Source: Candidatus Aminicenantes bacterium (GTDB lineage: Bacteria; Acidobacteriota; Aminicenantia; Aminicenantales; Aminicenantaceae). Taken from it: a stretch of 64,000 nucleotides of DNA. Every line of letters starts with the position of its first letter. Position 1 is the stretch's first letter. The notes below the pieces were generated by a model, which was given only the letters and a program-made list of their open reading frames with translations, was not told where the DNA came from and made no database searches. The translations under genes and the position numbers were made by a program. Location of the stretch: positions 5,899 through 69,898 of the forward strand of contig JAWODN010000121.1 of NCBI GenBank assembly GCA_046483285.1, written 5' to 3'. Positions 1-64,000 of this stretch are shown here, piece after piece.

Positions 1-1519
1 CATCAATTATCCGCCGGTAAAGATGTTGGTTCATATGGATGTGGTTGTTCCGGGAGGGAGGCTGTTTGCGGGACCTTTGGACGTAAAAGACTCCTTTTTG
101 ATTATCCGAGGGCAGGAGGAGAGCGATATGTTCAATAGCCAAAGCGTTCGCGATCAAATCCAGCAATGAACGGGAAAGTCTATCCAAGTCTCTTTCCCGG
201 CTCAATTCCTCACTGATGGAAAGAAGGGTTTTCCGGTAATGGTAACTGCGGCGGTATATGGCGCGGTCCAGCAGGGACTGGATGAGATTTTTCAGGGGAG
301 TGAAAAGAGTGGCGCCCAGGATGATGGCCATGATACCGAGAAGCAGGACGCTGAGGTTGTCTTGAGTGGATATTTTCGTCTGAGAGGTGACAATGAAGTA
401 CACCGTCGCAATAACCATATAGGATATTATCAGCGTAACGGCTTTTTTCAGAAGAACCTCTAAATCCATGAGTTTATAGCGGGAAATGGAGTAGACGAAA
501 GCCAAGGGGATAAGGGCATGGAGAACAATAGTGGCTTCGGAAAGTTTAGAGGGGACGGAACCTGAAAAATAAGGGAAAGCATAAAAAACAGCAAATGGGA
601 TAAATCCGATTCCCAGGCCGTAGGCGACCCATTTCAATTGTTTTTTTATAATTAAATTCGTGACTTTGTAGGAATCGTAGATAATAACCGCCAGGGCGAT
701 GAATGTGAAGAGCGTCAAATGAAAAAGATTCAGTTTTTCCAGCGTCATGAAATAGTCATAAGTAAAAGACTCTCCCAGCTGAAAGATATCGGGAAGGTGA
801 AAGAAGATTTGACCTAATAACAGCAAGGTGGCCGGAAAATAGAAGAGATAGACAGGAAAAAATTGTTTTTTATTGATTTTTTTGCGTTTGGGAAAAATCG
901 CGAAAAAATGGAGGAGCAAAGGCGGGAAAAAAAGAAAAGGGATGATATCAAGCCAGTAGAAAAGGGAATCGAGCGTGTCCAAATGCCCGGTCGGCGAAAA
1001 AACCTGGAAGGAAAAAAAGGCCATTGTCACCAGGAAAAAAAATATATAGGGCGGGGAGAGAGACTTCCTGGCATTGATAAAAACGGTGAGACCGATCACA
1101 AAGGCCGTCATTCCAATCAATGCCAGATAAAAATACAGCAAATGGGTTCTTTTTTTCTCAACAAAAAAAGAAGGATACATTGGGAACCCTTCGCGGACGA
1201 TCTCATAACGGACCTTTTGGTTGGAACTTTCGGCAATCCAAAGCTGCTTGGCCACGTCAATGGGATTCTCCATGGGAGAGAGGTTGATGGAATAAAGAAT
1301 GTCTCCTTTGTTGATTCCGGCCAGATAAGCGGGGCTGCCTTTCTCCACCCGGATGGCGGTCAAGCCTTCTTTTCGTTTTTGCCACGTCACCCCGTCTGAA
1401 GGTTCTTCCCATTGGATCTTTTTATAAATATTCAGACAGCCCAGAATGAAGAGGATGAAAACGGGGATGATGATGAAAAGGGTTTTAATTCGATTGGAGG
1501 AGGTTCCTTGGAATGACAT
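1..1519 (-). CDS. PDZ domain-containing multi-pass membrane sensor protein, N-terminal part; gene runs off the window edge (3' end beyond position 1)
   Basis: My own translation of the minus strand from the complement of 'cat' at 1517-1519: MSFQGTSSNRIKTLFIIIPVFILFILGCL..., then a PDZ-like segment GLTAIRVEKGSPAYLAGINKGDILYSIN and several hydrophobic helices. No stop occurs before position 1, so the ORF track does not list it. The + strand ORFs 239..463 and 863..1399 are low-complexity antisense artefacts of this gene. Confidence 0.45.
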   Translation of the reverse strand, partial: MSFQGTSSNRIKTLFIIIPVFILFILGCLNIYKKIQWEEPSDGVTWQKRKEGLTAIRVEKGSPAYLAGINKGDILYSINLSPMENPIDVAKQLWIAESSNQKVRYEIVREGFPMYPSFFVEKKRTHLLYFYLALIGMTAFVIGLTVFINARKSLSPPYIFFFLVTMAFFSFQVFSPTGHLDTLDSLFYWLDIIPFLFFPPLLLHFFAIFPKRKKINKKQFFPVYLFYFPATLLLLGQIFFHLPDIFQLGESFTYDYFMTLEKLNLFHLTLFTFIALAVIIYDSYKVTNLIIKKQLKWVAYGLGIGFIPFAVFYAFPYFSGSVPSKLSEATIVLHALIPLAFVYSISRYKLMDLEVLLKKAVTLIISYMVIATVYFIVTSQTKISTQDNLSVLLLGIMAIILGATLFTPLKNLIQSLLDRAIYRRSYHYRKTLLSISEELSRERDLDRLSRSLLDLIANALAIEHIALLLPSDNQKGVFYVQRSRKQPPSRNNHIHMNQHLYRRIID

Positions 1520-1968
1520 GTTCACGCTGTGAATCCAAAAAATTGAATCATTTTGATAAAAAAAATTACCCTAGTGTAATATATGCACCCGGGCTGAACG
1601 GACAGCCCATTTGGTCGCCGGTTCAGCCAAATACCTCCGGAGAACCGGGTTTTCTTTTAACCATAAGGGGTTGGTGTCCCGGGACAGAAGGTTGTTCATG
1701 TAGTCGTTTTCGGATGGCTTGGACGGCGGCGTTTCCACCTGAAATGATTCCGCTGGACCAGGCCCCCTGACTGCAGAAAAAATGGACAGCGAAGCGGCCA
1801 GCAAAGCTGCCAATACTGACGTCCACACCTTAATCTTCACAAAAATAAGATAAGGTTTCCGCGGAAATTTGTCAACATGGGCCAGGCGTTTTGGGTTCAT
1901 TGACAAAATCAAGGAGATAACCTAATATGACCATACCAAAATATGTGTATGTATGGGAATAATTAAGA

Positions 1969-3177
1969 ATGCCTTATTTTCACTGCCGGTTGGCGTCTGA
2001 AGACGGACGGGTTTTTTCTGAATCCCATTTTGCCCCTTCATATGATTCTTGCCGCAAGTATTTTGAATCCGGAGGCTTCTGTATTCTTTCCATCAAAAGG
2101 GACTGGAAAAAAGTTGACGTGTCTTTTTCTTTGGGCCGCAGGAGGATTAAGCCCAAAGATTTTGTGATGTTCAACCAGGAACTGGTGGCTCTTATAAACG
2201 CCGGCTATCCCATTTTGAAAAGTCTCCAGATCATCATAAACCGGTCTAAGGATCCGCACTGGAAAGAAATTTTAATGGAAGTGGAAAATGAAGTGAGAAG
2301 CGGAAAATCCCTTTCCGAAGCCTTTTCGGAAAGCCGCATAAAATTTCCCACGGTTTATATCGCGTCGCTTATAGCCGGAGAGAGGGGAGGCAATCTTCCC
2401 GAGACCATCAAACGTTATATCGTTTATGAAAAAGTGATCAGGCGAACCCGGGAGCGGGTTAAAACCGCTTTGACCTATCCTGTTTTGCTTTTGCTGCTCT
2501 CCGGAGTTCTTTTGGGTGTTCTGGTTGGATTCATCATTCCCCGGTTTTCGGATTTTTATTCGGATTTCGGTACAGAGCTTCCTTTTATCACCCGCAGCCT
2601 GGTTTCTTTTTCAGTATTTATCCGGGATAATTTTCCATTTTTGCTGGGGTTTCTTTTGGTTATGGCGATCGGATATTTTCAAATGAAGAGAAAAGAAGCC
2701 GCCACGGTTTTTTTGGACCGCTGGAAATTGAAAATCCCCATCATGCGGCCGGTATGGATAGAATCCTCCGTGGCCCTTTTCAGCCGGACGTTAAGCCTGC
2801 TGTTGGGAGGCGGAATATCCTTGCTGCAATCGGTGGGAATTGCCCGGAAGGCGGTTCCCAATGAATATCTGGTTCATAACATGAAAGATCTCCCCGAATA
2901 CATAAAAAACGGGGAAAATCTGTCAGAAGCGGTGGATAAAGCCGGGTTTTTCACGCCGCTTGCTCTGGACATGATCCGGATTGGGGAGCGGTCCGCCAAT
3001 TTGGAAGGAATGCTTGCGGATATCGCCCAGGTTCATGATGAAAGTGTTCAAGAGAGAGTCGACCGGCTGGTGGCCCTTATCGAACCGGCCATCATTATTT
3101 TCATGGGATTTATTGTGGCCGTAATGCTTCTTTCGGTATACCTTCCCATATTCAATATAATCAGTGTGGCGAGATGA
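1969..3177 (+). CDS. pilC: type IV pilus / T2SS inner-membrane platform protein (GspF/PilC family)
   Basis: 402 aa. N-terminus FHCRLASEDGRVFSESHFAPSYDSCRKYFESGGFCILSIK matches the conserved GspF/PilC N-terminal pattern. Two T2SSF-type repeats with interspersed TM helices. The stop overlaps the pilB start (ATGA). Confidence 0.85.
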   Translation: MPYFHCRLASEDGRVFSESHFAPSYDSCRKYFESGGFCILSIKRDWKKVDVSFSLGRRRIKPKDFVMFNQELVALINAGYPILKSLQIIINRSKDPHWKEILMEVENEVRSGKSLSEAFSESRIKFPTVYIASLIAGERGGNLPETIKRYIVYEKVIRRTRERVKTALTYPVLLLLLSGVLLGVLVGFIIPRFSDFYSDFGTELPFITRSLVSFSVFIRDNFPFLLGFLLVMAIGYFQMKRKEAATVFLDRWKLKIPIMRPVWIESSVALFSRTLSLLLGGGISLLQSVGIARKAVPNEYLVHNMKDLPEYIKNGENLSEAVDKAGFFTPLALDMIRIGERSANLEGMLADIAQVHDESVQERVDRLVALIEPAIIIFMGFIVAVMLLSVYLPIFNIISVAR

Positions 3178-4793
3178 CCATGAATAAACCAAACCATAAT
3201 AAAGAGGAAGTTTTAAGAGAAGAAGAAAAAGTAAAAAAACTGGCCCAGAGGTACAAGGTTCCGTATGTGGATCTCTCTGATTTGGCTCTGGACCGGGACC
3301 TGGTTCAATCTTTTCCGGTAGATTTCCTGCACCGGTCCAATTTTATTCCTTTAAAGGAAGAAAACGGCATTGTGAAGGTCGCGGTGGCCGACCCTTCCGA
3401 TATATCCATTATTGATTCCATTGAATCTTTTCTTGGGAAAAAAGTGAAAGTGTACGCGGCGTCCAAGCCGGCCATCCATGAAGCCCTGCGGAGAAGCGAA
3501 ACCGCACTGCAGGTCCTCAAGACCGCCACAGAAGGATATTCGGTTCAGGTCCTGGACCGGGAAGAGCCGGATAAGGATGAGAGCATCTCGGTGGAAAGGC
3601 TGGCCGACCAGGACGGTTCCATCATCAAGCTGGTCAATTCCATCATTTTCACAGCTGTTCAGAAGTGGGCGTCGGATATTCATATCGAATCCCGGGAAGA
3701 TTCGCTTATGGTTAAATACAGGACCGATGGAGTCTTGAACCGGGCCATGGAGCCTATCGATCAGAAATTTCAATCCCCCATTATTTCCCGTATCAAAGTG
3801 ATGTCCGATTTGGACATTGCGGAACGGCGGGTCCCTCAAGATGGGAAATTCCGTTTGAGAATCAAAGATAAAACCATTGATTTCCGGGTTTCCATCATGC
3901 CGAGTATTTATGGTGAAGATGCGGTGATTCGGATTCTGGACAAAGAAATGATCACGGAGGCTATTTCCGAGCTGAAATTGGAAATGCTCGGTTTTTCTGA
4001 TGAAGTTCTGGAAAAAACACAGCGATATATTCATGTCCCTTATGGAATGCTGTTGGTGACCGGGCCGACCGGAAGCGGGAAAACCACTACTCTTTATGCG
4101 GCTTTGACTGAAATCAATTCACCTGAGGATAAAATTGTCACCATTGAGGATCCCGTGGAATATCAAATCCAGGGAATCACCCAGATTCCGGTCAATGAAA
4201 AAAAGGGATTGACTTTCGCGCGGGGGCTGCGTTCTATTTTAAGGCATGACCCGGATAAAATCATGGTGGGGGAAATTCGTGACCCGGAGACGGCCCAGAT
4301 CGCCATTCAATCGGCGCTGACCGGTCATTTGGTCTTCACCACCGTGCATGCCAATAACGTGTTCGACGTGATCAGCCGCTTTCTGCACATGGGCGTTGAT
4401 CCATACAGCTTTATTTCCGCGCTGAATGGAATCCTGGCCCAGAGGCTGGTGCGGGTGCTGTGCCGCCACTGCCGGGAAAAAACCAGCTACGATGATCATA
4501 TTCTGCGTGATGCGGGATTGGATCCGGATCAATACCGGAATCACGTTTTTTATGAGGCTCAGGGATGTGAAGAATGTCATTTTAAAGGATATCAAGGCCG
4601 GACGGCCATTGCTGAGTTCCTGGAGCTTTCGGACAAAATCCGGGAGATGATTCTGGATAAAAAACCTTTATCCGAAGTGAGGAAGCAGGCCCGGGCCGAG
4701 GGGATGAATTCTTTGCGGCATTTCGGATTGAGCAAAGTGGTTGACGGAATAACCAGCTTGAAAGAGTTAAACAAGGTCACTTTTGTGGAATGA
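3174..4793 (+). CDS. pilB: type IV pilus assembly ATPase (GspE/PilB family)
   Basis: 539 aa. T2SSE_N-like N-terminal domain, Walker A LLVTGPTGSGKTTTLYA, Asp box, His box, and a tetracysteine cluster CRHCREK...CEEC. Confidence 0.9.
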   Translation: MTMNKPNHNKEEVLREEEKVKKLAQRYKVPYVDLSDLALDRDLVQSFPVDFLHRSNFIPLKEENGIVKVAVADPSDISIIDSIESFLGKKVKVYAASKPAIHEALRRSETALQVLKTATEGYSVQVLDREEPDKDESISVERLADQDGSIIKLVNSIIFTAVQKWASDIHIESREDSLMVKYRTDGVLNRAMEPIDQKFQSPIISRIKVMSDLDIAERRVPQDGKFRLRIKDKTIDFRVSIMPSIYGEDAVIRILDKEMITEAISELKLEMLGFSDEVLEKTQRYIHVPYGMLLVTGPTGSGKTTTLYAALTEINSPEDKIVTIEDPVEYQIQGITQIPVNEKKGLTFARGLRSILRHDPDKIMVGEIRDPETAQIAIQSALTGHLVFTTVHANNVFDVISRFLHMGVDPYSFISALNGILAQRLVRVLCRHCREKTSYDDHILRDAGLDPDQYRNHVFYEAQGCEECHFKGYQGRTAIAEFLELSDKIREMILDKKPLSEVRKQARAEGMNSLRHFGLSKVVDGITSLKELNKVTFVE

Positions 4794-5755
4794 AGCGGAA
4801 AAACGAAAATAAAATCAAATCCCGGCGGGAAAAAGCTTTTGAATTTTTTACCAAGAGGCCGGTTCTGCCACTGGCGTTTCAAATCACGGAAAGATATGTC
4901 AGCGGCGCGGCTTTCTCCCCCAAGGAAAAAAAGGTCAAGTCCCATTTTATTTCACCTCTCCCCCCAGGGACATTAAGAGCCTCCTTTTTTAAAAAAAATA
5001 TCCGGACGCTTCGTCCGCTTTTGTCGGCGATCAAGCAAGGACAAGAAAAACTGGCGGCCCCGTCCGGCAAAACGGCTTTGCTGCTTCCGGAGATCACTCA
5101 AAAAACATTCAGTTTCTCTTTTGAGACCCTGCCTTTTTCTCAGGGAGAAAGGGAACAGCTGATCCGCTTCCGCATAAAAAAACAGCTGCCCCTGATTCCG
5201 GATGATGCCAGAATATCTTATGATACTTTCCTTAATTCGGCTTCCGGGGGCACCAGGGTGGTGGCGTCAGCGGCTTGTTGTGACGTCATAAGGGAATATG
5301 AAGCCCTTTTCGAAGAGGCCGGATTCAAGGTGAAGTTGATATCAACACCGGTTATGAGCTTGATAAATTTGCTGCGTTCGGAAGCCCCGTCGGATTTTTT
5401 ATTGCTGAATGTGGAGGAAGAAGCTTTTTCGCTGGCAGCTGTGGTCCAGGGAGAGTTCGCATTGTACCGGCAAAAATCTTTCGGGATGGAAAGCCCCGGC
5501 GAAGATGAAACAAGAGGGAAAATCAACACGGTTGTGCAGGAGATTGAAAACACTCTGAATTTCATTGAAGACCGGGAAAAAAGAAAAATGGATGCTTTTT
5601 GGGTGAGAAACGGCGGTGATGACAGGGAAGAATTTTTAAAAACATTGGCTCCACTGGTCCGGATTCCAACCAAAAACATAACGGAATGCCGCCGGTTGGA
5701 TCCCGGACTTTCCAGCCGGGAACACTTGGCGCCCCTGATAGGCCAGTTGGTATGA
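4790..5755 (+). CDS. pilM: PilM-like cytoplasmic actin-fold pilus assembly protein (real start may lie downstream of the listed one)
   Basis: Position between pilB and a PilN-like gene. No TM segment. Start overlaps the pilB stop (ATGA), stop overlaps the pilN start (ATGA). The first ~80 aa are low-complexity, so the true start is uncertain. Confidence 0.5.
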   Translation: MKRKNENKIKSRREKAFEFFTKRPVLPLAFQITERYVSGAAFSPKEKKVKSHFISPLPPGTLRASFFKKNIRTLRPLLSAIKQGQEKLAAPSGKTALLLPEITQKTFSFSFETLPFSQGEREQLIRFRIKKQLPLIPDDARISYDTFLNSASGGTRVVASAACCDVIREYEALFEEAGFKVKLISTPVMSLINLLRSEAPSDFLLLNVEEEAFSLAAVVQGEFALYRQKSFGMESPGEDETRGKINTVVQEIENTLNFIEDREKRKMDAFWVRNGGDDREEFLKTLAPLVRIPTKNITECRRLDPGLSSREHLAPLIGQLV

Positions 5756-6315
5756 TAAAACAACCGGTTAATATCAATCTGGCCACTCATCCGGTCCGCA
5801 ACCGCCGCTTGTTTTTTTCCCTGCTGGGGATCGGCGTGTTCCTTTTTTTAATCACGGCCGGGGCGGCCGCCCATGTTTTTTTGGTTTATCACAGTAAAAA
5901 TGAGGGAGCCCAAAGAGCTTCGGAACGCCTGGAAGACCGCATGAGGCAGGTCCAAAGGGAGGAAATAAGGATCACCGCCCGGATTGAGCAAATCAAGGCC
6001 GATGAAGGATTAAGGCTGGACGTTTACAATGATTTAATTTTTCAAAAAAGTTTTTCCTGGATTGAATTATTAAACGCGATGGAAGAAGCCCTTCCCGGCT
6101 CTTGTTACATGTCGTCTCTTTCTCCCTTGCAGAAAAAAGAAAATCAGCTTGAAATCAGATGTCATGTCGCTTATCCATCTTTGGACAGCTTGTTGGATTT
6201 TATATCCAATCTCCATAAAATCGGGTTTAAAAACATTCAGGTCAAAAATGAAACCGAGGGCGGCGGCGGGTATAAGATCTCGGAAATGTCGTTAAGATAT
6301 GAAAGAATTCATTAG
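5752..6315 (+). CDS. pilN: PilN-like bitopic pilus alignment protein
   Basis: Start re-assigned to the ATG at 5752 (overlapping the pilM TGA) instead of the track start at 5686. N-terminus MIKQPVNINLATHPVRNRRLFF matches the PilN INLLP/R motif. A single TM (LLGIGVFLFLITAGAAAHVF) and coiled coil follow. Confidence 0.7.
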   Translation: MIKQPVNINLATHPVRNRRLFFSLLGIGVFLFLITAGAAAHVFLVYHSKNEGAQRASERLEDRMRQVQREEIRITARIEQIKADEGLRLDVYNDLIFQKSFSWIELLNAMEEALPGSCYMSSLSPLQKKENQLEIRCHVAYPSLDSLLDFISNLHKIGFKNIQVKNETEGGGGYKISEMSLRYERIH

Positions 6316-6859
6316 TCTTCTCACCCGAAGCGAGAGACGAATCATCCTCATTATAGCCGCGGTCTTGGCGGCGGCGGCGGTTTTTTATTTTTTCATCGCC
6401 CTGCCCCAGCGCAGCGCCTATTTTTCCCGTCAAATGGAAATACGCTTCCAGAAAAAGGAATATCAGAAATTGGAAACGCAGCAGGCCGATAAAAAGAAAG
6501 AACTGGCTGACTGGATTCAGGCTCAGGAGGAGATAAATGAACTCAGGTTGAGATATTTCTACCCCCGGCAGGACGGGTACCAGAATATCCGGCAGGACCT
6601 CGGCCGCATTTTTCAAAAAACAGGGGTGAGCGTGGACCGGATCCGGTATGATTATGTCGAAGCCAAGGATGCTGACATTCAGAAAGTGATCATAAATTTT
6701 GAGGTTTCCGGGAGATATGATCATCTCAGAGGCTTTTTACATGAAATTGAGACCTTTCCCAAATTTATCTGGGTGGAAAGAATCAATTTTGGGGATACGG
6801 AAGAGGCTTCCCGGAAGTTAAGTTTGAATTTAACCCTGGCGGCTTATAATGCGCTGTAA
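6299..6859 (+). CDS. pilO: PilO-like bitopic pilus alignment protein
   Basis: 186 aa. N-terminal TM (RRIILIIAAVLAAAAVFYFFIAL), coiled coil, C-terminal alpha/beta region. Overlaps pilN by 17 nt. Confidence 0.6.
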   Translation: MKEFISLLTRSERRIILIIAAVLAAAAVFYFFIALPQRSAYFSRQMEIRFQKKEYQKLETQQADKKKELADWIQAQEEINELRLRYFYPRQDGYQNIRQDLGRIFQKTGVSVDRIRYDYVEAKDADIQKVIINFEVSGRYDHLRGFLHEIETFPKFIWVERINFGDTEEASRKLSLNLTLAAYNAL

Positions 6860-7346
6860 GATAATGATTTTTATGGGAATTCTGGCCTTGGGAGGGGCGG
6901 TGTTTTCCTTGACGCAGGGACAGGATGACCACAGAAAAACAGAGAAATTACTGCGGACGGATCTGTTGAATTTTGAGTCCGCTCCTCTTAAGAAATCCCG
7001 CAGAAACATATTCATTCCTTCTCCGGGTGATGAATCAGTCCGGGGACAGAAGCATACCGCGGAGCGGCCGGAAATTTCCGTGCTGCCGGGTGATCTTGAA
7101 TCTCTGGAAGAGGAGAGGCCCGGAACCTCCCTTTTGCCGAGAATTGATTTAAGGTATATCGGGTATGTGGGAAATAAAGAAAGAAAAGTCGCTCTCATTT
7201 TACAGGGTGGAGAAGCCCTGGCTGTCCAGCAGGAAGACATTCTTCCGGATGGGGTTAAAATCATACGGATCGCTGAAGAAGAAATTGAAGTTGAGCTGCG
7301 GGGAGGCGAAAACGTCAAGTTTTTTCTCGAGGGAGAAAAAGAATGA
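6849..7346 (+). CDS. pilP: PilP-like periplasmic (lipo)protein
   Basis: 165 aa. Signal peptide MIFMGILALGGAVFSLTQG. RNIFIPS resembles the RDPF motif of PilP. C-terminal beta domain LRYIGYV...ALIL..G..V..GD.LPDGVKIIRI resembles the PilP/GspC HR domain. The stop overlaps the pilQ ATG. Confidence 0.55.
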   Translation: MRCKIMIFMGILALGGAVFSLTQGQDDHRKTEKLLRTDLLNFESAPLKKSRRNIFIPSPGDESVRGQKHTAERPEISVLPGDLESLEEERPGTSLLPRIDLRYIGYVGNKERKVALILQGGEALAVQQEDILPDGVKIIRIAEEEIEVELRGGENVKFFLEGEKE

Positions 7347-9526
7347 GAAAAACATGGACATTATTGTTGATTCTGATATTGATGTGGGGATGTTCCACAT
7401 TTAACCGCAGTTATAAATTGGGCACCGACGCCGCCATGAATAAGGATTGGGATGAAGCCGTCCGATTTTATGAGAAAGCGGTTCTTCAGGACCCTGACAA
7501 TTCGGTCTACCGGCTGGCATTGTTTCGGGCCGCCATGGCGGCCCGAAACCAGCATCTCAGCCGGGCCCGCCGGCTGGCCGCGCAGGACCGCACGGATGAA
7601 GCCATGCAAGCGTACCAAAAGGCCCTCGCTTACGACCCGGAAAACCCCCTTCTGCAAAAGGAAATCAAGGAACTTCAGCAGAAACCTGAAGAAGCGCCTG
7701 AGGCGAAAAAAGACATGTACGAACCCCCTCTCCAGCTTCAGGTCGGCCGGGAGGATATCGTGCTGAAATTCACCCGCGACGCCAGCCTGCGTTCCATTTT
7801 CTTGGCTCTTGGGAAATATGCGGGAATCAATGTCATTTTTGATGCCCAGTTCCGGGATCAACCGTTTTCGGTTGATTTTTCAGGCATGAGTTTTTTAAGG
7901 GCTTTGGAAACCCTGTGCGTGGCCACCCAAAATTTTCACCGGGTTTTGGATGAAAAAACCATTCTGATCGTTCCCGACAGCCCCCAAAACCGGAGCCGGC
8001 ATGAAATCACAGCCATGAAAACCTACTATCTGTCCTATATTGATGCCCAGGAACTGCAGGCCCGTTTAAACGCCATGCTGAGAACACCTTCCGCCATGCC
8101 TCAGCTCACCGTGGATAAGGTTCTGAATTCCGTTACGGTTAAGAGCACTCCTGAAGTTCTCAAGCAGGCCGACGGTTTGATTCGATCCTGGGATAAGCCC
8201 AGGGGAGAGATCCTGCTGGACCTGGAGATCATGGAAGTCTCCCGGAGGAAGATGAAGCAGCTCGGCCTGGACTTGGATTCCCATGTTTTGGGGTTCCAAT
8301 ACGGCGGTGAGGGCACAACAGGCGGATCGGATTCCGACAAGGGGTGGATTGATTTCGATCAGATCGACCTGTCCAAAACCGGAAATTATCAGTTAAGCCT
8401 TCCGGTCGGTTTGCTCCGTTTCCTGGAAACGGATGCCGACACCAAGATCATCGCGCAGCCGCGGCTGCGTGGGATCGAAGGGGAAAAGATGGAATACCTG
8501 GTGGGGGATGAAGTGCCCATTCCCCAAACGACGTTTTCGCCCATGGCCGCCGGGGGAGTCAGCACCCAGCCGATCACTTCATTCCAGTACAAACCGGTGG
8601 GGATCGAAATGTACATCACCCCCCGGATTCATTTCGATGGAGAAGTCACCCTGGAAATGGAATTGAAGATCAAGGCCCTGGGCGGTTCGGGGTATGGAGA
8701 CCTCCCCATCATCACCACCCGGGAGGTCAAAAACATCATGCGGCTGAAAGAGGGGGAAACCAATCTTCTGGCCGGCCTGCTTAAAGATGAAGAACGGAAA
8801 ACGCTGAAAGGAATCGCGGGAATCAAACATATTCCTCTCCTGGGCCGTCTTTTTTCCAACACAGACTCTGAAGTGTTGCAGACCGATGTGGTCATGACCA
8901 TTACGCCTTTCATCTTACAGGATAAGTCATTGCGGGAAGCGGATTTGCGGCCCATTTGGATGGGTATGGAAAGCGTATCCGCCGGAACGGGAGCCTCCGG
9001 CCGTGACCCGGACAGCCCGGAAATGATTTATCCGGGCAGCGAGATGGAACGTCTTCCCCGCCGGCTTCCAGACCAGGCCATGGAAAGAGAAGAGGAAACT
9101 GCGGAGGGAGCCAATGAGCTGATTTTAAGCCCCCCTTCCTATCAGGGGCCGGAGAACCGGAATCTGCGGATGACCGTCAATCTTCAGACTGCCGAAGACA
9201 TTCAGAATTTTTCCATGACGGTGTCTTTTGATCCGCAAATCCTGGAACTGCAGAGCGTGAAACAGGGAAATATTATTCAGCAATTGGGAGAAAGCCCCTC
9301 CGTACTCGAAAATATCGACAATACCGCCGGTGTGTTCAACTTCGGATTTTCAAGTTCTCAGGTGGATTCGGGCGTCAAAGGCTCCGGACTGCTGGTGACA
9401 TTTATATTCAAGCCGCTGCAGGGAGGGGAAACCACGGTTTCCATTGTCAATTCCAACGCCTCCAGTGACACGGGAACCCCGGTGTCCTTTTCTGCCAATG
9501 ACAGCCGCATCATCATCCGGGAGTGA
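7343..9526 (+). CDS. pilQ: secretin (PilQ/GspD family) with N-terminal lipoprotein-TPR module and C-terminal cohesin-like module
   Basis: 727 aa. Lipobox LILMWGC. About 100 aa of TPR-like repeats (YEKAVLQDPDN..., YQKALAYDPEN). N0/N1-like domains. Secretin C-domain GETNLLAGLLKDEERKTLKGIAGIKHIPLLGRLFSNTDSEVLQTDVVMTITPFIL. An extra ~145-aa C-terminal beta module: FSMTVSFDPQILELQSVKQGNII...GSGLLVTFIFKPLQGGETTVSI. Confidence 0.85.
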   Translation: MRKTWTLLLILILMWGCSTFNRSYKLGTDAAMNKDWDEAVRFYEKAVLQDPDNSVYRLALFRAAMAARNQHLSRARRLAAQDRTDEAMQAYQKALAYDPENPLLQKEIKELQQKPEEAPEAKKDMYEPPLQLQVGREDIVLKFTRDASLRSIFLALGKYAGINVIFDAQFRDQPFSVDFSGMSFLRALETLCVATQNFHRVLDEKTILIVPDSPQNRSRHEITAMKTYYLSYIDAQELQARLNAMLRTPSAMPQLTVDKVLNSVTVKSTPEVLKQADGLIRSWDKPRGEILLDLEIMEVSRRKMKQLGLDLDSHVLGFQYGGEGTTGGSDSDKGWIDFDQIDLSKTGNYQLSLPVGLLRFLETDADTKIIAQPRLRGIEGEKMEYLVGDEVPIPQTTFSPMAAGGVSTQPITSFQYKPVGIEMYITPRIHFDGEVTLEMELKIKALGGSGYGDLPIITTREVKNIMRLKEGETNLLAGLLKDEERKTLKGIAGIKHIPLLGRLFSNTDSEVLQTDVVMTITPFILQDKSLREADLRPIWMGMESVSAGTGASGRDPDSPEMIYPGSEMERLPRRLPDQAMEREEETAEGANELILSPPSYQGPENRNLRMTVNLQTAEDIQNFSMTVSFDPQILELQSVKQGNIIQQLGESPSVLENIDNTAGVFNFGFSSSQVDSGVKGSGLLVTFIFKPLQGGETTVSIVNSNASSDTGTPVSFSANDSRIIIRE

Positions 9527-9540
9527 GGCTCTGGTTTATC

Positions 9541-9900
9541 CGGTCTGACCTATACCTTAGCCTGAATTATTCATAAAAAAATTGCGATGTTTTTGCCAAT
9601 CTTTCCGTAACTGCGATATTCATCATTTTTATAAAAAGAACAAACATTACGTTTTTCCTTGCCGGCCTTTCATTATGATCGCAATTTTTTTACCCTTCGG
9701 GACGACATGCCGCTTTGTCATTGCGAGGCTTGCGCAAGCAAGCCGTGGCAATCCCTTTCTGCCTCGTGAAAGCGGAACCCGCCGCCCATACGAGGCAGTC
9801 AGGGATCCCTCGGTGCTTCGCACCGCGGGATGACATTGAATTAAAGAATTGTCGTCGTCTGCGGCAATCCCGGCCCGTGAATAAGCCAGACAAGTCTGAA
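9541..9900. repeat. copy of the mosaic intergenic repeat family: 9-bp-repeat remnant, module A (TTAGCCTGAnnTATTCATAAAAAAATnGCGATG), hairpin unit, module D
   Basis: 9561-9595 matches 13826-13858, 29369-29400 and 58276-58310. 9700-9835 matches the 155-bp tandem unit at 14058. 9836-9895 (ACATTGAATTAAAGAATTGTCGTCGTCTGCGGCAATCCCGGCCC) recurs at 29700-29750 and 58550-58600. Confidence 0.8.
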
Positions 9901-10128
9901 CTATACCTTAGAAAATCGAATCCTCGTGGCCATGGGAGCGGGAGATGGATCGCCGCCACGCGGATGTCCCCGGCGAGAACATCCGCTCCGATTCCGGCTT
10001 CGCTCTCCTCTCCTGCGGAGAGGAACCATGCCCGCTCAGCCTTCATACGGGCCGGCTTATCCATCATCCCGCCCCCATGGCAAAAGTTCAAAATCCGCGC
10101 CAATCGCGGCACGGCTGGCATATCAGGA

Positions 10129-11856
10129 TTATTTTTTCTGAAGCTCCTCCCTGGGTTTGAGGTCGTTGTATTCGATCAGCAGTTTCAGCCACCAATCCGG
10201 ATATTCCAGGGAATTCCGTTTCCGGTTTTCCGTGTCGTAAATCCAAAGGTGATTGTATTTGACCAGCAGCTGATCACCCAGTTCCCACCAGGCGTCCACC
10301 ACTCTGTGAGCGTTGCCGACGCTGTAATCAGTCAGGAAACGGATGGCTTGTTCCGGATCTTTTTGGTAAAGGCTGTGCGCGAATTCGTCCACTTGGGGGG
10401 TGCGGTCCACCGCAGATTTTTCCCATCTTTGCTGGGCTTCCCGGACGTCCTTTATGGCGTATGAATACACCACCTGGGTGTGGAAATCGACATAATCAAA
10501 GGCCCAGCGGGCGGAATCCCGGTTGAACTCCCAGTGGTCTCCGATTTCAAAGGAGCGGGGAATTTCGGTGATTCCCGAATAAAGCGGCATGAAGCAGGAG
10601 GTGTCCTGCGCGCCCAAAGCCAGCCAGACGATGCCTCCGATGGGATTGGGAAGCCAGTCCCGGGTTTGAGTGACGGTGACGTATTCGGCGCGGTTGACTC
10701 CGATGATCCGGGCGGTATCGTATCTTTGACCGTCCCGTTCGAATCCGTAAGGGAGGCGGTTGGGATTGGAAAAGGGCCCCCCTTGGACGCCGCGCGCCGG
10801 ATCAAAAGGTGTGCCTTCAAATTGGTCCCGGGTTATATTCATGACATCATGAACAGATAATTTTTGATCGGGCTTGACCGAAAAAGGAAATTCCATATTG
10901 GGGGTCTCCGGGCTGAATTCCCTGGAAGGGGCCGCCAGGTCGAAGAACCGCCACATCCGGGCGCGGGACCCTTGACTTTCGGCGGCGCTGGTCTCGGCGG
11001 GGGAATACGCTTTTTTCCAGTTGAAAGATTCTCCGCTGTCCGGGTCATAGAAACCCTGTTCTACTGCGTAGGAAATGACATTGGGAGAGGCCATGAATTC
11101 GTCAGGGTTGTCCAGATTGATTTTCCCGATGCGGGATTCATTGGGGCAGACGCTGACATGATCGTCGGGCACTCTTTGTGCGCACCAGACGGAGCCGGGC
11201 TTGCCGCTTTCCGGTGTCCAGAGCGGACCGACCGGCATGATTTCAAAGATCCAGACTTCGTTGGGATCGGAGACAGCCAGCATTTCTCCGCTATCGGTAT
11301 GGCCGTAGCCGTGGGCTTCCGTAAGCTCCCCCATAATTTTAATGGCTTCGCGGGCTGTGGACGCCCGTTCCATGGCGATAAGGGTCAGCATGGTGATGTC
11401 GAATTTGGCGGAAGGGGTGGGATTTTGCATTTTTTTCCGGCAGCCGATGGTGGACTCGCCCAGAGCGACCTGCTGGTCGTTCATGTATCCGAACATGCCG
11501 TGAATATAGGCATGAGTGCGGGGAACTTGAGGGATTTCCAATCCGGTGAAATCCTGTTTGTACAATTCCCATTTCAAGCCCTCACTGGGAGGCCAGGTGT
11601 GAAACTGATTGATGTGATAGATCTTGCGCATGGCTCCGGGTTCATGTTCGGCAGCCGGGACAAGGCGGAAAGTCCAGTCGCAGACACCGCAGTCGCAGGT
11701 GTGGGTGGTCATGACGGAACCGTCGGTTGAGGCCTTTTTTCCCACAATAACGACGGTGCATTTATCCGGGACGGGATAAACACTTTTTTCAGCCGCCGCG
11801 GTCCAAGCGGTTAACGCCAGGATCGCGCATAATACCCATGTGATTTTAGGTTTCAA
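10129..11856 (-). CDS. secreted peptidase, C69 family-like Ntn-hydrolase (dipeptidase)
   Basis: 575 aa. Signal peptide MKPKITWVLCAILALTAWTAAA, then CTVVIVGKKASTDGSVMTTHTCDC, which resembles the N-terminal Cys nucleophile region of C69/Ntn dipeptidases. TTG start at 11854-11856. Confidence 0.55.
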   Translation of the reverse strand: MKPKITWVLCAILALTAWTAAAEKSVYPVPDKCTVVIVGKKASTDGSVMTTHTCDCGVCDWTFRLVPAAEHEPGAMRKIYHINQFHTWPPSEGLKWELYKQDFTGLEIPQVPRTHAYIHGMFGYMNDQQVALGESTIGCRKKMQNPTPSAKFDITMLTLIAMERASTAREAIKIMGELTEAHGYGHTDSGEMLAVSDPNEVWIFEIMPVGPLWTPESGKPGSVWCAQRVPDDHVSVCPNESRIGKINLDNPDEFMASPNVISYAVEQGFYDPDSGESFNWKKAYSPAETSAAESQGSRARMWRFFDLAAPSREFSPETPNMEFPFSVKPDQKLSVHDVMNITRDQFEGTPFDPARGVQGGPFSNPNRLPYGFERDGQRYDTARIIGVNRAEYVTVTQTRDWLPNPIGGIVWLALGAQDTSCFMPLYSGITEIPRSFEIGDHWEFNRDSARWAFDYVDFHTQVVYSYAIKDVREAQQRWEKSAVDRTPQVDEFAHSLYQKDPEQAIRFLTDYSVGNAHRVVDAWWELGDQLLVKYNHLWIYDTENRKRNSLEYPDWWLKLLIEYNDLKPREELQKK

Positions 11857-11895
11857 TGATAACCTCCTTTTTGGCTTTTGCCAAAATTACTTATT

Positions 11896-12140
11896 CGTTC
11901 GAAAATAACAAAAATAGTCCATTTCGTCTGTCTGGTCTGTCTGGTTTATCTGGTCTATCTCGTTTATCTGGTTTATCTGGTCTGTCTGGTTTATCTGGTT
12001 TGAAAAGGGCGGGAAAGGCGAGAAAGGCGAGAAAAGCAGAAGGCCTCTGAAAAAATTAAACATGAACATTTTCATATCTTGCCTGTGGCGAAGCCCCCAT
12101 GGCAGCCGTTCGGAAGTGACACTCATGGCCGGCCCGCTCA
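11896..12140. repeat. mosaic repeat copy: 5' module (CGAAAATAACAAAAATAGTCCATTTCGTCT), eight 9-bp tandem units (GTYTRTCTG, 11926-11997), module E (GGCGAGAAAGGCGAGAAAAGCAGAAGGCCTCTGAAAAAATTAAACATGAACATTTTCAT)
   Basis: The same module order recurs at 38190-38340 (about 95% identity for module E). The 9-bp repeats match those at 13761-13823 and 18951-19004. Lies immediately upstream of the TTG start of the C69 peptidase gene. Confidence 0.8.
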
Positions 12141-12176
12141 TCATCCAAACTTATATACCTCGATGGCAGACTTGTG

Positions 12177-13541
12177 TCAATATTCTTCATTCGCTTCTAT
12201 TTTTATAATCCGGGAGGTGGTCTTTGTGACCCGGAAATCATGGGAAACCGGAAAGCCCGGAATCCAGACAATCCGGTCTTGAGAAAGGATCACCGGATAC
12301 CGGTCTCTCAATTCGGGGGCTATGTTCCGGCTCCGGAATATTTCTTTAAGCGGTTTTCGCCCGGGCGCTCTCAGAGGGCGGTAGCGGTCTCCCCGGCGGC
12401 GGTTGCGCACCCGCAGGGGGAATGCGATTTTGGCGGCATCCAGCCAGGCATGTTTCCGGTCGTCGAATTCCAGCTTGTCCGGCCCCGGATTCTTTCTTTT
12501 TTCCAAATCCAAACTCATGGCGGCTTCGGGAATCCGCAAAGGTGATGTTCCTTCCCATTTCATATCGAAGCTCAGGGAATACGGTTTCGGTCTCAGCGTG
12601 AGGAGGCCCCGGATGTTTTTTATGACCAGGCCTTTTTCCAGGGGGAACATCCGGTCTTTTCCCAGCTGAAGAAGAATGTCCGCGTCCTCGAATGTCAGTC
12701 CTCTGACACCCCCCCGCAAACGGCGGTAAAATTCCCGGATGACCCGGCGGCGGAGAGCCAAGGGTATGCCGTCCAATCCGGATGTTCTCAGGGCCGGCCG
12801 GCCTTGAAAGTCACTTTCCACTGATTGAAAGACATCCATAGCCTGTTTATGCATATAATCATCTTCGGCCTGGATGATTTCAGCCATCCGGCCCAGCCGG
12901 GCTTCAATCCGGGGGTAGACCTCCTTTTTTAGAAGGGGCATCACGCGGTGGCGGATCCGGCTTCGGAGAAAACGCGGATCGATGTTGGTCTCATCCACAC
13001 GGTACTCCATTCCCTTCCGGTCAAGATAAGCCAACACCTCTTCCCGGCTCACTCCAATCAGGGGACGCACGATGCGGCCCCGGCGCGGTTGAATCCCTCC
13101 CAGTCCCCTCATGCCGGCGCCCCGGAAAAGATGCATCAGGACCGTTTCGGCCTGGTCGTTCAGGGTGTGACCGACGGCGATTTTCGCCGCACCGGACTTT
13201 CGGGCGGTTTCTTCCAAAAAAGCATACCGGCGTTTCCGGCAGGCTTCTTCCAGATTCATTTTATGTTCACGGGCGTAAAGGCGGATGTCTTCCCGCCGGC
13301 ACTCACAGGCAAGCGAAAACCGCCGGGCGAGAGACTGGACGAATTTTTCATCTCCTCCGGCGGATTTCCGGAGTTGGTGGTTGAAGTGGGCCACTGTCAG
13401 CTCCAGCTTCCAGGATAAATCCATCAGGGCCAGCAGAAGAGCGACCGAATCCGGACCCCCGGAGCACGCCGCCGCCACCTTGTCCCCCGGACTCAACAAT
13501 TGATGACGGCGGATGGTTTTCTCAATCTTTGACAGAAACAT
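12177..13541 (-). CDS. tilS: tRNA(Ile)-lysidine synthetase
   Basis: 454 aa. N-terminal PP-loop SPGDKVAAACSGGPDSVALLLAL (SGGxDS). Length and C-terminal domain are typical of TilS. Confidence 0.8.
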   Translation of the reverse strand: MFLSKIEKTIRRHQLLSPGDKVAAACSGGPDSVALLLALMDLSWKLELTVAHFNHQLRKSAGGDEKFVQSLARRFSLACECRREDIRLYAREHKMNLEEACRKRRYAFLEETARKSGAAKIAVGHTLNDQAETVLMHLFRGAGMRGLGGIQPRRGRIVRPLIGVSREEVLAYLDRKGMEYRVDETNIDPRFLRSRIRHRVMPLLKKEVYPRIEARLGRMAEIIQAEDDYMHKQAMDVFQSVESDFQGRPALRTSGLDGIPLALRRRVIREFYRRLRGGVRGLTFEDADILLQLGKDRMFPLEKGLVIKNIRGLLTLRPKPYSLSFDMKWEGTSPLRIPEAAMSLDLEKRKNPGPDKLEFDDRKHAWLDAAKIAFPLRVRNRRRGDRYRPLRAPGRKPLKEIFRSRNIAPELRDRYPVILSQDRIVWIPGFPVSHDFRVTKTTSRIIKIEANEEY

Positions 13542-13629
13542 CTTATCCGGATTATATCAAAATCCTGAATGGAAGACACATGCGGGAAGATGATCCGTGC
13601 CCCTGCTCATTGTCCAGGCTGAGTGAGGA

Positions 13630-13658
13630 TTGACTTTGCTTCCCAATCTGACTATACT
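13630..13658 (+). promoter_or_regulatory. candidate sigma70 promoter for the tRNA (TTGACT-N17-TATACT)
   Basis: TTGACT at 13630-13635 and TATACT at 13653-13658, with a 17-nt spacer, about 25 nt upstream of the tRNA 5' end. Confidence 0.4.
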
Positions 13659-13682
13659 TGACCTCTGAAAAATTACCGTCAT

Positions 13683-13756
13683 GGCGGTGTAGCTCAGTCG
13701 GTTAGAGCATACGGCTCATATCCGTAGCGTCGGGGGTTCGAATCCCTCCACCGCCA
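13683..13756 (+). tRNA. tRNA with CAU anticodon (elongator tRNA-Met or lysidine-type tRNA-Ile2)
   Basis: Cloverleaf GGCGGTG/CACCGCC acceptor stem, D-arm TAGCTCAGTCGGTTAGAGCA, anticodon stem TACGG/CCGTA with loop CTCATAT, T-arm GGTTCGAATCC. The fully paired 1-72 pair argues against an initiator. CCA is not encoded. Confidence 0.85.
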
Positions 13757-13760
13757 TTCA

Positions 13761-13823
13761 GTTTATCTTGTTTGTCTAGTTTGTCTTGTTTGTCTTGTTT
13801 GTCTTGTTTATCTAGTTTGTTTA
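13761..13823. repeat. seven 9-bp tandem units (GTTTRTCTW) directly abutting the tRNA 3' end
   Basis: gtttatctt gtttgtcta gtttgtctt gtttgtctt gtttgtctt gtttatcta gtttgttta. Same 9-bp family as 11926-11997 and 18951-19004. Confidence 0.85.
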
Positions 13824-14057
13824 GCCTGACCTATTCATAAAAAAATGGCGATGACACCGTCCCCTTTGGGCGGGCCTGTCCCACCGCATCTGACTATCTC
13901 TTGTCATTCATGGTCACCCCGGGCGTTACTATGTCATCACGAGCGCCCCCTTGTCATCCCGGGAGAAGCGAAGGACCCCAGACTGCTTCGAATTGGCAAC
14001 CCATTGTTCATACGTCCTGGCGAAAGCACTCACAGATCCCTTTTCACTTCGCTCCCC
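13824..14057. repeat. mosaic repeat modules A and G (MITE-like palindromic unit GTCATCC...GGGACGAC)
   Basis: 13826-13858 is module A. 13936-14057 matches 29581-29700 and, reverse-complemented, 60700-60790. Its ends are an inverted repeat (GTCATCCTGAGCGGAGCGA / TCGCTCCGCTCCTCGGGACGAC in the 29581 copy). Confidence 0.75.
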
Positions 14058-14590
14058 GGGACGACATGCCCCTTGTCATTGCGAGGCTTGCGTCAGCAAG
14101 CCGTGGCAATCCCTTCCTGCCTGGTGAAAGCGGAACCCCCCGCCCATACCAGTCAGGGATCCCTCGGTGCTTCGCACCGCGGGATGACACACCCAAAGGC
14201 ACGGCGTGCCCCGGGACGACATGCCCCTTGTCATTGCGAGGCTTGCGTCAGCAAGCCGTGGCAATCCCTTCTTGCCTGGTGAAAGCGGAACCCCCCGCCC
14301 ATACCAGTCAGGGATCCCTCGGTGCTTCGCACCGCGGGATGACACACCCAAAGGCACGGCGTGCCCCGGGACGACAAGCCCCTTGTCATTGCGAGGCTTG
14401 CGTCAGCAAGCCGTGGCAATCCCTTCCTGCCTGGTGAAAGCGGAACCCCCCGCCCATACCAGGCAGGGATCCCTCGGTGCTTCGCACCGCGGGATGACAC
14501 ACCCAAAGGCACGGCGTGCCCTGGGACGACAAGCCCCTTGTCATTGCGAGGCTTGCGTCAGCAAGCCGTGGCAATCCCTTCCTGCCTCGT
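14058..14590. repeat. tandem array of a 155-bp hairpin-rich unit (3 full copies plus 1 truncated)
   Basis: GGGACGACATGCCCC recurs at 14058, 14213, 14368 and 14523, an exact 155-bp period with >95% identity. Each unit has an extended hairpin ATTGC-GA-GGCTTGC-GTCA-GCAAGCC-GTG-GCAAT and palindromes AGGGATCCCT, GGTGCTTCGCACC, GGCACGGCGTGCC. Single copies of the unit occur at 9700, 18700 (rc), 58415 and 60390-60660 (rc). Confidence 0.9.
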
Positions 14591-14685
14591 CTGAACCATC
14601 CGGATCCGGTACCGCTTTCTCTCTATAAAGCCGTCACGGATCCCTCATCACTACGTTTCTCAAGATGACATAGGGGCAACAAACG

Positions 14686-14724
14686 CAAGCAACGCAACAA
14701 ACGCAACAAACGCAAGCAACGCAA
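14686..14724. repeat. microsatellite (CAAACGCAAG/CAACGCAA units) at the 3' end of asnB
   Basis: gcaacaaacgcaagcaacgcaacaaacgcaacaaacgcaagcaacgcaa. Its reverse complement, a GCGTT-rich tract, is echoed at 18905-18945. Confidence 0.6.
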
Positions 14725-14732
14725 ATAAGGGG

Positions 14733-16643
14733 TCAGTCCAGGTAGTGATCTTTCCATATGGAAAAGACCAGCAGCGCCCAAATTTGATGACTGTTGTTCC
14801 GGGAGCCGTCAAGATGGCTGCGGATAAGGCGCTCCACCTCGCCGGTCCGGAAATAACCGTCTTGTTTAATCCGGGCTGAATCCAGCCTCTCCAGCATCAG
14901 TTCTTTCAGTTCCTCCCGGAGCCAATGCTTGATGGGGATGCTGAATCCTTCTTTTTTCCGGTAGATGTTCTCCCGGGGCAGGAGCCGCTCCATGGTTTTC
15001 TTGAGAAACCATTTGGTGGTCAGCCCCTTCAATTTATACCGCCCCGGCAGCCGGAACATGAATTCCACCACTTTGTGGTCGAGCAGCGGGACCCGCGTTT
15101 CCAGGGAAGCCGCCATGCTCATCCGGTCCACTTTGACCAGGATATCGTCGATCAAGTAGGTGTGCAGGTCCAGATAAAGTTCACCGTTCTGAGAGTCAAA
15201 GCTCTCCGCCTTTTGAAAAAAAGCCGGAAAAGGTGGGGTGTGATACAGGGGGCTGCCGCCGTTTAAGGATTCAAGGAATTCCGGGGTGTATAAGCGGTTC
15301 TTCGCCTGGGGAGAGAGAAATGTCATCCACCGGAAATGACGGAGCCGGGGATCCAATTCCAAACCCTGGCCGTAGCGTTGAAGCTTGTTCCAGACCCCTT
15401 TTTTTCTGGGAGAAGGCGGCATGCGGCGGGCGATATGGGGCAGGAGGGCATTCACCGGAGAAAGCCACGGCGACCGGGCCAGCTTTTGAGCCTGATAATG
15501 TTCGTAGCCGCCGCAGACTTCATCCCCCCCGTCTCCGGAAAGGATCACTTTAACGTGCTTTCGGGCCATCCGGGACACTAAATAGGTGGGGAAAATGGAG
15601 AAATCACCGAAAGGTTCATCCAGGTGGCGGATGAGTTTTTCGGTCAGTTCCAGGGCGTCGGGCCGGATGACGAATTCTTCGTGGTCGGTGGCGAATTTCC
15701 GGGCCACCCGGCGGGCGTGGCCCAATTCGTTGTATGAGCTGTCTTCGAACCCGATGGAAAAAGTTTTAAGAGGGGAGACACCCAGGTCCCGCATCAATCC
15801 CACTACGGCGGAGGAATCGATGCCGCCGCTGAGAAAAGCCCCCAGAGGGACATCACTGATCAATCTCATTTGAACCGATTCTTTCAGCAGGGCATAAAAT
15901 TCATCCTGCAGGGAATCAAGCGGGCGGAGGGGATCCGGATTATTTTGTTCAGGAGTGATGTCCCAGTAACGGCGGATATCCATTCGTCCCTGCCGGTACT
16001 GGAGGAGGCATCCGGCCGGCAGCTTGTGGATGTCAGTGAAGATGGAGCGGGGCGCCGGTATGTATTCCAACGTGAGAAAAAGATCCAGCGCCCGGGGATC
16101 GATATCCCGGGGCATTCCGGGGTAGGCCAGAACGGCTTTAAGCTCAGACCCGAACACCAGGGTCTTGTCCTGAAGCCGGGTATAATAAAGCGGTTTGATT
16201 CCCAGGCGGTCACGAAAAAGAAAAAGGCTTTTTGTCCGGTCATCCCATATAGCGGCTGCGAACATGCCCCGCAGTTTCTTGACCATATCCCGGCCCCATT
16301 CTTCATAGGCGTGCAAAATGGTTTCCGTATCCGTGCGGGTCTTGAAGCGGTGGCCCCGTCCGGCCAGTTCCTGTTTGAGTTCGGGAAAATTGTAAACTTC
16401 CCCGTTGTAAGCGATCCGGATGGTTTCATCTTCATTGGAAATGGGCTGGTGCCCGGTTTCCAGGTCGATGATGCTCAAGCGCCTGGCCCCCAGGGCGGCT
16501 CCCTGTCCGGCATACAAGCCTTGATCGTCCGGCCCGCGGTGGGTGATGGTCCGGCACATCGTCTCCAGGCGGTCCGCACTGGTTTTTGTCCTTGAATCCG
16601 GGAGCGCGAATCCGCAGATGCCGCACATGGTCACTCCGGCCAA
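14733..16643 (-). CDS. asnB: asparagine synthetase (glutamine-hydrolysing) family amidotransferase
   Basis: 636 aa. N-terminal Cys nucleophile MCGICGF. PP-loop SGGIDSS. Typical AsnB length. Confidence 0.85.
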   Translation of the reverse strand: MAGVTMCGICGFALPDSRTKTSADRLETMCRTITHRGPDDQGLYAGQGAALGARRLSIIDLETGHQPISNEDETIRIAYNGEVYNFPELKQELAGRGHRFKTRTDTETILHAYEEWGRDMVKKLRGMFAAAIWDDRTKSLFLFRDRLGIKPLYYTRLQDKTLVFGSELKAVLAYPGMPRDIDPRALDLFLTLEYIPAPRSIFTDIHKLPAGCLLQYRQGRMDIRRYWDITPEQNNPDPLRPLDSLQDEFYALLKESVQMRLISDVPLGAFLSGGIDSSAVVGLMRDLGVSPLKTFSIGFEDSSYNELGHARRVARKFATDHEEFVIRPDALELTEKLIRHLDEPFGDFSIFPTYLVSRMARKHVKVILSGDGGDEVCGGYEHYQAQKLARSPWLSPVNALLPHIARRMPPSPRKKGVWNKLQRYGQGLELDPRLRHFRWMTFLSPQAKNRLYTPEFLESLNGGSPLYHTPPFPAFFQKAESFDSQNGELYLDLHTYLIDDILVKVDRMSMAASLETRVPLLDHKVVEFMFRLPGRYKLKGLTTKWFLKKTMERLLPRENIYRKKEGFSIPIKHWLREELKELMLERLDSARIKQDGYFRTGEVERLIRSHLDGSRNNSHQIWALLVFSIWKDHYLD

Positions 16644-26749: not shown

Positions 26750-27573
26750 GGCGACACCTGGGTGGTGACTTTTCCGGTCCGGCGGTCATAGGCATACTCC
26801 CGCCCGTCCAAGTCCATGGGGAGGGAATCAATCCAGCCGTCCTGCACCAGGCGGCCGAGTTTGTCCGGATAATATCCGAAAGCCCTTTTGTATTCTTCCA
26901 GAAGGCCTTCCAGTTTTTGGATATCCATGGCCGCTTTGGTCCGGTAAAGATGATTGGAAGCGATATTTTTGACCCGCTCGCTTTCCGCATTCTGGTATAT
27001 ATCCATCCAGTTGTTCCAGGCTTCCTGATAATCCCCGGTTTTAAAGACGGCGTTGGCGAACAGCCGCCTGGCCATATCCGGAGCGTCTTCAACTTCCATG
27101 GCTTTCCGGTAGTATTTTCGGGCCAGGGAATAATCCTTTAAATTCATCTGGGCGTAATGGCCGGCCTGCCAGGGAAAGAGCCATTCCTTGGGGTTGTTTT
27201 TCAGCCCCAGGTCCAGAATAGAAAAAGCCGCTTCGTAGTCTCCGGCATCATAGACGGCGATCATGGCGCCGATTTGATAGGGATCCAGATAGCGGGGGTC
27301 CAGCTCGGCGATGATGGAATAGACATGCTCCAGGTGGTCAAAGCGGTCGTCCACGGCTTTGTCGCTGAAGTACTGAATGGACCAGATATAGATCAGGTCG
27401 GCAAGAAGGGTGTTGTATCCCAGGGCGGCGTACTGGAGGTATTGTCCGGAAGGTATATATATGATGGAAGATCCGGGTTGGGTGTTCCGGGGAACGGCGT
27501 CGGATTTAAGCTTGAGAAGAGAGAACAGCCCTATGCACAGAACCATGCCCCAAATGAAGACGCTTTTTTTCAT
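26737..27573 (-). CDS. exported helical-repeat (TPR-like) protein of unknown function; start reassigned
   Basis: Start moved to the ATG at 27571-27573 (MKKSVFIWGMVLCIGLFSLLKL signal peptide), 5 nt downstream of the permease stop. The track start at 27744 would overlap the upstream gene. Follows the ABC pair and precedes pilD. Confidence 0.4.
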   Translation of the reverse strand: MKKSVFIWGMVLCIGLFSLLKLKSDAVPRNTQPGSSIIYIPSGQYLQYAALGYNTLLADLIYIWSIQYFSDKAVDDRFDHLEHVYSIIAELDPRYLDPYQIGAMIAVYDAGDYEAAFSILDLGLKNNPKEWLFPWQAGHYAQMNLKDYSLARKYYRKAMEVEDAPDMARRLFANAVFKTGDYQEAWNNWMDIYQNAESERVKNIASNHLYRTKAAMDIQKLEGLLEEYKRAFGYYPDKLGRLVQDGWIDSLPMDLDGREYAYDRRTGKVTTQVSPWER

Positions 27574-27577
27574 GATT

Positions 27578-28342
27578 TCAAATAAAGTCCCTTTTCCGGA
27601 AAATCGCCATGGCCAGGAGCAGCAGAAAGGCGGTGTAAACCACTCCGTATCCCAGGGAGGGCAGGAGGATTCCAAAGGGGATGTCCAGTCCGTGCACCAC
27701 TTCCGTCCGGAAATTAAAATTTTCCAGGTCCGGCAGAAGGACATAAAGCACCTGAACGGCCGCCTTGCCCGGTCCCGGATCCATTTTTTCCAGAAAGGCT
27801 TTCATGCCCCAGGAGAGGTGCCCGATCAGATAAAACGCCAGCGCGTAGATGGAGCTCAAGATAGGAGTTGAAAAGCAGGAAAACATCATAGCGACGGCGG
27901 TGATCAATCCCAATTCGATAAAAATAAACAGCAGGGCCGTCAGCATGGGAAACCCGATGGAAGCTCCGTGGAGCCAGGCGATAATAAAAAAGATAAGGCT
28001 CATCAAAGCCACCATGACCAGCAGGGTCGCGGTCAGACCGAAAAATTTTCCCAGCAGGAATTGATAGCGGTGAATGGGCGTCGACAGCAGAGTGTACACA
28101 GTCCGTTTGTCGATTTCTTTGTACACCAATCCGGTTCCCATCAAAATCGCCATCAGAACACCCACGATGGAAATGGAACCCAGCCCCACATCCAGAATGA
28201 TGCGGACCCGGTCTCCCACCGTGATCAACGCCAGGAAGCGGGAAAACACCAGCCCGGCGACGGCAAAAAACAGAAGCAGATAGAGAATCCGGTCCCGGAT
28301 CGCTTCCCGGAAGGTGTTTAAGGCAATCGCTGTTATTTTCAT
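27578..28342 (-). CDS. ABC-2 family transporter permease
   Basis: 254 aa, 6 TM helices. Start overlaps the ATPase stop (ATGA). N-terminus MKITAIALNTFREAIRDRILYLLLFF is typical of ABC-2 permeases. Confidence 0.65.
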   Translation of the reverse strand: MKITAIALNTFREAIRDRILYLLLFFAVAGLVFSRFLALITVGDRVRIILDVGLGSISIVGVLMAILMGTGLVYKEIDKRTVYTLLSTPIHRYQFLLGKFFGLTATLLVMVALMSLIFFIIAWLHGASIGFPMLTALLFIFIELGLITAVAMMFSCFSTPILSSIYALAFYLIGHLSWGMKAFLEKMDPGPGKAAVQVLYVLLPDLENFNFRTEVVHGLDIPFGILLPSLGYGVVYTAFLLLLAMAIFRKRDFI

Positions 28343-29280
28343 TTCACCATCCCCACGAAAATGTCTTCCAGGCTTTGATAACGGGGAACCAAAGCGTGGA
28401 TTCGGCCTTGGCGTTCGCGCACGAATTTCAGCAGGCTGTCGATTTTTTCCTGGTCATAGATTTTAATAAGGATTTGGTCCCCCCGCTGGTGGAGTCTTTC
28501 TCCGAATGTTCCCAGGGTTTCCGGTGCCATTCCGGAGACAACGGCTTCTGTGAACAGAACCTTTTTCTTGATAAGGTTCTCCAGGTCACCCTGGCTGACA
28601 ATGGCGCCGTTGATGATGATGGCCACCCGGTCGCAGATCATTTCAATATCCTGAAGAATGTGGGAAGACAGAAAGACGGTTCGTCCTTCGTCCCGGATCC
28701 GGCCAATGATATCCCGCATCTCTTTTCTTCCCAAAGGATCCAGCCCCCCCAGGGGCTCATCCAGCAAAACCAGCTCGGGATGATTCAGCAGGGCTTGAGC
28801 CAGCCCGATGCGCTGGAGCATGCCTTTGGAGTACTTGCGCAGCTGCAGTCCGGCCCAGGCTTGAAGTCCGACCATCTTGAGCAATTCCTGGATCCGCCGG
28901 TTTTGCTCATTTCCGGGAATCCGGTGGAGCTGACTGTAAAACCGCAAAAACTCTTCGGCCGTCAAATAATCATAAAAATAGGGATTTTCCGGAAGAAACC
29001 CGATTCTCTCCTTGGCGTTCAAAGACAGATGGGGGTGACCCAGGATCTCGATTTCCCCTTTTTCCGGAAAAATCAAGCCCAATATGCATTTCAAAGTGGT
29101 GGTTTTCCCGGCTCCGTTGGGGCCCAGGTATCCGAATATTTCACCTTTGGGGACTTCCAGGGAGATCCCCTTTAAAACCGTCCGGCGTTTTCGGGTGAAT
29201 TCCGCTGGAAATGATTTGTGAAGGTCGCAGATCCGCAGGGCTGTGCTCATTTTGCTGTCTCCTTTCCCCGGCGCTTCCAT
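28339..29280 (-). CDS. ABC transporter ATP-binding protein
   Basis: 313 aa. Walker A GYLGPNGAGKTTTLKCILGL. Signature YSKGMLQRIGLAQAL. Walker B LLDEP. Confidence 0.85.
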   Translation of the reverse strand: MEAPGKGDSKMSTALRICDLHKSFPAEFTRKRRTVLKGISLEVPKGEIFGYLGPNGAGKTTTLKCILGLIFPEKGEIEILGHPHLSLNAKERIGFLPENPYFYDYLTAEEFLRFYSQLHRIPGNEQNRRIQELLKMVGLQAWAGLQLRKYSKGMLQRIGLAQALLNHPELVLLDEPLGGLDPLGRKEMRDIIGRIRDEGRTVFLSSHILQDIEMICDRVAIIINGAIVSQGDLENLIKKKVLFTEAVVSGMAPETLGTFGERLHQRGDQILIKIYDQEKIDSLLKFVRERQGRIHALVPRYQSLEDIFVGMVK

Positions 29281-29339
29281 CTTGATGATTTTAACGGATC
29301 ATAATTCAGATTCATTATACGAAAATTTAATTCTATTTC

Positions 29340-29765
29340 AAATCAACCTGCTAATCCTGACCCATTACTTAGCCTGACCTATTCATAAAAAAATGGCGAT
29401 GTTTTCATAATTTCTTTTTTTCCTAATATTTGCATGATTTTTTTGAGAATTCAATCTTGAACGTTTGTCATTATCCATATTTTCAATTTATTCGCCATTT
29501 TTTTACCCTTCGGGCGGGCCGGATCTCACCGCATCTGCCGGGTTGCGGCTCGTCGCAGTGAAGTGACGACCTTTCATTAATTTAATGTCATCCTGAGCGG
29601 AGCGAAGGATCCCGGACTGCTTCTAATTGGCAACCCATTGTCCATATGGCCTGGCGAAAGCACTCACAGATCCCTCGTCGCTCCGCTCCTCGGGACGACA
29701 TTGAATTAAAGAATTGTCGTCGTCTGCGGCAATCCCGGCCCATTCATCATCCAGGTTTGAAAATC
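29340..29765. repeat. mosaic repeat copy (module A, module F rc, module G, module D)
   Basis: 29369-29400 is module A. 29515-29580 (GGGCGGGCCGGATCTCACCGCATCTGCCGGGTTGCGGCTCGTCGCAGTGAAGTGACGACC) is the reverse complement of 38395-38510 and identical to the rc of 60795-60860. 29581-29700 is module G. 29700-29750 is module D. Confidence 0.8.
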
Positions 29766-29865
29766 CTGTGTTCGCAGCCCAAATATTTCTTGACCTGAAG
29801 AAGATTTTGATATAAAAAAAGAAAGAATGGCTTCGGGTTACGGGAAAACCCGCAAGGAGGGCAAA

Positions 29866-30096
29866 ATGGGTAAATTAAACACTTTGGACTGGATTTGTCT
29901 GATCCTGGTTATCATTGGAGGACTGAATTGGCTATTGGTCGGCGTGTTCAGTTTTAATCTGGTCTCGGCTATTTTCGGCGTCATGTCCGTCATTTCCAGA
30001 ATCGTTTACATTCTGGTCGGCGTTTCCGCGCTTTATGTCCTGATTTTTATGCTTCCTAAAATGGGGAAGAAAACGAAAACAGCCGTTACTCCATAA
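29866..30096 (+). CDS. DUF378-family small membrane protein
   Basis: Start moved to the ATG at 29866, with a perfect RBS AGGAGG at 29855-29860 and a 5-nt spacer. MGKLNTLDWICLILVIIGGLNWLLVGVFSFNLVSAIFG matches the DUF378 GGLNWGLVG motif. Two TM helices. Confidence 0.6.
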   Translation: MGKLNTLDWICLILVIIGGLNWLLVGVFSFNLVSAIFGVMSVISRIVYILVGVSALYVLIFMLPKMGKKTKTAVTP

Positions 30097-30225
30097 CCAA
30101 AAGTCCAGCTCGACACCGGTCCACTTCCTCTTTTTCCGGCCTCGCGGCGCCGGATAAGCCTGAATAATGAACTATGTTATGCGGACACCCCGTTTCTGAG
30201 CGGCCTGCTCATCAGCCGGGCTGGT

Positions 30226-31038
30226 TTATGCATAGCTGTGAAGACCGGACAAAAGGTAGTTGACCCCGAAATAGGTAAACATGGCGGCTAAAAAACCGAG
30301 GATCGCGATAACAGCTGAACGGCGGCCCTTCCAGCCCATAACGATCCGGGTATGGAGATAGAGGGCAAAAACAAACCAAGTGATCAAGGTCCAGACCTCT
30401 TTGGGGTCCCAGCTCCAGTAACTTCCCCAGGCCTTGGAAGCCCAAACCATTCCGAAAACCAGGCCGCCCAATGTAAAAAGAGGAAAACCGGCCGCAATGC
30501 ATCGGTAACTGACCAAATCAAGTTTTTTTGAAGACAGGCTGGTGGGAATGCCTTTTTTTTCTTTGGAATCAGTGATTAAATAAAGGATGCTGGTCACAAA
30601 AGCGATAGCGAAAAAAGCTTCCCCCACCAAGGTCACGGAAACGTGCAGCCATAACCAATAACTCTGCAGCGCCGGCACCAGCGGCTGAGCCTCCTGCGGC
30701 ATAAGCGGTGAAGACGCCAGGGCCATAAAGGCGATAACAATCAGCATCATATAGGGGCCGGCCTTCCGGATTTTAAATTTAGCCTCCATGATGAGATAAG
30801 CCAAAACAGCCGCCCAGCTTAAAAAGGACAAAGACTCATACATGTTGGAGAAAGGGGCATGGCCGCTTTCTACAGCCCGGATGATCAAGGCGGCGCTGTG
30901 GATAATCAGTCCGGCGGAGGCGATGACATAAGCCGCACCGGCGGCCCTTTCCCGCTTGGAAAACAAATAGGAAAAATAAAAAAACGCCGCAAGTATATAC
31001 AAAATGAAAGCGCCGGCAAAGACAGTTGTCTCGTTCAT
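30226..31038 (-). CDS. ccsA: cytochrome c-type biogenesis protein CcsA/ResC (system II)
   Basis: 270 aa. WWD-domain signature WGSYWSWDPKEVW. Polytopic. Start overlaps the resB stop (ATGA). Confidence 0.85.
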   Translation of the reverse strand: MNETTVFAGAFILYILAAFFYFSYLFSKRERAAGAAYVIASAGLIIHSAALIIRAVESGHAPFSNMYESLSFLSWAAVLAYLIMEAKFKIRKAGPYMMLIVIAFMALASSPLMPQEAQPLVPALQSYWLWLHVSVTLVGEAFFAIAFVTSILYLITDSKEKKGIPTSLSSKKLDLVSYRCIAAGFPLFTLGGLVFGMVWASKAWGSYWSWDPKEVWTLITWFVFALYLHTRIVMGWKGRRSAVIAILGFLAAMFTYFGVNYLLSGLHSYA

Positions 31039-32387
31039 GTGACTCTCCTTAATTCGGATAAGACAGACTGAAATTCACTGCGGAATTCCTCCCGGTTCTT
31101 CTTTGACTCGCCTCCTGCGGCAATTTCCGCATGAGACCCAAAATCGGCCAGATGAAAACGCAGCGTACGGCTCGGCCAGTAAAAGGCCGCGAATAACCCC
31201 AGCATCAGCACGGCGCATCCCGCCCAAATGAAATTGGTTCCCGGATCCCTGGCAACCTGGATGCCGGAATATTGAGGCGCTTGAAAATCTTCCAGCACAA
31301 AGGAGATTTCCCGTTCTCCATCCGGATGAGAGGGGGAAAAATCCGGAAATTCAGCAAAAACCCATCCCCTGAAGATCACTTCCCCGCTTCGGAAACTTTC
31401 CAGGTATACCGCCGGATTGTTAGGCTGAAGGGAACGGGTGGTCACTCTGTTGCCTTCCGTTATCACAAAATCAGGGACGAACGCGCGGGCGGCGATTTCC
31501 GTCACATCATCCCGCAGCGTGTATTTCTCACCTATGGAAATCCGGATTTTTTCCTCCGGACTTTCTCCCCCCGGTTTCCTGACCAGAATATCAAGACGGG
31601 GATTATTCCAGTCCCAGCCATAGCTGCTCTGATAAAAAACAAAACCCTGATAGGAAAGAGGGTGATTGACTTTTATGGTTTCGGTGGTCTTTTCCCGGTT
31701 GGAATCAATGACTGTCAAAGTGCTCTTCCAGGCACTGACAGCCCCGGAAGGATAATATTCGGTTTCGAACTTATCCAGACGAATTTGGAAATCAGCATGA
31801 GGAACGTCGGCCGTGCTCCCTTCGATGATATTCAAATTTCCCCGAAAACCCCCTATTCCACTGAGAATGCCTCCAAAAATAATAACCAGGATGCCGGCGT
31901 GAACGACATCCGGGCCGAAAATCCCCAGAGTTTTTTTTCGGGCCAGAATATAACATTGGTTTTCCTTGTTCTCTTCTTTAATGCGGTAACGTCTCTTCTT
32001 GAGAGCCTGCCGGAGCTTCTCTTTGACTGCCGGCGCATCTCCGGTTTTTTTCAGCTTTTCATGCTCTTTAAAAGCCGAAATCCGTTTCGGATGTATTGAT
32101 ACCGATGGTCTGACCACCCGCTTTAATTTGGACGGAAAACGGGTAAGCGTGCAGACCACCATGTTCAAAGCGAATAAAAAAAGAAAAGAAAGGTACCACC
32201 AGGATTGATAAAGCCGGGTAATTTCCATTCGAATAAGCAGGCTGGATAAATCGCCGTACTTGGCCTGATATTCTTCCGGAGAGCGGTGCTGCGGGATAAG
32301 TGTTCCGAGAACCGATGCCAGGGTGATAACAATCAACAGAAATATACCCAGTCTGACCGAACTGAAAACCTGCAAAAAAGATTTCAT
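31035..32387 (-). CDS. resB: cytochrome c biogenesis protein ResB/CcsB (system II)
   Basis: 450 aa. N-terminus MKSFLQVFSSVRLGIFLLIVITLASVLGTLIPQ is typical of ResB. Large periplasmic domain and C-terminal TM helices. Confidence 0.8.
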   Translation of the reverse strand: MKSFLQVFSSVRLGIFLLIVITLASVLGTLIPQHRSPEEYQAKYGDLSSLLIRMEITRLYQSWWYLSFLFLFALNMVVCTLTRFPSKLKRVVRPSVSIHPKRISAFKEHEKLKKTGDAPAVKEKLRQALKKRRYRIKEENKENQCYILARKKTLGIFGPDVVHAGILVIIFGGILSGIGGFRGNLNIIEGSTADVPHADFQIRLDKFETEYYPSGAVSAWKSTLTVIDSNREKTTETIKVNHPLSYQGFVFYQSSYGWDWNNPRLDILVRKPGGESPEEKIRISIGEKYTLRDDVTEIAARAFVPDFVITEGNRVTTRSLQPNNPAVYLESFRSGEVIFRGWVFAEFPDFSPSHPDGEREISFVLEDFQAPQYSGIQVARDPGTNFIWAGCAVLMLGLFAAFYWPSRTLRFHLADFGSHAEIAAGGESKKNREEFRSEFQSVLSELRRVT

Positions 32388-32515
32388 AACCTGAAGTCCT
32401 CTCTTCTTTTCTCTAAATTCACGCTTCTTCGAGTTAGTTTACCATAATCCGGCTGATAAAGTTGACAATTCCGCACGAATCCTATATAAATTGAGCACTG
32501 TCCAACATAGAGGAG

Positions 32516-32734
32516 GTGAACAGCTTGGCATTTGTTGTTATCGATGAAAAAGAATCCATCGAACAAGCTCTGAAACGCTTTAAGAGAAAAGTTCAACAAG
32601 AATCTATAATCAAAGAAATCAAAAAACATTCCGTATATTTCAAACCCGGTGAGCGCAGAAGAATGAAGGAAGCTCAAGCCCGGAAAAGAATGAGACGGCG
32701 CGTGAGAAGAGAAAGAGAATACGAATATTATTGA
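32516..32734 (+). CDS. rpsU: 30S ribosomal protein S21
   Basis: 72 aa. EQALKRFKRKV...YFKPGERRRMKEAQARKRMRRRVRRE matches the S21 pattern (ALRRFKR...FYEKP...R). Start may be slightly downstream. Confidence 0.7.
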   Translation: MNSLAFVVIDEKESIEQALKRFKRKVQQESIIKEIKKHSVYFKPGERRRMKEAQARKRMRRRVRREREYEYY

Positions 32735-32778
32735 TTTTTTCCTTCCCCGGTATTCTTCCCGCATTCTGAGAGAAAGAG

Positions 32779-33657
32779 GTGGCGTCCCTGCCTGCGAAAA
32801 AAAGAAAGCCCTCCTGGCTGAAAATCAATCTTCCCAGGGATAAAGATTATTTTTTTGTCTCCAGAACGGTTGAGAGCAACCATCTCCACACCATATGCAC
32901 AAGTGCGCGCTGCCCCAACATCTCGGAATGCTGGTCTCACCGAACCGCCACCTTTCTGATATTGGGAAATGTCTGCACCAGAAACTGCGCTTTTTGCGCC
33001 GTACCCAAAGGCACACCGGCGCCTCCCTCCCCGGACGAACCTGAAAATGTCGCTGATGCCGCTTCACGCCTGGGGCTGCGGTATGTCGTCATCACATCCG
33101 TCACCCGGGATGATCTTCCTGACGGAGGAGCCCAACATTTCGCTGACACCATTTCCGCTCTCAGAAAGAAAAACCAGGAAATAAAAATAGAGGTGCTGAT
33201 CCCGGATTTTTCGGGTGACAAAGAAGCCTTGGAAACGATTATCCGGCATGATCCTGAGGTCCTAAATCATAATCTGGAGGTGCCCCGCGCTTTGTATCCC
33301 TCCATACACAGAGACCCCCCTAATTACCGCCGTTCCCTCCAGGTGCTCCAAACCGCCGCGGAAGAAAAAATGATCACTAAATCCGGATTGATGATCGGAT
33401 TAGGGGAGACTGACAAAGACATAATGGAGACATTTCAGGATCTGCGTGATCACGGCTGCCTGATTTTGACTATCGGGCAGTATCTCCAATCCACACGAAA
33501 AAACGCACCGGTAAAAAAATACTACTCTCCGGATGAATTCAAAGACCTTAAAAAGTCCGCCTTGAAAATGGGATTCCGCCAAGTGGAATCAGGGCCGCTG
33601 GTGCGAAGCTCTTACCGGGCTCACCGTTTATACCGCTCCGCCGCCGGAAATGCTTGA
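32779..33657 (+). CDS. lipA: lipoyl synthase
   Basis: 292 aa. N-terminal auxiliary cluster CTSARCPNISECW and radical-SAM motif CTRNCAFC. Confidence 0.9.
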   Translation: MASLPAKKRKPSWLKINLPRDKDYFFVSRTVESNHLHTICTSARCPNISECWSHRTATFLILGNVCTRNCAFCAVPKGTPAPPSPDEPENVADAASRLGLRYVVITSVTRDDLPDGGAQHFADTISALRKKNQEIKIEVLIPDFSGDKEALETIIRHDPEVLNHNLEVPRALYPSIHRDPPNYRRSLQVLQTAAEEKMITKSGLMIGLGETDKDIMETFQDLRDHGCLILTIGQYLQSTRKNAPVKKYYSPDEFKDLKKSALKMGFRQVESGPLVRSSYRAHRLYRSAAGNA

Positions 33658-33660
33658 GTC

Positions 33661-34401
33661 ATGCGTTATCTTATTTTTTCTGACATTCATGGAAATCTTG
33701 AAGCCTTTCTGGAGATTTTATCCGCCGTCAAAAAAAATTCCATTGACCGGTATCTTTTTTTGGGCGACCTGGTGGGTTACGGAGCTTCGCCCAACGAAGT
33801 GATCCGGGAAATTCAAAAATTGAACCCCCTCCACATCATCCGGGGAAACCATGACAAAGCTGTTTCCGACCATGAACCCGTTCACACATTCAATCCGGTT
33901 GCAGCGGCCGCTATTCACTGGACACGCAAGAACCTGGCCGAAAAAAACAACAAATATCTCTCCCGGCTCCGGGCCGGACCGGTGGTGGTCGATGAAAGCA
34001 TCACCATCTGCCATGGATCTCCATTTGACGAAGACTTTTACATCTTCGGTGAATTCGACGCCGCCGAAGCCTTTATGTACACCAAAACTCAGGTGACTTT
34101 TTTCGGCCATACCCACCTCCCCTTTGTTTATACCGAAGAGGACCGGTTGGTTCTGGGGCGATTCATTTCCTCCCACACCGAAAAGGTCCGGCTTAAAGAA
34201 AAAATCCGCTATCTCATCAATCCAGGCTCCGTCGGGCAGCCGCGGGATAGAAATCCTGATGCCGCATATGCCGTTTTTGATTCCGAAGAAAGAACCGTCA
34301 CATTCCACCGGGTCCCTTATGACATCAAGTCAGCACAGAAAAAAATAACCGGAGAGGAGCTGCCCCGGTCCCTGGCGGACCGGCTGGAAATGGGAATATG
34401 A
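33661..34401 (+). CDS. metallophosphoesterase (calcineurin-like phosphoesterase family)
   Basis: 246 aa. MRYLIFSDIHGN, GDLVGYG and GNHD metal-binding motifs. Confidence 0.7.
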   Translation: MRYLIFSDIHGNLEAFLEILSAVKKNSIDRYLFLGDLVGYGASPNEVIREIQKLNPLHIIRGNHDKAVSDHEPVHTFNPVAAAAIHWTRKNLAEKNNKYLSRLRAGPVVVDESITICHGSPFDEDFYIFGEFDAAEAFMYTKTQVTFFGHTHLPFVYTEEDRLVLGRFISSHTEKVRLKEKIRYLINPGSVGQPRDRNPDAAYAVFDSEERTVTFHRVPYDIKSAQKKITGEELPRSLADRLEMGI

Positions 34402-34922
34402 CTCAATCACAAATGTCCGGAGTCTATATGATCCACCCTTTTCCGTACGGAAACCTCCTCTTGATGAGAAGATCTCAAGGCTTGACAAAAGTGAAATATT
34501 ATCCCCGTCCGCTCTCGCATGACGATATAATGCCGGCTTCCAGAAGGGATATTTTACGGATCGAACACAGCCCCGGCGCCTTTGAAACGGAAATGGATTT
34601 ATTGCAACGGTATTTCCGGGGAGAAGAAACAAATTTCAACCGGATTGAACTGGATTTCTCATCAGCATCCCCTTTCCAGAAAAAGGTATGGTCCTTAACC
34701 CGGGAGCTTCCTTACGGCCGCACCTCAAGTTATAAATTTTTGGCGGAGGAAATGGGTCACCGGGGATACCGCAGTATAGGCCGGGCTCTCCATGCCAACC
34801 CCTGGATAATCATCGTTCCCTGCCACCGGGTTATCCGCAGCGACGGCGGGCTGGGGGAGTTCGCAGCCGGCCTGAAAATCAAACAATACCTCCTCAGTTT
34901 GGAAAAAAGTCAAAAAAATTAA
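34398..34922 (+). CDS. ogt: methylated-DNA--protein-cysteine methyltransferase
   Basis: 174 aa. Active-site motif VPCHRVI and the helix-turn-helix region YGRTSSYKFLAEEMG. Confidence 0.75.
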   Translation: MTQSQMSGVYMIHPFPYGNLLLMRRSQGLTKVKYYPRPLSHDDIMPASRRDILRIEHSPGAFETEMDLLQRYFRGEETNFNRIELDFSSASPFQKKVWSLTRELPYGRTSSYKFLAEEMGHRGYRSIGRALHANPWIIIVPCHRVIRSDGGLGEFAAGLKIKQYLLSLEKSQKN

Positions 34923-34939
34923 AATAAGTCAGGCTGAAT

Positions 34940-35746
34940 ATGTCGGTGCTAGAAGCGAAAAACCTAAAAAAATCCTTCGATCAGCGGATGGTGGTCAAAG
35001 GCGTGGACATTGAAGTCCAATCCGGCCGCATCACCAGCCTTTTGGGCCGCAACGGTGCCGGAAAAACCACAACCTTCAGAATGATCACCGGCTTGACCCG
35101 GCCGGATGCAGGCGCGGTTTTATTGAACGGAGATGATATTTCAGGGCTCTCCACTCCCCAGCGGGCTGACCGTGGGATCATATATCTTCCCCAGGAAAAT
35201 TCTGTTTTTCTTAAGGCATCCGTCGAAGAAAACTTGAAGCTGATCCTGGAAATAAAAAAACCGGATATGGCTGACAAAATCGATTTCATCCATAAGCTCT
35301 TGGAAGAAATGGGCCTGGCGGAACTCAAAGGCCAAAAGGCCTATAGTCTATCAGGAGGAGAACGGAGACGGCTGGAAATAAGCCGTTCCCTTATCCTGGA
35401 CCCTCATTTTCTGCTTCTGGATGAGCCTTTTACCGGCATCGACCCCTTGACGATCGCTGAACTGCAGAAAATTTTATTGCGCCTTAAAAAACGGGGAATC
35501 GGCATCCTGGTTTCCGACCATAACGTGAGAGACACACTGGACATCACCGGCCGGGGATATATCATCGATGAAGGGTCTATTTTAGTCGAGGGCACTCCGG
35601 AGGAAATCGCTTCCGATCACAAGGCGAGAAAAAAATTCCTGGGAATGGATTTTTCCCTTGGAAAAAAGAAAAGCGTTCACTCCTCTTTCGGGAATATAAA
35701 ATCCCCCAAGGTCTCCCTAAGAAAAACCAAAAACAAGCTGAAGTAA
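34940..35746 (+). CDS. lptB: ABC ATP-binding protein, LptB-like
   Basis: 268 aa. Walker A LLGRNGAGKTT. IYLPQENSVFLKASVEENL is typical of LptB. LSGGERRRLEISRSL signature. LLLDEPF Walker B. Confidence 0.65.
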   Translation: MSVLEAKNLKKSFDQRMVVKGVDIEVQSGRITSLLGRNGAGKTTTFRMITGLTRPDAGAVLLNGDDISGLSTPQRADRGIIYLPQENSVFLKASVEENLKLILEIKKPDMADKIDFIHKLLEEMGLAELKGQKAYSLSGGERRRLEISRSLILDPHFLLLDEPFTGIDPLTIAELQKILLRLKKRGIGILVSDHNVRDTLDITGRGYIIDEGSILVEGTPEEIASDHKARKKFLGMDFSLGKKKSVHSSFGNIKSPKVSLRKTKNKLK

Positions 35747-36849
35747 ATCACTGTCAAAATCACAAAAAATCCGGCCGCCGGCAGGAGGGCCTTAGCTATC
35801 AGGCTGAACACCGGATTTCCGGTTAAATACGCCGCTATTCCGAGGGAAACCAGCCACAGTCCCGCAATCAACACAACATCGAAAAGGCGGGATTTCAACC
35901 ACCGGGAAGGCTTGAGAAAAGACAGCATTCCGAATCCTTTGCTCCGGGACTCTTCCTGTTCCGTCCCGAAAAGCATCCCCTGGTCATGACCGGTTAAAGC
36001 GGGGGTGTCATCAATGTCAATTTCGGATGTTTCTCTATCGAATTCCTCGAAAGCCCCGGTATCTTCCTCTTCTTCTTCCTCAGGAATTTCCCGCTCTTCT
36101 TCGGGTTCCAGCCGGACGGCCTCTTCGGTTGTTTTTACTTTGGTTTCTTGTTCCTGATCATCCGGCTCCTTATCTGCGTCTCTCATCTTTTCCGCCCAAG
36201 GAGGCAGGTCTTCTTCTGCGGCTTTTGTATCCTTTTTAATTTTTCGCCGCTCTTTTTTTAATGAGTCCAAAAACTGCTCGATCTCTTCTTTTTCCTTATC
36301 CGCAGGGTCCACCATGTCTTCCAAATCCCGGGTTTTCAGGTCTTCTTCCTCCCCTTCCATATCTTCCTCCGGGAATAGCCAATCCACGCTCCCTGAAGAA
36401 GGCGGAGCGGCCCGGGAATCCCCCTCGTCTTTATCGTCTTCTTCAGAAGGAGGGGGGGATTCAAAGGAAGTTGTTTCGAATGGTGTGTCAGAAGAAGGCG
36501 GGGTGGATGACACGTCGCCGCCAGGCTCAGGTTCCTCCTCCTCCGGTTCCGCCGGTTCGGGTTCCTCCGGCAAATCCTCTTTCAATGCCGCAGCGGATTC
36601 TTCTGATTCCGGGGACTCTTCCTCTTTCAGGTCCGGATCATCCATGTCCTCAGGTGGAGCCGCCTGCTGGTCATGCCGGGAGGATTTATGGACTTCTTCT
36701 TCCTCCTCTTCAACAACTCTTTCTCCCGGAATTTCTTCTTCAATATCCTCATCTTCAGGGAAAATAAGCTTGGTCCCGCAATTTGAACAGAATTCAGAGT
36801 CTTCTTCAATAAAAGCTTTGCAATAAGGACACTTTTTTATGGCCACCAC
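35677..36849 (-). CDS. zinc-ribbon protein with long acidic disordered region and C-terminal TM helices (hypothetical)
   Basis: 390 aa. N-terminus CPYCKAFIEEDSEFCSNCGTKL. About 250 aa of E/D/P-rich low complexity. C-terminal helices VVLIAGLWLVSLGIAAYL and FFVILTVIYFSLFLVFL. The 3' end overlaps the lptB end by about 70 nt, so the true stop or start is uncertain. Confidence 0.35.
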   Translation of the reverse strand: MVAIKKCPYCKAFIEEDSEFCSNCGTKLIFPEDEDIEEEIPGERVVEEEEEEVHKSSRHDQQAAPPEDMDDPDLKEEESPESEESAAALKEDLPEEPEPAEPEEEEPEPGGDVSSTPPSSDTPFETTSFESPPPSEEDDKDEGDSRAAPPSSGSVDWLFPEEDMEGEEEDLKTRDLEDMVDPADKEKEEIEQFLDSLKKERRKIKKDTKAAEEDLPPWAEKMRDADKEPDDQEQETKVKTTEEAVRLEPEEEREIPEEEEEEDTGAFEEFDRETSEIDIDDTPALTGHDQGMLFGTEQEESRSKGFGMLSFLKPSRWLKSRLFDVVLIAGLWLVSLGIAAYLTGNPVFSLIAKALLPAAGFFVILTVIYFSLFLVFLRETLGDFIFPKEE

Positions 36850-36891
36850 CTTATATATAATGAGAAAAATTCATAATGTCAATCACAGGGG

Positions 36892-37488
36892 TTATTTTCC
36901 TTTCCGGAAAAGCGGGATTCCCCTATGATGAATAAGGCTTTTTTTCCTCGGCTTATGAGGAAAGATCCCCTCAGAAACATATCGAACATCCTCCAGGGTA
37001 AAAAACGCCTTGGGATTGTGTTTTTTGATAAGGGTCTCCACTTTCTCATAATCACAGCGCCGAATGGTCATGTATATAATACTCACGGGGCCTTCACTCC
37101 CCTCGGCCGGCTGGGCGGTCACACCGAAACCTTCTTTTCTGAGTGCGGCAATTAAATCCGCCGCATCCTTGCGGGTGATGACCCGGATAACCACCCGGCC
37201 CACCGCCATTTTCTGTTCCAAAAGAATTCCCGCATAATTCCCCAGAGCAAACCCCGCACTGTAGGCTATATAACCCAGGGCGTTATCCAAATTATCGAAA
37301 ATGATTTTTATGGCCAGAATCCATATAAGCACTTCAAAAAAGCCCACGATGGGAGCCAGTTTTCGAAATCCCCTGGCAACATAGACAATCCGGATGGTCT
37401 GCAGGGAAACATCCAAAATGCGGGCGATAAAGATCAGCAGGGGAAGAATCACCCACATGAATAAAGAGTTTTCCATTAATGCGTCCAT
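36892..37488 (-). CDS. UPF0316/DUF2179-family membrane protein
   Basis: 198 aa. Three N-terminal TM helices and a C-terminal DUF2179-like domain (VIRVITRKDAADLIAALRKEGFGVT...TIRRCDYEKVETLIKKHNPKAFFTLEDV). Confidence 0.45.
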   Translation of the reverse strand: MDALMENSLFMWVILPLLIFIARILDVSLQTIRIVYVARGFRKLAPIVGFFEVLIWILAIKIIFDNLDNALGYIAYSAGFALGNYAGILLEQKMAVGRVVIRVITRKDAADLIAALRKEGFGVTAQPAEGSEGPVSIIYMTIRRCDYEKVETLIKKHNPKAFFTLEDVRYVSEGIFPHKPRKKSLIHHRGIPLFRKGK

Positions 37489-37643
37489 TTGATTTAAAAG
37501 ATGATTTTACCAAGTCCGGGTTTTAAAATGCAACAGTTTGATGACATGCTGGTTCATAGGCATCAACCCCGGCCCGGGAATAAATCAGGTGAGTCAGAAC
37601 TGTGATTCGGAAAACTCCGGAGGAACTTCAGTTCTGCGGTGAA

Positions 37644-37672
37644 TTGACAACGGAAACGGTTATACATATACT
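37644..37672 (+). promoter_or_regulatory. candidate sigma70 promoter for tRNA-Val (TTGACA-N17-TATACT)
   Basis: TTGACA at 37644-37649, a 17-nt spacer, TATACT at 37667-37672, plus TATAAT at 37673-37678. About 10-15 nt upstream of the tRNA 5' end. Confidence 0.5.
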
Positions 37673-37684
37673 TATAATTCCCGT

Positions 37685-37759
37685 GGGCGATTAACTCAGC
37701 GGAAGAGTGCTACCTTCACGCGGTAGAGGTCAGAGGTTCGAATCCTCTATCGCCCACCA
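37685..37759 (+). tRNA. tRNA-Val (CAC anticodon)
   Basis: GGGCGAT/ATCGCCC acceptor stem, D-arm AACTCAGCGGAAGAGT, anticodon stem CTACC/GGTAG with loop TTCACGC, T-arm GGTTCGAATCC, encoded CCA. Confidence 0.85.
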
Positions 37760-37792
37760 TTCCTTTTCTTTTCAGAATAAATGTCCCCTTTT

Positions 37793-38176
37793 TTATTCCG
37801 GCGGCAGCGTCCTGAGGCTTAAAACATGCCAGGTCACTCCGGCGGCGATCCCTATCAGCACGATTTTAAGCCATAGCTGTTCCGCCGCCGCAACAACACT
37901 GATTCCGATGGTTATCCATAAAAGGATCAAAGTTGTTGCTTTGACTCCCCGGGTCACCACTCTTCTCTCCCGGTAATTTTTTATATAAGGACCGAACAGG
38001 CGGTGTGTCATCATCCAGTTATAAAGCCTTTCCGAGCTGCGGACAAAGCAAGCCGCGGCCAGCAGTAAAAAAGGAGTGGTGGGAAGCAAGGGGACCACCA
38101 CCCCCACCGCCCCTATAAAAACAAACAGAACGCCGGCGGACATTAGAAACCATTTGCGGAATGTCAATTTTTTCAT
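37793..38176 (-). CDS. DUF454 (YbaN-like) inner membrane protein
   Basis: Start moved to the ATG at 38174-38176 (MKKLTFRKWFLMSAGVLFVFIGAVGVVVPLLPTTPFLLLAAACFVRSSERLYNWM, the DUF454 pattern). The track start at 38335 reads into a mosaic repeat copy. Confidence 0.55.
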   Translation of the reverse strand: MKKLTFRKWFLMSAGVLFVFIGAVGVVVPLLPTTPFLLLAAACFVRSSERLYNWMMTHRLFGPYIKNYRERRVVTRGVKATTLILLWITIGISVVAAAEQLWLKIVLIGIAAGVTWHVLSLRTLPPE

Positions 38177-38560
38177 TTCACAACAGGGATACCCTGATTT
38201 AGTTCGAAAATAACAAAAATAGTCCATTTCGTCTATCTTGTCTACCTGGTCTGAAGGGGGCGCGAAAAGCGAGAAAGGCGAGACGTGCGAGAAAAGCAGA
38301 AGGCCTCTGAAAAAATCAAAAATGAACATTTTCATTTATCGCGTGTGGCAAAACCGCCATGAATAATTATTACTTAGCCTGGATTATTCACAGGCCGGGA
38401 TTGCCGCAGATTTCGGATTGCGGCGAGGAAGTCGTGGTACTTCACTACGACGAGCTGCAAGCCGGAAGATGCGGTGAGATTCGGCCTGCCCTAAGGCTAA
38501 AAAAATGGTTCGGGCGGGCCGAATTCCACCGGTCCCCGCGTGCCGGGAATATGATAAAAC
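38177..38560. repeat. mosaic repeat copy (5' module, short 9-bp units, module E, A-like module, module F)
   Basis: 38195-38225 (TTCGAAAATAACAAAAATAGTCCATTTCGTCT) matches 11896-11925. 38255-38335 matches module E at 12003-12075. 38395-38510 is module F (GGGATTGCCGCAGATTTCGGATTGCGGCGAGGAAGTCGTGGTACTTCACTACGACGAGCTGCAAGCCGG...). Confidence 0.75.
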
Positions 38561-38643
38561 CGGCTGCGTCTCTTTACGGAAAGACGAGATTGCTATATGA
38601 TAAAAAAAACAAGGGATGAGAAAAGAAAATTATATTCATTAAA

Positions 38644-39525
38644 ATGAAAAAAAAACATTTGAAAAATATTTTATTGAACCTGGTGGGGTTTTCATTCCTT
38701 TTAGCGGCAGCGGGATGGCAGACCGGCTGCCAATCTTCCTCCGGGCTGGTTAAAAAAGGAATTGAACTGGAAAGGGCCGGCGATGCGGACGGCGCACTGG
38801 CTTATTACAACCAGGCGATTGAAAGCGATTCCACCAACGCCCGGGCTTATTTTAAACGGGGCTCTGTGCGGGAAAAACAGGGCCATCTGCGGGGAGCGAT
38901 CAAGGATTATTCCCAGGCAATTGACATTCAGCCGGATTTTTTGGAGGCGCTTTTCAGACGCGGAGAGGCCCTTGCGCGGACCGGTGATTATAACGGGGCC
39001 GTGAACGACTTCAGCCGGGTGATTGAAAAAAATCCCAATAATTCCACGGTGTATCTTCACCGGGGCCATATATGGATCCAGACCGGCGAGCATGAAAAAG
39101 CGGCTGCTGATTTTAGCAAGTCCATTCAAAACAATCCTTTTTCCCCGGAAGCTCACCACAGCCGCGGCATCGCACGGTTTTATATTCAGAATTTTCCCGG
39201 CGCCATGTCGGATTTCAACCGGGCCATTGAACTGAAACCGGACTATGCCGAGGCTTACCACAACCGCGGAAACCTCTGGCTTCAAAGAGAAAAATATGAC
39301 TTGGCGGTCAGGGACTTCACAAACGCCGTCAGTATCGATCCGGAATACGCCCATGCCTATTTGAACCGGGGAGCCGCCCTGTTCAGCCGGCACGATTATG
39401 CCCAGGCTTTGCAGGATTTCTTGAAAGCCGGGGAACTCGATCCGGCCTGCCGGGAAAAAGCCGCGCCCTGGATTTCGGAATGCCGGGCCAAGCTGAAAAA
39501 CAAAATAAAAGACTCCCATCCTTAG
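38644..39525 (+). CDS. TPR-repeat lipoprotein
   Basis: 293 aa. Signal with lipobox-like TGC. Six or more TPR units (AYFKRGSVREKQGHLRGAIKDYSQAIDIQPDF and others). Confidence 0.6.
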   Translation: MKKKHLKNILLNLVGFSFLLAAAGWQTGCQSSSGLVKKGIELERAGDADGALAYYNQAIESDSTNARAYFKRGSVREKQGHLRGAIKDYSQAIDIQPDFLEALFRRGEALARTGDYNGAVNDFSRVIEKNPNNSTVYLHRGHIWIQTGEHEKAAADFSKSIQNNPFSPEAHHSRGIARFYIQNFPGAMSDFNRAIELKPDYAEAYHNRGNLWLQREKYDLAVRDFTNAVSIDPEYAHAYLNRGAALFSRHDYAQALQDFLKAGELDPACREKAAPWISECRAKLKNKIKDSHP

Positions 39526-39631
39526 CCTGACTTATACCTTTGAAAATGGCCGGACATGTCTCCCTGAAAAACACAGCAACAAAGGACCTCAGAACGCCTC
39601 GCCCGGCAAAATTTGAAACAAGGACACGAGC

Positions 39632-40669
39632 ATGATGAAACGCGATGACAAAGGGTATTTGACCTACTGGAATGATGCCGGCAAAAAACGGGTTTTTTCC
39701 GGAATTCAGCCGACCGGAGAACTTCATATCGGTAATTATCTGGGAGCCATTTCCAACTGGGTGGCTTTTCTGGATGATTACGAGTGCTTTTTCTGCATTG
39801 TCGACCACCACGCCGCCACCATCGAATATGACCCCGCGGACATGCCCCGCCGTGTTTTTAACGCGGCTGTGGCCAATATGGCGGCCGGCCTGGATCCGCA
39901 GCGCTGCACTCTGTTCGTCCAGAGTGAAGTCCCGGAACATACCGAACTCGCCTGGATTTTCAACACGGTGACGCCTTACGGCGAACTGTCCCGCATGACC
40001 CAATTCAAGCAGAAATCTCAGCAGTATCAGCAGAACGTGAATGTGGGGCTGTTCACTTACCCGGTGCTGCAGGCAGCGGATATCCTGCTCTACAAAGCCA
40101 GTGCGGTCCCGGTGGGAGAAGACCAGGTTCAGCATATCGAACTGGCACGCGAAATCGCCCGCGGCTTCAACAACCGCTTCAGTGACGTGTTCCCGGAATG
40201 CCAGGCTTATCTGACCGAAGCCAAGCGGATCATGGGTTTGGACGGAGAAAAAAAGATGTCCAAAAGCCTGGGCAACACCATCGGCATCCTGGAGCCGGCG
40301 GAAAGCATCTGGAAAAAACTGGGGCCCGCCAAAACCGACGAGCGGCGGCAACGCAGATCCGACCCCGGCGTCCCTGAGGATTGCAATATATACATGAGTT
40401 ACCACCGCTATTTTTCACCTGAAAAAGACCTGATATGGGTCCGGGAAGGATGCACCGGTGCCTCCATCGGCTGTTTGGAATGCAAAAAAAAGCTGCTGGA
40501 AAACATGGACCGGGCCCTGGCTCCCATCCGCCGGAAAGCCGCCGCATATCACGCCGACCCCGGATTTGTGCACGGCGTGCTCACGGAGGGCGCGAAGAAA
40601 GCCAAAAAGATCGCGGAACAGGTCATCGCCGAGGTCAAACAGGCAATGGGACTGGTGCGCCTAAAGTAA
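39632..40669 (+). CDS. trpS: tryptophan--tRNA ligase
   Basis: 345 aa. HIGH-type motif GELHIGNYLGA and KMSKS motif (KKMSKSLGN). Confidence 0.9.
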   Translation: MMKRDDKGYLTYWNDAGKKRVFSGIQPTGELHIGNYLGAISNWVAFLDDYECFFCIVDHHAATIEYDPADMPRRVFNAAVANMAAGLDPQRCTLFVQSEVPEHTELAWIFNTVTPYGELSRMTQFKQKSQQYQQNVNVGLFTYPVLQAADILLYKASAVPVGEDQVQHIELAREIARGFNNRFSDVFPECQAYLTEAKRIMGLDGEKKMSKSLGNTIGILEPAESIWKKLGPAKTDERRQRRSDPGVPEDCNIYMSYHRYFSPEKDLIWVREGCTGASIGCLECKKKLLENMDRALAPIRRKAAAYHADPGFVHGVLTEGAKKAKKIAEQVIAEVKQAMGLVRLK

Positions 40670-40677
40670 ACAGAAGA

Positions 40678-41520
40678 CTAATCCCGGCCGGAGGGCATCT
40701 GGCGTTTTTTGACTATGCGGTAGGTCAACGGACTCGGCATAAATCTCAAAGCGAATCGAACGATTTTATTGTTGAATCCCGGAACGCACACCGCCTTTTT
40801 TTTCCGGGCGCACTTCATTGATATTTTCACCACCTCTTCGGCATCCATGGCTTTCATGATCCCCTTGCTTTTATATATCCTCTCCTCATCCAAACCCATG
40901 CGCTGATGGAATTCAGTGCGGGTTATTCCGGGACAGAGCGCTTGGACATAGACTCCCGTGTCTTGAAGCTCCAGAAAAAGCGATTCAGAAAAAAGTTTCA
41001 CCATGGTTTTCGAAGCCGCGTAAACCGCATTCAGCGGATAGGGGGTGAAAGCAGCGGTTGATGAAACATTGATGATCATTCCATCGCCGGCGGTGATCAT
41101 CTGCGGAAGCGCAGCTTGAGTTAAACGCATAACCGCCAATTCGTGCACATAAAGCATATCTTCATATGCGGAAAAATCTCCCCGGTCGAAATAACATTGC
41201 GTCCCGAATCCGGCGTTGTTGACCAGTATTTTCAAATCCTTCTTTTTTTGAAGTTTTCCGGCCAGCTCTTCGATCTCTTCTCTCTTAGAAAGATCTCTTG
41301 TTTCCGTTTCGGCATTAATCTCATAATCCCGGCTCAACCGGCGGGCCATAGATTCAAGCTTGGTCCTGTTGCGTCCTGTCAGAATCAAATGATATCCCTG
41401 TTCAGCGAACTCCCGTCCGAAAGCTTCGCCGATTCCGCTGGTGGCTCCTGTGATGCAGGCCCATTGGCCAGCATTGGACTCCATGTCGATTTCTCCTTTC
41501 ATAAAGGAAATGAACCGCAC
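40678..41520 (-). CDS. classical short-chain dehydrogenase/reductase
   Basis: 280 aa. Cofactor motif ITGATSGIGEAF. NNAG. Catalytic YAASK. Confidence 0.8.
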   Translation of the reverse strand: MRFISFMKGEIDMESNAGQWACITGATSGIGEAFGREFAEQGYHLILTGRNRTKLESMARRLSRDYEINAETETRDLSKREEIEELAGKLQKKKDLKILVNNAGFGTQCYFDRGDFSAYEDMLYVHELAVMRLTQAALPQMITAGDGMIINVSSTAAFTPYPLNAVYAASKTMVKLFSESLFLELQDTGVYVQALCPGITRTEFHQRMGLDEERIYKSKGIMKAMDAEEVVKISMKCARKKKAVCVPGFNNKIVRFALRFMPSPLTYRIVKKRQMPSGRD

Positions 41521-41651
41521 CCGGAAGGCTGAACTTTCCAGGCCGCTTCAGTCATAACTGAATTTCATACAGCCTTACCGTGACCCTTCTTCCGGTGGTC
41601 ATGGTTCGTGGTGTACGGCACCCCGGTCAAAGCCGATTGATCCAAAACCGG

Positions 41652-42554
41652 TTATTTTTTATACAGATAAATGGAATGCTCTTCTCCATCCCAGGATTCA
41701 ACGCTTTTGTATGCGATCTCCCGGTCTTCCCACCCGACGATATTATAGTTGTGGGAAACCACCCGCGCCCCGTCCTTAAGCTGCTTTTCCAGGATAGGCC
41801 GCATCAGCTCGTTGGATTCCGGAAGCAGATACATGGTCACCACCGTGGCTTCGGAATAATCGGATTTAGTGGCGTCCTCCTTGCGGAACTCAACCAGGGC
41901 TTCCACTCCGGCCTCCCGGGCACTCCGGCGGGCTCCCTGCAGCTTAACCGGATCCAATTCAATCCCCACTCCCCGGGCTCCGAACCTTCTCGCCGCCATG
42001 ATCACGATCCGGCCGTCCCCGCAGCCGATATCATAAACCACATCATTCTCATCCACTTCCGCCATCAGCAGCATGGATTCCGCCACTCCCAGCGGCGTAG
42101 GGACATATGGAGCCAGATCCACCGCATCTTCCCGGCCGTGGGAGCCGTCATACAGCTCGAGCTGATCCTCTTCATCATAGCGAAAGGAAAAAGGGAAACC
42201 GGGGCCCAGTTTATAACGCACCCAAACATCCCCCTTGAGGAATGATATGTACAATTCTTCATCAGTAGAATAGCGGTGAACTTCATCCGCCTGGATGGTT
42301 TTTTCCTCGGGCTCTTCATCCCCGGAACGGGGCTTGATTTTATAAGTTATGCTTTTGTCTGTGACATTGCGGACGGTGACCTCAGGAAGATTGACAGGTA
42401 TTCGATCAAAATCATCCCGGTTCTCCTCGACGGGCTTTTCCGGAATCTCATTTTGCCCGCTTCCGCCGCAGCCCGAGGTTAAGACAAAAATGCAGGAAAG
42501 AAAAAGCCAAAAAACATACAATAACCGGACGGAAGCTTTCCTCTGATGTCTCAT
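41652..42554 (-). CDS. lipoprotein with class I SAM-dependent methyltransferase domain
   Basis: 300 aa. Signal plus lipobox LTSGC. About 130-aa N-terminal domain. Motif I VYDIGCGDGRIVIMAA and an acidic post-I residue (IELD). Confidence 0.55.
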   Translation of the reverse strand: MRHQRKASVRLLYVFWLFLSCIFVLTSGCGGSGQNEIPEKPVEENRDDFDRIPVNLPEVTVRNVTDKSITYKIKPRSGDEEPEEKTIQADEVHRYSTDEELYISFLKGDVWVRYKLGPGFPFSFRYDEEDQLELYDGSHGREDAVDLAPYVPTPLGVAESMLLMAEVDENDVVYDIGCGDGRIVIMAARRFGARGVGIELDPVKLQGARRSAREAGVEALVEFRKEDATKSDYSEATVVTMYLLPESNELMRPILEKQLKDGARVVSHNYNIVGWEDREIAYKSVESWDGEEHSIYLYKK

Positions 42555-42641
42555 TTTTTTATTTTAGATGGATTTCTGAAATTATTCAACCGGGGCCGGT
42601 CAAAAGGCACAGCGGATTGATCCTCAAAACGGCTTGCCGAA

Positions 42642-43934
42642 TTATTCCGGACGCCAATCCTTCATGCTTTCAAAAACGTCTTGAAGAATGGCCACACAAC
42701 GGTCCATGTGTTCCTTGGTGTGGGCGGCGGAAACGGAAAGTCTCAGGCGGGTTTTATTTTTGGAAACCGCAGGATAGGTCACAACGCCGCTATACAATCC
42801 CTTTTGTTGGATCCGGCGGCTGATTTCGCGCAACCGAAGATCGCTTCCCGCCATGACCGGGATCACCTGGGATTTTGTGCTGCCGATATCCAACCCGGCT
42901 TCCTTCAAACGGGTATGCATATAGCGGGTATTGTCCCACAGCCTTTCCCGGTTGGAGGGGTCTTTTTGGAAAAGGTCCAGGGCTTTCAATATGCCGACCG
43001 CTGTATGCGGCGCCATGGCGCAGGAAAAAACATAGGAACGGGCGAACATTCTCAAAAAAGTCATCAGTTTCTTTTCCCCGGCTGCGTACCCCCCGATGGC
43101 ACCGAAGGACTTGCTGAAAGTTCCGATGGCGATATCCACCTGATCTTCCAATCCGTAATGTTCGGCCACGCCTCCCCCTTTTTTTCCAAAGACCAGAGAC
43201 GCATGAGCTTCATCCACTAATATTTTAGCGTTATATTTTTGACAAACAGGAACGATCTCAGGCAGATTGGCCAGATCGCCGTCCATGCTGTAAACTCCTT
43301 CCACACAGACGATAACTCTCTTGGCCTGGAGGCTTTTCAGGACTTTATCAAGATGGCGGGGATTGTTATGAGAAAACACCTTAATCTCCGCGCCCGAGAG
43401 CCTCACTCCGTCATAGATGGAAGCATGGGAGAGAATATCCAAAACGGCGATATCACCCGGCTTGAGCAGGCTGGAAAGAATACCGACATTGGCCCCGTAG
43501 CCGGTGGAGAAAACAATCGCCGCATCTTTGTTTTTAATATCCGCTATCCCGGCCTCCAACTCCAGAAGGGGCTGGGAATATCCGCTCAACAAAGGGGCGG
43601 ATACAGCGCCCGTTCCGAATTTTTTCACAGCGTCCTGAACAGCCCGAATGACTTCCGGATGAAATGAATACCCGAGGTAGTTGTAAGAACAAAAATTGAG
43701 AAACCGGCGGGTGCGGCCGGCATTGTTGTCATAAACTTCAAATTCCGGTTTGGGTCCTGATATCATGGGCTGGGCATAAATCATGTACTGCTTCCGCCTG
43801 GCATCCGCGACATATTCCCAAAAATAATCAGCGACCTCAAATAAATCTTCCCCCCGGAATTCAGCAAAATCGACCATGGTGTGATGATCGCAGTTTACTT
43901 TTTTCTCCTTAAGATCCTTGGGCTGCAGTGTCAT
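42642..43934 (-). CDS. alpha-oxoamine synthase family PLP enzyme (serine palmitoyltransferase / 2-amino-3-ketobutyrate CoA ligase-like)
   Basis: 430 aa. Substrate-binding motif FCSYNYLGY. GVYSMDGDLANLPEIV. DEAHASLVFGKKGGG. PLP lysine in GTFSKSFGAIGG. Confidence 0.8.
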   Translation of the reverse strand: MTLQPKDLKEKKVNCDHHTMVDFAEFRGEDLFEVADYFWEYVADARRKQYMIYAQPMISGPKPEFEVYDNNAGRTRRFLNFCSYNYLGYSFHPEVIRAVQDAVKKFGTGAVSAPLLSGYSQPLLELEAGIADIKNKDAAIVFSTGYGANVGILSSLLKPGDIAVLDILSHASIYDGVRLSGAEIKVFSHNNPRHLDKVLKSLQAKRVIVCVEGVYSMDGDLANLPEIVPVCQKYNAKILVDEAHASLVFGKKGGGVAEHYGLEDQVDIAIGTFSKSFGAIGGYAAGEKKLMTFLRMFARSYVFSCAMAPHTAVGILKALDLFQKDPSNRERLWDNTRYMHTRLKEAGLDIGSTKSQVIPVMAGSDLRLREISRRIQQKGLYSGVVTYPAVSKNKTRLRLSVSAAHTKEHMDRCVAILQDVFESMKDWRPE

Positions 43935-44007
43935 TAATTCCTCGCGGTGTCAGGTTGATTTTCCCGTTTGCTTATACCACAGGAAATAAGCCGGGGTCAA
44001 ATCCAGG

Positions 44008-47000
44008 CTATATTTGAAGAGGGTCTTCCGCCAGGATACGGTCGAAAGTCTGGAGAAGCACGTCCGCGTTTTCTTCATTGAAAACCAGAGGCGGCTTGAT
44101 TTTGATCACGTTGCGGTCCGGTCCGTCCGTGCTGACAAGAATTCCTTCCTCCCTCATTCTCTCAGCCGCGTAGACAGCCTGGGCGGATGCGGGCTTGAAC
44201 GTCTCCCGTTCCTGAACCAGTTCCACTCCGATAAAAAGTCCCCTTCCCCGGACGTCTCCGATCAACGGATATTTTTTCTTCAAGCGTTCCAGCCCGGCCA
44301 TTATCCTGCTTCCGGTCAGCTGTGCATTTTCCTGAAGATTCTCCTGTTCAATGACGTCCAGAACCGCCATGCCGGCGGCGCAGGCCACGGGACTTCCGCC
44401 ATATGTGTTAAAGTATTCCATGCCCCCGGCGAACTTTTCCGCGATGCGGGGAGTGGTCACAACAGCTGCCAGGGGAAAACCATTGCCCATGGGCTTGCCC
44501 AGAGTGACGATATCCGGAATCACATTCTGCGTTTCAAAACCCCAAAAACAGCTCCCCGGCCTTCCGAACCCAACCTGGACTTCATCCGCAATGCAAACCC
44601 CGCCGGCCTTCCTGATGATCCGGTAGGCTTCCTCCAGATAACCGGGCGGAAACACAATCTGGCCTCCGCAGCCCGGAAGCGATTCCGAAATAAAAGCAGC
44701 CAGCCCCCTACCCCGCTCCTGAATCCTTTCGACGGCGTCCCGGACATGAACGGCGTATTTTTTCCCGGCCTCACTGTCGCCGTACCGGTAAGGCCCGCGG
44801 AAAAGATCGGGCATAACCACGGTTTGAGTATGAGGGGGTTTTCCCCGCCCCCCCGGGCCGTTGAATTTATAAGAGCTGATATCGATCAAAGAACCCAAGT
44901 TCCCATGGTAAGCTCCCTCCTCCGCAACGACATCCTGTCCCCCGCTGAAGCAGCGTGCCATTCGAAGGGCCAGGTCGTTGGCCTCACTTCCTGAATTGAC
45001 AATGGTGCACACCTGAAGGCCGCCGGGAAGCCGTTCCGCCAGCCGGCGGGCGTAGCGGACCACATCATCGTGCAGGTAACGGGTGTTCGTATTCAGCACG
45101 CTCAATTGCTTATTTACGGCATCAACCACACGCGGGTGCTCATGCCCGACATGGGGAACATTATTGACGGCGTCCAGGAATGCCCGGCCAGTGTGATCGT
45201 AAAGAAAACATCCGCTGCCCCGGACGATTTTGAGCGGCTTCCTGTAGGAAACACTTAAAGCCCCGAGAAGGTATTTTTTCCGGAGACGCAATATTTCCGG
45301 AACCGTAAGGGAATCATCCTTGATCTCTTCCTCAGGGAGGCCGGCGATGAGATTCGGATCCGGGCACAGACTCAACCACACATCTCTCTCGTCCGCCCGG
45401 GCCACACCCGGGAAATCTCCCGTGCGGCCAAGCATATCCATGATCAATTGAAAATGAAGATGAGGGGCCCACCCCCTGTTCTCGGATGAATCCCCCATCC
45501 ATCCAAAAATCTCCCCTTTTTTTATCACCTTCCCCGGATACACGCCTTCCAGAGAAGAAGCGCTGAGATGTCCGTAAAGAGTATAAAACTCAATGTCTTC
45601 GCCGCCGGCCCGGTGTTTGAGGATTATGGTGGGCCCATAATCCAGCTCACCGCGGTTATTCCGGAAGCTATGCACCTCACCGTCTAACGGCGCTTTCACC
45701 GGGCTTCCCGGCGGCATAAACACGTCTAAACCCAAATGAACGGTGCGGTCCTGAAAAAGATCACTGGTATACACCAGCCGGGCTTCGTCATAACGGCCGA
45801 TCCCGATGGTTTCCCCGGCTTTTTCCCGCCACGCCTTCATTTTCCGGTGCATGAGTTCCGCCGGTGTTAAACCTTTTTCATTTCCCAGCCAGCGGCTTCC
45901 TATGCTGAGATCAAACACAGTCCGTCCGGCTTGGTTCAAGGGAGGAACGGTGATCGGGCCGATTTCCGAACTCCGCAACTTCAGCCATTCCTCAATTCGG
46001 CTTGTGCGGGGGCAGGGGGGATAGCCGCAGGCGGCGCGGAAGGAATACCATGCGAAATCCGGAGATATCCGCTGCATTCGCTCCAGGAGCTTCCATACCG
46101 GATTCTCAGAAACAGACAGATAGGTGTTTCCGGGGTGAAGGGTTTTTTGGTAAGCGGAAATACAGACGCTCATCAAAAGCCTCAGCTGGATCAGGTTATA
46201 AAGGACCTTCAATTCTTTTTCCTGAAACGGCCGGCGGGAATGATATCCCGCCGCCGCCCGGCAAGCCGCCGGCAATGGATTCCGTTTGTCCAGCATCACA
46301 TAAGCGCAGACCACCGCCGCCTCCGCCAGTTTATACGTATAAATCATATCCCCGAAATCAATGATCCCCGCGACCCGCATATCTCCGAAGGATCCGGGCT
46401 CCCGGGAAGGAGGAGAAATGATAATATTGTGATCGTTACCGTCATTATGAATGAGCCCCATGGCCAGCCCGGCCTTTTCCAACCCGCCCTCCGACCGGAT
46501 CCGGCGGCTGAATTGTTCCACCAGGCCGGCTTTTTTCTTGTCCGTGATATGCCTTTTGAATTCATCGATCACAGAAAAGGCGTTTTTTAAATCCCATATC
46601 AATTCTCTGCGTCCGGCCGGATGAGAAAAATCCGCCAGAGACCTTTCCATGTCCCCGAAAAACTCCCCCACCCGAAAAAGCAGGTCCGAAGAGTGGGGGT
46701 TGACCTCCGCCAAAACTTTCCCGGGGAGATAACTCACCAGCCTGACAAAATGAACCCGGCCTTCTTGATTTTCCAACGTTTCCATATCCCGGCCGGATAC
46801 AGCCGGAATAAGCCGCGGACAGGAGCCGGCGGTCATTTTTTTATTCAAATGTTCCATCGCCTTGTTCTGAAGATCCAGGATGTCTTGTTTTTCTTCCGGA
46901 TTGGCGATCTTCAGCACAAATTCGCCTTTGTTTTCTTCCTTCAGATAAAAATTCTGATCCCGCTCTGACGGAAGCGGCTCCGCCTCCGCTTCTAATCCGT

Positions 47001-47115
47001 ATAAACACCGGGCGGCGGCCCCGGCCTCTTCCCGGCTGAATGAAGGCGCGCTTCCGGCTGTGGATTTAAAAACTCCGTTCTTCATGTGATTTCTCCTTAT
47101 CTTTATATTTTTCAC
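44008..47115 (-). CDS. three-domain fusion: APH-type (hydroxylysine/homoserine kinase II-like) phosphotransferase + M23 peptidase domain + class-III aminotransferase-fold PLP domain
   Basis: 1035 aa. N-terminal [12 protein letters not shown]...VLKIAN, catalytic loop [14 protein letters not shown] and IIDFGDM (APH fold). Middle domain has [23 protein letters not shown] (HxxxD) and YGHLS...[10 protein letters not shown] (HxH), i.e. intact M23 motifs. C-terminal domain has [11 protein letters not shown] and [11 protein letters not shown] (class-III aminotransferase fold, the family of ethanolamine-phosphate phospho-lyase). Confidence 0.75.
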
Positions 47116-47224
47116 AAATAATGATTGGATGTAAATCGGGAATTGCGGCTCGTGATCCGCGAATGGGGAAGTAAAGACTTTGATTGACGGTTTTTTTTGA
47201 CCATATCCCCGTAATATGATAATT

Positions 47225-47300
47225 TATATAATAATTTAGCCTGGATAATGAACGGGCCGGGATGGCCGCAGATGCGGGACGCAGGGCCTAAAGAGGAAGA
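47225..47300. repeat. short copy of mosaic repeat modules A and F
   Basis: TTTAGCCTGGATAATGAACGGGCCGGGATGGCCGCAGATGCGGGACGCAGGGCC is similar to 38370-38420 and 60125-60170. Confidence 0.55.
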
Positions 47301-47429
47301 AAAATCCGACAAAAAAAATTAAATAAAATTATTTCCACTATTCCGGGAACCTCCAGGGAAGAGCCTTGGAATTCCTTAAATATCGACCTCAGCGCGGTTC
47401 AATCCAATTTTCAATATCTCCGTTCGCGC

Positions 47430-48965
47430 ATGCCCGGCGAAGCAGTGTTTTATTCAGTGCTGAAAGCGGATGCTTACGGCCACGGGCTCCGCGAGATCGC
47501 CCTGGCATTAACCCAGGCCGGCTGCCGCCGCTTTGCTGTGGAGTCCCCGCAGGAAGGAATCCGGCTGCGAAACGAAGGGATCTCCTCCGAAATCCTGCTC
47601 ATGAATCCTATTCCTGATTGGATGGCGGAAATATGCGTTCAGAATGACTTAAGCGTCTCGGTCATTCACCGCTCCATTCTCACCCCCTTGGAAGAAGCCG
47701 CCCGGTCCATGGATAAAACCTGCCGGATTCATCTCAACGTCAATGTCGGACTTCACCGCATGGGTATCGCGCGGTCCAGGCTGCTGCAGGTGGCCCGGAA
47801 AGCCGAAAGAATGCCTCACTTGATTCTGCAGGGGATATTCGGGCAGCCCCGGACTCCGGATACCGCTCCACAGGCCTACCGGATGCTCAAAGACAGCTAT
47901 CATCAGTTAATCCAGAAGAACATCCGGCCCCTCAGCCTTCATTTCGCCAACAGCGCCGCTTTCTTGACATGTCCCGAAACCGCCGCGGAAGGAGCCCGGC
48001 TGGGCATTCTTCTATACGGGGTGCTTCCCATGGAAATCTACAAAAAGAAATCATCGCCGCCTCCTTTGAAACCGGCCATGAGCCTGGATACGGAATTGGT
48101 GCAGATCCGCGATCTCCCCCGCGGCAGCCGGTTTGGTTACCATTCTCACAAAAAAACAGATAGGGATATGCGGATCGGGGTGATCCCGCTGGGCTATTAT
48201 CACGGTCTCGACCGGAAAATGGCCCAAGGAGGATACGCACTGCTGCATGGGCGTAAAGCCTTTTTCCAAGGAAGCATTTCCATGAACGCCTCCACTCTCG
48301 ACATAACCGGAATCCCCGGCGGGAAAATCGGAGACCGGGTCACCGTCATCGGAAAGCAGGGGAATCAAACCATAGACATCAATCAACTGGCAGTCCAGGC
48401 CGGGACTATAGCCGCTGAACTCATGATGCGGCTGGGAGGAAATTTAGTCAAAACATACAGGCTGTCGGAAGGGGCTCCCTCCTATGGAATGCATATTGAC
48501 AAAGACCGCTTCGACGTCGATATCCTGTATTTACGCAGCGCCAAATCCCTTCCGGATTGGCTCAGCCTCTATGACATCGTTGGTTTTATCCAGCAGCAGA
48601 TGGGAGAATTCAGCGAACCGAGAGATGCTGTGGATTACGCCATCGGCTATGCGCTGTCCGCAGTGCGGCCGGGAAAAGGATTCATTTTTCTCTGCGTATC
48701 CGGGAAACGTATCATAGGCGCTTCCGTGTGCGTTCAAACCGAAACCCACGGTTTTATCCCGAAAAACATTCTTTTGTATCTATGTGTTCACCCCGAATTC
48801 CGGGGGAAAGGATTGGGAAAAGGACTGCTGCGGGATACCCTGACCGCCGGGGGCGGCGACTGTAAAGTCCACATTCAACCCGGCAACCCCGCCGCCGGTT
48901 TTTTTGAAAAAATGGGATTTGAAAAAAAATATCTTGAATACCGTTTTTCAAAAGGAGACACTTGA
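47430..48965 (+). CDS. alr: alanine racemase fused to a C-terminal GNAT acetyltransferase domain; the conserved N-terminus extends upstream of the first canonical start
   Basis: 511 aa. PLP-lysine motif VLKADAYGHG. C-terminal GNAT motif A HPEFRGKGLGKGLL. The in-frame upstream sequence back to the stop at 47289-47291 encodes LNIDLSAVQSNFQYLRSR, which aligns to the Alr N-terminus, but contains no ATG, GTG or TTG. Confidence 0.75.
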   Translation: MPGEAVFYSVLKADAYGHGLREIALALTQAGCRRFAVESPQEGIRLRNEGISSEILLMNPIPDWMAEICVQNDLSVSVIHRSILTPLEEAARSMDKTCRIHLNVNVGLHRMGIARSRLLQVARKAERMPHLILQGIFGQPRTPDTAPQAYRMLKDSYHQLIQKNIRPLSLHFANSAAFLTCPETAAEGARLGILLYGVLPMEIYKKKSSPPPLKPAMSLDTELVQIRDLPRGSRFGYHSHKKTDRDMRIGVIPLGYYHGLDRKMAQGGYALLHGRKAFFQGSISMNASTLDITGIPGGKIGDRVTVIGKQGNQTIDINQLAVQAGTIAAELMMRLGGNLVKTYRLSEGAPSYGMHIDKDRFDVDILYLRSAKSLPDWLSLYDIVGFIQQQMGEFSEPRDAVDYAIGYALSAVRPGKGFIFLCVSGKRIIGASVCVQTETHGFIPKNILLYLCVHPEFRGKGLGKGLLRDTLTAGGGDCKVHIQPGNPAAGFFEKMGFEKKYLEYRFSKGDT

Positions 48966-48968
48966 ATC

Positions 48969-50036
48969 ATGAATAAACTCGAAAAGCAATATCAAAAAGA
49001 TAACTTAACCTGGGACCAATGTGCTGAAATTTACGAACGGCAAATCGTCGGAGGACACCCCGACATCGCCGCTTTTGAAAATTTTGAAGAAGATTTTTTA
49101 GATAAAATGCTGCGGTTTCTCGGGAAAAGCCAGAAGCGCCCCCTTAAATTAATGGATCTCGGGTGCGGATCCGGACGGCTCCATCTGCGATACGCCGCCA
49201 AGACTATGAAACCTTCCCGCAGCGAAAAAAACGAGGCTCTGCAAAAATTCCGGTATAACCGCCCATTTCTCGCCTATGACGACATCCTGGCTGAATCATT
49301 ATCCGAAGTCTGGGGAATTGATTTCTCCAAAAAAATGATCGAATTGGCCCGGAAAAAAATGAATGCGGCCGGTCTGGACAGAGGACTTTCCATAAAAACT
49401 CTTTTCAAGCAGGGATCCGCTTTCCAGCTGGAACCCCAGCCTAAACAATTTTTGCCGATTGCGGTCTGCCTGGTCAATTCCATCAGCGTGATGCAGGGTC
49501 CGGAAGGGGCGCAAAGTTTATTTAAAGCGATGCGGCGCGCCGTGGAACCGGCCGGCGGAATCGCCTTAATCGCCAATTATCAAAGTGAATTCGTTGAATC
49601 GCATGCTTTGGGTCAGTATGAATCGACTATGGACGTATCCGGCCAGCCTTGGTGGATGAAACCGGACACCTATGCCTCCGGCTATAAACTCATCCCCAAA
49701 AAATACAAACGTTCTTACTGCCGCAATCCCCGCCTGGCTGTGGATGTCTATGATGAAAAACAGCATCTGGTGGAAAAGGATTTTATCCTGGAAAGAGATC
49801 CGGAAAGAACCCGGCAGACCGTGGAAACCGGCCATATCCGCACACACACCAACTATCAATCCCATTGGTACAGTTATGCCCAGATGGAAGAATGGGCCCG
49901 TGAACATTGGGGAAAAAATATTTACCACTTTCCCACCGCAGATTTGGATATGATCAGGGCGGACGCGGCTCAGTTCACCATTCTGGATTCCGGAGATTGG
50001 CTTAAATCGCTTTTCCAGCGCTGGAAATTGACTTAA
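48969..50036 (+). CDS. class I SAM-dependent methyltransferase
   Basis: 355 aa. Motif I LMDLGCGSGRL. Confidence 0.5.
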   Translation: MNKLEKQYQKDNLTWDQCAEIYERQIVGGHPDIAAFENFEEDFLDKMLRFLGKSQKRPLKLMDLGCGSGRLHLRYAAKTMKPSRSEKNEALQKFRYNRPFLAYDDILAESLSEVWGIDFSKKMIELARKKMNAAGLDRGLSIKTLFKQGSAFQLEPQPKQFLPIAVCLVNSISVMQGPEGAQSLFKAMRRAVEPAGGIALIANYQSEFVESHALGQYESTMDVSGQPWWMKPDTYASGYKLIPKKYKRSYCRNPRLAVDVYDEKQHLVEKDFILERDPERTRQTVETGHIRTHTNYQSHWYSYAQMEEWAREHWGKNIYHFPTADLDMIRADAAQFTILDSGDWLKSLFQRWKLT

Positions 50037-51454
50037 TGCCCCATTCCTGGCTTCAATATCTTATCATCCTTCTGTATTTCATTTTCATCGTCGCTAAAGG
50101 TCTGCGCCGCTCCCGTGAGATAAAGGATACGGACGATTTTCTGGTCGCCGGGAGGCGGACCGGATGGTTTATATTGATGTGCACCATGGGAGCCACCGTC
50201 CTGGGGGGCGGCGCGTCGATCGGTGCTATCGGCCGGACTTATGAGTGGGGAATCCTCATGCTGGTTATTTCGACGGGATGGTATCTCCACTTTATTATTT
50301 CCGGACTTTTTGTGGCTCCGTATTTCCGCAAAGCCAGGCTGTATACCGTGGCCGGTTATTTCGGCCATCGATATGGAGAAAAAAGCCGGTTTTTGGCTTT
50401 TCTTCTTTCTCTCTTTTTTTCCGTCGGTATCCTGGGCGCTCAAATGGTGGCCTTTGGAAAAATCATCACCACCATGATACCGGAAATGTCCTATCTGGCC
50501 GCGGTCCTGGTTGGCGGAGGCATCGTGATTCTTTACAGCACCGCCGGGGGATTGCTGGCTGTGATTCACACGGATGTTTATCAGTTCATTATTCTTGTCG
50601 CCGGATTTTTTTTCACCGTCCTGCTTTGCGCTCCTGATCTTATCCGGGCCGGGGAAGCTGTCTCCCAAGCCGTGCCGGATTCGTTTTTCCAAATCGACGG
50701 CGGGATGGGGTGGCTTTTTCTGATTACCACTTTTTTGGCTTTTTTTCTGGGAGAAACGTTTGCCCCGGGATACGCCACCCGCTACTGCATCGGTAAAAAT
50801 GTCAAGGAAACCAAAAAAGGAATCGTCGGCGCCGGGGTCTTCCTCGCCTTCACTTTCCCGGTCATCCTCTTTTTTATCGCTCTCTACAGCCGGCTTCACT
50901 TTCCTGCAATAGATCCGGAAATGGCCCTTCCCAAAACGATTATCCAATTGAATAATCCAGTCATCGGAGGGATTATTATTGCGGCCCTGATGTGCGCAGT
51001 GATGTCATCTGCGGATTCCATCCTCAATTCCGCCACCGCCATATTTGTCAAGGACCTCTATGAAAAATACCTTTCCAATTCCCGGATGATGCAGAAAAGG
51101 GGATTGATTATCGCCCGCTTCAGCTCGGTGGGGCTGGGATTGCTGGGCATTTCCATGGCTCTGGCGCTTCCGAATGTCATCGACCTTCTTTTATTGACCT
51201 ATAACCTCTGGGCACCCGGAATCATCCTCCCTGTGCTGATTGGTGTTTTCTCCAGACGCCGTTCACAGCAGCATAACCTCTTGATCTTCAGCACGATGCT
51301 GCTGTCAACAACCGGGACGATTTTCTATATGGGCACAGCCTACGCTGAGGCGGTCCAGCCGAGTGTGTTCGGGGTGGTGATCTCTTGTGTCATCTATTTT
51401 GCCGGCCGGGTGCTTATGAAAATCATCCGGGCGGACCAGTCTTCCCCTGAATGA
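50036..51454 (+). CDS. sodium:solute symporter family transporter
   Basis: 472 aa, about 13 TM helices. N-terminal region FLVAGRRTGWFILMCTMGATVLGGGASIGAIG is typical of SSF. Confidence 0.75.
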   Translation: MPHSWLQYLIILLYFIFIVAKGLRRSREIKDTDDFLVAGRRTGWFILMCTMGATVLGGGASIGAIGRTYEWGILMLVISTGWYLHFIISGLFVAPYFRKARLYTVAGYFGHRYGEKSRFLAFLLSLFFSVGILGAQMVAFGKIITTMIPEMSYLAAVLVGGGIVILYSTAGGLLAVIHTDVYQFIILVAGFFFTVLLCAPDLIRAGEAVSQAVPDSFFQIDGGMGWLFLITTFLAFFLGETFAPGYATRYCIGKNVKETKKGIVGAGVFLAFTFPVILFFIALYSRLHFPAIDPEMALPKTIIQLNNPVIGGIIIAALMCAVMSSADSILNSATAIFVKDLYEKYLSNSRMMQKRGLIIARFSSVGLGLLGISMALALPNVIDLLLLTYNLWAPGIILPVLIGVFSRRRSQQHNLLIFSTMLLSTTGTIFYMGTAYAEAVQPSVFGVVISCVIYFAGRVLMKIIRADQSSPE

Positions 51455-52832
51455 ATTCTTTCCGGCGCTTGGCATTCAACCGGCAGATAATTCCATCCAG
51501 TTTCCGGCGCATCCGTGCGGCTGTTTTTTGATGCCGGGCCAGTAAATTGACGGCTTCTCCGGGATCTTCATCAAGGTCATATAACTCTTCAATGCCTTTA
51601 TGAACTTTTTCGCAGCATTGGCACCATCCTGTATTATCGGGTGCGAATATATATTTAAAGCGGGACTCGCGGAGACTGATTTTCCTCTGGAAATAGGATT
51701 CTTCTGAAAAAACAAAATCCCGGATTCTTTTTTTCTCCCCCCGCATCAGCGGCAGCAGGCTGGATCCGTCAAATCCGAGATGTTCCGGGGGGATTTTCAG
51801 CCAATCGCAGAGAGTCGGGACCAAATCAATATGCTGGATAAATCCTTTTATCCTTCGGCCCGGCTTGAATCGGTCCGGAAAATGAAAAATCAGAGGGCAG
51901 TGGGTGGTGACATCATAAAGTCCATGGTGGTCGAAAAATATGTCATGTTCGATCAAGCTTTCACCGTGATTCGAGGTGATGATCAGCCAAGTGTTATTGA
52001 GCAGGTCTTCTTGTTCAAGAAAACTCATCAAACGGCCGATATGGAAATCCACATACGTTACCGCCCCCTTATAGGCATCCTGCAAATGATCTTCTAAATC
52101 AGTAGCCTTGTTTTCTCTCCGGGGACGAAAGGCGCGAGGGGCATGATAAGGAGTATGGGTGTCCCAGTAATGAAGGAAAAGAAAAAAAGGGGCTCCATTT
52201 CTTTTCCCGGCCAAATCCATGCCGAGGTCCGTTACAAATCCGGCGTCTTGAACACGGGCCTGTTTAAAGGCAAACCGAAAAGTTTTGGAAGTCCCGGACA
52301 GCCCTTTCCACACCGAACGCAAAGAAAAATTTCTTTTTTTTGAATAAAGCCGCAAAAGGCTGAAATTGGAGATCAAGTGTTTGATGTGGATAGAGGGAAG
52401 CTTGAATATATTATGAAAAACTTCAGCCGGAAGGGACTTTTCTTTTTCATACCCGTAGTCATCAAACCCCCGGGTGAACCAGCGGCCCATCCCATCCACC
52501 CCCATGGTCTGATAACCATTCTCTTTCAGTATTTGAGGGAGTGTTCTGACCCCCATGCCGTCGAATGTTTCCTGGTCCCGGGGTTCGGCCTTATCACCAT
52601 GATGAATGATTCCATGGGTGCGGGGGTATCTTCCGGTTAGGATTGACGTCTGGCTTTGATCGGTGGTATTCCAAGTTGAAAAAACATCTTCGAATAAAAT
52701 TCCGTTCCCGGCCGCCTTGTCGATATTGGGGCTTGCTCCTGCTTCACATCCGTAACAGCCTAAATTTCTGGCCCTAAGGGCATCAACGACAATTAAAACA
52801 ATATTGGGATGATTCGCTGCTTCAGATGTCAT
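51423..52832 (-). CDS. sulfatase-like hydrolase/transferase (alkaline phosphatase superfamily)
   Basis: 469 aa. N-terminus [34 protein letters not shown] resembles the sulfatase signature but has Ser/Thr in place of the Cys/Pro. Confidence 0.6.
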
Positions 52833-54447
52833 CGATAAAAGATTTTAAAATCCGTCCCCGGGCGGGTCCCCGGAGCTTTCTCAGCGCTTTGGCTTCGATC
52901 TGCCGAATCCGCTCCCGCGTGACTTTAAACTGCTGGCCCACTTCTTCCAGAGTGTGTTCGTTTCCATCCCCCAGTCCAAAACGCAGCCTCAATACCTTGG
53001 CTTCTCTCTCCGTAACGGATTTCAAAGCTTCCTCGATTTTTTCCTGTAAAGTCCGGTTGACCACAGCATCAGGAGGAGAAGGCAGGATTGTATCTTCAAT
53101 GAAATCCGCCAGCTGGCTGTCCTCATCCTCCCCGATAGGGGTCTCCAGGGATATGGGCGCTTGGGAGAGTTTTAATATTTTCCGCACTTTCCCCACCGGC
53201 AAATTCATATGCCTGGCCAGCTCTTCACTGCTGGGTTCCCTGCCGTATTCCTGCACGAATTTTTGCGATTGTTTGGTCAATTTATTGATGGTTTCGATCA
53301 TATGGACAGGAATCCGGATGGTCCTCGCCTGGTCGCAGACAGCCCGGGTGATGGCCTGACGTATCCACCAGGTCGCATAAGTGGAAAACTTATATCCCCG
53401 CTGGTATTCGAACTTATTTACTGCTTTAATAAGGCCCGTGTTTCCCTCTTGGATCAAATCCAGAAAATGCAGCCCCCGGTTGACATATTTTTTGGCGATG
53501 GATACCACCAGCCTTAAATTGGCGGCCACCAATTCATCACGGGCCTGATCACCTATGGCTTTTTCCAGTTTGATCCGGTGCATGAGACGGCGCAGACGCT
53601 TGGATGAAAAACCGGTTTCTTTTTGAATACATCTCAAATCCCGTTCAATATCCGATATCATGTTCTTGAGCAGTGAGCGCGGCCGCTTCCTTACGGTTTT
53701 CGCCATCTTCTTTTTTAGTTGACGGCCTTCATTCTCCAGCAAATCCATTTCTTGACACCGCTGGTATAATTTTTCAAGAACCCGGCTGATATATTCCTCT
53801 TTTGGCTGCAGCTCCCGTAGGTGCTGATTTATTCGAACCAGCGGCCTGAATACATAACCCGCGGGCTTTTTCTTTTTCCGCCGCTGCTTGCGGCGCATCT
53901 CAAAAACCTGGAATTGGTCTTGAATTTCGAGAATTTTATTTCTTATTAAGGCGCATTTTTCTATGAAATCCGAATCCAGATTGCCGTTGTCATAATCAAA
54001 AATCCGCACTATGACCCTTGGATCTGTCTCGCTTTCTTTAAGCAGGCTGTCCAGCTCCGCCATGAAAAAATTAGTCAGCGACAGAAGCTTGAGGATGTTG
54101 TTATCACTTCTTTCGATTTGCCGGGCCAGAGCCATTTCCCCTTTACGGGTTAAAAGAGAAATGCTCCCCATTTCCTTAAGGTAAAGTTTGACCGGATCCG
54201 TCGTCCGTCCGATATTTTCAAGGAAAGGCTTTTTTAAATGACTGGGTTTGCGGGGTATTTCCCGGAAACGGTCGATTATACGTATATTATTGCCATTCAG
54301 GATTTGAAGGAAATGATTGAATTCTTGTCCTGAATCCGGTTCGTCTCCGAATAGATCATAAACTTCATCTCCGATTATGTATCCTTCAATCAATCCTTTG
54401 GAGATGATTTCTCCCCTTTTTTTTTCTTTTTGGGTGTTATCGGCCAT
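52822..54447 (-). CDS. rpoD: RNA polymerase sigma factor RpoD (sigma-70)
   Basis: 541 aa. Region 2 [40 protein letters not shown]. Region 4 [27 protein letters not shown]. Acidic region 1. Confidence 0.9.
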
Positions 54448-54540
54448 TTTCTCCTAATCTGACCCATTCATTAAAAAATGACCCGGACAGGCGGATCTTG
54501 CCGCATCAGCGGCGATCCCGGCACGTGGATTAGCCAGGCA
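54441..54540. repeat. degenerate mosaic repeat copy in the rpoD/otsA divergent promoter region
   Basis: TAATCTGACCCATTCATTAAAAAATGACC resembles module A. The following GCCGCATCAGCGGCGATCCCGGC resembles module F. Confidence 0.4.
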
Positions 54541-54755
54541 AAGAATAATGTCTGAATGATTTTTAATGCAGCACCTGTTGGCTTGGAATTATTTTATCCA
54601 TAAAAAAACAAGGACGGCGATATCAACCGAAACCGCTGTAAAACATCGAAATCCATTATTGCACATTCCGGAGATTTTCGCAAATCAGACAGCTGAAAAT
54701 TGATGTGTAAACTTCTTTACAGACGGAGGAAAAACAAGGTAAAATTATATACAGG

Positions 54756-56966
54756 GTGAATAAACAAAAAAAGAAAGCAGGGCGGATCATTGTCGTCTCC
54801 AACCGCCTGCCGGTGACAGTGGCGAAAAGAGGCGGCCGTCTGATTTTCCAGCAAAGCCAGGGGGGATTGGCCACCGGGCTCCGCTCTCTCCAAACTGAAA
54901 AAAAGGCTTTTTTTATCGGATGGCCGGGGTATGATCCTGTCAACAAGGAAGAACGCGAACACATGACCCGGCGTTTACGGGATGAATTCAATTGCCATCC
55001 TGTGTATCTGACTCAGCATGAAATCAACAAATATTATTACGGATTTTCCAACCGGACTCTATGGCCTCTTTTCCATTATTTTTCCTCCTACAGCACTTTC
55101 GATGAACCGGAATGGAAGGTTTACAAAAAAGTCAATCAGAAATTTTCGCAGGAAGTTTTGAGGGTCGCGGATGAGAATGATATCTTCTGGGTTCATGATT
55201 ATCACTTGATGCTTCTTCCCCAGTTGATCCGGATTATGCTTCCCGAATCGTCTATCGGATTTTTTCTCCATATCCCTTTTCCCTCATCAGAAATCTTCCG
55301 CATCCTGCCCTGGCGCACGGATATCTTGGAAGGCTTAATGGGAGCGGATCTGCTGGGTTTTCATACCTATGAATACGCCCGCCACTTTTTGAGCAGCGTT
55401 CTGCGGCTGCTGGGGTATGAGCATGAATTCGGTTCCGTATCCGTAAACGGCCGGATTGTCCGGGTGGACAATTTCCCCATGGGAATCGACATCAAACACA
55501 ACACAAAATTGCTTTCTGACCCGGAAGTCAAAAAAGAAATCTCTCAATGCCGCCATAGATTGGGAACGAAAAACAATAAAATTATTTTATCCGTAGACCG
55601 CCTGGATTACACCAAAGGCATTCCCCAGCGCCTGGCGGGTTTTGAAGCGTTCCTCGCCAAAAACAAGGCCTGGCATAATAAAATCACTTACCTGATGCTA
55701 TGCGTTCCTTCCCGCACTAAAGTGGATCAATACGCTCTCCTGAAGGAAGAGGTGGACCGGATGGTAGGAAGAATCAACGGGCGTTTCGGAAGCGCCAGCT
55801 GGCAGCCGGTCCATTATCTGTACCGGTCGCTTCCTTTTAAAAAACTTCTCCCCCTCTATGCCGTCGGCGACATCGCCCTGGTCACTCCGGTACGGGACGG
55901 CATGAACCTGGTGGCCAAGGAATATGTGGCCGCTAAAACCGACAACAAGGGAGTTTTGATTCTGAGCGGAACCGCCGGCGCCTCGGATGAATTGGGAGAG
56001 GCCCTGACTGTGAACGTGCACAGCGAAAATGAAATCGCCTCCGCCATCACTCGAGCTTTGACAATGCCGGAAAAAGAAAAGGCCCAGCGGATAAAAAACA
56101 TGCGTAACCGGATCATGGAATACGACATTCACCGCTGGACCGAGTCATTTGTATCCAGTATTGAAAAAAGCCGCGATATACGAAAGCGGCTGGAATTCAG
56201 AAAGCTGAGCCGGAAATGGCAGGATGAACTTTTAAAAGATTACAGCGGATCTAAACAGCGCCTGTTGCTTCTTGATTATGACGGCACCCTGATTTCTTTC
56301 ACCGGCCGGCCGGAAGAAGCCAGGCCGGACACCGAACTGAAGCGTCTTCTTCTGGCCCTCGCCAAGGACAAAAAAAACCACCTGGTTATAGTCAGCGGAC
56401 GAGACCGGGATTCCCTGGAGCAATGGCTCGGTAAGATTCCCGGATCTCTGGTCGCCGAACACGGCGCCTGGGTGAAATCCAAGGGCCGCGAAAAATGGAA
56501 AAGTTATGATTCTGAATCGGAGGACTGGAAAAACCGTATCCGGCCTATTTTAAAAAACTATGAATTCCGGGTCCCCGGATCGTTTGTGGAAGAAAAAGAG
56601 ACGGCTCTGGCTTGGCATTACCGTAAAGCCAATCCGGATCTGGGGGAAATCCGGTCCTGCGAATTGTTCGATAACTTGAATGAATTTCTAGCCAACACCA
56701 GCTTGCAGCTTTTCCATGGAAACAAAGTGATCGAAGTCAGGGTAGGCGGCGTCAATAAGAGTATTGCGGCGGCCGCTTTTCTTGAAAAAAACGACTGGGA
56801 TTTCATCCTGGCCGTTGGAGACGACTGGACCGACGAAGACATTTTTAAGATTCTTCCTAAATCCGCGTATTCGATTAAAATCGGTTACGGCCCCACCCAA
56901 GCCAAATTTTACTTGGAGTCCCCTCACTCCACCCGGAAGCTTCTCCGGGAATTGAGCAAAGCCTGA
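54756..56966 (+). CDS. otsA: bifunctional trehalose-6-phosphate synthase (GT20) / trehalose-6-phosphate phosphatase fusion
   Basis: 736 aa. N-terminal GT20 region IIVVSNRLPVTV...GGLATGL. C-terminal HAD phosphatase motif LLLLDYDGTLISF and downstream HAD motifs. Confidence 0.85.
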   Translation: MNKQKKKAGRIIVVSNRLPVTVAKRGGRLIFQQSQGGLATGLRSLQTEKKAFFIGWPGYDPVNKEEREHMTRRLRDEFNCHPVYLTQHEINKYYYGFSNRTLWPLFHYFSSYSTFDEPEWKVYKKVNQKFSQEVLRVADENDIFWVHDYHLMLLPQLIRIMLPESSIGFFLHIPFPSSEIFRILPWRTDILEGLMGADLLGFHTYEYARHFLSSVLRLLGYEHEFGSVSVNGRIVRVDNFPMGIDIKHNTKLLSDPEVKKEISQCRHRLGTKNNKIILSVDRLDYTKGIPQRLAGFEAFLAKNKAWHNKITYLMLCVPSRTKVDQYALLKEEVDRMVGRINGRFGSASWQPVHYLYRSLPFKKLLPLYAVGDIALVTPVRDGMNLVAKEYVAAKTDNKGVLILSGTAGASDELGEALTVNVHSENEIASAITRALTMPEKEKAQRIKNMRNRIMEYDIHRWTESFVSSIEKSRDIRKRLEFRKLSRKWQDELLKDYSGSKQRLLLLDYDGTLISFTGRPEEARPDTELKRLLLALAKDKKNHLVIVSGRDRDSLEQWLGKIPGSLVAEHGAWVKSKGREKWKSYDSESEDWKNRIRPILKNYEFRVPGSFVEEKETALAWHYRKANPDLGEIRSCELFDNLNEFLANTSLQLFHGNKVIEVRVGGVNKSIAAAAFLEKNDWDFILAVGDDWTDEDIFKILPKSAYSIKIGYGPTQAKFYLESPHSTRKLLRELSKA

Positions 56967-56982
56967 ACCACGACCCTCCTTA

Positions 56983-58224
56983 TCAGGAGAGGGAATGGAC
57001 AAGCAGCCCGCTCCGCAGCTTAGGTTCAAACCAAGTGGATTTGGGAGGCATGACCTTGCCGGCGTCGGCTATCCGCATTAGCTCCTGGATGGAGGGAGGA
57101 TAAACGGCAAAAGCCACCTGGTATTTTCCGCCGTCCACCACCCGCTTCAATTCTTCCAGGCCCCGGATTCCTCCCACAAAATCAATATTTTCACTGGTCC
57201 GGGGGTTTTCGATTCCGAAAAACGGAGAAAGCAGATTCTCCTGAAGATAGGAAATATCCAGGCTTTTCACAGGATCGTCTTTCATCCTTTTTTCCGGTTT
57301 TGCGGTCAGCTTGTACCACTCCCCGTCCAGATACATGCTGAATTCCCCTTTCTTCGCCGGCTTATAAGGAATTTTTCCGGCCTTTTCCACGGTGAAATTT
57401 TCTTCCAGCGCCGCGACCAATTCCTCCCGGGAATGTCCGTTGAGGTTTTTAAGAACCCGGTTATAATCCAGGATCCGGAGCTGGGCATCAGGAAACAGCA
57501 CAGCCAGAAAATAATTGTATTCTTCCTCCCCGGTATGATTGGGATCGGCCTTGCGCCGCATATTCGCCACCTTGGCGGCCGAGGCGGAGCGATGGTGGCC
57601 GTCGGCCACGTAAAGAGCATCCATTCCACCAAACTCCGCAATAATCTTTTCCGCGATGTCATCTTCGACAATCCATACCGTATGCTGAATGCCGTCTGAA
57701 GCGGTGAAATCATAGAGGGGATCATTTTTCACATTCTGTTCGACCAACCGGTTGACGCTGTCCAACTGGCGGTATGTCAGAAAAATGGGACCGGCGTTGA
57801 CATTGGTGACATCCACATGTTTAATCCGGTCCGCTTCTTTTTTCGGCCGGGTGTGCTCATGTTTTTTGATCACGTCGTTGTCGTAGTCATCCACTGAAAC
57901 ACATCCCACAATCCCGTACTGTTCCCGGCCGTCCATAACCTGCCGGTAGATGTAGAGGCAGGGACGCTCTTCCTGAATCAGTATCCCGCGGTTGATAAAT
58001 CCGTCCAGGTTTTCCCGGGCTTTGTCATAGACTTCTTGGGAATACAGGTCCGTGCCCGCCGGCAAGTCCACTTCCGGCTTGACCACATGCAGAAAGGAAT
58101 ACTCATTGCCCTTAACCAGTTCACGGGCTTCATCACTGTCCAAGACATCATAGGGATAAGACGCCACTTTATCTTCCAGGCCTTTTTTCGGTCGGATCGC
58201 TTTAAATTTTCTTAATACCGCCAT
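56983..58224 (-). CDS. DUF1015 family protein
   Basis: 413 aa. N-terminus MAVLRKFKAIRPKKGLEDKVASYPYDVLDSDEARELVKGNEYSFLHVVKPE matches the conserved DUF1015 start pattern. Confidence 0.5.
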   Translation of the reverse strand: MAVLRKFKAIRPKKGLEDKVASYPYDVLDSDEARELVKGNEYSFLHVVKPEVDLPAGTDLYSQEVYDKARENLDGFINRGILIQEERPCLYIYRQVMDGREQYGIVGCVSVDDYDNDVIKKHEHTRPKKEADRIKHVDVTNVNAGPIFLTYRQLDSVNRLVEQNVKNDPLYDFTASDGIQHTVWIVEDDIAEKIIAEFGGMDALYVADGHHRSASAAKVANMRRKADPNHTGEEEYNYFLAVLFPDAQLRILDYNRVLKNLNGHSREELVAALEENFTVEKAGKIPYKPAKKGEFSMYLDGEWYKLTAKPEKRMKDDPVKSLDISYLQENLLSPFFGIENPRTSENIDFVGGIRGLEELKRVVDGGKYQVAFAVYPPSIQELMRIADAGKVMPPKSTWFEPKLRSGLLVHSLS

Positions 58225-58254
58225 AACTATCTCCTTTCATATATCTGGCCTCTC

Positions 58255-58625
58255 CCTCAGCCTGGCCTATTACTTAGCCTGATCTATTCATAAAAAAATT
58301 GCGATGTTTTTGCAATCTCTTTCTTGTCAGCGATAAGCATGGTTTTTAATGAAAGATCAAATGGAACGTTTTTCATTTTTTTAATTGTTATTTTAATCGC
58401 AATTTTTTTACCCTTCGGGACGACATGCCGCTTTGTCATTGCGAGGCTTGCGCCAGCAAGCCGTAGCAATCCCTTTCTGCCTCGTGAAAGCGGAACCCAC
58501 CGCCCATACGAGGCAGTCAGAGATCCCTCGTCGCTCCGCTCCTCGGGACGACATTGAATTAAAAAATTGTCGTCGTCTGCGGCAATCTCGGCCCGTGAAT
58601 ACTTCAGGTTAGTGTAGAGAATGGG
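58255..58625. repeat. mosaic repeat copy (module A, hairpin unit, module D), forward orientation
   Basis: 58276-58310 is module A. 58415-58545 is one hairpin unit (GTCATTGCGAGGCTTGCGCCAGCAAGCCGTAGCAATCCC...). 58550-58600 is module D. Confidence 0.8.
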
Positions 58626-58672
58626 TTTTTTTTTGTCAAATCACAGCAGCCGCTGCCCGGCTGCGCCTCAGG

Positions 58673-59059
58673 CTAACTCTTTTTCCGGGTAAAAAACCGT
58701 TTCAGTTTTTCAGATAGTCCTTTTTTTTGATCTCCGTCTTCGATAATGAGTTTTCCTGTGGTGGTTCGAAAATAAGAATCTTCTTCCCGGCGAGGCGGCA
58801 TATGAAGCACGGTTTGATCATATTTTTTTCGTTTCTGGGGAACTCCGAGCACGCTGTAGGCTTGCTCTATTTTTTCAAGAACATCTTCCCGCTCAGCGTC
58901 TTTGATGAGACTGTAGAGGGCCATGGAACTGCGGCTGTATGCCTGCTTGCAGATCTGGTAAGCCCGGTGGATTTCCTCCTGGGATGCGCTTCTGGAAACG
59001 TCCATAATTTCATAATAGTTCATGTCTTCAATTTTTTTAAATTTCATTTGTTTTTTCAT
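58673..59059 (-). CDS. small hypothetical protein with J-domain-like helices but no HPD motif
   Basis: 128 aa. NYYEIMDVSRSASQEEIHRAYQI...KIEQAYSVLGVPQKRKKYD resembles J-domain helices II and III without HPD. Sits 33 nt downstream of the MinD-like gene. Confidence 0.35.
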   Translation of the reverse strand: MKKQMKFKKIEDMNYYEIMDVSRSASQEEIHRAYQICKQAYSRSSMALYSLIKDAEREDVLEKIEQAYSVLGVPQKRKKYDQTVLHMPPRREEDSYFRTTTGKLIIEDGDQKKGLSEKLKRFFTRKKS

Positions 59060-59092
59060 ACCTCAGGCCTGACATCGAAGCCCGCTTTTCAT

Positions 59093-60046
59093 TCAGGGGG
59101 GATACCCTGGATTTTCTTTATCTGTTTTGACCATTTTTTCCGCGATATTTTTAAAAGAAATCCCTGCCGGGGTATTTTGAAATTGATGGATAAAAGGGAT
59201 CATCTTTTTTACGCTGAGATGAATTTTCTCATCGAAGGGGATGGCTCCTATATAATTAATATTGATAACCAGGTGTTTTTGCACCACCTTGGTGATCGAT
59301 TCTCCCAGATAATAATCTCTTTCATCCCGGGCCTTATTGATGACCAGGCGCGGCTGAAAACGGGTCAAAGCCCGGTATAAAAGATCGGCATAATGTTGAT
59401 CATGAGAGATGATTTCCTCCAAAAAGCTGTAAATGGATTTGGAATTGTTTTTGACTTGAGAAGATGCTTTTTTAAAAAGATCCTGGATATTGTAATGTCT
59501 GCTGTACAGATTGAGAATACGCATTATGCAGGATTTAAGAAAATAATAGGAGTTTTCTATTGAAGTGGGTTCCGGATTGATCACCAATATGCCGGGGTTG
59601 GACAAAAGGAAAAAATCAACACAATTATATGAAGAACCGGTCCCAATATCCATGACCACACGCTTGGTATTAAAAGTTTTGATATGCCGCATCAATTTAA
59701 GCTTTTTATAGTAGTTTAAGTTGGATGTGAACAGAAGATCATCTGTTCCTTTTATCAAACGGAGGTTATCAAAAGGAGTGGGGACGAGAGTTTCTTTGAG
59801 AGCCGGGACTTCGTTGGAAATAAAATGACCGAGATCAGTCCGGGCTTTTTTTAAACCGAAAAAAGTATGAAGATTGGGGCCGCCGAGGTCGGCGTCGATC
59901 AAGACCACGTCTTCCCCCATTTGAGCCAGCAATAAACCAAGATTGGCGGTGAAAAAACTTTTTCCTGTTCCTCCTTTCCCTCCGCCGACAGCCCAAATGG
60001 TTTTCTGAGAGCCGGAATGGAAGGATAAAACCGGAATTTTTCCCAT
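59093..60046 (-). CDS. MinD/FlhG/ParA-type P-loop ATPase
   Basis: 317 aa. Deviant Walker A VGGGKGGTGKSFFTANLGLLLAQMGEDVVLIDADLGGPNL. Confidence 0.7.
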   Translation of the reverse strand: MGKIPVLSFHSGSQKTIWAVGGGKGGTGKSFFTANLGLLLAQMGEDVVLIDADLGGPNLHTFFGLKKARTDLGHFISNEVPALKETLVPTPFDNLRLIKGTDDLLFTSNLNYYKKLKLMRHIKTFNTKRVVMDIGTGSSYNCVDFFLLSNPGILVINPEPTSIENSYYFLKSCIMRILNLYSRHYNIQDLFKKASSQVKNNSKSIYSFLEEIISHDQHYADLLYRALTRFQPRLVINKARDERDYYLGESITKVVQKHLVININYIGAIPFDEKIHLSVKKMIPFIHQFQNTPAGISFKNIAEKMVKTDKENPGYPP

Positions 60047-60099
60047 GGGTATGCGTTTCTATAATTATTTCCGCTTTCACGCGAAGTTAAAACATTTTA

Positions 60100-61010
60100 T
60101 CATGATTATCTTCATTAAACCAGCCGTTCGGATCAACTGGGCGGGGTTGCCGCAGATGCCAAGTCAGGCTGGAAATATGTTCTTTTTTAATCAATCCATT
60201 GTATTTATATCTGATTTTTGGTATTTTATTTATCCGGACTTCACGTGACACAAAATTGATTCATGTCTGCTTTCAAGATGACAAGTTTTGTCATTTTTTA
60301 TATGAATTCATCATGAGCATAACACACCACGAAGGATGAAAATGATTTCAATGTCATTTCCGGACCGGAGCCCTTTTGAGTCTGTCATTCCGGGGCACGC
60401 CGTGCCTTTGAGTGTGTCATCCCGCGGTGCGAAGCACCGAGGGATTCCTTACTGCTTCGTCTTGGCGGTGGATTCCGCTTTCACGAGGCAGGAAGGGATT
60501 GCCACGCGGCCTCCGGCCGCTCGCAATGACAAAGCGGCGGGAAGGGATGGCCACGGCTTGCTGACGCAAGCCTCGCAATGACAAGGGGGGCAGAAAGGGA
60601 TAACCGCACGGCCTCCGGCCGCTCGCCATGACATGCTGTGTGTCATTCCGGGGCACGCCGTGCCTTTGAGTGTGTCATCCCGCGGTGCGAAGCGATGAGG
60701 GATCTGTGAGTGCTTTCGCCAGGCCGTATGGAGAATGGGTTGCCAATTCGAAGCAGTCCGGGATCCTTCGCTCCGCTCAGGATGACATTAAATTAATGAA
60801 AGGTCGTCACTTCACTGCGACGAGCCGCAACCCGGCAGATGCAGTGAGATCCGGCCCGCCCGAAGGGTAAAAAAATGGCGATTATAATGAAATACCGGCA
60901 AGGAAAAACGCGATGTATGTGCTTCTTATAAAAATGATGAATATCGGTGTTAATGAAAGATTGGCAAAAACATCGCCATTTTTTTATGAATAGGCCAGGT
61001 AAGGAGAAAG
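60100..61010. repeat. mosaic repeat cluster: module F, two hairpin units (rc), module G (rc), module F (rc), module A (rc)
   Basis: 60125-60170 is module F. 60330-60660 holds two reverse-complement copies of the 155-bp unit family. 60700-60790 is the rc of module G. 60795-60860 is the rc of the 29515 segment. 60975-61008 (AAAACATCGCCATTTTTTTATGAATAGGCCAGG) is the rc of module A at 58276. Confidence 0.8.
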
Positions 61011-61016
61011 AATTCG

Positions 61017-61316
61017 TTGAGAGAATATAAAAATGAGGAAAGCAAATTCCGGTTTGTCACTTTAGCCTCCCTGCGGGCCAAACAGCTGCTTAGAGGGGCT
61101 AAACCCAAGGTGAAAATGCGAAGCAGGAACTTGATCAGATTGGCTCAGGAAGAGATAGAGCGGGGACTTATTGATTACCGGGTTTTGGAGCAGGAAAAAG
61201 AAGACCAGGAACCGAAAGGAGAGGCGGTGGAAGCGGCGGAGCCGTCATCTTCTGTGAATGAAACGGAAGCGGAAGGAAGTCCTGAAGAGCGGGAAGATGA
61301 ATCCAAGGAGAAATAG
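61017..61316 (+). CDS. rpoZ: DNA-directed RNA polymerase subunit omega
   Basis: 99 aa. RFVTLASLRAKQLLRGAKPKV and LAQEEIERGLIDYRVLE align to the RpoZ core (RF.LV..A..RARQ...G..P.V ... EI.EGLI). Acidic tail. Confidence 0.65.
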   Translation: MREYKNEESKFRFVTLASLRAKQLLRGAKPKVKMRSRNLIRLAQEEIERGLIDYRVLEQEKEDQEPKGEAVEAAEPSSSVNETEAEGSPEEREDESKEK

Positions 61317-61333
61317 TACTTTTTCTTCACCCG

Positions 61334-61843
61334 TCAGTCTTTTTGACGGCGGAAAAGGGTTATATAATCCTCTTTGATGAATTCTTTACGGGAAAATCCA
61401 AGCGAACGGGCAAACTGAACAATATCGCTCTGGGGGCCTTCCAGTTCGATGAAATGGCCTATGCGGGTTTCGTCCAGGCATATTTTGATCCGTTTTTTTT
61501 TATAAACCGTGCGATGCTTGCGGTATTCAAAAGCCGGTTTCATCCCCAGCGATTTTAAAATTTTCTTTATTTCTTTGCTGTTTTTTACCTCGGTTTCGAA
61601 TTCGTTCCTGATTTTGAACTGCCTGGATTTCTGCGGCGCTTCTTTGAAGGTCAGAAACGACTTTTTATTTATGCGGCGCAGTCTCAGGGCCTGGTTCTTA
61701 TGGAACAGCTCATTTTGTGAAAAATCATACAAAATATTTTCTTCATAACACCGGGGATGGATGCATTCCGCTCCCAATGATTTTAAACGGTTATGGTAAG
61801 GTTCTATCTGGTCAACTTTAATTTTGACTTCTGTTTCCAGCAC
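61334..61843 (-). CDS. CYTH domain protein (class IV adenylate cyclase / triphosphatase fold)
   Basis: 169 aa. N-terminal ETEVKIKV (the EIE.KF.V-type motif) and the alternating charged pattern typical of CYTH. Confidence 0.55.
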   Translation of the reverse strand: MLETEVKIKVDQIEPYHNRLKSLGAECIHPRCYEENILYDFSQNELFHKNQALRLRRINKKSFLTFKEAPQKSRQFKIRNEFETEVKNSKEIKKILKSLGMKPAFEYRKHRTVYKKKRIKICLDETRIGHFIELEGPQSDIVQFARSLGFSRKEFIKEDYITLFRRQKD

Positions 61844-61868
61844 GGATCGTTTTCTTTTCGTTTCCGGG

Positions 61869-62891
61869 TTATTTTTTCCGGCTGAGGATATAAGGGGGGA
61901 TGAGGGATAAGCTGTTCTGATAGTTGGATTCCGGAAATTCGGCGATGATTTCCTCTGCTTTTCGGGCGTAATGCCGGGCTTTGCTTAAAGTGTAATCCAA
62001 TGCTCCATTGGACTTGACCATGTTGATGATTTTGGCTTGGGATTCTTTTTCTAAATTTTCTTTTCTGAAAATTTTCAAAAGAAGATCCCGGTTTTCAGTC
62101 CCATCATGATTCATGGTGTATATAAGGGGTAAAGTGATGCGTCCTTCTTTCATGTCGGATAATACCGGTTTTCCCATTACCTTTTCGTCTCCGGTGTAAT
62201 CCAGCAAATCATCGATGATTTGAAAAGACAATCCCACGTTGGTGCCGAATTCAGATATAAGATCCAGGTTCTTGGGAGACGTCTTTCCCAAAAGACCGCC
62301 GATCCGGCAGGATGCGGAAAAGAGGGAAGCTGTTTTTTTATTAAGGATATCCAGGTACTCGCTTTCTTCTATTCTCAAATTCCCGCTTATATAATACTCC
62401 TGCATTTCTCCTTCGATCATCTGGGTGGTTATATCCAATATAGTTTGGGTGATATCATGATACCCGGTAGCCAGCGAATGTCCTATTGTTTTTATGTACA
62501 GGAAATCTCCAAGTAATACTGTTATATTGGGACCCCAGCGGGCATGAACTGTTTCCTTTCCCCGTCGCCGGTCGGAATTATCGATGATATCGTCATGAAT
62601 GAGACTGGCGGAATGAATCGTTTCAACCAAAGCTCCCATAAGGATATGATCCTCTCCCTGATAATTGAAAAGATTGGCGCAGAGAAGCAGAAGTGCGGGA
62701 CGCATGCGCTTTCCGGATTTTTTGAAAATATAGTTTCCGATTTCGGAAATCAATGGATTGGGATGCCGGCAGAAGCTCTTCAGTTCATGTTCAATTTTTT
62801 GTAAATCATTATTGACATCGGCATAAACATCTTGTAAAGCCGGATTTTTTTTAATTTCCTGTTTGATCCTTCTGCCCGGCTTATTTGTCAT
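61869..62891 (-). CDS. polyprenyl diphosphate synthase (trans-isoprenyl diphosphate synthase family)
   Basis: 340 aa. First aspartate-rich motif LIHDDIIDNSDRRRG. Second motif IIDDLLDY. Confidence 0.85.
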   Translation of the reverse strand: MTNKPGRRIKQEIKKNPALQDVYADVNNDLQKIEHELKSFCRHPNPLISEIGNYIFKKSGKRMRPALLLLCANLFNYQGEDHILMGALVETIHSASLIHDDIIDNSDRRRGKETVHARWGPNITVLLGDFLYIKTIGHSLATGYHDITQTILDITTQMIEGEMQEYYISGNLRIEESEYLDILNKKTASLFSASCRIGGLLGKTSPKNLDLISEFGTNVGLSFQIIDDLLDYTGDEKVMGKPVLSDMKEGRITLPLIYTMNHDGTENRDLLLKIFRKENLEKESQAKIINMVKSNGALDYTLSKARHYARKAEEIIAEFPESNYQNSLSLIPPYILSRKK

Positions 62892-62934
62892 GTTTTATCC
62901 TCTGGGGAAATTAAAATGTGGATGTATATTATCA

Positions 62935-63726
62935 TCATAATCCCGGAATTTCAAATCCAAAGCAGGCTTGAAAATTATTTGTGGTGTGTTCTGCAATACG
63001 GGAATAATCCTGCTTGCGCAGTCCGGCCAGGAATTGGGCTGTTTTTTTAATAAAAACAGGTTTATTCCTTTTAACCTTTCCCCGGTAGGGAACGGGGGCA
63101 AGATAGGGAGAATCCGTTTCCACCAGGATGCGGTCACCAGGAATAAATTTGGCCGTTTCCCGAATTCCGTCCGCTTTAGGAAAGGTCAGGATTCCCGAAA
63201 AAGAGATATAAAAGCCCCGGTCGAGCATTTTCCAGGCGAAACCGGTGCTCTCTGTAAAACAATGCAGAACACCCCCTCTTGTGAATTTAACGCTGTCAAT
63301 GGCTTCTAAAACCCGGGATGAAGCCTCCCGGCTGTGGATGATAACGGGAAGTTTGAGTGATTCCGCCAGTTCGAGCTGCGAGCGAAAAACCGAAACCTGC
63401 TTTTCCTCCGGAGAATAAGAGTAGAAAAAATCCAATCCTATTTCTCCCACCGCCTTTATTTTTCTGCGGGAGGCGAGGCGTCGTATTCTATTTTCACTTG
63501 AATCGGAGTAGCCTTCAGCTTTATGGGGATGGACTCCGGCGGCTGCGGCGATGCGGTCATGTTTTCGAAGCATCTTCAAAGTGATATTGATGTTGTCGGC
63601 ATCCGAGGCTTCAGCCGGGCAGAGGACAGTCGCGATATTCTGCCGGAAAGCTTCTTGGATAACCTCATCCCGGTCCTTATCAAATTCGCTCATATTGAGA
63701 TGGGCATGGGAATCCACCAAGATCAT
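62935..63726 (-). CDS. tatD: TatD family metal-dependent hydrolase
   Basis: Start moved to the ATG at 63724-63726 (MILVDSHAHL, the conserved TatD start). GEIGLDF, PVIIHSREA and HCFTES motifs. Confidence 0.8.
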   Translation of the reverse strand: MILVDSHAHLNMSEFDKDRDEVIQEAFRQNIATVLCPAEASDADNINITLKMLRKHDRIAAAAGVHPHKAEGYSDSSENRIRRLASRRKIKAVGEIGLDFFYSYSPEEKQVSVFRSQLELAESLKLPVIIHSREASSRVLEAIDSVKFTRGGVLHCFTESTGFAWKMLDRGFYISFSGILTFPKADGIRETAKFIPGDRILVETDSPYLAPVPYRGKVKRNKPVFIKKTAQFLAGLRKQDYSRIAEHTTNNFQACFGFEIPGL

Positions 63727-64000
63727 GGTTTGTCCCCTCACTGTTTGATTGCCTGGAAATGGAGACGGCATGTCTTCCCGCGGCCCCAGAAGATAAAAAA
63801 GAAAAGGCCCGCTGGAGATACGCGGGCCCTGGTGTTCTGTTTAAATAAGGAAAACTTATAATTTTTCACGCAGCAAGCGAAGAGGTATGGGGCCGTGACT
63901 CAATACGTCCATCAGGAATTCCTTGCGGTCAAAAGCCTCTCCTTTTTCTGCTTTGTAATCTTCTTCCATTGTCCGAAGTTCTTGAATTCCCACATAGGTG

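What the first reader, a model, noticed from the sequence alone, without database searches (positions are those of the whole stretch)
7343..9526. Secretin with fused N-terminal lipoprotein/TPR module and C-terminal cohesin-like beta module
The PilQ/GspD-family secretin begins with a lipobox (LILMWGC) and about 100 aa of TPR repeats before the N0/N1 domains. In Pseudomonas and Myxococcus the TPR lipoprotein pilotin (PilF/Tgl) is a separate protein, so this may be a pilotin-secretin fusion. After the secretin domain there is an extra module of about 145 aa (9095-9526) whose pattern resembles non-cellulosomal cohesin domains (FSMTVSFDPQILELQSVKQGNII...GSGLLVTFIFKPLQGGETTVSI). A cohesin-like module on the extracellular/periplasmic gate of a secretin could dock a partner protein.
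Basis: partly seen in the sequence, partly recalled or inferred. Interest (0 to 1): 0.6.

Follow-up and report, generated by a model that had tools for sequence, protein, structure and literature searches.

The report
Pilus secretin with built-in TPR and cohesin
The outer-membrane pore protein of a type IV pilus machine in an uncultured Aminicenantes (Acidobacteriota) bacterium carries a lipid-anchored TPR module at its front and a genuine cohesin protein-docking module on a flexible tether at its end; this layout is common across the phylum, but I found no publication describing it.

Summary
ORF 7343-9526 (+) encodes 727 aa: signal peptide with an invariant lipobox Cys17; about 2.5 TPRs (aa 22-112); a length-conserved 29-aa linker; N0; N1; the secretin domain (to aa 530); a short conserved motif; a variable disordered linker (aa 542-589); and a 137-aa module. 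That module passes the Pfam Cohesin threshold (E 1.9e-12), and its AlphaFold model (pLDDT 94) matches only cohesins in the PDB (best 2XDH, TM 0.80).

The gene is the last of a pilC-pilB-pilM-N-O-P operon. Minor pilins, PilY1 and PilD lie about 10 kb away, so this is a type IV pilus secretin.

The same TPR-secretin-cohesin layout occurs in more than 200 protein clusters from Aminicenantes and Terriglobales. Some other Acidobacteriota keep the lipidated TPR but end in a proline-rich tail.

The "pilotin fusion" reading is plausible by analogy with liposecretins and TPR pilotins, but homology to PilF/Tgl is not shown.

By homology with solved secretins, the C-terminal module should sit in the periplasm on the outer wall of the barrel, not at the gate or the cell surface. 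No dockerin was found in the window or in 80 related loci, so the partner is unknown.

Verdict: a real, conserved new variant of a known kind. I found no paper on it. Interest is moderate.

The parts
7343..9526 (+). Whole gene: lipidated TPR - N0 - N1 - secretin - linker - cohesin, 727 aa
   Evidence: ORF. Pfam domains. An identical protein in NCBI is named 'MAG: cohesin domain-containing protein [Candidatus Aminicenantes bacterium]'.
7343..7393 (+). Signal peptide with lipobox (LMWG-C17)
   Evidence: Cys17 is invariant in 60 aligned and 120 listed homologs and is preceded by G/S/A.
7394..7678 (+). TPR module, about 2.5 repeats (helices 22-32, 36-49, 54-80, 84-97, 102-112)
   Evidence: Pfam TPR_2, TPR_1, TPR_19, TPR_14 and TPR_11 above their cutoffs. 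AlphaFold pLDDT about 90. Best NCBIfam hit is the N-terminus of Myxococcus TraC, E 4e-12.
7679..7765 (+). Linker 1, low-confidence in the model, length conserved at 28-31 aa
   Evidence: pLDDT 53-59. Length range.
7766..7975 (+). N0 domain
   Evidence: AlphaFold beta-alpha-beta elements at aa 142-211, pLDDT 86-90. Weak FecR_C/STN-like Pfam hit at aa 145-209.
8012..8203 (+). N1 (Secretin_N) domain
   Evidence: PF03958, E 3.6e-9, 37.1 bits against a cutoff of 28.2.
8207..8932 (+). Secretin domain (barrel and gate)
   Evidence: PF00263, E 7.6e-31. Aligns to GspD, PilQ and RcpA cryo-EM chains up to aa 525-533.
8933..8965 (+). Conserved post-secretin motif (D534, P537, W539 invariant)
   Evidence: Alignment A1. 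A related motif (E-A-D-L-R-P-F/I) is present in cohesin-less acidobacterial homologs.
8966..9109 (+). Linker 2: disordered, charged, variable tether
   Evidence: pLDDT below 50 for aa 541-588. 20% pairwise identity and length 32-54 aa.
9110..9523 (+). Cohesin module
   Evidence: PF00963, E 1.9e-12. pLDDT 94. All top 50 Foldseek hits are cohesins.
1969..7346 (+). Upstream operon genes: pilC/gspF (1969-3177), pilB/gspE with MshEN (3174-4793), pilM-like (4790-5755), pilN-like (5686-6315), pilO (6299-6859), pilP-like (6849-7346)
   Evidence: Pfam and NCBIfam. Synteny is conserved in related loci.
19553..25974 (+). Minor pilin cluster: GspH/FimU-like, a pilin, PilW, PilX and a 1207-aa PilY1 with FG-GAP repeats
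   Evidence: Pfam N_methyl, GspH, PilW, PilX_N, T4P_PilY1.
25988..26749 (-). Prepilin peptidase PilD
   Evidence: Peptidase_A24 and A24_N_bact.

Best explanation
This is the outer-membrane secretin (PilQ-type) of a type IVa pilus machine in an Aminicenantes bacterium, with two accessory modules built into the same polypeptide. (1) After signal peptidase II cleavage, Cys17 is lipidated. [quoted passage not shown] A fixed-length 29-aa linker connects it down to the N0 ring. This module most likely does the job that separate lipoproteins (PilF/PilW/Tgl, TadD) or a bare lipid anchor (HxcQ) do elsewhere: it targets the secretin to the outer membrane and stabilises it. (2) After the last barrel strand and a short conserved motif, a disordered 32-54-aa tether carries a true cohesin domain. 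By homology with solved secretins, this places 12-15 cohesins per pore in the periplasm around the outside of the barrel, where S-domains and pilotins sit in other systems. There the cohesin most likely acts as a protein-docking module that holds a still unidentified partner at the outer-membrane end of the machine. The partner could be an accessory or anchoring protein, or a neighbouring subunit. Shown: the domain identities, their conservation, the operon context and the taxonomic spread. Inferred: lipidation, outer-membrane sorting, periplasmic location of the cohesin, and docking activity.
For: Domain identities: Pfam and NCBIfam; AlphaFold models; Foldseek, all top 50 hits cohesins; PDB profile search. 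Lipobox: Cys17 is invariant in 120 homologs. Pilus context: the operon pilC-pilB-pilM-N-O-P-secretin is conserved in related loci, with minor pilins, PilY1 and PilD nearby. Selection: the cohesin keeps a fixed length of 137-138 aa and 49% pairwise identity, against 20% for the adjacent linker; linker 1 is fixed at 28-31 aa. Spread: at least 120 Aminicenantes clusters and about 115 Terriglobales clusters carry TPR, Secretin and Cohesin together, and about 70 GTDB species show full-length coverage. Topology: solved PilQ chains end within 2-15 residues of the position matching query aa 525-530. GspD and RcpA chains continue for another 50-60 residues beyond it, into the S-domain or tail that contacts lipoprotein pilotins at the inner leaflet (PMC10499894). 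Precedents for the lipid/TPR role: the self-piloted HxcQ liposecretin (Viarre 2009, cited in PMC12475490) and the TPR pilotins Tgl/PilF/PilW (PMC10653833).
Against: No partner has been identified. No dockerin-like calcium-loop motif appears in any frame of the window. phmmer with two dockerin seeds found nothing in six-frame translations of the window plus 80 loci, about 1.3 Mb, and no conserved gene follows the secretin. All characterised cohesins act outside the cell, so a periplasmic cohesin would be unprecedented. The TPR module is much shorter than known pilotins and has no specific sequence similarity to them. Some Acidobacteriota keep the TPR-secretin without a cohesin, so the cohesin is not essential to this secretin type. 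Lipidation, sorting and topology are inferred from homology and were not measured.
Confidence: 0.55

Rival explanations
1. The cohesin binds the protein's own lipidated TPR module, on the same or a neighbouring subunit. The two ends would form a collar around the barrel under the outer membrane, a fused equivalent of the S-domain/pilotin pair.
For: Both modules are predicted to lie at the barrel's outer wall near the inner leaflet, given the lipid anchor at one end and the C-terminal position at the other. They co-occur in more than 200 clusters from two classes. In RcpA-TadD, the secretin's C-terminal tail binds the groove of a TPR lipoprotein (PMC10499894).
Against: The TPR persists without a cohesin in other Acidobacteriota, so it does not need one. 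TPR grooves usually bind extended peptides rather than beta-sandwiches. MI-APC covariation showed no enrichment of TPR-cohesin pairs: 21 in the top 200 against 38.9 expected. That test had no power, with an effective sequence number of about 68 and a failed intradomain control.
Confidence: 0.15
2. The cohesin is exposed on the cell surface and anchors dockerin-bearing extracellular proteins at the pilus base, like the cohesins of anchoring scaffoldins.
For: All characterised cohesins work outside the cell. The nearest cohesin sequences in the representative search are multi-cohesin proteins, several with T9SS sorting domains and one with a dockerin. Dockerin and cohesin genes are counted in acidobacterial genomes (PMC5900883).
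Against: In solved secretins the C-terminus lies on the periplasmic side (PMC10499894). No route is known that would carry a folded 137-aa domain from there across the outer membrane. No dockerin was found in the window or in 80 loci.
Confidence: 0.1
3. The beta-sandwich does not bind a protein. It binds peptidoglycan or another glycan, replacing the missing AMIN domains as an envelope anchor, or it is simply a bulky structural spacer.
For: This secretin has no AMIN domains, which in PilQ of Myxococcus bind peptidoglycan and position the machine (PMC10653833). The 32-54-aa tether could reach the cell-wall layer. Cohesin-less relatives have a proline-rich tail instead, which suggests a spacer or anchor role.
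Against: Sequence and fold match cohesins specifically, not carbohydrate-binding modules. No glycan-binding evidence was obtained.
Confidence: 0.15
4. Gene-model artefact: a wrong start codon or a fused ORF created a chimaera.
For: None beyond the general possibility in MAG assemblies.
Against: The start overlaps the upstream stop and has a ribosome-binding site. The same full-length architecture appears in hundreds of independent assemblies, including closed chromosomes.
Confidence: 0.01

Closest known systems
Type IVa pilus secretin PilQ (P. aeruginosa 6VE2, M. xanthus 3JC8, N. meningitidis 4AV2)
   Same: N0-N1-secretin core. Last gene of a pilMNOP(Q) operon. Minor pilins, PilY1 and PilD nearby.
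   Different: No AMIN domains; instead a lipidated TPR at the N-terminus. PilQ chains end just after the secretin domain, whereas this protein continues for about 195 aa (motif, tether, cohesin). It scores below the TIGR02515 cutoff, 99 against 284 bits.
Liposecretins (HxcQ of P. aeruginosa; also BfpB and TcpC, the latter two from my own knowledge)
   Same: The secretin itself carries a lipobox and is thought to pilot itself to the outer membrane (Viarre 2009, cited in PMC12475490).
   Different: As far as I know, HxcQ has only a linker after the lipid anchor and no TPR module, and none of these has a C-terminal cohesin.
TPR lipoprotein pilotins PilF/PilW/Tgl and TadD
   Same: [quoted passage not shown]
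   Different: They are separate polypeptides with 5-6 TPRs (about 250 aa). Here there are about 2.5 TPRs in 95 aa, fused in cis, with no significant specific similarity: 18 bits against cutoffs of 154 and 225.
Secretin S-domain (GspD, InvG) and the RcpA C-terminal tail
   Same: An extra segment after the secretin domain that lies outside the barrel in the periplasm and mediates protein binding (PMC10499894).
   Different: S-domains are short helical or unstructured peptides that are bound by pilotins. Here the extra segment is a folded 137-aa beta-sandwich on a long tether, of a type that normally does the binding itself.
Non-cellulosomal cohesin of Archaeoglobus fulgidus (PDB 2XDH) and cellulosomal type I/II cohesins
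   Same: Same fold (TM 0.77-0.85) and the same Pfam family.
   Different: 12-19% sequence identity. It is fused to an outer-membrane secretin of a diderm bacterium. The predicted location is periplasmic, and no dockerin partner has been found.
Amuc_1098-family type IV pilus outer-membrane protein (Akkermansia; NCBIfam NF042912)
   Same: Weak matches to both its N-terminal TPR region and its secretin C-terminus. This suggests that TPR-secretin fusions also exist outside Acidobacteriota.
   Different: The scores are far below the cutoff (24 against 750 bits). No cohesin is reported for that family, and I did not examine it further.

Membership tests
Secretin superfamily (PF00263) | Secretin domain above the Pfam gathering score | tested here: met
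   107.4 bits against 27.5, aa 361-525. Aligns to 20 solved secretins.
Secretin superfamily (PF00263) | N0 and at least one Secretin_N (N1/N3) ring domain before the secretin domain | tested here: met
   PF03958 at 37.1 against 28.2 bits. AlphaFold shows N0-like and N1 folds at aa 142-211 and 224-283.
Secretin superfamily (PF00263) | Forms a 12-15-mer gated channel in the outer membrane | not testable with these tools
   Only a monomer model was available; the gate regions have low pLDDT, as expected for a monomer.
Type IVa pilus secretin PilQ (TIGR02515) | Score above the curated cutoff | tested here: not met
   99.1 bits against 284.35.
Type IVa pilus secretin PilQ (TIGR02515) | Encoded with pilM, pilN, pilO and pilP, and with type IV pilins, PilY1 and PilD | tested here: met
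   Operon at 1969-9526. Pilin cluster and PilD at 19553-26749. Synteny is conserved.
Type IVa pilus secretin PilQ (TIGR02515) | N-terminal AMIN domain(s) | tested here: not met
   No AMIN hit; the N-terminus is lipobox plus TPR. AMIN domains are not universal in PilQ (my own knowledge).
Type II secretion secretin GspD (TIGR02517) | Score above cutoff, N0-N3 domains, S-domain, gspC-M context | tested here: not met
   129 bits against 351.35. Only N0 and N1 are present. There is no S-domain, and the context is pilMNOP with PilY1.
Cohesin (PF00963) | Profile score above the gathering threshold | tested here: met
   48 bits against 24.1, E 1.9e-12.
Cohesin (PF00963) | Nine-stranded jelly-roll beta-sandwich fold | tested here: met
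   pLDDT 94. The top 50 Foldseek PDB hits are all cohesins, TM 0.70-0.85.
Cohesin (PF00963) | Binds a dockerin module | not testable with these tools
   No dockerin in the window or in 80 loci. The whole genome was not available, and no multimer prediction was possible.
Cohesin (PF00963) | Extracellular or scaffoldin context | tested here: not met
   There is a single copy, fused to a secretin C-terminus, which is periplasmic by homology. This is an inference, not a measurement.
TPR pilotins PilF/PilW/Tgl (TIGR02521, NF033762) | Outer-membrane lipoprotein signal | tested here: met
   Invariant lipobox Cys17; residue +2 is S/A/T/V, not D.
TPR pilotins PilF/PilW/Tgl (TIGR02521, NF033762) | Six TPR motifs and a family-specific profile score | tested here: not met
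   Five helices in 95 aa. 18.3 bits against 154 for PilW and 18.7 against 225 for Tgl.
TPR pilotins PilF/PilW/Tgl (TIGR02521, NF033762) | Required for secretin targeting or multimerisation | not testable with these tools
   Needs genetics or biochemistry.
Liposecretins (HxcQ type) | Lipobox on the secretin polypeptide itself | tested here: met
Liposecretins (HxcQ type) | Self-piloting through the lipid anchor | not testable with these tools
   Needs experiment.

The most novel reading that the evidence does not exclude
The secretin-borne cohesin is the first cohesin that works in the periplasm. A ring of 12-15 tethered docking modules around the pilus pore would capture a specific partner. That partner could be a dockerin-like-tagged accessory or cargo protein, or the protein's own lipidated TPR. 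Either way, Acidobacteriota would have a self-contained pilotin/S-domain/anchor system unlike that of any studied secretin, and this would be a defined, tractable case for the long-open question of what non-cellulosomal cohesins do.
Probability: 0.3. Interest if true: 0.75.

Novelty: new variant of a known kind. Interest (0 to 1): 0.55.

Why it matters
Secretins are the outer-membrane gates of type IV pili and of type II and type III secretion. How they are targeted, stabilised and anchored is known almost only from Proteobacteria and Myxococcus, where separate pilotins, S-domains and AMIN domains do the work. Acidobacteriota are among the most abundant soil and sediment bacteria. They appear to have put a lipid anchor, a TPR module and a cohesin docking module into the secretin polypeptide itself.

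If the cohesin docks a partner in the periplasm, that would extend cohesin biology beyond extracellular cellulosome-type assemblies. It would also identify a new accessory component of pilus machines. Because the layout occurs in hundreds of species, including Terriglobales, the order that holds cultured soil Acidobacteria, it may be experimentally accessible.

Tried and rejected
1. Dockerin search. A regex for dockerin-type calcium loops in all six frames of the window gave one hit, on the strand opposite the only long ORF there, so probably chance. phmmer with two dockerin seeds against six-frame segments of the window plus 80 loci gave no hit. With only two seeds, sensitivity is limited.

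2. Conserved partner gene next to the secretin. None was found; the secretin is the last gene, and tilS follows on the opposite strand.

3. Covariation between TPR and cohesin columns (MI-APC, 211 non-redundant sequences, effective number about 68). There was no enrichment, but the intradomain positive control also failed, so the test is uninformative.

4. Separate pilotin. The only other TPR protein in the window (26740-27573, minus strand, in an operon with pilD) has no canonical lipobox and only generic TPR similarity. It is neither confirmed nor excluded.

5. A Foldseek search of the AlphaFold database (afdb50) to find UniProt and cultured-species examples was unavailable.

6. Literature searches: secretin + cohesin domain, PilQ + cohesin, Acidobacteria + secretin + cohesin, Aminicenantes + dockerin, and Aminicenantes + type IV pili. 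None found a description of this architecture.

7. The idea that the fusion is specific to Aminicenantes was rejected once Terriglobales homologs were found.

8. The idea that the nearest cohesins, in multi-cohesin T9SS proteins, come from the same organisms was not supported. The named ones are from other phyla such as Desantisbacteria.

9. One translate call was made out of frame by my mistake and is not used.
Full report
**Observation.** The window contains an ORF at 7343..9526 (+) of 727 aa. Its ATG overlaps the stop codon of the preceding gene (ATGA), and a GAGGGAG ribosome-binding site lies upstream.

Pfam finds several TPR families above their gathering scores over aa 24-105. It also finds Secretin_N at aa 226-287, Secretin at aa 361-525 (E 7.6e-31), and Cohesin PF00963 at aa 602-712 (E 1.9e-12; 48 bits against a cutoff of 24.1).

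The N-terminus is a signal peptide ending in ...LMWG-C17. In 120 homologs this Cys is invariant and is preceded by G, S or A. Tryptophan at position -2 is unusual for a lipobox, but it is itself conserved.

**Structure.** I built an AlphaFold model of the whole protein from 60 homologs. It contains:
- five confident helices at aa 22-112 (pLDDT about 90);
- a low-confidence linker at aa 113-141;
- N0 at aa 142-211 and N1 at aa 224-283;
- the secretin domain up to about aa 526;
- a disordered stretch at aa 541-588 (pLDDT below 50);
- a confident beta-sandwich at aa 590-727.

Modelled alone, the last module reaches pLDDT 94 and pTM 0.86. All 50 top Foldseek hits in the PDB are cohesins. The best is 2XDH, the non-cellulosomal cohesin of Archaeoglobus fulgidus (E 3.7e-11, TM 0.80), followed by type I, II and III cellulosomal cohesins. 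A sequence profile of the module also finds only cohesins at the top of the PDB. The module is therefore a true cohesin, not merely cohesin-like.

**Genomic context.** The secretin is the last gene of an operon encoding:
- PilC/GspF (1969-3177);
- a PilB/GspE ATPase with an MshEN domain (3174-4793);
- PilM-like, PilN-like, PilO and PilP-like proteins (4790-7346).

About 10 kb downstream lie a GspH/FimU-like pilin, another pilin, PilW, PilX, a 1207-aa PilY1 with FG-GAP repeats, and the prepilin peptidase PilD.

The operon order is conserved in related loci. Downstream, tilS lies on the opposite strand, and no conserved gene follows the secretin.

The machine is therefore a type IVa pilus system. 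The secretin itself scores below the curated cutoffs of both the PilQ and GspD models. It lacks AMIN domains, the extra N2 and N3 domains, and an S-domain.

**Distribution.** An identical protein is in NCBI as 'MAG: cohesin domain-containing protein [Candidatus Aminicenantes bacterium]'. At least 120 clusters at 48-75% identity share the whole architecture.

In GTDB species representatives, about 70 Aminicenantes genomes match over aa 1-726. Eight other Acidobacteriota, such as Candidatus Sulfopaludibacter, match only to about aa 548. The seven of these for which I recovered an ORF keep the lipobox, TPR and secretin but end in a proline-rich tail of roughly 40-80 aa.

A search started from a divergent 824-aa member showed the same TPR-secretin-cohesin layout in a second large group. 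Those with NCBI names are from Terriglobales or Acidobacteriia. One example sits next to two pilin-like genes rather than in a pilMNOP operon. One closed Aminicenantes chromosome carries two paralogs, one in a pil operon and one orphan.

A cohesin-profile search of 1.8 billion representatives gave 6484 hits. Among the best 150, only this family combines a cohesin with a secretin. The rest are mostly multi-cohesin proteins, several with T9SS sorting domains, and the named ones are from other phyla.

Two conclusions follow:
- The lipidated TPR-secretin is an acidobacterial form of the secretin.
- The cohesin is a frequent but not universal C-terminal addition. It is old enough to be shared by two classes, or it was acquired more than once.

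**Selective constraint.** Within the Aminicenantes set, mean pairwise identities are:

| Region | Mean pairwise identity |
|---|---|
| TPR | 59% |
| N0 | 63% |
| Secretin | 67% |
| Cohesin | 49% |
| Linker 2 | 20% |

The cohesin has a fixed length of 137-138 aa with no indels, whereas linker 2 varies from 32 to 54 aa. Linker 1 is fixed at 28-31 aa. A short motif just after the barrel (D534, P537, W539) is invariant, and a related motif is present in the cohesin-less relatives. This is the signature of a folded, functional domain on a flexible tether, not of a decaying fusion.

**Topology and mechanism (inferred).** In alignments to solved structures, the position matching query aa 525-530 lies 2-15 residues from the C-terminus of PilQ chains (6VE2, 3JC8, 4AV2, 8CO1). 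In GspD (5WQ7, 5WQ8) and RcpA (8ODN) it lies 50-60 residues before the chain end, where the S-domain or tail follows.

Those C-terminal segments lie in the periplasm on the outside of the barrel and contact outer-membrane lipoprotein pilotins. For RcpA, the last four residues bind the groove of the TPR lipoprotein TadD (PMC10499894). The cohesin should therefore hang in the periplasm around the barrel, with 12-15 copies per pore. It should not sit at the gate or on the cell surface.

At the other end, the lipid on Cys17 would hold the TPR at the inner leaflet. The fixed 29-aa linker is about 100 Å when extended (my estimate). That is roughly what is needed to run down the barrel to the N0 ring.

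Two precedents support a targeting or stabilising role for the lipidated TPR:
- HxcQ is piloted by its own lipid anchor (Viarre 2009, cited in PMC12475490).
- Tgl, PilF and PilW are lipidated TPR pilotins of PilQ (PMC10653833).

However, the module has only about 2.5 TPRs and shows no specific similarity to pilotin families. It scores 18 bits against cutoffs of 154 and 225. Its best match is the N-terminus of the Myxococcus lipoprotein TraC, E 4e-12. It works like a fused pilotin or liposecretin anchor at best; membership in the pilotin families is not shown.

**What the cohesin binds.** I could not identify a partner.
- No dockerin-type motif occurs in the window.
- Two dockerin seeds found nothing in six-frame translations of the window and 80 loci.
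- No gene is conserved next to the secretin.
- A covariation test between TPR and cohesin had no power.

My preferred reading is that the cohesin is a periplasmic docking module for an unidentified protein at the outer-membrane end of the machine. The rivals are:
- it binds the protein's own TPR to form a collar, a fused analogue of the S-domain/pilotin pair;
- it is surface-exposed and anchors dockerin proteins, which contradicts known secretin topology;
- it binds cell wall or glycan, or acts as a spacer, in place of the missing AMIN domains.

A gene-model artefact is excluded by the hundreds of independent full-length copies.

**Novelty.** Annotation pipelines already name these proteins 'cohesin domain-containing protein' or 'general secretion pathway protein D', so the domain combination is visible in databases. 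Searches of the held literature found no paper that describes or discusses a secretin with a cohesin. They found none on Aminicenantes dockerins either, beyond one count in a dbCAN table.

I rate it a new variant of a known kind: a type IV pilus secretin with two built-in accessory modules. Interest is moderate. The layout is conserved across a major phylum and offers a defined setting for studying a non-cellulosomal cohesin. The mechanism, however, remains inferred.

**Limits.** The whole genome was not available for a dockerin census. Lipidation, sorting and topology all rest on homology.

Noticed in passing
window 14054-14587; possibly also ~9600-9900, 18631-18930 and 60487-60633: A 155-bp tandem repeat (3.4 copies, 98% identical) lies just downstream of a tRNA gene (13683-13756). 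ORF translations elsewhere share the same strings (VIARLA.ASRGNPFLP.ESG), including directly after the secretin stop codon. This suggests a dispersed intergenic repeat family of unknown nature.
   Followed up: partly
window 11926-12001, 13760-13824, 14676-14724: Short arrays of 9-nt units (for example TCTGGTTTA, 5-8 copies) flank the tRNA gene and the 155-bp repeats.
   Followed up: no
window 26740-27573 (-): A TPR protein of about 278 aa (start MKKSVFIWGMVLC...) overlaps pilD and follows ABC transporter genes on the same strand. It shows only generic TPR similarity and has no canonical lipobox. It could be a pilus accessory protein or unrelated. The gene order with pilD recurs in 7 of 42 related loci.
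   Followed up: partly
window 7343-7760 (aa 7-111 of the secretin): The best curated-family match of the lipobox-plus-TPR region is the N-terminus of the Myxococcus outer-membrane-exchange accessory lipoprotein TraC (NF040658, E 4e-12, far below the family cutoff). I did not examine what TraC's remaining ~480 aa are.
   Followed up: no
L040 and L050 (OY970261.1, Aminicenantes chromosome): There are two TPR-secretin-cohesin paralogs in one genome. L050 follows pilC and pilB; ORF calling between pilB and the secretin was unclear. L040 is an orphan that follows three large signal-peptide proteins (716, 539 and 522 aa).
   Followed up: partly
L081 (Terriglobales-type contig, 2.69 Mb): Here the TPR-secretin-cohesin gene is followed by two pilin-like (N_methyl) genes, with no pilMNOP upstream. 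The architecture is therefore used in more than one gene context.
   Followed up: no
window 16631-18586 (-): A 651-aa membrane protein shows weak similarity to a Leptospira putative glycosyltransferase family (E 8e-12) and a faint exosortase A match (E 0.004). It lies next to an asparagine synthase between the pil operon and the pilin cluster.
   Followed up: no
window 1513-1912: Overlapping ORFs on both strands just upstream of pilC: 85 aa on the plus strand and 113 aa on the minus strand. The minus-strand ORF has BLAST matches at the same relative position in 30 of 42 loci. Which strand is coding was not resolved.
   Followed up: no

Follow-up and report, generated by a model that had tools for sequence, protein, structure and literature searches.

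Evidence for a nested mosaic of MITEs and TGTC-tagged REP hairpins in the intergenic DNA of an Aminicenantes bacterium

The CGTC/TGTC-tagged REP superfamily (Di Nocera, De Gregorio & Rocco 2013, PMC3733652), which includes the dRS3/NIME repeats of Neisseria (PMC1797815), comprises hairpins with an unpaired 5' tag of CGTC, TGTC or CCTC and a stem that starts with A-T and T-A pairs. Published CGTC families have stems of 8-9 bp, loops of 4-5 nt and a CCA tail, and the CGTC superfamily has been reported from five phyla (PMC3733652). NIME arrays are said to be limited to Neisseria (PMC1797815). Here, we describe the intergenic repeats of a 64-kb stretch of DNA from a Candidatus Aminicenantes bacterium (the window). 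With a probability of roughly 0.8, these repeats combine two unrelated classes of selfish DNA, both non-coding and non-autonomous, in a nested mosaic: MITEs and REP hairpins, together with period-9 microsatellites and an unclassified two-copy module, E. As such they represent an ordinary kind of element, previously undescribed in the phylum of Aminicenantes.

Of the intergenic gaps, 19 measure 50 bp or more and 16 measure 100 bp or more; in each set, 13 contain repeat modules. No family member was found in six gaps (1400-1968, 13542-13681, 20519-20585, 41521-41651, 42555-42641 and 43935-44007). The observation of the initial annotation is confirmed, in that all eleven intervals that it listed contain the described modules. 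Its figure of roughly 5 kb is slightly high. A block map combining self-match blocks, single-copy fragments and arrays gives ~4.2 kb of module-bearing DNA, equal to 6.5% of the window and ~46% of its 8,969 intergenic bases. The proposed self-alignment, run with blastn, recovers 3.3-3.4 kb of repeated sequence, spread over 10 intergenic blocks, and a separate repeat search returned the same families. Near-exact MITE ends are almost confined to intergenic DNA, while loose matches to these ends (≤2 mismatches), 32 against 3-15 in shuffles, are partly due to chance. A covariance model of the REP hairpins yielded 21 matches in six intergenic blocks and one further, weak match inside a gene (E = 0.64). 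The spurious ORFs anticipated from the repeats exist mechanically; a comparison with 5.8 billion proteins gave no homologue of the largest, which is therefore not a gene.

Modules A, D and F together make up one true MITE: A is its left end, D its right end and F the internal long hairpin. Its terminal inverted repeats (TIRs; CCTGACCTATTCATAAAAAAATGGCGAT) measure up to 28 nt. The basic form, of 146 bp, has perfect 28-nt TIRs, and in the commonest form, of ~253 bp, one of the terminal repeats has taken up a long-hairpin module of ~107 nt. Complete MITEs of 40-57, 146, ~253, ~287 and ~380 bp have common ends. Scanning metagenomes with module A gave at least 120 stretches in Aminicenantes contigs, and the hosts of MITE-bearing contigs are Aminicenantes. 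Metagenome copies have a sharply defined left boundary, beyond which their flanks are unrelated, and one sample contained seven identical MITE interiors with unrelated flanks. The MITE integrates at TTAA/YTAR sites, with duplication of 4 bp. Identical 4-bp flanks were found in 39 of 94 unique complete MITEs, compared to 10.4 expected from shuffled partners; for the 58 MITEs in which neither flank is TTAA, the numbers are 19 and 2.3, with a maximum of 8 in 2,000 shuffles. TTAA accounts for 30% of the flanks (background 0.5%) and YTAR 45% (background 0.95%), and the target duplication is imperfect in the remaining 55 of 94 MITEs. One clean empty site is available, filled in locus L030 and contiguous in L111 at 81% identity.

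Three complete copies lie on the plus strand of the window. The first (331 bp, 9561..9891, left flank TTAG) consists of the left TIR and A-run (module A, 9561-9589), an AT-rich core, an inverted A-run near 9679-9693, a nested REP doublet (9717-9834) and the right end (module D, 9846-9891, with the degenerate TIR GTGAATAAGCCAGAC). Over 212 nt it matches the copy at 58390-58601 with 93% identity; that copy is part of the second complete MITE (331 bp, 58278..58608), which shows a perfect TTAG/TTAG target duplication and a nested REP doublet at 58435-58552. The third (384 bp, 29373..29756, flanks TTAG and TTTG) begins with the left TIR and core, followed by an inverted A-run and the long-hairpin module, and closes with a variant right end (..CATTCATCATCCAGG); module G, a REP doublet at 29587-29699, sits inside it immediately 3' of the apical hairpin. 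A long copy of ~900 bp in reverse orientation (60097..60999, minus strand) has its left TIR at 60986-60999, and seven REP units (60416-60786) enlarge its interior, among them a 49-bp x2.9 array (60487-60633); its right boundary is uncertain since the right end near 60097-60150 is degenerate. A short degenerate MITE of ~84 bp occupies 54458..54541 (plus strand, TCTGACCCATTCATTAAAAAATGAC ... CGTGGATTAGCCAGG, flanks CTAA and CAAA).

The remaining MITE sequence is fragmentary. On the plus strand, a short-form left end (13825..13905) reads TIR, A-run, cggtgt and GGGCGGGCC.., the last being the start of the long-hairpin module; a solo end of variant B (CCTGAATAATGAAC, flank TAAG) is found at 30159..30172, a solo right-end fragment (..CCCGGCCCGGGAATAAATCAGG) at 37555..37589 upstream of tRNA-Val, and a degenerate solo left end (TTAG followed by CCTGACTTATACCT..) at 39526..39555. 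On the minus strand, an internal fragment of A-run and AT-rich core (18536..18627) overlaps the mechanical 5' extension of ORF 16631-18586, a partial MITE in reverse orientation (38378..38513) consists of the right end (CCTGGATTATTCAC), module F (the long hairpin, with a DNA fold of z = -4.3) and an A-run, and a reversed right-end fragment (TTAG followed by CCTGGATAATGAACGGGCCGGGATGGCCGCAGATG) lies at 47240..47285.

The hairpins of which module G, whose ends had been quoted correctly, and the 155-bp unit are composed agree with the CGTC/TGTC-tagged REP superfamily. These are 27-39 nt long, with a 5' TGTC tag and a C-rich 3' tail. Among 50 units the tag is TGTC in 42, CGTC in three and CCTC in one, and the stem starts with A-T, T-A in 48. 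The proposed test for structural covariation was positive: in an alignment of hairpins hand-picked from matches to the 5' head motif, 8 of 11 stem pairs show compensatory changes and 96.9% of cells are paired, compared to 75.3% when shuffled (0/500) and 22-60% with partners slid. The same loop is enclosed by the outer stem variants ATTGC/GCAAT, ATCAC/GTGAT, ATTAC/GTAAT, GTCCC/GGGAT and ATCCT/AGGAT. The hairpins form tail-to-tail doublets (heterodimers with structured spacers; doublet fold z = -6.0) and a tandem array. The latter belongs to the REP block at 13952..14590 (plus strand), where a G-like doublet (13952-14066) is followed by 3.4 copies of the 155-bp unit (14054-14587, 98% matches), each in the order H1 (+), spacer hairpin, H2 (-), H3 (-). 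A second cluster (18674..19125, plus strand) contains H3, H2 and H1 units (18704-18852), a 9-bp array (18952-18995) and a further unit (19089-19122).

The 9-bp arrays are likewise real. One of them (AGTTTGTCT x7.2, 13760..13824, plus strand) lies immediately 3' of tRNA-Met, and a relative with 94% identity (L010) has a related 9-bp array at the same position. Module E has only two copies in the window (11966-12101 and 38226-38361, 77% identical over 136 nt), both directly upstream of gene starts, and was not found in any other locus examined. The first belongs to a block (11894..12101, minus strand) that also contains two arrays, of the 9-bp unit GTYTRTCTG (11926-12001) and of GGCGAGAAA (x3, 12008-12034), and that lies directly upstream of the start of a C69 peptidase gene. 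The second, with a short 9-bp array (38199..38361, minus strand), contains a small ORF that runs in frame into a DUF454 gene (mechanical ORF 37793-38335).

Could the host maintain these elements, as mRNA 3' stabilisers, BIME-like protein-binding sites, promoter modules or recombination-promoting arrays beside surface-protein genes, a role proposed for the NIMEs of Neisseria? The compensatory changes maintain hairpin structure, one 38-nt REP hairpin is 92-100% identical across distant phyla, and module E adjoins two gene starts. Moreover, arrays flank type IV pilus clusters, after pilQ (9527) and before the minor-pilin operon (19553), in parallel to the association of NIME with surface genes (PMC1797815). 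However, comparison with related genomes, as initially proposed, revealed presence/absence differences. Orthologous gaps measure 495, 107 and 208 nt in relative L007 and 335, 155 and 41 nt in L011, compared to 1191, 320 and 602 nt in the window; the surrounding genes are intact in these relatives, which lack most of the repeat material. L010 is missing ~620 nt of the REP array at 13952..14590 as well as the TIR and A-run part of the 13825..13905 fragment. The repeats occur in convergent, divergent and tandem gaps alike, and neither promoter enrichment nor an Rfam family match was found for the modules. The suggested role as terminators is unsupported, as the repeat hairpins have no T-runs and gave no convincing intrinsic-terminator match. 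A mobilising enzyme that recognises hairpins would also preserve palindromes. Host selection is thus considered unlikely.

The initial annotation assumed a single family resembling BIME/REP-type elements or a MITE; both kinds are indeed present, but as distinct families. A single composite element, of which all modules spread as a unit and shorter forms are deletion derivatives, would explain why the modules in the window are always physically linked, and a MITE carrying REPs would spread as a unit. Three copies (9561-9891, 29373-29756 and 58278-58608) combine MITE ends with REP doublets, two of them with the 93% identity noted above. Conversely, most metagenome MITEs (146 and ~253 bp) are devoid of REP hairpins, loci labelled Chloroflexia, Gammaproteobacteria, Oscillospiraceae and Omnitrophota carry the same hairpins without the MITE, and the 155-bp array grew via local tandem duplication. 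REP doublets are found at no fewer than three different positions within MITEs, with differing stem types, which argues for separate insertions. The composite reading is largely refuted and even less probable than host selection. An assembly or binning artefact, with repeats collapsed or chimerically joined into a mosaic found in no real chromosome, is very improbable: the window does stem from a MAG, many metagenome contigs end ~90 nt into the MITE and short-read assembly typically errs on the copy number of arrays like the 155-bp one, but part of the window, including the gap that holds the MITE fragment, also exists as an independent Logan contig, in more than 100 independent contigs from many samples this architecture is seen again with target duplications and unrelated flanks, and three relatives have the same gene order around the repeats.

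In the nested mosaic of two element classes, a DDE-type transposase encoded elsewhere may move the MITE by cut-and-paste; neither the window nor the examined ORFs (MITE-end-flanked, or recurring across loci) of 906 kb of related loci revealed a transposase or recombinase. Local tandem duplication has multiplied the REP hairpins into BIME/NIME-like arrays. All six REP blocks of the window lie inside or adjoin MITE sequence. In Aminicenantes metagenome loci, all nine REP sites lie inside MITE sequence, a count biased towards MITE-proximal REPs because these loci were selected for containing the MITE. As REP sites often coincide with or adjoin the apex of the MITE's own hairpin, the doublets would either target such hairpins or travel to new sites as MITE cargo.

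The MITE resembles other bacterial MITEs (Neisseria Correia, cyanobacterial Nezha, MITEAba12) in its size class of 40-400 bp, lack of an ORF, terminal inverted repeats, target-site duplication, high intergenic copy number and deletion or insertion derivatives. It differs in its unrelated ends, the unusually long 28-nt terminal repeat with an A7 run, and the TTAA/YTAR target with 4-bp duplication. IS5-group insertion sequences have a YTAR target and a 4-bp duplication, and IS1380/piggyBac-type transposases target TTAA. Ends beginning CC...GG would also be common to the Aminicenantes MITE and the piggyBac/IS1380/IS5 types. The 4-bp duplication of TTAA, CTAA, TTAG or CTAG is similar to both groups, a likeness of target and ends that serves as a lead only. 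IS1380 is cited as a distant prokaryotic relative of piggyBac (PMC10140906).

The REP hairpins share with CGTC/TGTC REPs the unpaired 5' tag, the A-T/T-A stem start, the short C-rich 3' tail, inverted dimers that are mostly heterodimers, structured spacers, mosaic arrays and the lack of an associated transposase gene; co-residence with a MITE is shared with Neisseria dRS3/NIME, where Correia elements take this role. Stem and loop sizes depart from those of the four published CGTC families: the stems measure 5 + 6-7 bp around an internal loop, or 12 bp, or have 5 bp and close a conserved loop of 11-18 nt, and the tail is CCC, CTC or CTT rather than CCA. The host phylum (Acidobacteriota/Aminicenantes) lies beyond the five reported, and units are nested inside a MITE. 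A RAYT (Y1 HUH transposase), as in REPIN-RAYT systems, was not seen, and the published CGTC class is also without one. Extragenic hairpins in inverted pairs are common to E. coli REP/BIME and Pseudomonas REPIN-RAYT, and tandem arrays of (hairpin-linker-hairpin) units to E. coli BIME-2. As in REP/BIME and REPIN-RAYT, a conserved tetranucleotide head stands beside a compensatorily varying stem, although this head is TGTC rather than GTAG.

The window is part of a metagenome-assembled genome (MAG) of Candidatus Aminicenantes (Acidobacteriota). Its asparagine synthase (AsnB) matches a MAG protein at NCBI with 100% identity, and Aminicenantes supply all of the best named relatives; exact look-ups of TilS and of protein P0001 gave no record. 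The organism is also present in SRR31818007. The window has an ordinary complement of housekeeping genes (a type IV pilus cluster, C69 peptidase, TilS, AsnB, ResB/CcsA, TrpS, RpoD, OtsAB and others), and its RNA genes amount to two tRNAs, with no further Rfam family. Self-comparison of the window located ten intergenic blocks of repeats, 3.3–3.4 kb altogether. Of 19 gaps that measure 50 bp or more, 13 contain members of the family, in blocks summing to ~4.2 kb out of 8,969 nt of intergenic DNA. The initial annotation had described a mosaic of sequence modules filling nearly every gap; each interval that it listed was read and the quoted modules were present in every one, in line with the self-alignment. 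Its interpretation of the mosaic as BIME/REP-type elements or a MITE family holds in part: both kinds are present, but they do not constitute one family. In our assessment the repeats are fresh representatives of established kinds of element, in a phylum new for them and with an interesting nesting relationship.

Three of the modules are parts of the MITE, namely its left end (module A), its right end (module D) and an internal long hairpin (module F). Searching metagenomes with the module A core provided at least 120 stretches. Across the aligned stretches the left boundary is sharp, with unrelated sequence followed usually by TTAA, TTAG, CTAA or TTAT and then by CCTGAnCTATTCATAAAAAAATGGCGATG; the opposite end, ...CATCTGCnGCAAyCTCGrCyCGTGAATAATyCAGG, is module D. 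Ends of 14 nt (CCTGAnnTATTCAy / rTGAATAnnTCAGG) are common to all forms, whose sizes span 40–570 bp. These include minimal forms of 40–57 bp, a 146-bp form with perfect terminal inverted repeats (TIRs) of 28 nt, a dominant form of ~253 bp (40 of 94 complete elements) and larger forms of ~287 and ~380 bp. The ~253-bp form differs from the 146-bp form by a module of ~107 nt that interrupts one terminal repeat after ..TATTCA and before TAAAAAAATGGCGAT; this insert is module F and folds as a long hairpin (z = -4.3). Some subfamilies carry a different interior module of ~150 nt (..GAAATTCAGATATGGCTTGTGCTCCC..GGCGTTAAAAATCTGAAGGGAGCACAAGCC..), which has a long hairpin of its own and is absent from the window; it was observed in the loci L128 (83–370), L054, L056, L119, L040, L043 and L063 as the interior of the ~287/~380-bp forms. 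In the window, three complete copies (9561–9891, 29373–29756 and 58278–58608, the latter with a TTAG/TTAG duplication) are accompanied by a swollen copy of ~900 bp (60097–60999), a short copy (54458–54541) and at least seven fragments. End-like matches numbered 554 in 970 kb, and no conserved ORF was found in the element. As the MITE-bearing loci that were checked (38–50% GC) trace to Aminicenantes, this is a true MITE family across a class-level lineage.

The target site was analyzed for the 94 unique complete elements, with expectations derived from shuffled flank partners. Identical 4-bp flanks were observed in 39 of the 94 (10.4 expected) and, after removal of the TTAA cases, in 19 of 58 (2.3 expected, maximum 8 in 2,000 shuffles), while 67 of 94 match at three or more of the four positions. 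TTAA accounts for 30% of the flanks over a background of 0.5%, and YTAR for 45% over 0.95%. The MITE has a target-site duplication of fixed length, 4 bp; a 2-bp “TA” duplication of the IS630/mariner type is ruled out, since the outer positions of the two flanks co-vary in direct orientation. One clean pair of filled and empty sites was found (locus L030 filled, L111 empty). Moreover, seven identical interiors with unrelated flanks in one sample, together with contigs that break ~90 nt into the element, point to a high copy number and recent activity.

HUH transposases are not known to leave a target duplication. The RAYT-type TIR elements of Acidobacteria (TIRYT) were judged an unlikely source of the MITE, given its 4-bp duplication and lack of a GGGGWSAS motif. 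Movement would proceed by cut-and-paste through a DDE transposase encoded elsewhere, and an IS5-group or IS1380/piggyBac-like enzyme would presumably fit the 4-bp TTAA/YTAR signature. IS1380 has been cited as a prokaryotic relative of piggyBac (PMC10140906). No transposase or recombinase domain was detected among the window proteins, and neither the window nor the ORFs examined across 906 kb of loci yielded an autonomous parent combining MITE ends with a transposase gene; the long TIR-bounded intervals contain housekeeping genes. Likewise, clustering of 826 ORFs from the loci provided no multi-copy transposase-like family, and a scan of viral contigs for the parent gave 0 matches. The target preference and the 28-nt ends represent a precise handle for the parent transposase.

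Module G and the 155-bp unit are composed of hairpins of 27–39 nt that open with a 5′ (T)GTC, continue with a stem whose first pairs are A-T and T-A, and end in a C-rich tail. The 155-bp unit forms a tandem array of 3.4 copies with 98% matches. Precisely such hairpins are described in a published survey as CGTC-tagged REPs, in which the tag is often altered to TGTC or CCTC, stems almost invariably start with complementary AT residues, tails are short and unpaired, and the elements are mostly dimeric and lack an associated transposase; hosts are found among Proteobacteria, Chlorobi, Bacteroidetes, Spirochaetes and Thermotogae, and Neisseria dRS3 is a member assigned to CGTC-1 (PMC3733652). The initial annotation had looked to compensatory change among hairpin copies as support for structure. 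Such changes were observed: when 12 variants, hand-picked among head-motif matches in the window and in five further loci, were aligned, 8 of the 11 stem base pairs showed double changes. Paired cells in this alignment amount to 96.9%, as compared to 75.3% upon shuffling (none of 500 shuffles attained the observed values) and 22–60% with partners slid, and columns 4–5 pair with columns 35–36 in 11–12 of the 12 sequences. Around the conserved loop GAGGAGCGrAGCGACG, the closing stem varies between ATTGC/GCAAT, ATCAC/GTGAT, ATTAC/GTAAT, GTCCC/GGGAT and ATCCT/AGGAT.

A covariance model derived from this alignment recovered 31 units in 891 kb of other loci and 21 in the window, the latter confined to six intergenic blocks. 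Among its matches the tag reads TGTC in 42 of 50, CGTC in 3 of 50 and CCTC in 1 of 50, and AT opens the stem in 48 of 50. The 3′ tails (CCC in 18, CTC in 12, CTT in 8 and CTG in 5) are C-rich, as against the published consensus CCA. Generic detectors of the type “GTCAT + stem” performed no better than on shuffles (96 versus ~100 and 44 versus ~55); the specific head motif discriminates (70 matches versus ~19), as does the covariance model. The units pair tail-to-tail with tags outward, the partners differing in stem and the spacers being structured (z = -6.0). These doublets are present in the window and in loci L040, L043, L060, L063 and L113, and at one place the units have been tandemly amplified.

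Three stem types were distinguished, either split (5 + 6–7 bp with an internal loop), or of 12 bp with a 3-nt loop, or of 5 bp closing a loop of 11–18 nt. The families CGTC-1 to CGTC-4 feature stems of 8–9 bp and loops of 4–5 nt, which these hairpins do not match. Judged by these dimensions, the hairpins fit none of those four and are new families inside the CGTC-tagged superfamily. No sequence in the supplement of PMC3733652 matches the hairpins, and a literature search with the hairpin strings matched only primers. Identity with a known ncRNA is rejected, as Rfam at gathering and at E ≤ 1 returned the two tRNAs only and nothing in the repeats.

A scan with the 28-nt hairpin H1 of the 155-bp unit, in a genome collection that apparently lacks the source species, hit five MAGs with one match each. 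Four of these, labelled Chloroflexia, Gammaproteobacteria, Oscillospiraceae and Ca. Zapsychrus, contain a single exact H1 that lies beside further hairpins of this class, with no MITE; the fifth match is in a MAG titled Eubacteriales, probably an Aminicenantes relative. The assembly GCA_964505785.1 (L005, CAZDJZ010000019.1, and L007, CAZDJZ010000001.1) is titled “uncultured Eubacteriales bacterium”. Given its synteny with the window over ~20 kb and an AsnB that is 81% identical, this label is probably wrong, and the genome resembles an Aminicenantes relative. A REP unit with ~55 nt adjoining (..GAATGTCAGCGTCTTCATATAA.AACCGT..) is common to the pilin-upstream gap of the window (19040–19125) and a different gap, C69/secretin, of the 81% relative (L007 15618–15700), which suggests a further mobile REP-plus-tail unit.

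In the window, each REP block lies inside or adjoins MITE sequence. In AT-rich Aminicenantes loci, 9 of 9 REP sites are inside MITE copies, in a sample that favours MITE-proximal DNA. The nested sites occupy at least three distinct MITE positions, the commonest being immediately 3′ to the apical hairpin within the long-hairpin module. The window copy at 29373–29756 carries a REP at that position too, but the stem types differ. MITE hairpins may be preferred insertion sites of the REP doublets; alternatively, REP-bearing MITE subfamilies may transport them. The most far-reaching account is tentative, with a probability of roughly 0.3: TGTC REP doublets would spread in Aminicenantes by nesting in MITE apical hairpins and travelling with the MITE, which targets TTAA, or would have been inserted there by a hairpin-specific enzyme. 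If true, such nesting would represent a concrete dispersal route for CGTC-type REPs, and NIME-like mosaic arrays would arise outside Neisseria through parasite-on-parasite nesting. The nesting in MITE hairpins also makes the movement of RAYT-less REPs a testable question.

Gene order is kept in three relatives, with gaps much shorter than those of the window. Where the window has gaps of 1191, 320 and 602 nt, the orthologous gaps of L007 span 495, 107 and 208 nt and those of L011 span 335, 155 and 41 nt, and only one or two degenerate hairpins occur in the relatives' gaps. In L010, a relative with 94% AsnB identity, the tRNA-Met/asnB gap has neither the terminal-repeat segment of the MITE nor ~620 nt of the REP array. 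The presence/absence difference for which the initial annotation proposed a comparison of related genomes is seen here as well as between L030 and L111. As a separate observation, tRNA-Met, together with a promoter-like sequence upstream of it (..AATCTGACTATACTTGACCTCTGAAAAA..), lies in reversed orientation with respect to the flanking asnB and tilS in the window (13620–13760) and L010 (4205–4330) versus L007 (12040–12190) and L011 (7900–8010), i.e. a segment of ~200 bp is flipped between related genomes within a gap full of inverted repeats.

The period-9 arrays are real and several. These intergenic microsatellites are of different kinds (GTYTRTCTG, GCAACAAAC and GGCGAGAAA, with GTCTATTCA in a relative) and are found at 11926–12034, 13760–13824, 14676–14724, 18952–18995 and 38225–38300 in the window, at 163–202 and 6109–6149 in L005, and at 3905–3946 and 4151–4204 in L010. 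In sequence, the GTCTATTCA unit is similar to the subterminal stretch of the MITE end (CCTATTCAT), but when all loci are considered the arrays show no consistent proximity to MITE ends. Module E, a two-copy repeat (11966–12101 and 38226–38361), was found in no other locus. It carries a small ORF (MKMF.F.FFRGLLLFS...DEMDYFCYFRT; 37793–38335 (-) and 11894–12076 (-)), which at 38199–38335 runs in frame into the DUF454 gene, giving a mechanically called ORF of 180 aa, and in the other copy ends ~40 nt before the C69 peptidase start. This ORF may be fortuitous, may encode a leader peptide or may stem from a wrongly placed gene start.

None of the mechanically called ORFs that span the array is a gene; the largest has zero homologues in a protein search. 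The spurious ORFs noted in the initial annotation are confirmed. Conversely, the proposed terminator role was not upheld: promoter and terminator scans of the repeats gave nothing consistent and no convincing signal, and the repeats are without T-runs. An intrinsic-terminator role is rejected on these grounds and, with no Rfam match at E ≤ 1, a role of the repeats in gene expression appears unsupported. The mechanical ORF at 16631–18586 (-), 651 aa, runs over a MITE fragment at 18536–18586; as its orthologues have 609 aa, the true start is probably near 18460. Some neighbouring genes are unusual in their own right. The PilQ-type secretin (7343–9526 (+)) features N-terminal TPR repeats and a C-terminal cohesin domain, a combination that is unusual for a type IV pilus secretin and alike in the relatives. 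Two unusual fusions are encoded at 44008–47115 (-) (1035 aa; APH-type kinase domain, peptidase M23 and class III aminotransferase) and at 47430–48965 (+) (511 aa; alanine racemase and GNAT acetyltransferase).

Aminicenantes (candidate phylum OP8) have no cultured members, and all knowledge of them comes from metagenomes. The abundant MITE and hairpin arrays explain fragmented Aminicenantes assemblies and orphan ORFs between genes, and MITE insertion polymorphisms could serve as strain markers. The CGTC/TGTC-tagged REP superfamily is extended to Acidobacteriota and, by label, to Chloroflexia, Omnitrophota and Oscillospiraceae loci.

With regard to known systems, REPIN-RAYT pairs a GTAG head with a REP-flanked RAYT gene, whereas the Aminicenantes head is TGTC, and no Y1 transposase domain was detected among the window's proteins. 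The architecture (155-bp unit x3.4) is alike to that of E. coli BIMEs, in which inverted REPs alternate with defined linkers and which are bound by IHF, gyrase and Pol I. The NIME arrays of Neisseria represent a closer resemblance. In these, the 20-bp dRS3 (ATTCCC-N8-GGGAAT) flanks RS elements of 50–150 bp; analogously, hairpins such as ATCCCGCGG..CCGCGGGAT flank spacers of 50–60 nt in arrays here, although the units are longer and their sequence is not that of dRS3. NIME arrays, too, occupy the same gaps as a MITE (PMC1797815).

Follow-up and report, generated by a model that had tools for sequence, protein, structure and literature searches.

Between a tRNA(CAU) gene and asnB in this Candidatus Aminicenantes genome, a composite unit of 155 nt is repeated head-to-tail, which raises the question of what kind of element it is and how it came to be amplified there. 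Within the window, that is, the whole 64-kb stretch of DNA that was analyzed, Tandem Repeats Finder resolved positions 14054 to 14587 as a single array (period 155, 3.4 copies, 98% matches, no indels, score 1033), and the array as a feature occupies 14054..14590. The unit starts given in the initial annotation (14058, 14213, 14368, and 14523) were borne out by a copy-by-copy comparison, using the array copy at 14058 as the reference. The copy at 14213 has 1 difference and the copy at 14368 has 3; in the fourth, at 14523, the match extends for 68 nt, with 2 differences, and the sequence is divergent beyond. The array that had been called exact is therefore a genuine tandem array, but one of 98% identity. 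Repetition of a 155-nt unit at this level cannot be due to chance.

The unit is composed of four hairpins. Three are tagged (Z, which lies on the + strand, and Y and X, both on the − strand), and an untagged one, W, lies between Z and Y. Z, Y, and X are each headed by an unpaired TGTC tag followed by A/G-T, and both Z and Y have the form TGTC / AT-stem...stem-AT / CCC. In the first unit, Z1 (14074..14113, +) reads TGTC / ATTGC-GA-GGCTTGC-GTCA-GCAAGCC-GTG-GCAAT / CCC, with a stem of 5 bp, an internal loop, and 7 bp, closed by a 4-nt loop. W1 (14116..14158), the spacer of the Z/Y doublet, reads CCTGCCTGGT-GAAA-GCGG-AACCCC-CCGC-CCAT-ACCAGTCAGG. Y1 (14156..14189, −) reads TGTC / ATCCCGCGGTGC-GAA-GCACCGAGGGAT / CCC, with a stem of 5 bp, a mismatch, and 6 bp and a 3-nt loop, and includes a GCGAAGC mini-hairpin on the − strand. 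X1 (14191..14221, −) reads TGTC / GTCCC-GG-GGCAC-GCC-GTGCC-TTT-GGGT; its neighbors are Y1, in head-to-tail arrangement, and Z2, which it faces tag-to-tag. The second unit contains Z2 (14229..14268, +), W2 (14271..14313), Y2 (14311..14344, −), and X2 (14346..14376, −); the third contains Z3 (14384..14423, +), W3 (14426..14468), Y3 (14466..14499, −), and X3 (14501..14531, −); and Z4 (14539..14578, +) is the final Z of the array. On the left, a Y' module (TGTCGTCCCGGGGAGCGAAGTGAAAAGGGATCTG..., 14026..14066, −) occupies the place held by Y plus X in later units and, with its tag end, GGGACGACA, contributes the initial 9 nt of unit 1. On the right, the array ends 12 nt past Z4, within the left arm of W (CTGCCTCGT / CTGAACC). 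The last partial copy has the CTGCCTCGT variant, as in the dispersed copies described below, and the full array copies have CTGCCTGGT. The stems open as ATTGC...GCAAT in Z and ATCCC...GGGAT in Y, and those of X and Y' open with G-T instead of A-T (a G.T wobble with the closing T). Z-W-Y is thus an inverted doublet with its tags outward, the tag-to-tag distance being 116 to 120 nt in 7/7 copies, and an opposing TGTCGT tag lies 8 to 9 nt from each Z tag (seven doublets and the terminal Z4). The extended hairpin and short palindromes of the initial annotation are present, but AGGGATCCCT and GGTGCTTCGCACC do not stand as palindromes of their own, being parts or the junction of one longer hairpin, Y. 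Absent from that annotation were W (14116-14158), the fourth hairpin, and the TGTC that tags three of the four.

The few substitutions within the array were then placed on these structures. In W2, a C-to-T change at unit position 60 turns a C-G pair into T.G; in W3, a T-to-G change at unit position 96 turns a C.T mismatch of the stem into a C-G pair; and X3 carries one substitution, CCCGGG to CCCAGG on the − strand. Two of the four array substitutions therefore keep or better the W hairpin, which, for n = 4, hints at selection on structure, a feature not predicted by a purely neutral view. As single-stranded DNA, Z and Y have fold energies of −11.3 and −11.6 kcal/mol, respectively, and the whole unit gives folding z scores of −4.0 on the + strand and −4.5 on the − strand. 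Of 99 independent modules, 91 with RNA parameters and 95 with DNA parameters fold better on the tag strand than on the complement, with 23 G:T pairs on the tag strand versus 10 on the complement. Since the modules face opposite ways within the unit, no single transcript could carry all of them in the better-folding orientation.

Next, the neighborhood of the array was delimited. The identities proposed for the flanking genes held: tRNA(CAU) at 13682..13757 on the + strand (ARAGORN; Rfam tRNA, 69.9 bits), tilS at 12177..13541 on the − strand (Pfam ATP_bind_3, PP-loop, 5e-50; TilS_C, 2.5e-17; product 42% identical to the L004 ortholog), and asnB at 14733..16643 on the − strand (Pfam Asn_synthase, 2e-105, plus GATase_7; probable start at 16628, MCGICGF...). 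The linkage to tilS suggests that the tRNA is tRNA-Ile2, and the orthologous tRNA adjoins tilS in 9 relatives. The tRNA and asnB are convergent, with the array in between. It does not lie directly downstream of the tRNA, as had been stated, but starts 300 nt past the tRNA 3' end (13757), and 143 nt separate its other end from the stop codon of asnB (14733). Much of the remaining spacer is also repetitive, and 69% of the DNA between the tRNA and asnB is repeat covered. A 9-bp tandem repeat (GTTTGTCTT, ~7 copies, 13760..13824, +) abuts the tRNA 3' end, followed by a different shared module in truncated form (TTAGCCTGACCTATTCATAAAAAAATGGCGATGACA, 13821..13856), which is found fuller at 9545, 29357, 58262, and 60859-61004. 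The segment 13902..14025 (+) contains TGTCAT heads at 13902, 13932, and 13952 and spacer sequence common to 29586 and 60787; positions 13952 to 14067 are 87% identical to 29586-29701 and to 60673-60787. On the asnB side lie a degenerate TGTC-AT module (TGTCATCTTGAGAAACGTAGTGATGAGGGATCC, 14633..14670, −) and 5.4 copies of a second 9-bp tandem repeat (GCAACAAAC, 14676..14724, −; GTTTGTTGC on the − strand), which abuts the asnB stop codon and is inverted relative to the 9-bp repeat at 13760.

Single copies of the unit had also been reported near 9700, 18700, 58415, and 60390-60660, and all are present, at 84 to 92% identity. The tag-Z-W-Y part of the unit lies at 9699..9835 (+, 92%), a whole-unit copy at 18714..18870 (−, 87%), a copy with the Y' variant in place of its Y arm at 58417..58553 (+, 87%), and a further copy at 60392-60532 (− strand, 84%). 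The last belongs to an X-Y-W-Z-Z-Z-X-Y' cluster (60383..60720, −) with three head-to-tail Z modules whose inner hairpins differ; unit fragments lie at 60550-60712 and 29661-29700. The initial description, of a structured element that has been amplified in tandem and also occurs scattered elsewhere in the genome, is thus accurate. The 64-kb window contains 28 occurrences of the head motif TGTCRTNNCGNG versus 0.69 expected; 28 was reached in 0/100 shuffles, and 28/28 occurrences are intergenic. TGTC[AG]T has a density of 5.08 per kb in intergenic DNA versus 0.78 per kb in coding DNA, and sequence repeated within the window makes up 31% of intergenic versus 0.35% of coding DNA. Module order is shuffled between loci, and neighbors vary from copy to copy. 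The link drawn to the tRNA was not sustained, because the array modules also populate at least 7 other intergenic regions, most without a tRNA nearby. Dispersed copies are found in convergent, divergent, and codirectional spacers and in either orientation. Overall, these spacers are mosaics of REP modules and other short modules, like the BIMEs of Escherichia coli and the NIMEs of Neisseria.

The tags and stems led to a comparison with the CGTC REPs. These REPs, which fall into four families, have an unpaired CGTC tag, often TGTC or CCTC, a stem of 8 to 9 bp whose first two positions are A,T, a loop of 4 to 5 nt, and a 3-nt unpaired tail with a consensus of ~CCA (Di Nocera, De Gregorio & Rocco 2013, BMC Genomics 14:522; PMC3733652). 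Head-head dimers with the tags outside predominate, clusters are rare and occur within Neisseria mosaic regions, five phyla are listed, and no dedicated transposase is known; many REPs are argued to be transcribed, and bulged variants were probably missed by the published search, according to its authors (PMC3733652). Judged by this published definition, the modules match members of the CGTC/TGTC-tagged REP superfamily, although they lie outside its strict metrics. They share the unpaired TGTC tag at one end of Z, Y, X, and Y', the A,T stem opening in Z and Y, a short C-rich tail, head-head dimers with tens of nucleotides between (here all seven Z-W-Y copies), a high copy number in intergenic DNA, and no linked transposase. 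The canonical 8-bp stem and 4-nt loop appear in viral relatives of the Y arm. In contrast, the stems here are longer and compound (outer 5 bp, an internal loop or mismatch, inner 6 to 7 bp), the inner stem varies between copies and organisms, and the loop of Y is 3 nt instead of 4 to 5. Z and Y in the window have a CCC tail instead of the published CCA, which is found in a Helicobacter canis prophage dimer. Moreover, the host phylum (Aminicenantes-like Acidobacteriota) is outside the five listed, and clusters are the rule here. The supplementary files of PMC3733652 contained no matching consensus strings.

Among known mosaics, the closest in layout are the NIMEs, in which dRS3 (CGTC-1) hairpins flank RS repeats (Bentley et al. 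2007, PMC1797815). Both combine short palindromic CGTC-type hairpins, interleaved with repeat families of 50 to 150 bp, into long intergenic mosaics, and both adjoin pilus and surface-protein genes; NIME arrays vary in length and are proposed recombination substrates (PMC1797815). The likeness is architectural only, as the dRS3 consensus ATTCCCN8GGGAAT had 0 occurrences in the window with 1 mismatch allowed. Further, one composite unit is repeated here in near-perfect tandem, as opposed to a string of different RS elements, and no dRS3-targeting phage or recombinase was seen. The E. coli BIME-2 likewise has two REP types alternating in orientation with fixed linkers, a tandemly reiterated composite unit, and a site between convergent or codirectional genes. 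However, the REPs of E. coli carry a GTAG tag and are served by a RAYT (TnpA-REP), whereas the tag here is TGTC and no RAYT is known for it or visible in the window. An assignment to GTAG REPs or a REPIN-RAYT system, which is recognized by a GT[AG]G tag and a single-copy RAYT (Y1 transposase) gene flanked by such elements, was accordingly rejected, with no Y1_Tnp domain among the ~49 window open reading frames (ORFs). The pneumococcal BOX element (boxA-boxB(n)-boxC) is also a modular intergenic repeat with an internal module varying in tandem number, but has defined terminal modules and no sequence or tag similarity to the array.

Relatives of the modules were also sought elsewhere. Z-type modules were found at ≥120 metagenome loci and ≥120 viral loci, and 65 of 114 Y-type modules in viral loci show the 8-bp stem and 4-nt loop of the classical form. 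The only match to the 155-nt unit in the phage search was the H. canis prophage, which has a Z-type head-head dimer. Several phage contigs carry 7 to 15 modules each, all on one strand. IMGVR_UViG_3300022660_000530 is one example of a module-rich phage. In cellular contigs, tag orientation relative to codirectional genes was unbiased (33 to 33), and the idea of simple sense-strand 3'-UTR elements was dropped. The exact Z-module pattern gave 0 matches in species-representative genomes, and the plasmid collection, searched with the whole 13542-14732 spacer, returned tRNA matches only. In the full-text literature, module strings gave only coincidental primer matches, and no paper on Aminicenantes intergenic repeats was found.

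To place the repeats in the history of the locus, we compared nine relatives, in which asnB (>) is followed by tilS (<) and then tRNA(CAU), with short spacers; the tRNA is oriented (<) in eight and flipped in L003. This compact asnB/tilS/tRNA(CAU) locus of Aminicenantes relatives is without these repeats. Searches for sequence from the same species found none: the exact TilS and AsnB proteins gave no record, the closest AsnB is 67% identical, and none of the fetched loci was closer to the window than ~70% nucleotide identity by BLAST. Compared with the nine relatives, tilS in the window is inverted and lies across the tRNA, a peptidase C69 gene is additionally present, and each of the new junctions contains repeats. 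Here, cause and effect cannot be separated. The suggestion of a recombination hotspot is plausible in view of the rearranged locus and its junctions.

Taken together, we favor, with a probability of roughly 0.75, a recent and local origin of the array, in which slippage or unequal recombination amplified a REP-type cluster in tandem. As repeat clusters go, it is fairly ordinary, and it is neither a tRNA-specific element nor a known RNA gene. The ancestral state would have been two Z-bearing segments ~155 nt apart in direct orientation. The number of Z copies would then have risen to four through replication slippage or unequal homologous recombination between these segments, and the partial copy of 68 nt at the end would mark how far the original homology reached. 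This mechanism is inferred from the anatomy of the array. The amplification appears recent because the array copies differ by 1% or less, versus 8 to 16% for the dispersed copies. As repeated DNA, we infer, the array is itself a substrate for homologous recombination. The weakest step of this reading concerns function: the array probably has no dedicated one. REPs of E. coli hinder read-through or 3' exonucleases, and by analogy a stable hairpin block between the convergent tRNA and asnB genes, which lack an intrinsic terminator, may do the same.

A different origin, which we regard as unlikely, is that a putative recombinase, acting repeatedly and site-specifically on the TGTC-tagged hairpins, built the array by insertion or recombination, making it a true hotspot. 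The enzyme could be a single-strand-specific HUH/Y1 type or an IS110/Piv type, as for the neisserial filamentous phages at dRS3. Site-specific recombination was proposed to make dRS3/NIME arrays recombination hotspots, and phage integrate into dRS3 (PMC1797815). The better folding of the tag strand suggests single-strand recognition, and the one-stranded modules of the phage contigs and the repeats at the junctions of the rearranged locus point the same way. However, Pfam searches found no recombinase, transposase, IS, integrase, or cas gene among the ~49 window ORFs and no recombinase, transposase, Y1/HUH, IS110, or integrase among the 53 ORFs of six module-rich phage contigs, the matches in both sets being housekeeping or phage structural families only. 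In addition, the right end of the array falls within a W arm and not at a tag, CGTC REPs have no known dedicated transposase, and unequal crossover equally predicts near-identical neighboring units. A broader form of this idea is just as doubtful, namely, that the TGTC-AT hairpins, whose tag, outer stem, and internal loop are conserved while the inner hairpin varies freely, are substrates of a putative single-strand-specific recombinase or nuclease carried between phyla by tailed phages. If true, enzyme-built arrays would be hotspots at which neighboring genes are reshuffled, in this case those of the type IV pilus cluster and of the tRNA(CAU)/tilS/asnB locus. A mobilization mechanism would then be at hand for the "orphan" CGTC REP superfamily, and the NIME concept would extend beyond Neisseria.

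Even less probable is an array of structured noncoding RNA acting in processing, stability, or regulation, with transcripts that extend into it from asnB or the tRNA promoter. The promoter-like site upstream of the tRNA (TTGACT-17-TATACT, 13630-13658), a tRNA-asnB spacer in which no intrinsic terminator or terminator-like site was found, the strong fold, and the W-stem substitutions, which keep pairing on the + strand, are consistent with it, as is the REP literature, which favors transcription of many REPs. Nevertheless, the covariance-model search suggested in the initial annotation returned only two tRNAs at the Rfam gathering threshold and no family for the array, and a permissive scan of 13760-14735, at E ≤ 5, gave only one match, at chance level (E = 1.3). 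The opposite orientations of the modules mean that every transcript would have some in the less stable complement form. The dispersed copies in all spacer types and both orientations, and the 33-to-33 balance of tags in cellular contigs, also speak against the noncoding RNA array that had been put forward.

That the unit is a MITE or an IS-end remnant, and the array a series of tandem MITE insertions, is very improbable. Z-W-Y spans ~120 nt and is bounded by inverted TGTCAT...ATGACA, but these termini extend over 6 nt only, with arms that otherwise belong to different modules. There is no target-site duplication (left flank ...GCCGCTT, right flank TTGAATT or CACCCAAAGG), the flanking modules differ between copies, as in a mosaic and not a discrete element, and the window has no transposase; the MITE assignment was rejected. 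An assembly artefact (in copy number or by a chimeric join) or a CRISPR-like array can be dismissed almost entirely, since 530-nt tandem repeats are hard for short-read assembly but the copies differ by distinct substitutions that keep a consistent register, the flanks are unique, and whole 155-nt units repeat with no unique or variable spacers and no cas genes or domains, in agreement with the first description of the array as not CRISPR-like.

The favored reading has practical consequences. For the window, it is mostly settled that the array is neither a gene nor a CRISPR array nor a tRNA-linked island, and the 13758-14732 spacer and its sister spacers should be treated as repeat-cluster DNA by gene callers and repeat-sensitive assemblers; a spurious ORF of 178 aa across the array had no homolog at E ≤ 1e-3 in a protein search. 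Compound-stem TGTC REP hairpins and NIME/BIME-like mosaics are now described in an Aminicenantes-like lineage whose sequenced relatives are without them. Modules of this type are also frequent in environmental contigs and tailed-phage genomes, and module-rich phage genomes that are strictly strand biased would be a convenient place to study the multiplication of CGTC-type REPs.

Tandem Repeats Finder returned a single array at positions 14054 to 14587 of the window (period 155, 3.4 copies, 98% matches, 0 indels, score 1033), ending 143 nt short of the asnB stop codon. The initial annotation had called the array exact; the copies are near-exact only, since the copy at 14213 has 1 difference from the reference copy at 14058, the copy at 14368 has 3, and the copy at 14523 matches it over 68 nt with 2 differences and is divergent beyond. 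All the single copies reported elsewhere in the window were recovered by BLAST of the unit, at 9699 to 9835 (+ strand, 92%), 18714 to 18870 (- strand, 87%), 58417 to 58553 (+ strand, 87%) and 60392 to 60532 (- strand, 84%), together with unit fragments at 60550 to 60712 and 29661 to 29700. As an observation, the array was therefore borne out.

The neighboring genes were also as first identified: a tRNA with anticodon CAU (13682 to 13757; ARAGORN and Rfam), tilS (12177 to 13541, - strand) and asnB (14733 to 16643, - strand), the latter two by Pfam. Pfam scans showed the approximately 49 ORFs of the window to be ordinary chromosomal genes (type IV pilus/type II secretion, cytochrome c assembly, RpoD, OtsAB, a class I [Trp/Tyr-type] tRNA synthetase and others), and no transposase, integrase or cas gene was found among them. 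The initial annotation was right that this is not a CRISPR array and that a structured element, also dispersed in the genome, has here been amplified in tandem. The suggested structured noncoding RNA array found no support as an RNA gene, given that Rfam yielded no match over the spacer, whether the gathering threshold or an E value of ≤5 was applied. A 178-aa ORF spanning the array had no homolog in a large protein collection, and the region is thus noncoding. Cumulative GC skew peaks near 28 kb, climbing before that point and falling after it (window positions ~26000 to 30000), which could reflect a replication-related switch or a mere gene-orientation pattern.

Folding either strand of the unit as single-stranded DNA gave four hairpins, with z scores of -4.0 (+ strand) and -4.5 (- strand) relative to dinucleotide shuffles. 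Three of the four share a head missed in the initial annotation, an unpaired TGTC tag followed by A/G-T. These are module Z (+ strand; TGTC/ATTGC-GA-GGCTTGC-GTCA-GCAAGCC-GTG-GCAAT/CCC), module Y (- strand; TGTC/ATCCCGCGGTGC-GAA-GCACCGAGGGAT/CCC) and module X (- strand; TGTC/GTCCC-GG-GGCAC-GCC-GTGCC-TTT-GGGT); the fourth hairpin, W, lies between Z and Y and is untagged, with no strand. Z and Y are opposed, forming a doublet with the tags outside, and the tag-to-tag distance is 116 to 120 nt in all seven window copies, of which three belong to the array and four are dispersed. An opposing TGTCGT tag is found 8 to 9 nt from each Z tag of the seven doublets and of the terminal Z4. The short palindromes described earlier are present, although two of them are not separate elements: AGGGATCCCT is the W/Y junction, and GGTGCTTCGCACC forms the inner stem within Y.

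The window has 28 occurrences of the head motif TGTCRTNNCGNG, compared with 0.69 expected (0 of 100 shuffles attained 28), and every site is intergenic. TGTC[AG]T has a density of 5.08 per kb in intergenic versus 0.78 per kb in coding DNA, and 31% of the intergenic DNA is repeated elsewhere within the window versus 0.35% of the coding DNA; repeats cover 69% of the tRNA-asnB spacer. All-against-all BLAST of the spacers revealed the same modules, in shuffled order and orientation, across eight of them (9527 to 10128, 11857 to 12176, 13758 to 14732, 18587 to 19552, 29281 to 30225, 38336 to 38643, 58225 to 58672 and 60047 to 61333). At 60383 to 60720, three head-to-tail Z modules have a common outer stem and differing inner hairpins (GCTTGC/GCAAGC versus CGGCC/GGCCG). 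The array is a single case of a mosaic that extends through the genome. The proposed link to the tRNA did not hold: nothing ties the array to it, as the modules recur in other spacers and the array starts 300 nt past the tRNA end.

Other repeats share these spacers. A separate module of ~160 nt, starting TTAGCCTGACCTATTCATAAAAAAATGGCGATG and finishing CGCCATTTTTTTACCCTTCGGG, has A7- and T7-bearing ends that are inverted repeats ~100 nt apart and usually lies ahead of the Z-W-Y doublet (9545 to 9701, 29357 to 29514, 58262 to 58419, 60859 to 61004 on the - strand and, truncated, 13821 to 13856). Two mutually inverted 9-bp-repeat arrays bracket the tRNA-asnB spacer, GTTTGTCTT at 13760 to 13824 (~7 copies, abutting the tRNA end at 13757) and GCAACAAAC at 14676 to 14724 (5.4 copies, adjoining the stop codon of asnB at 14733). 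Read in gene sense, both are G/T-rich 9-mers downstream of the tRNA and asnB 3' ends; similar 9-mers at 11926 to 12001, 18951 to 19003 and 38226 to 38250 lie on the upstream side of - strand genes.

In E. coli BIME-2, pairs of REPs are reiterated in tandem. The architecture of the array is closest to BIME-2 and to the Neisseria NIMEs, in which dRS3 hairpins flank 50- to 150-bp repeats in dynamic arrays (PMC1797815). The dRS3 consensus is absent from the window, so the NIME likeness is one of analogy and not of membership. NIME arrays are associated with pilus and surface-protein genes (PMC1797815); similarly, repeat-rich spacers flank a type IV pilus/type II secretion-like cluster here (1969 to 9526 and 19553 to 26749; T2SSF, T2SSE, PilO, a secretin with a cohesin domain, GspH-like and PilW-like minor pilins, PilY1 and a prepilin peptidase), which may be coincidental.

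REPs have been split into GTAG- and CGTC-tagged superfamilies (Di Nocera, De Gregorio and Rocco 2013; PMC3733652). The CGTC REPs are multicopy and essentially intergenic; they have an unpaired tag that is CGTC or often TGTC, a stem of 8 to 9 bp opening with A,T, a loop of 4 to 5 nt and a 3-nt tail approximating CCA, form mainly head-head dimers with the tags outside, and have no known dedicated transposase; bulged variants were probably missed by the authors' own search (PMC3733652). The class is also cited in a subsequent survey of Y1/HUH transposases, which assigns it no enzyme. Z and Y agree with CGTC REPs in tag, A-T, dimer arrangement and intergenic location but depart from them in stem and loop metrics, their stems being compound, and carry a CCC tail. 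The array is a cluster of CGTC/TGTC-class REPs whose stems are compound, and such repeats have not been described before in this lineage.

The closest AsnB proteins belong to Candidatus Aminicenantes/Acidobacteriota MAGs (53 to 67% identity), and nucleotide identity over shared genes is only ~64 to 70%. In relatives whose sequence spans the region, the order is PilY1, PilW, GspH, 651-aa protein, AsnB> <TilS <tRNA(CAU) <secretin, with short spacers and an AsnB-TilS gap of 7 to 345 nt. The 651-aa protein, which has no Pfam domain (16631 to 18586, - strand, just upstream of asnB with a 13-nt overlap), is kept beside asnB at 34 to 65% identity. Relative to this order, tilS in the window has been inverted and carried to the far side of the tRNA, and an inserted peptidase C69 gene (10129 to 11856) separates it from the secretin gene. 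Mosaic repeats fill every novel junction (9527 to 10128, 11857 to 12176 and 13758 to 14732), and the head motifs of Z, Y and X are absent around the locus in the relatives, the sole related head being a single TGTCATTCCG in one of them (L001). The repeat load is thus lineage specific and coincides with a rearrangement of the locus, which the repeats may either have caused or have followed by colonizing the new spacers. The tRNA(CAU) neighbors tilS both in the window and in nine Aminicenantes-type relatives, 40 to 250 nt upstream and in the same orientation in eight of the nine, the tRNA alone being flipped in the other (L003). This linkage suggests tRNA-Ile2, the TilS substrate, and not elongator tRNA-Met as labeled by ARAGORN.

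Array copies diverge by ≤1%, compared with 8 to 16% for the dispersed copies, so the amplification is recent relative to the dispersal. At its left edge the array joins, tag to tag, a Y variant, Y', also found at 29661 to 29700 and 60673 to 60712, and at its right edge it breaks off within the left arm of W. In the last, partial copy the variant CTGCCTCGT, typical of dispersed copies, is retained, while the full array copies carry CTGCCTGGT. These edges and the terminal variant fit a scheme in which two ancestral Z-bearing segments 155 nt apart would have undergone unequal crossover or slippage. The earlier interpretation was partly right, and the array may be recombinogenic. Two of the four substitutions inside the array are in W, one changing a C-G pair to T.G and one a C.T mismatch to C-G, which is suggestive of structural constraint, with n = 4 too few to weigh. 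E. coli REPs can act as barriers to read-through or exonucleases. By analogy, a similar barrier role is possible for the array, since no intrinsic terminator was found between the convergent tRNA and asnB genes.

Beyond this locus, the pattern TGTCATTGCGAG-N(10-30)-GCAATCCCTT was found at ≥120 metagenome loci; the matches listed contain 99 distinct inner segments between conserved flanks, often with an inverted partner 5 to 25 nt downstream. A 1.3-kb metagenome contig (L164, 1333 nt) holds approximately nine Z-type modules in one 470-nt spacer (540 to 1010), a NIME-like cluster in an unrelated organism; its first group lies on one strand and the remainder is inverted, with a different inner hairpin in each. 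Of 99 independent Z-type modules, 91 (RNA parameters) or 95 (DNA parameters) fold better on the tag strand than on the complement, and G:T pairs number 23 on the tag strand versus 10 on the other, which fits the element mattering as a single strand. No orientation bias relative to codirectional genes was seen in cellular contigs (33 to 33). We know of no mobilizing enzyme for this module class.

A slightly shorter pattern ending GCAATCC was found in ≥120 viral contigs. Portal and terminase genes, joined in L247 by a major head protein gene, identify two IMG/VR contigs, L218 and L247, as tailed phages; the two carry 15 and 7 Z-type modules, respectively, on a single strand, in head-to-tail runs between genes; neither of these two, among six contigs scanned, has a transposase-type gene. 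Five such contigs (L218, L223, L247, L288 and L313) carry 7 to 15 Z-type TGTC modules apiece, each on a single strand, which in L218 and L247 is opposite to most long ORFs. The phage-contig modules form runs of 2 to 5 between structural genes, with 10- to 12-nt spacers and differing inner hairpins. This type of module is common both among environmental bacteria and among tailed phages, and several of the phage contigs show strand bias, a lead worth recording that reaches beyond the array locus. The Y-type pattern occurs at 100 viral loci (114 modules), and 65 of the 114 show the canonical stem of 8 bp, the loop typically being 4 nt (e.g., ATCCCGGC-GCAG-GCCGGGAT). A Helicobacter canis prophage (BK070055.1) contains, at 1500 to 1600, Z-type modules arranged as a head-head dimer whose tail is CCA, TGTCATTGCGAG-CCTTGC-TT-GCAAGG-CGTGGCAAT-CCA ... 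GGATTGCTTCGGCTGCGCCTCGCAATGAC. This dimer is annotated within a "hypothetical protein," and the record has four similar places.

Follow-up and report, generated by a model that had tools for sequence, protein, structure and literature searches.

A serine palmitoyltransferase-like synthase of an uncharacterised clade and its gene neighbourhood in Candidatus Aminicenantes

A 64,000-nt stretch (the window) of a Candidatus Aminicenantes metagenome-assembled genome carries four adjacent minus-strand genes that had been predicted to form one operon. With about even confidence, we regard them instead as separately promoted genes whose juxtaposition is lineage-specific, and not as a dedicated four-gene operon. 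The ORFs themselves are real, and all the domain names given in the original prediction agree with the Pfam calls. The first (44008..47115, ORF of 1035 aa) encodes a fusion of a kinase (APH), an M23 domain (Peptidase_M23) and a class-III PLP phospho-lyase-like domain (Aminotran_3). It is followed by an SPT-like alpha-oxoamine synthase (AOS; 42642..43934, 430 aa, Aminotran_1_2), in whose translation both previously quoted motifs are present (FCSYNYLGY at residues 81-89 and GVYSMDGD at residues 213-220), by a predicted lipoprotein or exported class I SAM methyltransferase (MT; 41652..42554, 300 aa, Methyltransf_31/25/11), and by a classical SDR (40678..41520, ORF of 280 aa, adh_short with 154 bits). 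As annotated, the fusion-AOS, AOS-MT and MT-SDR gaps measure 73, 87 and 131 bp. The fusion and SDR ORFs open at GTG codons (47115 and 41520), and an AAGGAG ribosome-binding site lies 7 nt upstream of an ATG in each (47085 and 41484), which is probably the true start. For the SDR this start gives 268 aa, the length of its orthologues in relatives, and widens the MT-SDR gap to 167 bp. The genes are therefore co-oriented, as had been claimed, but their gaps are not particularly short, as 73-167 bp is unremarkable for an operon. On the 5' side of the fusion, an AT-rich spacer (47086..47429, read from the sequence) separates it from divergent Ala-racemase/GNAT - methyltransferase - SSF symporter genes, an arrangement kept in the related loci L169, L171, L182 and L183. 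No Rfam match was obtained in 40000-48000.

Sigma-70-like, promoter-like blocks precede both the AOS and the MT. The first, read from the sequence of the minus strand (43971..44000), consists of TTGACC (44000-43995), 18 nt and TATAAG (43976-43971). Across the three species compared (the window, L171 and L184), the two hexamers and the greater part of the spacer are invariant, whereas the remainder of the fusion-AOS gap is unalignable and contains an indel of approximately 85 nt. The second, found by a promoter scan on the same strand (42561..42589), consists of TTGAAT (42589-42584), 17 nt and TAAAAT (42566-42561), with its -10 ending 6 nt ahead of the ATG. It is kept as TTGCAT-17-TAAAAT in L171 and L004, and in L004 the gene upstream of it is an opposite-strand histidine kinase. 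TTGACC also occurs on the coding strand in all three intergenic gaps, for which our own Poisson estimate gives a chance of about 7e-5 against a background of 52 sites per 128 kb (both strands counted). Separate transcription, which the original prediction had held to be incompatible with an operon, is thus suggested in part by the conserved blocks before the AOS and MT. All three gaps are free of terminator-like hairpins on the coding strand and, given the co-orientation, read-through co-transcription could still occur.

The gene order is conserved in a narrow clade. It is kept solely in loci with an AOS identity of 86% or higher (L169-L172, L184, L182 plus L004), and in L004 the histidine kinase separates AOS and MT while two opposite-strand gene fragments separate MT and SDR. 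Four loci with an AOS of 71-76% identity (L001, L002, L005 and L007) have other neighbours. Among 88 loci around AOS homologues, the four-gene order was absent from all, and tblastn detected the fusion near none of them. Conversely, an AOS was found beside the fusion in only one lineage, the window's own aside, among 80 fusion loci from a metagenome scan, a set to which neighbour clustering added L169-L172. No neighbour family of the fusion was present in more than nine clustered loci, and the commonest was an antisense ORF-calling artefact. The case for an operon of all four genes is consequently weak, being confronted with this narrow distribution, the opposite-strand interruptions and the conserved internal promoter-like blocks.

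The operon had been proposed to serve a single pathway making or degrading a methylated 2-amino alcohol. Such a pathway is coherent on paper, leading from the AOS through a ketoreductase to a kinase and a phospho-lyase, and it would fit the co-orientation, the hairpin-free gaps of 73-167 bp and the order kept in the closest relatives. We nevertheless consider it unlikely: conservation does not extend beyond the genus level, AOS and fusion are rarely neighbours outside the narrow clade, and making an amino alcohol only to destroy the same compound would be futile. The methyltransferase, from which an N- or O-methylated product had been suggested, also speaks against it. Its N-terminus combines a charged n-region with a hydrophobic segment and LTSGC, and the signal sequence and Cys are conserved in two orthologues (L171 and L004), so that MT looks like an exported lipoprotein. 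It also covers the full NCBIfam archaeal protein-lysine N-methyltransferase model, at 136.3 bits against a cut-off of 200. The predicted export and the closeness to a protein-modifying enzyme make cytoplasmic small-molecule tailoring less likely, and MT probably has no part in a cytoplasmic pathway.

The fusion is a PRK06148-type kinase and ethanolamine-phosphate phospho-lyase-like enzyme, passing the NCBIfam model PRK06148 with 1213.5 bits (cut-off 1128). Its C-terminal domain matches human ethanolamine-phosphate phospho-lyase (PDB 6TOR) with 460.7 bits, which bears out the proposed link to amino-alcohol phosphates; the match to the phospholyase 5G4I scores 334.2 bits. The motifs are intact in the kinase (HNDGNDHN 223, DFG 253), M23 (HLGLD 460, HLH 552) and phospho-lyase (TLGK 871) domains, and the kinase gave generic APH matches only. 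A self-contained two-step catabolic enzyme of this kind would use its kinase on a 1,2-amino alcohol, and PLP chemistry would then release phosphate and ammonia from the phosphorylated compound. The same kinase-then-lyase logic is known from the vertebrate hydroxylysine kinase (AGPHD1/HYKK) and the phospho-lyases AGXT2L1/ETNPPL and AGXT2L2/PHYKPL (Veiga-da-Cunha et al., J Biol Chem 2012, as cited in PMC12138971), although these enzymes are without the central M23 domain, whose zinc ligands are intact in the fusion.

Other Aminicenantes and Acidobacteriota genomes carry the fusion as a stand-alone gene, for example between secA and fusA in the Aminicenantes locus L185, and L186 presents yet another context. 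The fusion is thus no obligate partner of the AOS. Their adjacency has nonetheless been held in three species-level lineages despite divergence of the fusion to 65-69% identity, and a second adjacency occurs in an unrelated 60%-GC lineage (L111, L113, L114 and L156), where the AOS is clearly SPT-like (463-479 bits with the SPT-CFB model) and the fusion has a 382-aa GNAT gene ahead of it. This second occurrence argues for some functional link. Together with the resemblance of the lyase domain to ethanolamine-phosphate phospho-lyase, the two independent adjacencies would suit a synthesis-and-turnover module, linked though separately promoted, in which a sphingoid-type base made by AOS and SDR, or the phosphoethanolamine head group of the resulting lipid, is broken down by the fusion. 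We find such a module fairly unlikely in view of the stand-alone fusions and of the rarity of the pairing in both locus sets (one extra lineage among 80 fusion loci, 0/88 AOS loci). In L113, moreover, the two genes are convergent, which precludes co-transcription there, and a rough estimate puts the probability of one extra adjacency arising by chance among approximately 60 lineages near 0.1.

Returning to the juxtaposition of separately promoted genes, the AOS is a member of an uncharacterised alpha-oxoamine synthase clade. Its catalytic motifs are intact (SHAS 169, DEAH 241, GTFSK 271), and it passes no NCBIfam cut-off, scoring 362 bits with gly_Cac_T_rel (cut-off 535), 357 with bioF (426), 341 with SPT-CFB (640), and 341 and 287 with the two KBL models (460 and 493); all three curated SPT models are failed. 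Its best solved-structure match is the SPT of Sphingobacterium multivorum (3a2b, 279.8 bits). Compared with this enzyme and that of Sphingomonas paucimobilis (2JG2/2JGT), the AOS shares the fold and the catalytic residues (PLP-Lys in GTFSKS, His in SHASI, DEAH) and is similar in length, but it is only about 36-37% identical and falls outside both SPT clades. In the active-site loop, SAPLLSGY replaces the GSR-x-LNGT of SPT (GSR-[FM]-LNGT in these two enzymes), so that an Arg and an Asn, the latter presumably N100 in S. paucimobilis numbering, are both lost. Given this altered loop, the amino acid used may be other than serine. The Arg-to-Pro and Asn-to-Ser changes are common to a sister clade from Gemmatimonadota, Vicinamibacteria, Polyangia and Planctomycetota. 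In a neighbour-joining tree, the window subclade and the sister clade each have 100% bootstrap, are united with only 59%, and both stand apart from BioF (94%), KBL (100%) and alphaproteobacterial SPT (100%). Of the three families between which placement had been expected to decide, the tree sets the AOS apart from BioF, but equally from the SPT and KBL clades.

The AOS could otherwise be the organism's BioF (8-amino-7-oxononanoate synthase of biotin synthesis) beside three unrelated neighbours. The bioF model is nearly its top NCBIfam match, JGI names many orthologues accordingly, the loop ends in SGY like that of E. coli BioF, and approximately 70% identity with variable neighbours is housekeeping-like. 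We judge this quite unlikely, since the score lies under the curated cut-off, the tree keeps the AOS apart from the BioF pair, and neither the neighbour families that recur at the 88 AOS loci nor the annotated genes at approximately 28-57 kb of the window include a recognised bio gene. The sister clade sits instead in lipid clusters, with a DAGK_cat/YegS lipid kinase, a CDP-alcohol phosphatidyltransferase, a PlsC-type acyltransferase and a Zn-ADH. In tree position and gene context, the enzyme is thus not BioF-like, as the original prediction required. Very improbable, in our view, is a threonine/glycine-aminoacetone route, in which the AOS would be KBL, the SDR would make 1-amino-2-propanol, and the fusion would phosphorylate it and eliminate to propionaldehyde. 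In the mycobacterial aminoacetone-utilisation microcompartment, these final two steps are indeed catalysed by an APH-type kinase and a class-III phospho-lyase, matching the fusion, and one KBL model gives 341 bits. However, both KBL models remain under their cut-offs, the AOS lies outside the E. coli/Vibrio KBL clade (100% bootstrap) and has SAPLLSGY in place of the KBL loop ASVRFICGT, and in the window it has no threonine dehydrogenase gene beside it such as the tdh that adjoins real kbl genes.

The AOS most likely joins an amino acid to a long-chain acyl thioester, yielding a 2-amino-3-keto lipid base; for the long-chain substrate, the sole basis is the lipid-gene context of relatives 45-50% identical to it. 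The SDR, of mycolate-reductase/COG0300 type, would plausibly reduce the resulting ketone to an amino alcohol. Its motifs are intact (TGATSGIG 24, NNAG 101 and YAASK 167, for TGxxxGxG, NNAG and YxxxK). In a distant Acidobacteriota lineage (L044 and L071), an SDR 34-38% identical to it again lies directly upstream of an orthologous AOS, in keeping with the predicted AOS-SDR pairing. The best curated model for the SDRs of both the window and L044 is CmrA-type mycolate reductase (NF040690), at 175 and 171.5 bits, far under the cut-off of 380, which marks the subfamily and not the function. CmrA reduces a lipid beta-keto group; Aminicenantes are not known to have mycolic acids. The AOS-SDR pair is the only part of the region with recurring support, and this support is thin. 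The recurrence amounts to a single independent lineage, and SDR families are abundant.

A synthase followed by keto-reduction is also the core logic of the canonical ceramide pathway of bacteria (Spt - bCerS - CerR, in Caulobacter). In B. thetaiotaomicron, BT_0972, a candidate 3-ketosphinganine reductase, is reported to reduce 3-KDS in vitro, so that a eukaryote-like order of AOS then reductase may exist in bacteria (PMC11087976). The window differs from the Caulobacter pathway in having no bCerS-like or CerR-like gene, and its reductase is a classical mycolate-reductase-type SDR, whereas CerR is NDUFA9-like. No ACP, CerR or bCerS gene adjoins the AOS in the window, and when the CerR of the Sphingomonas SPT locus served as probe, only L068 and L002 matched, both weakly. 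Two leads remain, the SDR of the same subfamily beside the AOS in one distant lineage and the occurrence of the fusion beside a clearly SPT-like gene in another. The most interesting part of the region is the uncharacterised SPT-like enzyme, which, possibly with the adjoining reductase, may produce a long-chain amino alcohol.

The four genes under study lie co-oriented on the minus strand of the window, and each ORF was found with its predicted domains at exactly the coordinates given by the original prediction. A kinase/M23/class III PLP phospho-lyase-like fusion (47115-44008, ORF of 1035 aa; Pfam APH, Peptidase_M23 and Aminotran_3) is followed by an alpha-oxoamine synthase (AOS; 43934-42642, 430 aa; Aminotran_1_2), a SAM methyltransferase (MT; 42554-41652, 300 aa; class I methyltransferase domains) and a classical short-chain dehydrogenase (SDR; 41520-40678, ORF of 280 aa; adh_short, 154.3 bits). 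The short spacing was also confirmed, with intergenic gaps of 73, 87, and 131 bp. The called ORFs of the fusion and SDR are probably too long, and we favour starts at ATG 47085 and ATG 41484 because an AAGGAG ribosome-binding site is located 7 nt before each of them; the third gap then becomes 167 bp. SDR orthologues are 268 aa long. A motif check of the translations found intact catalytic motifs in all four enzymes, the SDR carrying the classical-SDR motifs TGATSGIG at 24, NNAG at 101 and YAASK at 167. The closest protein matches point to a Candidatus Aminicenantes MAG. Downstream, trpS is convergent with the SDR gene and ends 8 bp from its stop codon, and upstream a 344-bp AT-rich spacer separates the fusion from divergent genes. 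The first of these (block 47430-51454, plus strand) encodes a 511-aa alanine racemase whose C-terminal part is a GNAT domain, and genes for a 355-aa methyltransferase and an SSF symporter follow. This divergent block is kept together with the fusion in three of the numbered loci compared with the window (L169, L182, L183) and could be the real functional partner of the fusion, for example by taking up and processing an amino compound.

The four genes had been proposed to form a single operon for one pathway, a claim that gene order did not bear out beyond a narrow clade. Conservation of the order fusion-AOS-MT-SDR was limited to relatives with an AOS identity of 86% or more, and there trpS and the divergent racemase/GNAT-methyltransferase-SSF genes accompany it. 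It was found in loci L169 to L172 (AOS 87% and fusion 69% identical), in L184 (AOS 87%, fusion 66%; here an opposite-strand histidine kinase gene follows the fusion and AOS genes) and over two contigs (L182 and L004) in GCA_964505785.1. The order is broken in L004, where a histidine kinase gene lies on the opposite strand between AOS and MT, and fragments coding for AMP-binding (235 aa) and KR (216 aa) domains lie, also on the opposite strand, between MT and SDR (L004:4144-5473, minus strand). In this sister species, the fragments may be what is left of an acyl-activating/reductase gene. Because of these opposite-strand genes, AOS, MT, and SDR cannot be co-transcribed in L004. Where AOS identity falls to 71-76%, the neighbours are unrelated. 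We also clustered the neighbourhoods of 84 fusion loci, namely L169 to L172 and 80 metagenome loci with fusions of 42-59% identity to that of the window over nearly their full length. No genuine neighbour family occurred in more than eight of the 84, and one nine-locus cluster was an antisense ORF-calling artefact. Elsewhere, the fusion gene is found between secA and fusA (L185) or between genes for a sulfatase and a GFO/IDH oxidoreductase (L186).

Transcription signals were then considered in the three gaps, the coding strand of which contained no terminator-like hairpin. Since a generic promoter scan performed no better than chance (6 matches vs 5.4 expected from shuffled sequence), we relied on the conservation of intergenic blocks. 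Before AOS, the window, L171, and L184 share TTGACC-18-TATAAG and the 5' leader behind it almost unchanged; the remainder of the fusion-AOS gap is unalignable among the three and differs by about 85 nt. The block TTGAAT/TTGCAT-17-TAAAAT before MT is shared by the window, L171, and L004. All three gaps contain one coding-strand TTGACC, a hexamer present 52 times in 128 kb on both strands (Poisson estimate ~7e-5). A longer shared gap motif, TTTGACCSSG, was not significant (2 matches vs 1.1 expected), and an Rfam search of 40000-48000 revealed neither a riboswitch nor any other RNA family. The predicted signals would fit separate transcription units, an outcome that had been named beforehand as speaking against the operon: promoter-like blocks are predicted upstream of AOS and MT, and before SDR the ribosome-binding site alone is conserved. 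With internal promoter-like blocks and an order that is not kept across divergent genomes, a single transcript was rejected as the default reading. As an operon, the finding would be ordinary, consisting of four annotated enzyme genes that neighbour each other within one genus-level clade.

The identity of the synthase was addressed with curated models, solved structures, a tree, and an active-site loop. None of the NCBIfam models reached its cut-off: gly_Cac_T_rel (361.9 bits, cut-off 535.4), bioF (357.2, 426.45), SPT-CFB (341.1, 640), SPT-BetaP (334.1, 500), SPT-AlphaP (279.2, 670) and two models for glycine C-acetyltransferase (KBL), PRK06939 (341, 460) and a second one (287.3, 493). The best solved structure was the serine palmitoyltransferase (SPT) of Sphingobacterium multivorum (3A2B, 279.8 bits), followed by Thermus BioF/KBL (261.1 bits), KBL 7V58 (241.9 bits), S. 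paucimobilis SPT (about 235 bits) and E. coli BioF (186 bits). A neighbour-joining tree (33 sequences, 362 columns, 200 bootstraps) included as references E. coli K-12 sequences (among them kbl), PDB alignments, and annotated plasmid loci (Sphingomonas CerR-ACP-SPT, Vibrio kbl-tdh, hemA and bioF genes). The window AOS belongs to a clade with 100% bootstrap whose other members, 67-90% identical, are proteins from Aminicenantes, Spirochaetota, Bacteroidales, and Smithella MAGs. A sister clade, also with 100% bootstrap, holds proteins from Gemmatimonadota, Vicinamibacteria, Polyangia, and Planctomycetota with 45-50% identity to the window AOS. The union of the two clades had 59% support, which rose to 91% once the AOS of a Bacteroides xylanisolvens plasmid was joined. 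This group stood apart from BioF (94%), KBL (100%), alphaproteobacterial SPT (100%) and Bacteroidota-type SPT (63%), and the deep nodes linking the window clade to SPT or KBL had 3-51% support.

The active-site loop reads S-A-P-L-L-S-G-Y in the window clade and G-S-P-x-L-S-G-T in the sister clade, and G-[STV]-R-x-x-[NCSA]-G-T in SPT, KBL, and ALAS, with Asn at the sixth position in SPTs. This Asn contacts the serine aldimine, and the loop borders the pocket that takes the acyl group and the amino acid in ALAS and SPT. Given this role, the altered loop in both clades makes a different substrate pair plausible. The form GSR-x-LNGT was found in four canonical SPT-type sequences, namely two solved bacterial SPTs and two AOSs encoded beside fusion genes; an AOS from E. 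coli KE47 that groups with the canonical SPT types has the loop GSRMANGS. The record of the latter (L174, NZ_CP141089.1 2919717-2923793) is filed as a plasmid though it is 4.9 Mb long, and carries the gene unannotated (390 aa; grouping with alphaproteobacterial SPT at 99% bootstrap).

Compared with SPT, the window AOS has in common the PLP-binding Lys (GTFSK at 271), the stacking His (SHAS at 169) and the DxxH motif (DEAH at 241), but does not have an SPT cut-off score, a place in an SPT clade or the GSR-x-LNGT loop. The two motifs cited originally for an SPT/KBL-type synthase were both found in the translation, and the best solved match is indeed an SPT, but neither the SPT nor the KBL assignment extended to cut-offs, clades, and loop. 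KBL identity was rejected on both cut-offs, on a position outside the E. coli/Vibrio KBL clade, and on the lack of an adjacent tdh, unlike in the reference loci. BioF identity was likewise rejected, as the score is below cut-off, the protein falls outside the BioF pair in the tree, and biotin genes, which had been expected nearby if the amino-alcohol reading were wrong, were found neither among the window genes annotated from ~28 to 57 kb nor among the recurrent neighbours of 88 loci fetched around AOS homologues. The same annotated genes of the window included no tdh, ACP or acyl-CoA ligase gene, so that the acyl-carrier or acyl-CoA ligase gene looked for near the synthase did not appear. An unusual N-terminal extension was also rejected, since 430 aa is a normal length (solved SPT chains have ~400-440 residues). 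Overall, the synthase groups with neither BioF nor KBL nor canonical SPT; it belongs to a distinct clade that has a probable lipid association.

This association comes from the neighbour genes of the 88 AOS loci, which we grouped by clustering. Around sister-clade genes, the neighbours encode an acetoacetate-decarboxylase-like protein (22 loci), an unknown 338-aa protein (20), a DAGK_cat/YegS lipid kinase (19), a CDP-alcohol phosphatidyltransferase (14), a PlsC-type acyltransferase (8) and a Zn-ADH (6), a lipid context. It is mainly for this reason that we favour a long-chain product for the window AOS, to which those relatives are only 45-50% identical. The sister-clade cluster, seen in L022 to L088 (e.g., L047:5834-9882 and L074:10001-11862) from Gemmatimonadota, Vicinamibacteria, and related MAGs, has the look of an amino-lipid or sphingolipid-type pathway not yet described. 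None of the 88 loci contained the fusion by tblastn. An SDR orthologue was near AOS in L004 only, and an MT orthologue in three settings only: L004, L007/L008 (a divergent gene, 45% identical) and L005 (3.3 kb upstream of AOS). In L044 and L071 (Acidobacteriota/Vicinamibacteria), a 34-38% identical SDR is encoded directly upstream of AOS, and its best curated model is mycolate reductase, as for the window SDR. AOS and SDR would make a plausible, thinly supported long-chain amino-alcohol pair. Probing with CerR of the Sphingomonas SPT locus gave weak matches in L068 and L002 only and none in the window. Our literature search found nothing specific on Aminicenantes with sphingolipid or on SPT in Gemmatimonadetes.

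Other features of the AOS loci were observed. Orthologues 62-72% identical occur in L009 to L021 and L060, MAGs labelled Eubacteriales, Bacteroidales, Tannerellaceae, Bacteroides, Spirochaetota, and Smithella. This spread suggests either horizontal transfer or contigs that were binned or labelled wrongly. In five of the Bacteroidales-type loci, the gene directly upstream encodes an AraC/DUF6597 regulator. L002 (445-3473, minus strand) carries on the same contig a second, divergent AOS (413 aa), beside an Rce1-like gene and an NAD-dependent epimerase-family gene weakly similar to CerR; therefore, these organisms can hold more than one AOS paralogue. On the Thioclava plasmid NZ_CP149927.1 (L176), the enzyme classes of the window recur together in a locus of natural-product type, which encodes a class III aminotransferase-fold protein (~845 aa), a methyltransferase, an ACP, an AOS (~545 aa), an AMP-binding enzyme, a ketosynthase, and a PPTase.

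The MT had suggested a methylated product. Its last 140 residues match the archaeal protein-lysine N-methyltransferase model NF041081 over positions 1-136 of 142, below the cut-off (136.3 bits vs 200). Its N-terminus consists of MRHQRKASVR, a hydrophobic stretch and then LTSGC, a candidate lipobox whose Cys has an aligned counterpart in L171 and L004 and is missing in L007 and L005; a search with an approximate PROSITE-style lipobox pattern picked an earlier Cys (FLSC). To our knowledge, SAM is absent outside the cytoplasm, so an exported SAM-dependent enzyme would be odd. Given the predicted export, the MT is unlikely to tailor a cytoplasmic metabolite. The argument is not absolute because PMC11087976 shows a periplasmic location for CerR, the NADH-type ceramide reductase. 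A family of putative signal-peptide or lipoprotein SAM methyltransferases whose catalytic domain resembles the archaeal protein-lysine enzyme was seen in the window (41652-42554, minus strand) and in L095 (1225-2433), L107, L121, and L150.

The fusion is a member of the PRK06148 kinase/M23/aminotransferase-III fusion family with all three domains. It passed the NCBIfam cut-off (1213.5 bits, cut-off 1128) with residues 21-1030 covered, for an entry named merely "hypothetical protein." The best structures for its C-terminal domain were human ethanolamine-phosphate phospho-lyase (6TOR, 460.7 bits) and an Arthrobacter phospholyase (5G4I, 334.2 bits), followed by dialkylglycine decarboxylase (199.6 bits); this domain is closely related to AGXT2L1/2-type amino-alcohol-phosphate phospho-lyases, well above transaminases. 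Searched alone, the kinase domain returned generic APH and homoserine-kinase similarity and no clue to substrate. The kinase-plus-lyase logic is reportedly that of hydroxylysine kinase and the ammoniophospholyases. From this logic and the kinase and phospho-lyase family matches, the most fitting reading of the fusion is a self-contained catabolic enzyme that acts on a 1,2-amino alcohol in two steps. The M23 domain (residues ~445-560) retains HxxxD and HxH, with zinc ligands kept (HLGLD at 460, HLH at 552) inside a cytoplasmic kinase/phospho-lyase. The literature held nothing specific on bacterial kinase/phospho-lyase fusions.

A second fusion-AOS adjacency was found in one metagenome lineage of 60% GC (L111, L113, L114, L156), in which the AOS gene is convergent with the fusion and the two ORFs, as called, end 41 bp apart. 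This AOS, only 35-38% identical to that of the window, is clearly SPT-like (SPT-CFB 463-479 bits vs ~370 for bioF; 3A2B 349.8 bits). In these loci (e.g., L113:85-5843), a 382-aa GNAT gene precedes the fusion, which is followed by the convergent AOS, and beyond the latter lie MacB/ABC transporter genes and genes for exported proteins of unknown function. The bacterial enzyme bCerS belongs to the GNAT superfamily. It is termed simply an acyltransferase in PMC11087976. The fusion is predicted to be an independent catabolic module with a second association to an SPT-like gene. The two adjacencies are independent, each extra one having a chance of ~0.1 by rough estimate, and therefore a functional tie of the fusion to sphingoid or phosphoethanolamine metabolism stays a live minority hypothesis. 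A joint reading goes further and strikes us as improbable. The fusion would be a bacterial disposal route for sphingoid-type amino alcohols or sphingolipid phosphoethanolamine head groups, and in two or more unrelated lineages it would be coupled genetically to an SPT-like synthase. Its substrate would first be phosphorylated and then lose phosphate and ammonia by elimination, as an alternative to sphingosine-1-phosphate lyase, and the window AOS would represent a new subfamily with the loop S-[AS]-P-x-L-S-G making a non-serine long-chain base in Aminicenantes, Gemmatimonadota, and Vicinamibacteria.

The AOS clade is worth keeping, as it is well supported, spans several phyla, has an altered acyl/amino-acid-binding loop, and has a sister clade in lipid clusters. 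If a long-chain base is made, predicted sphingoid-type lipid synthesis would reach Aminicenantes, for which we know of no cultured representatives, through an enzyme that is ambiguous to SPT-based searches. PRK06148 fusions are widespread, and their repeated siting beside SPT-like genes offers a concrete, testable hypothesis for their substrate and a possible link to sphingolipids.
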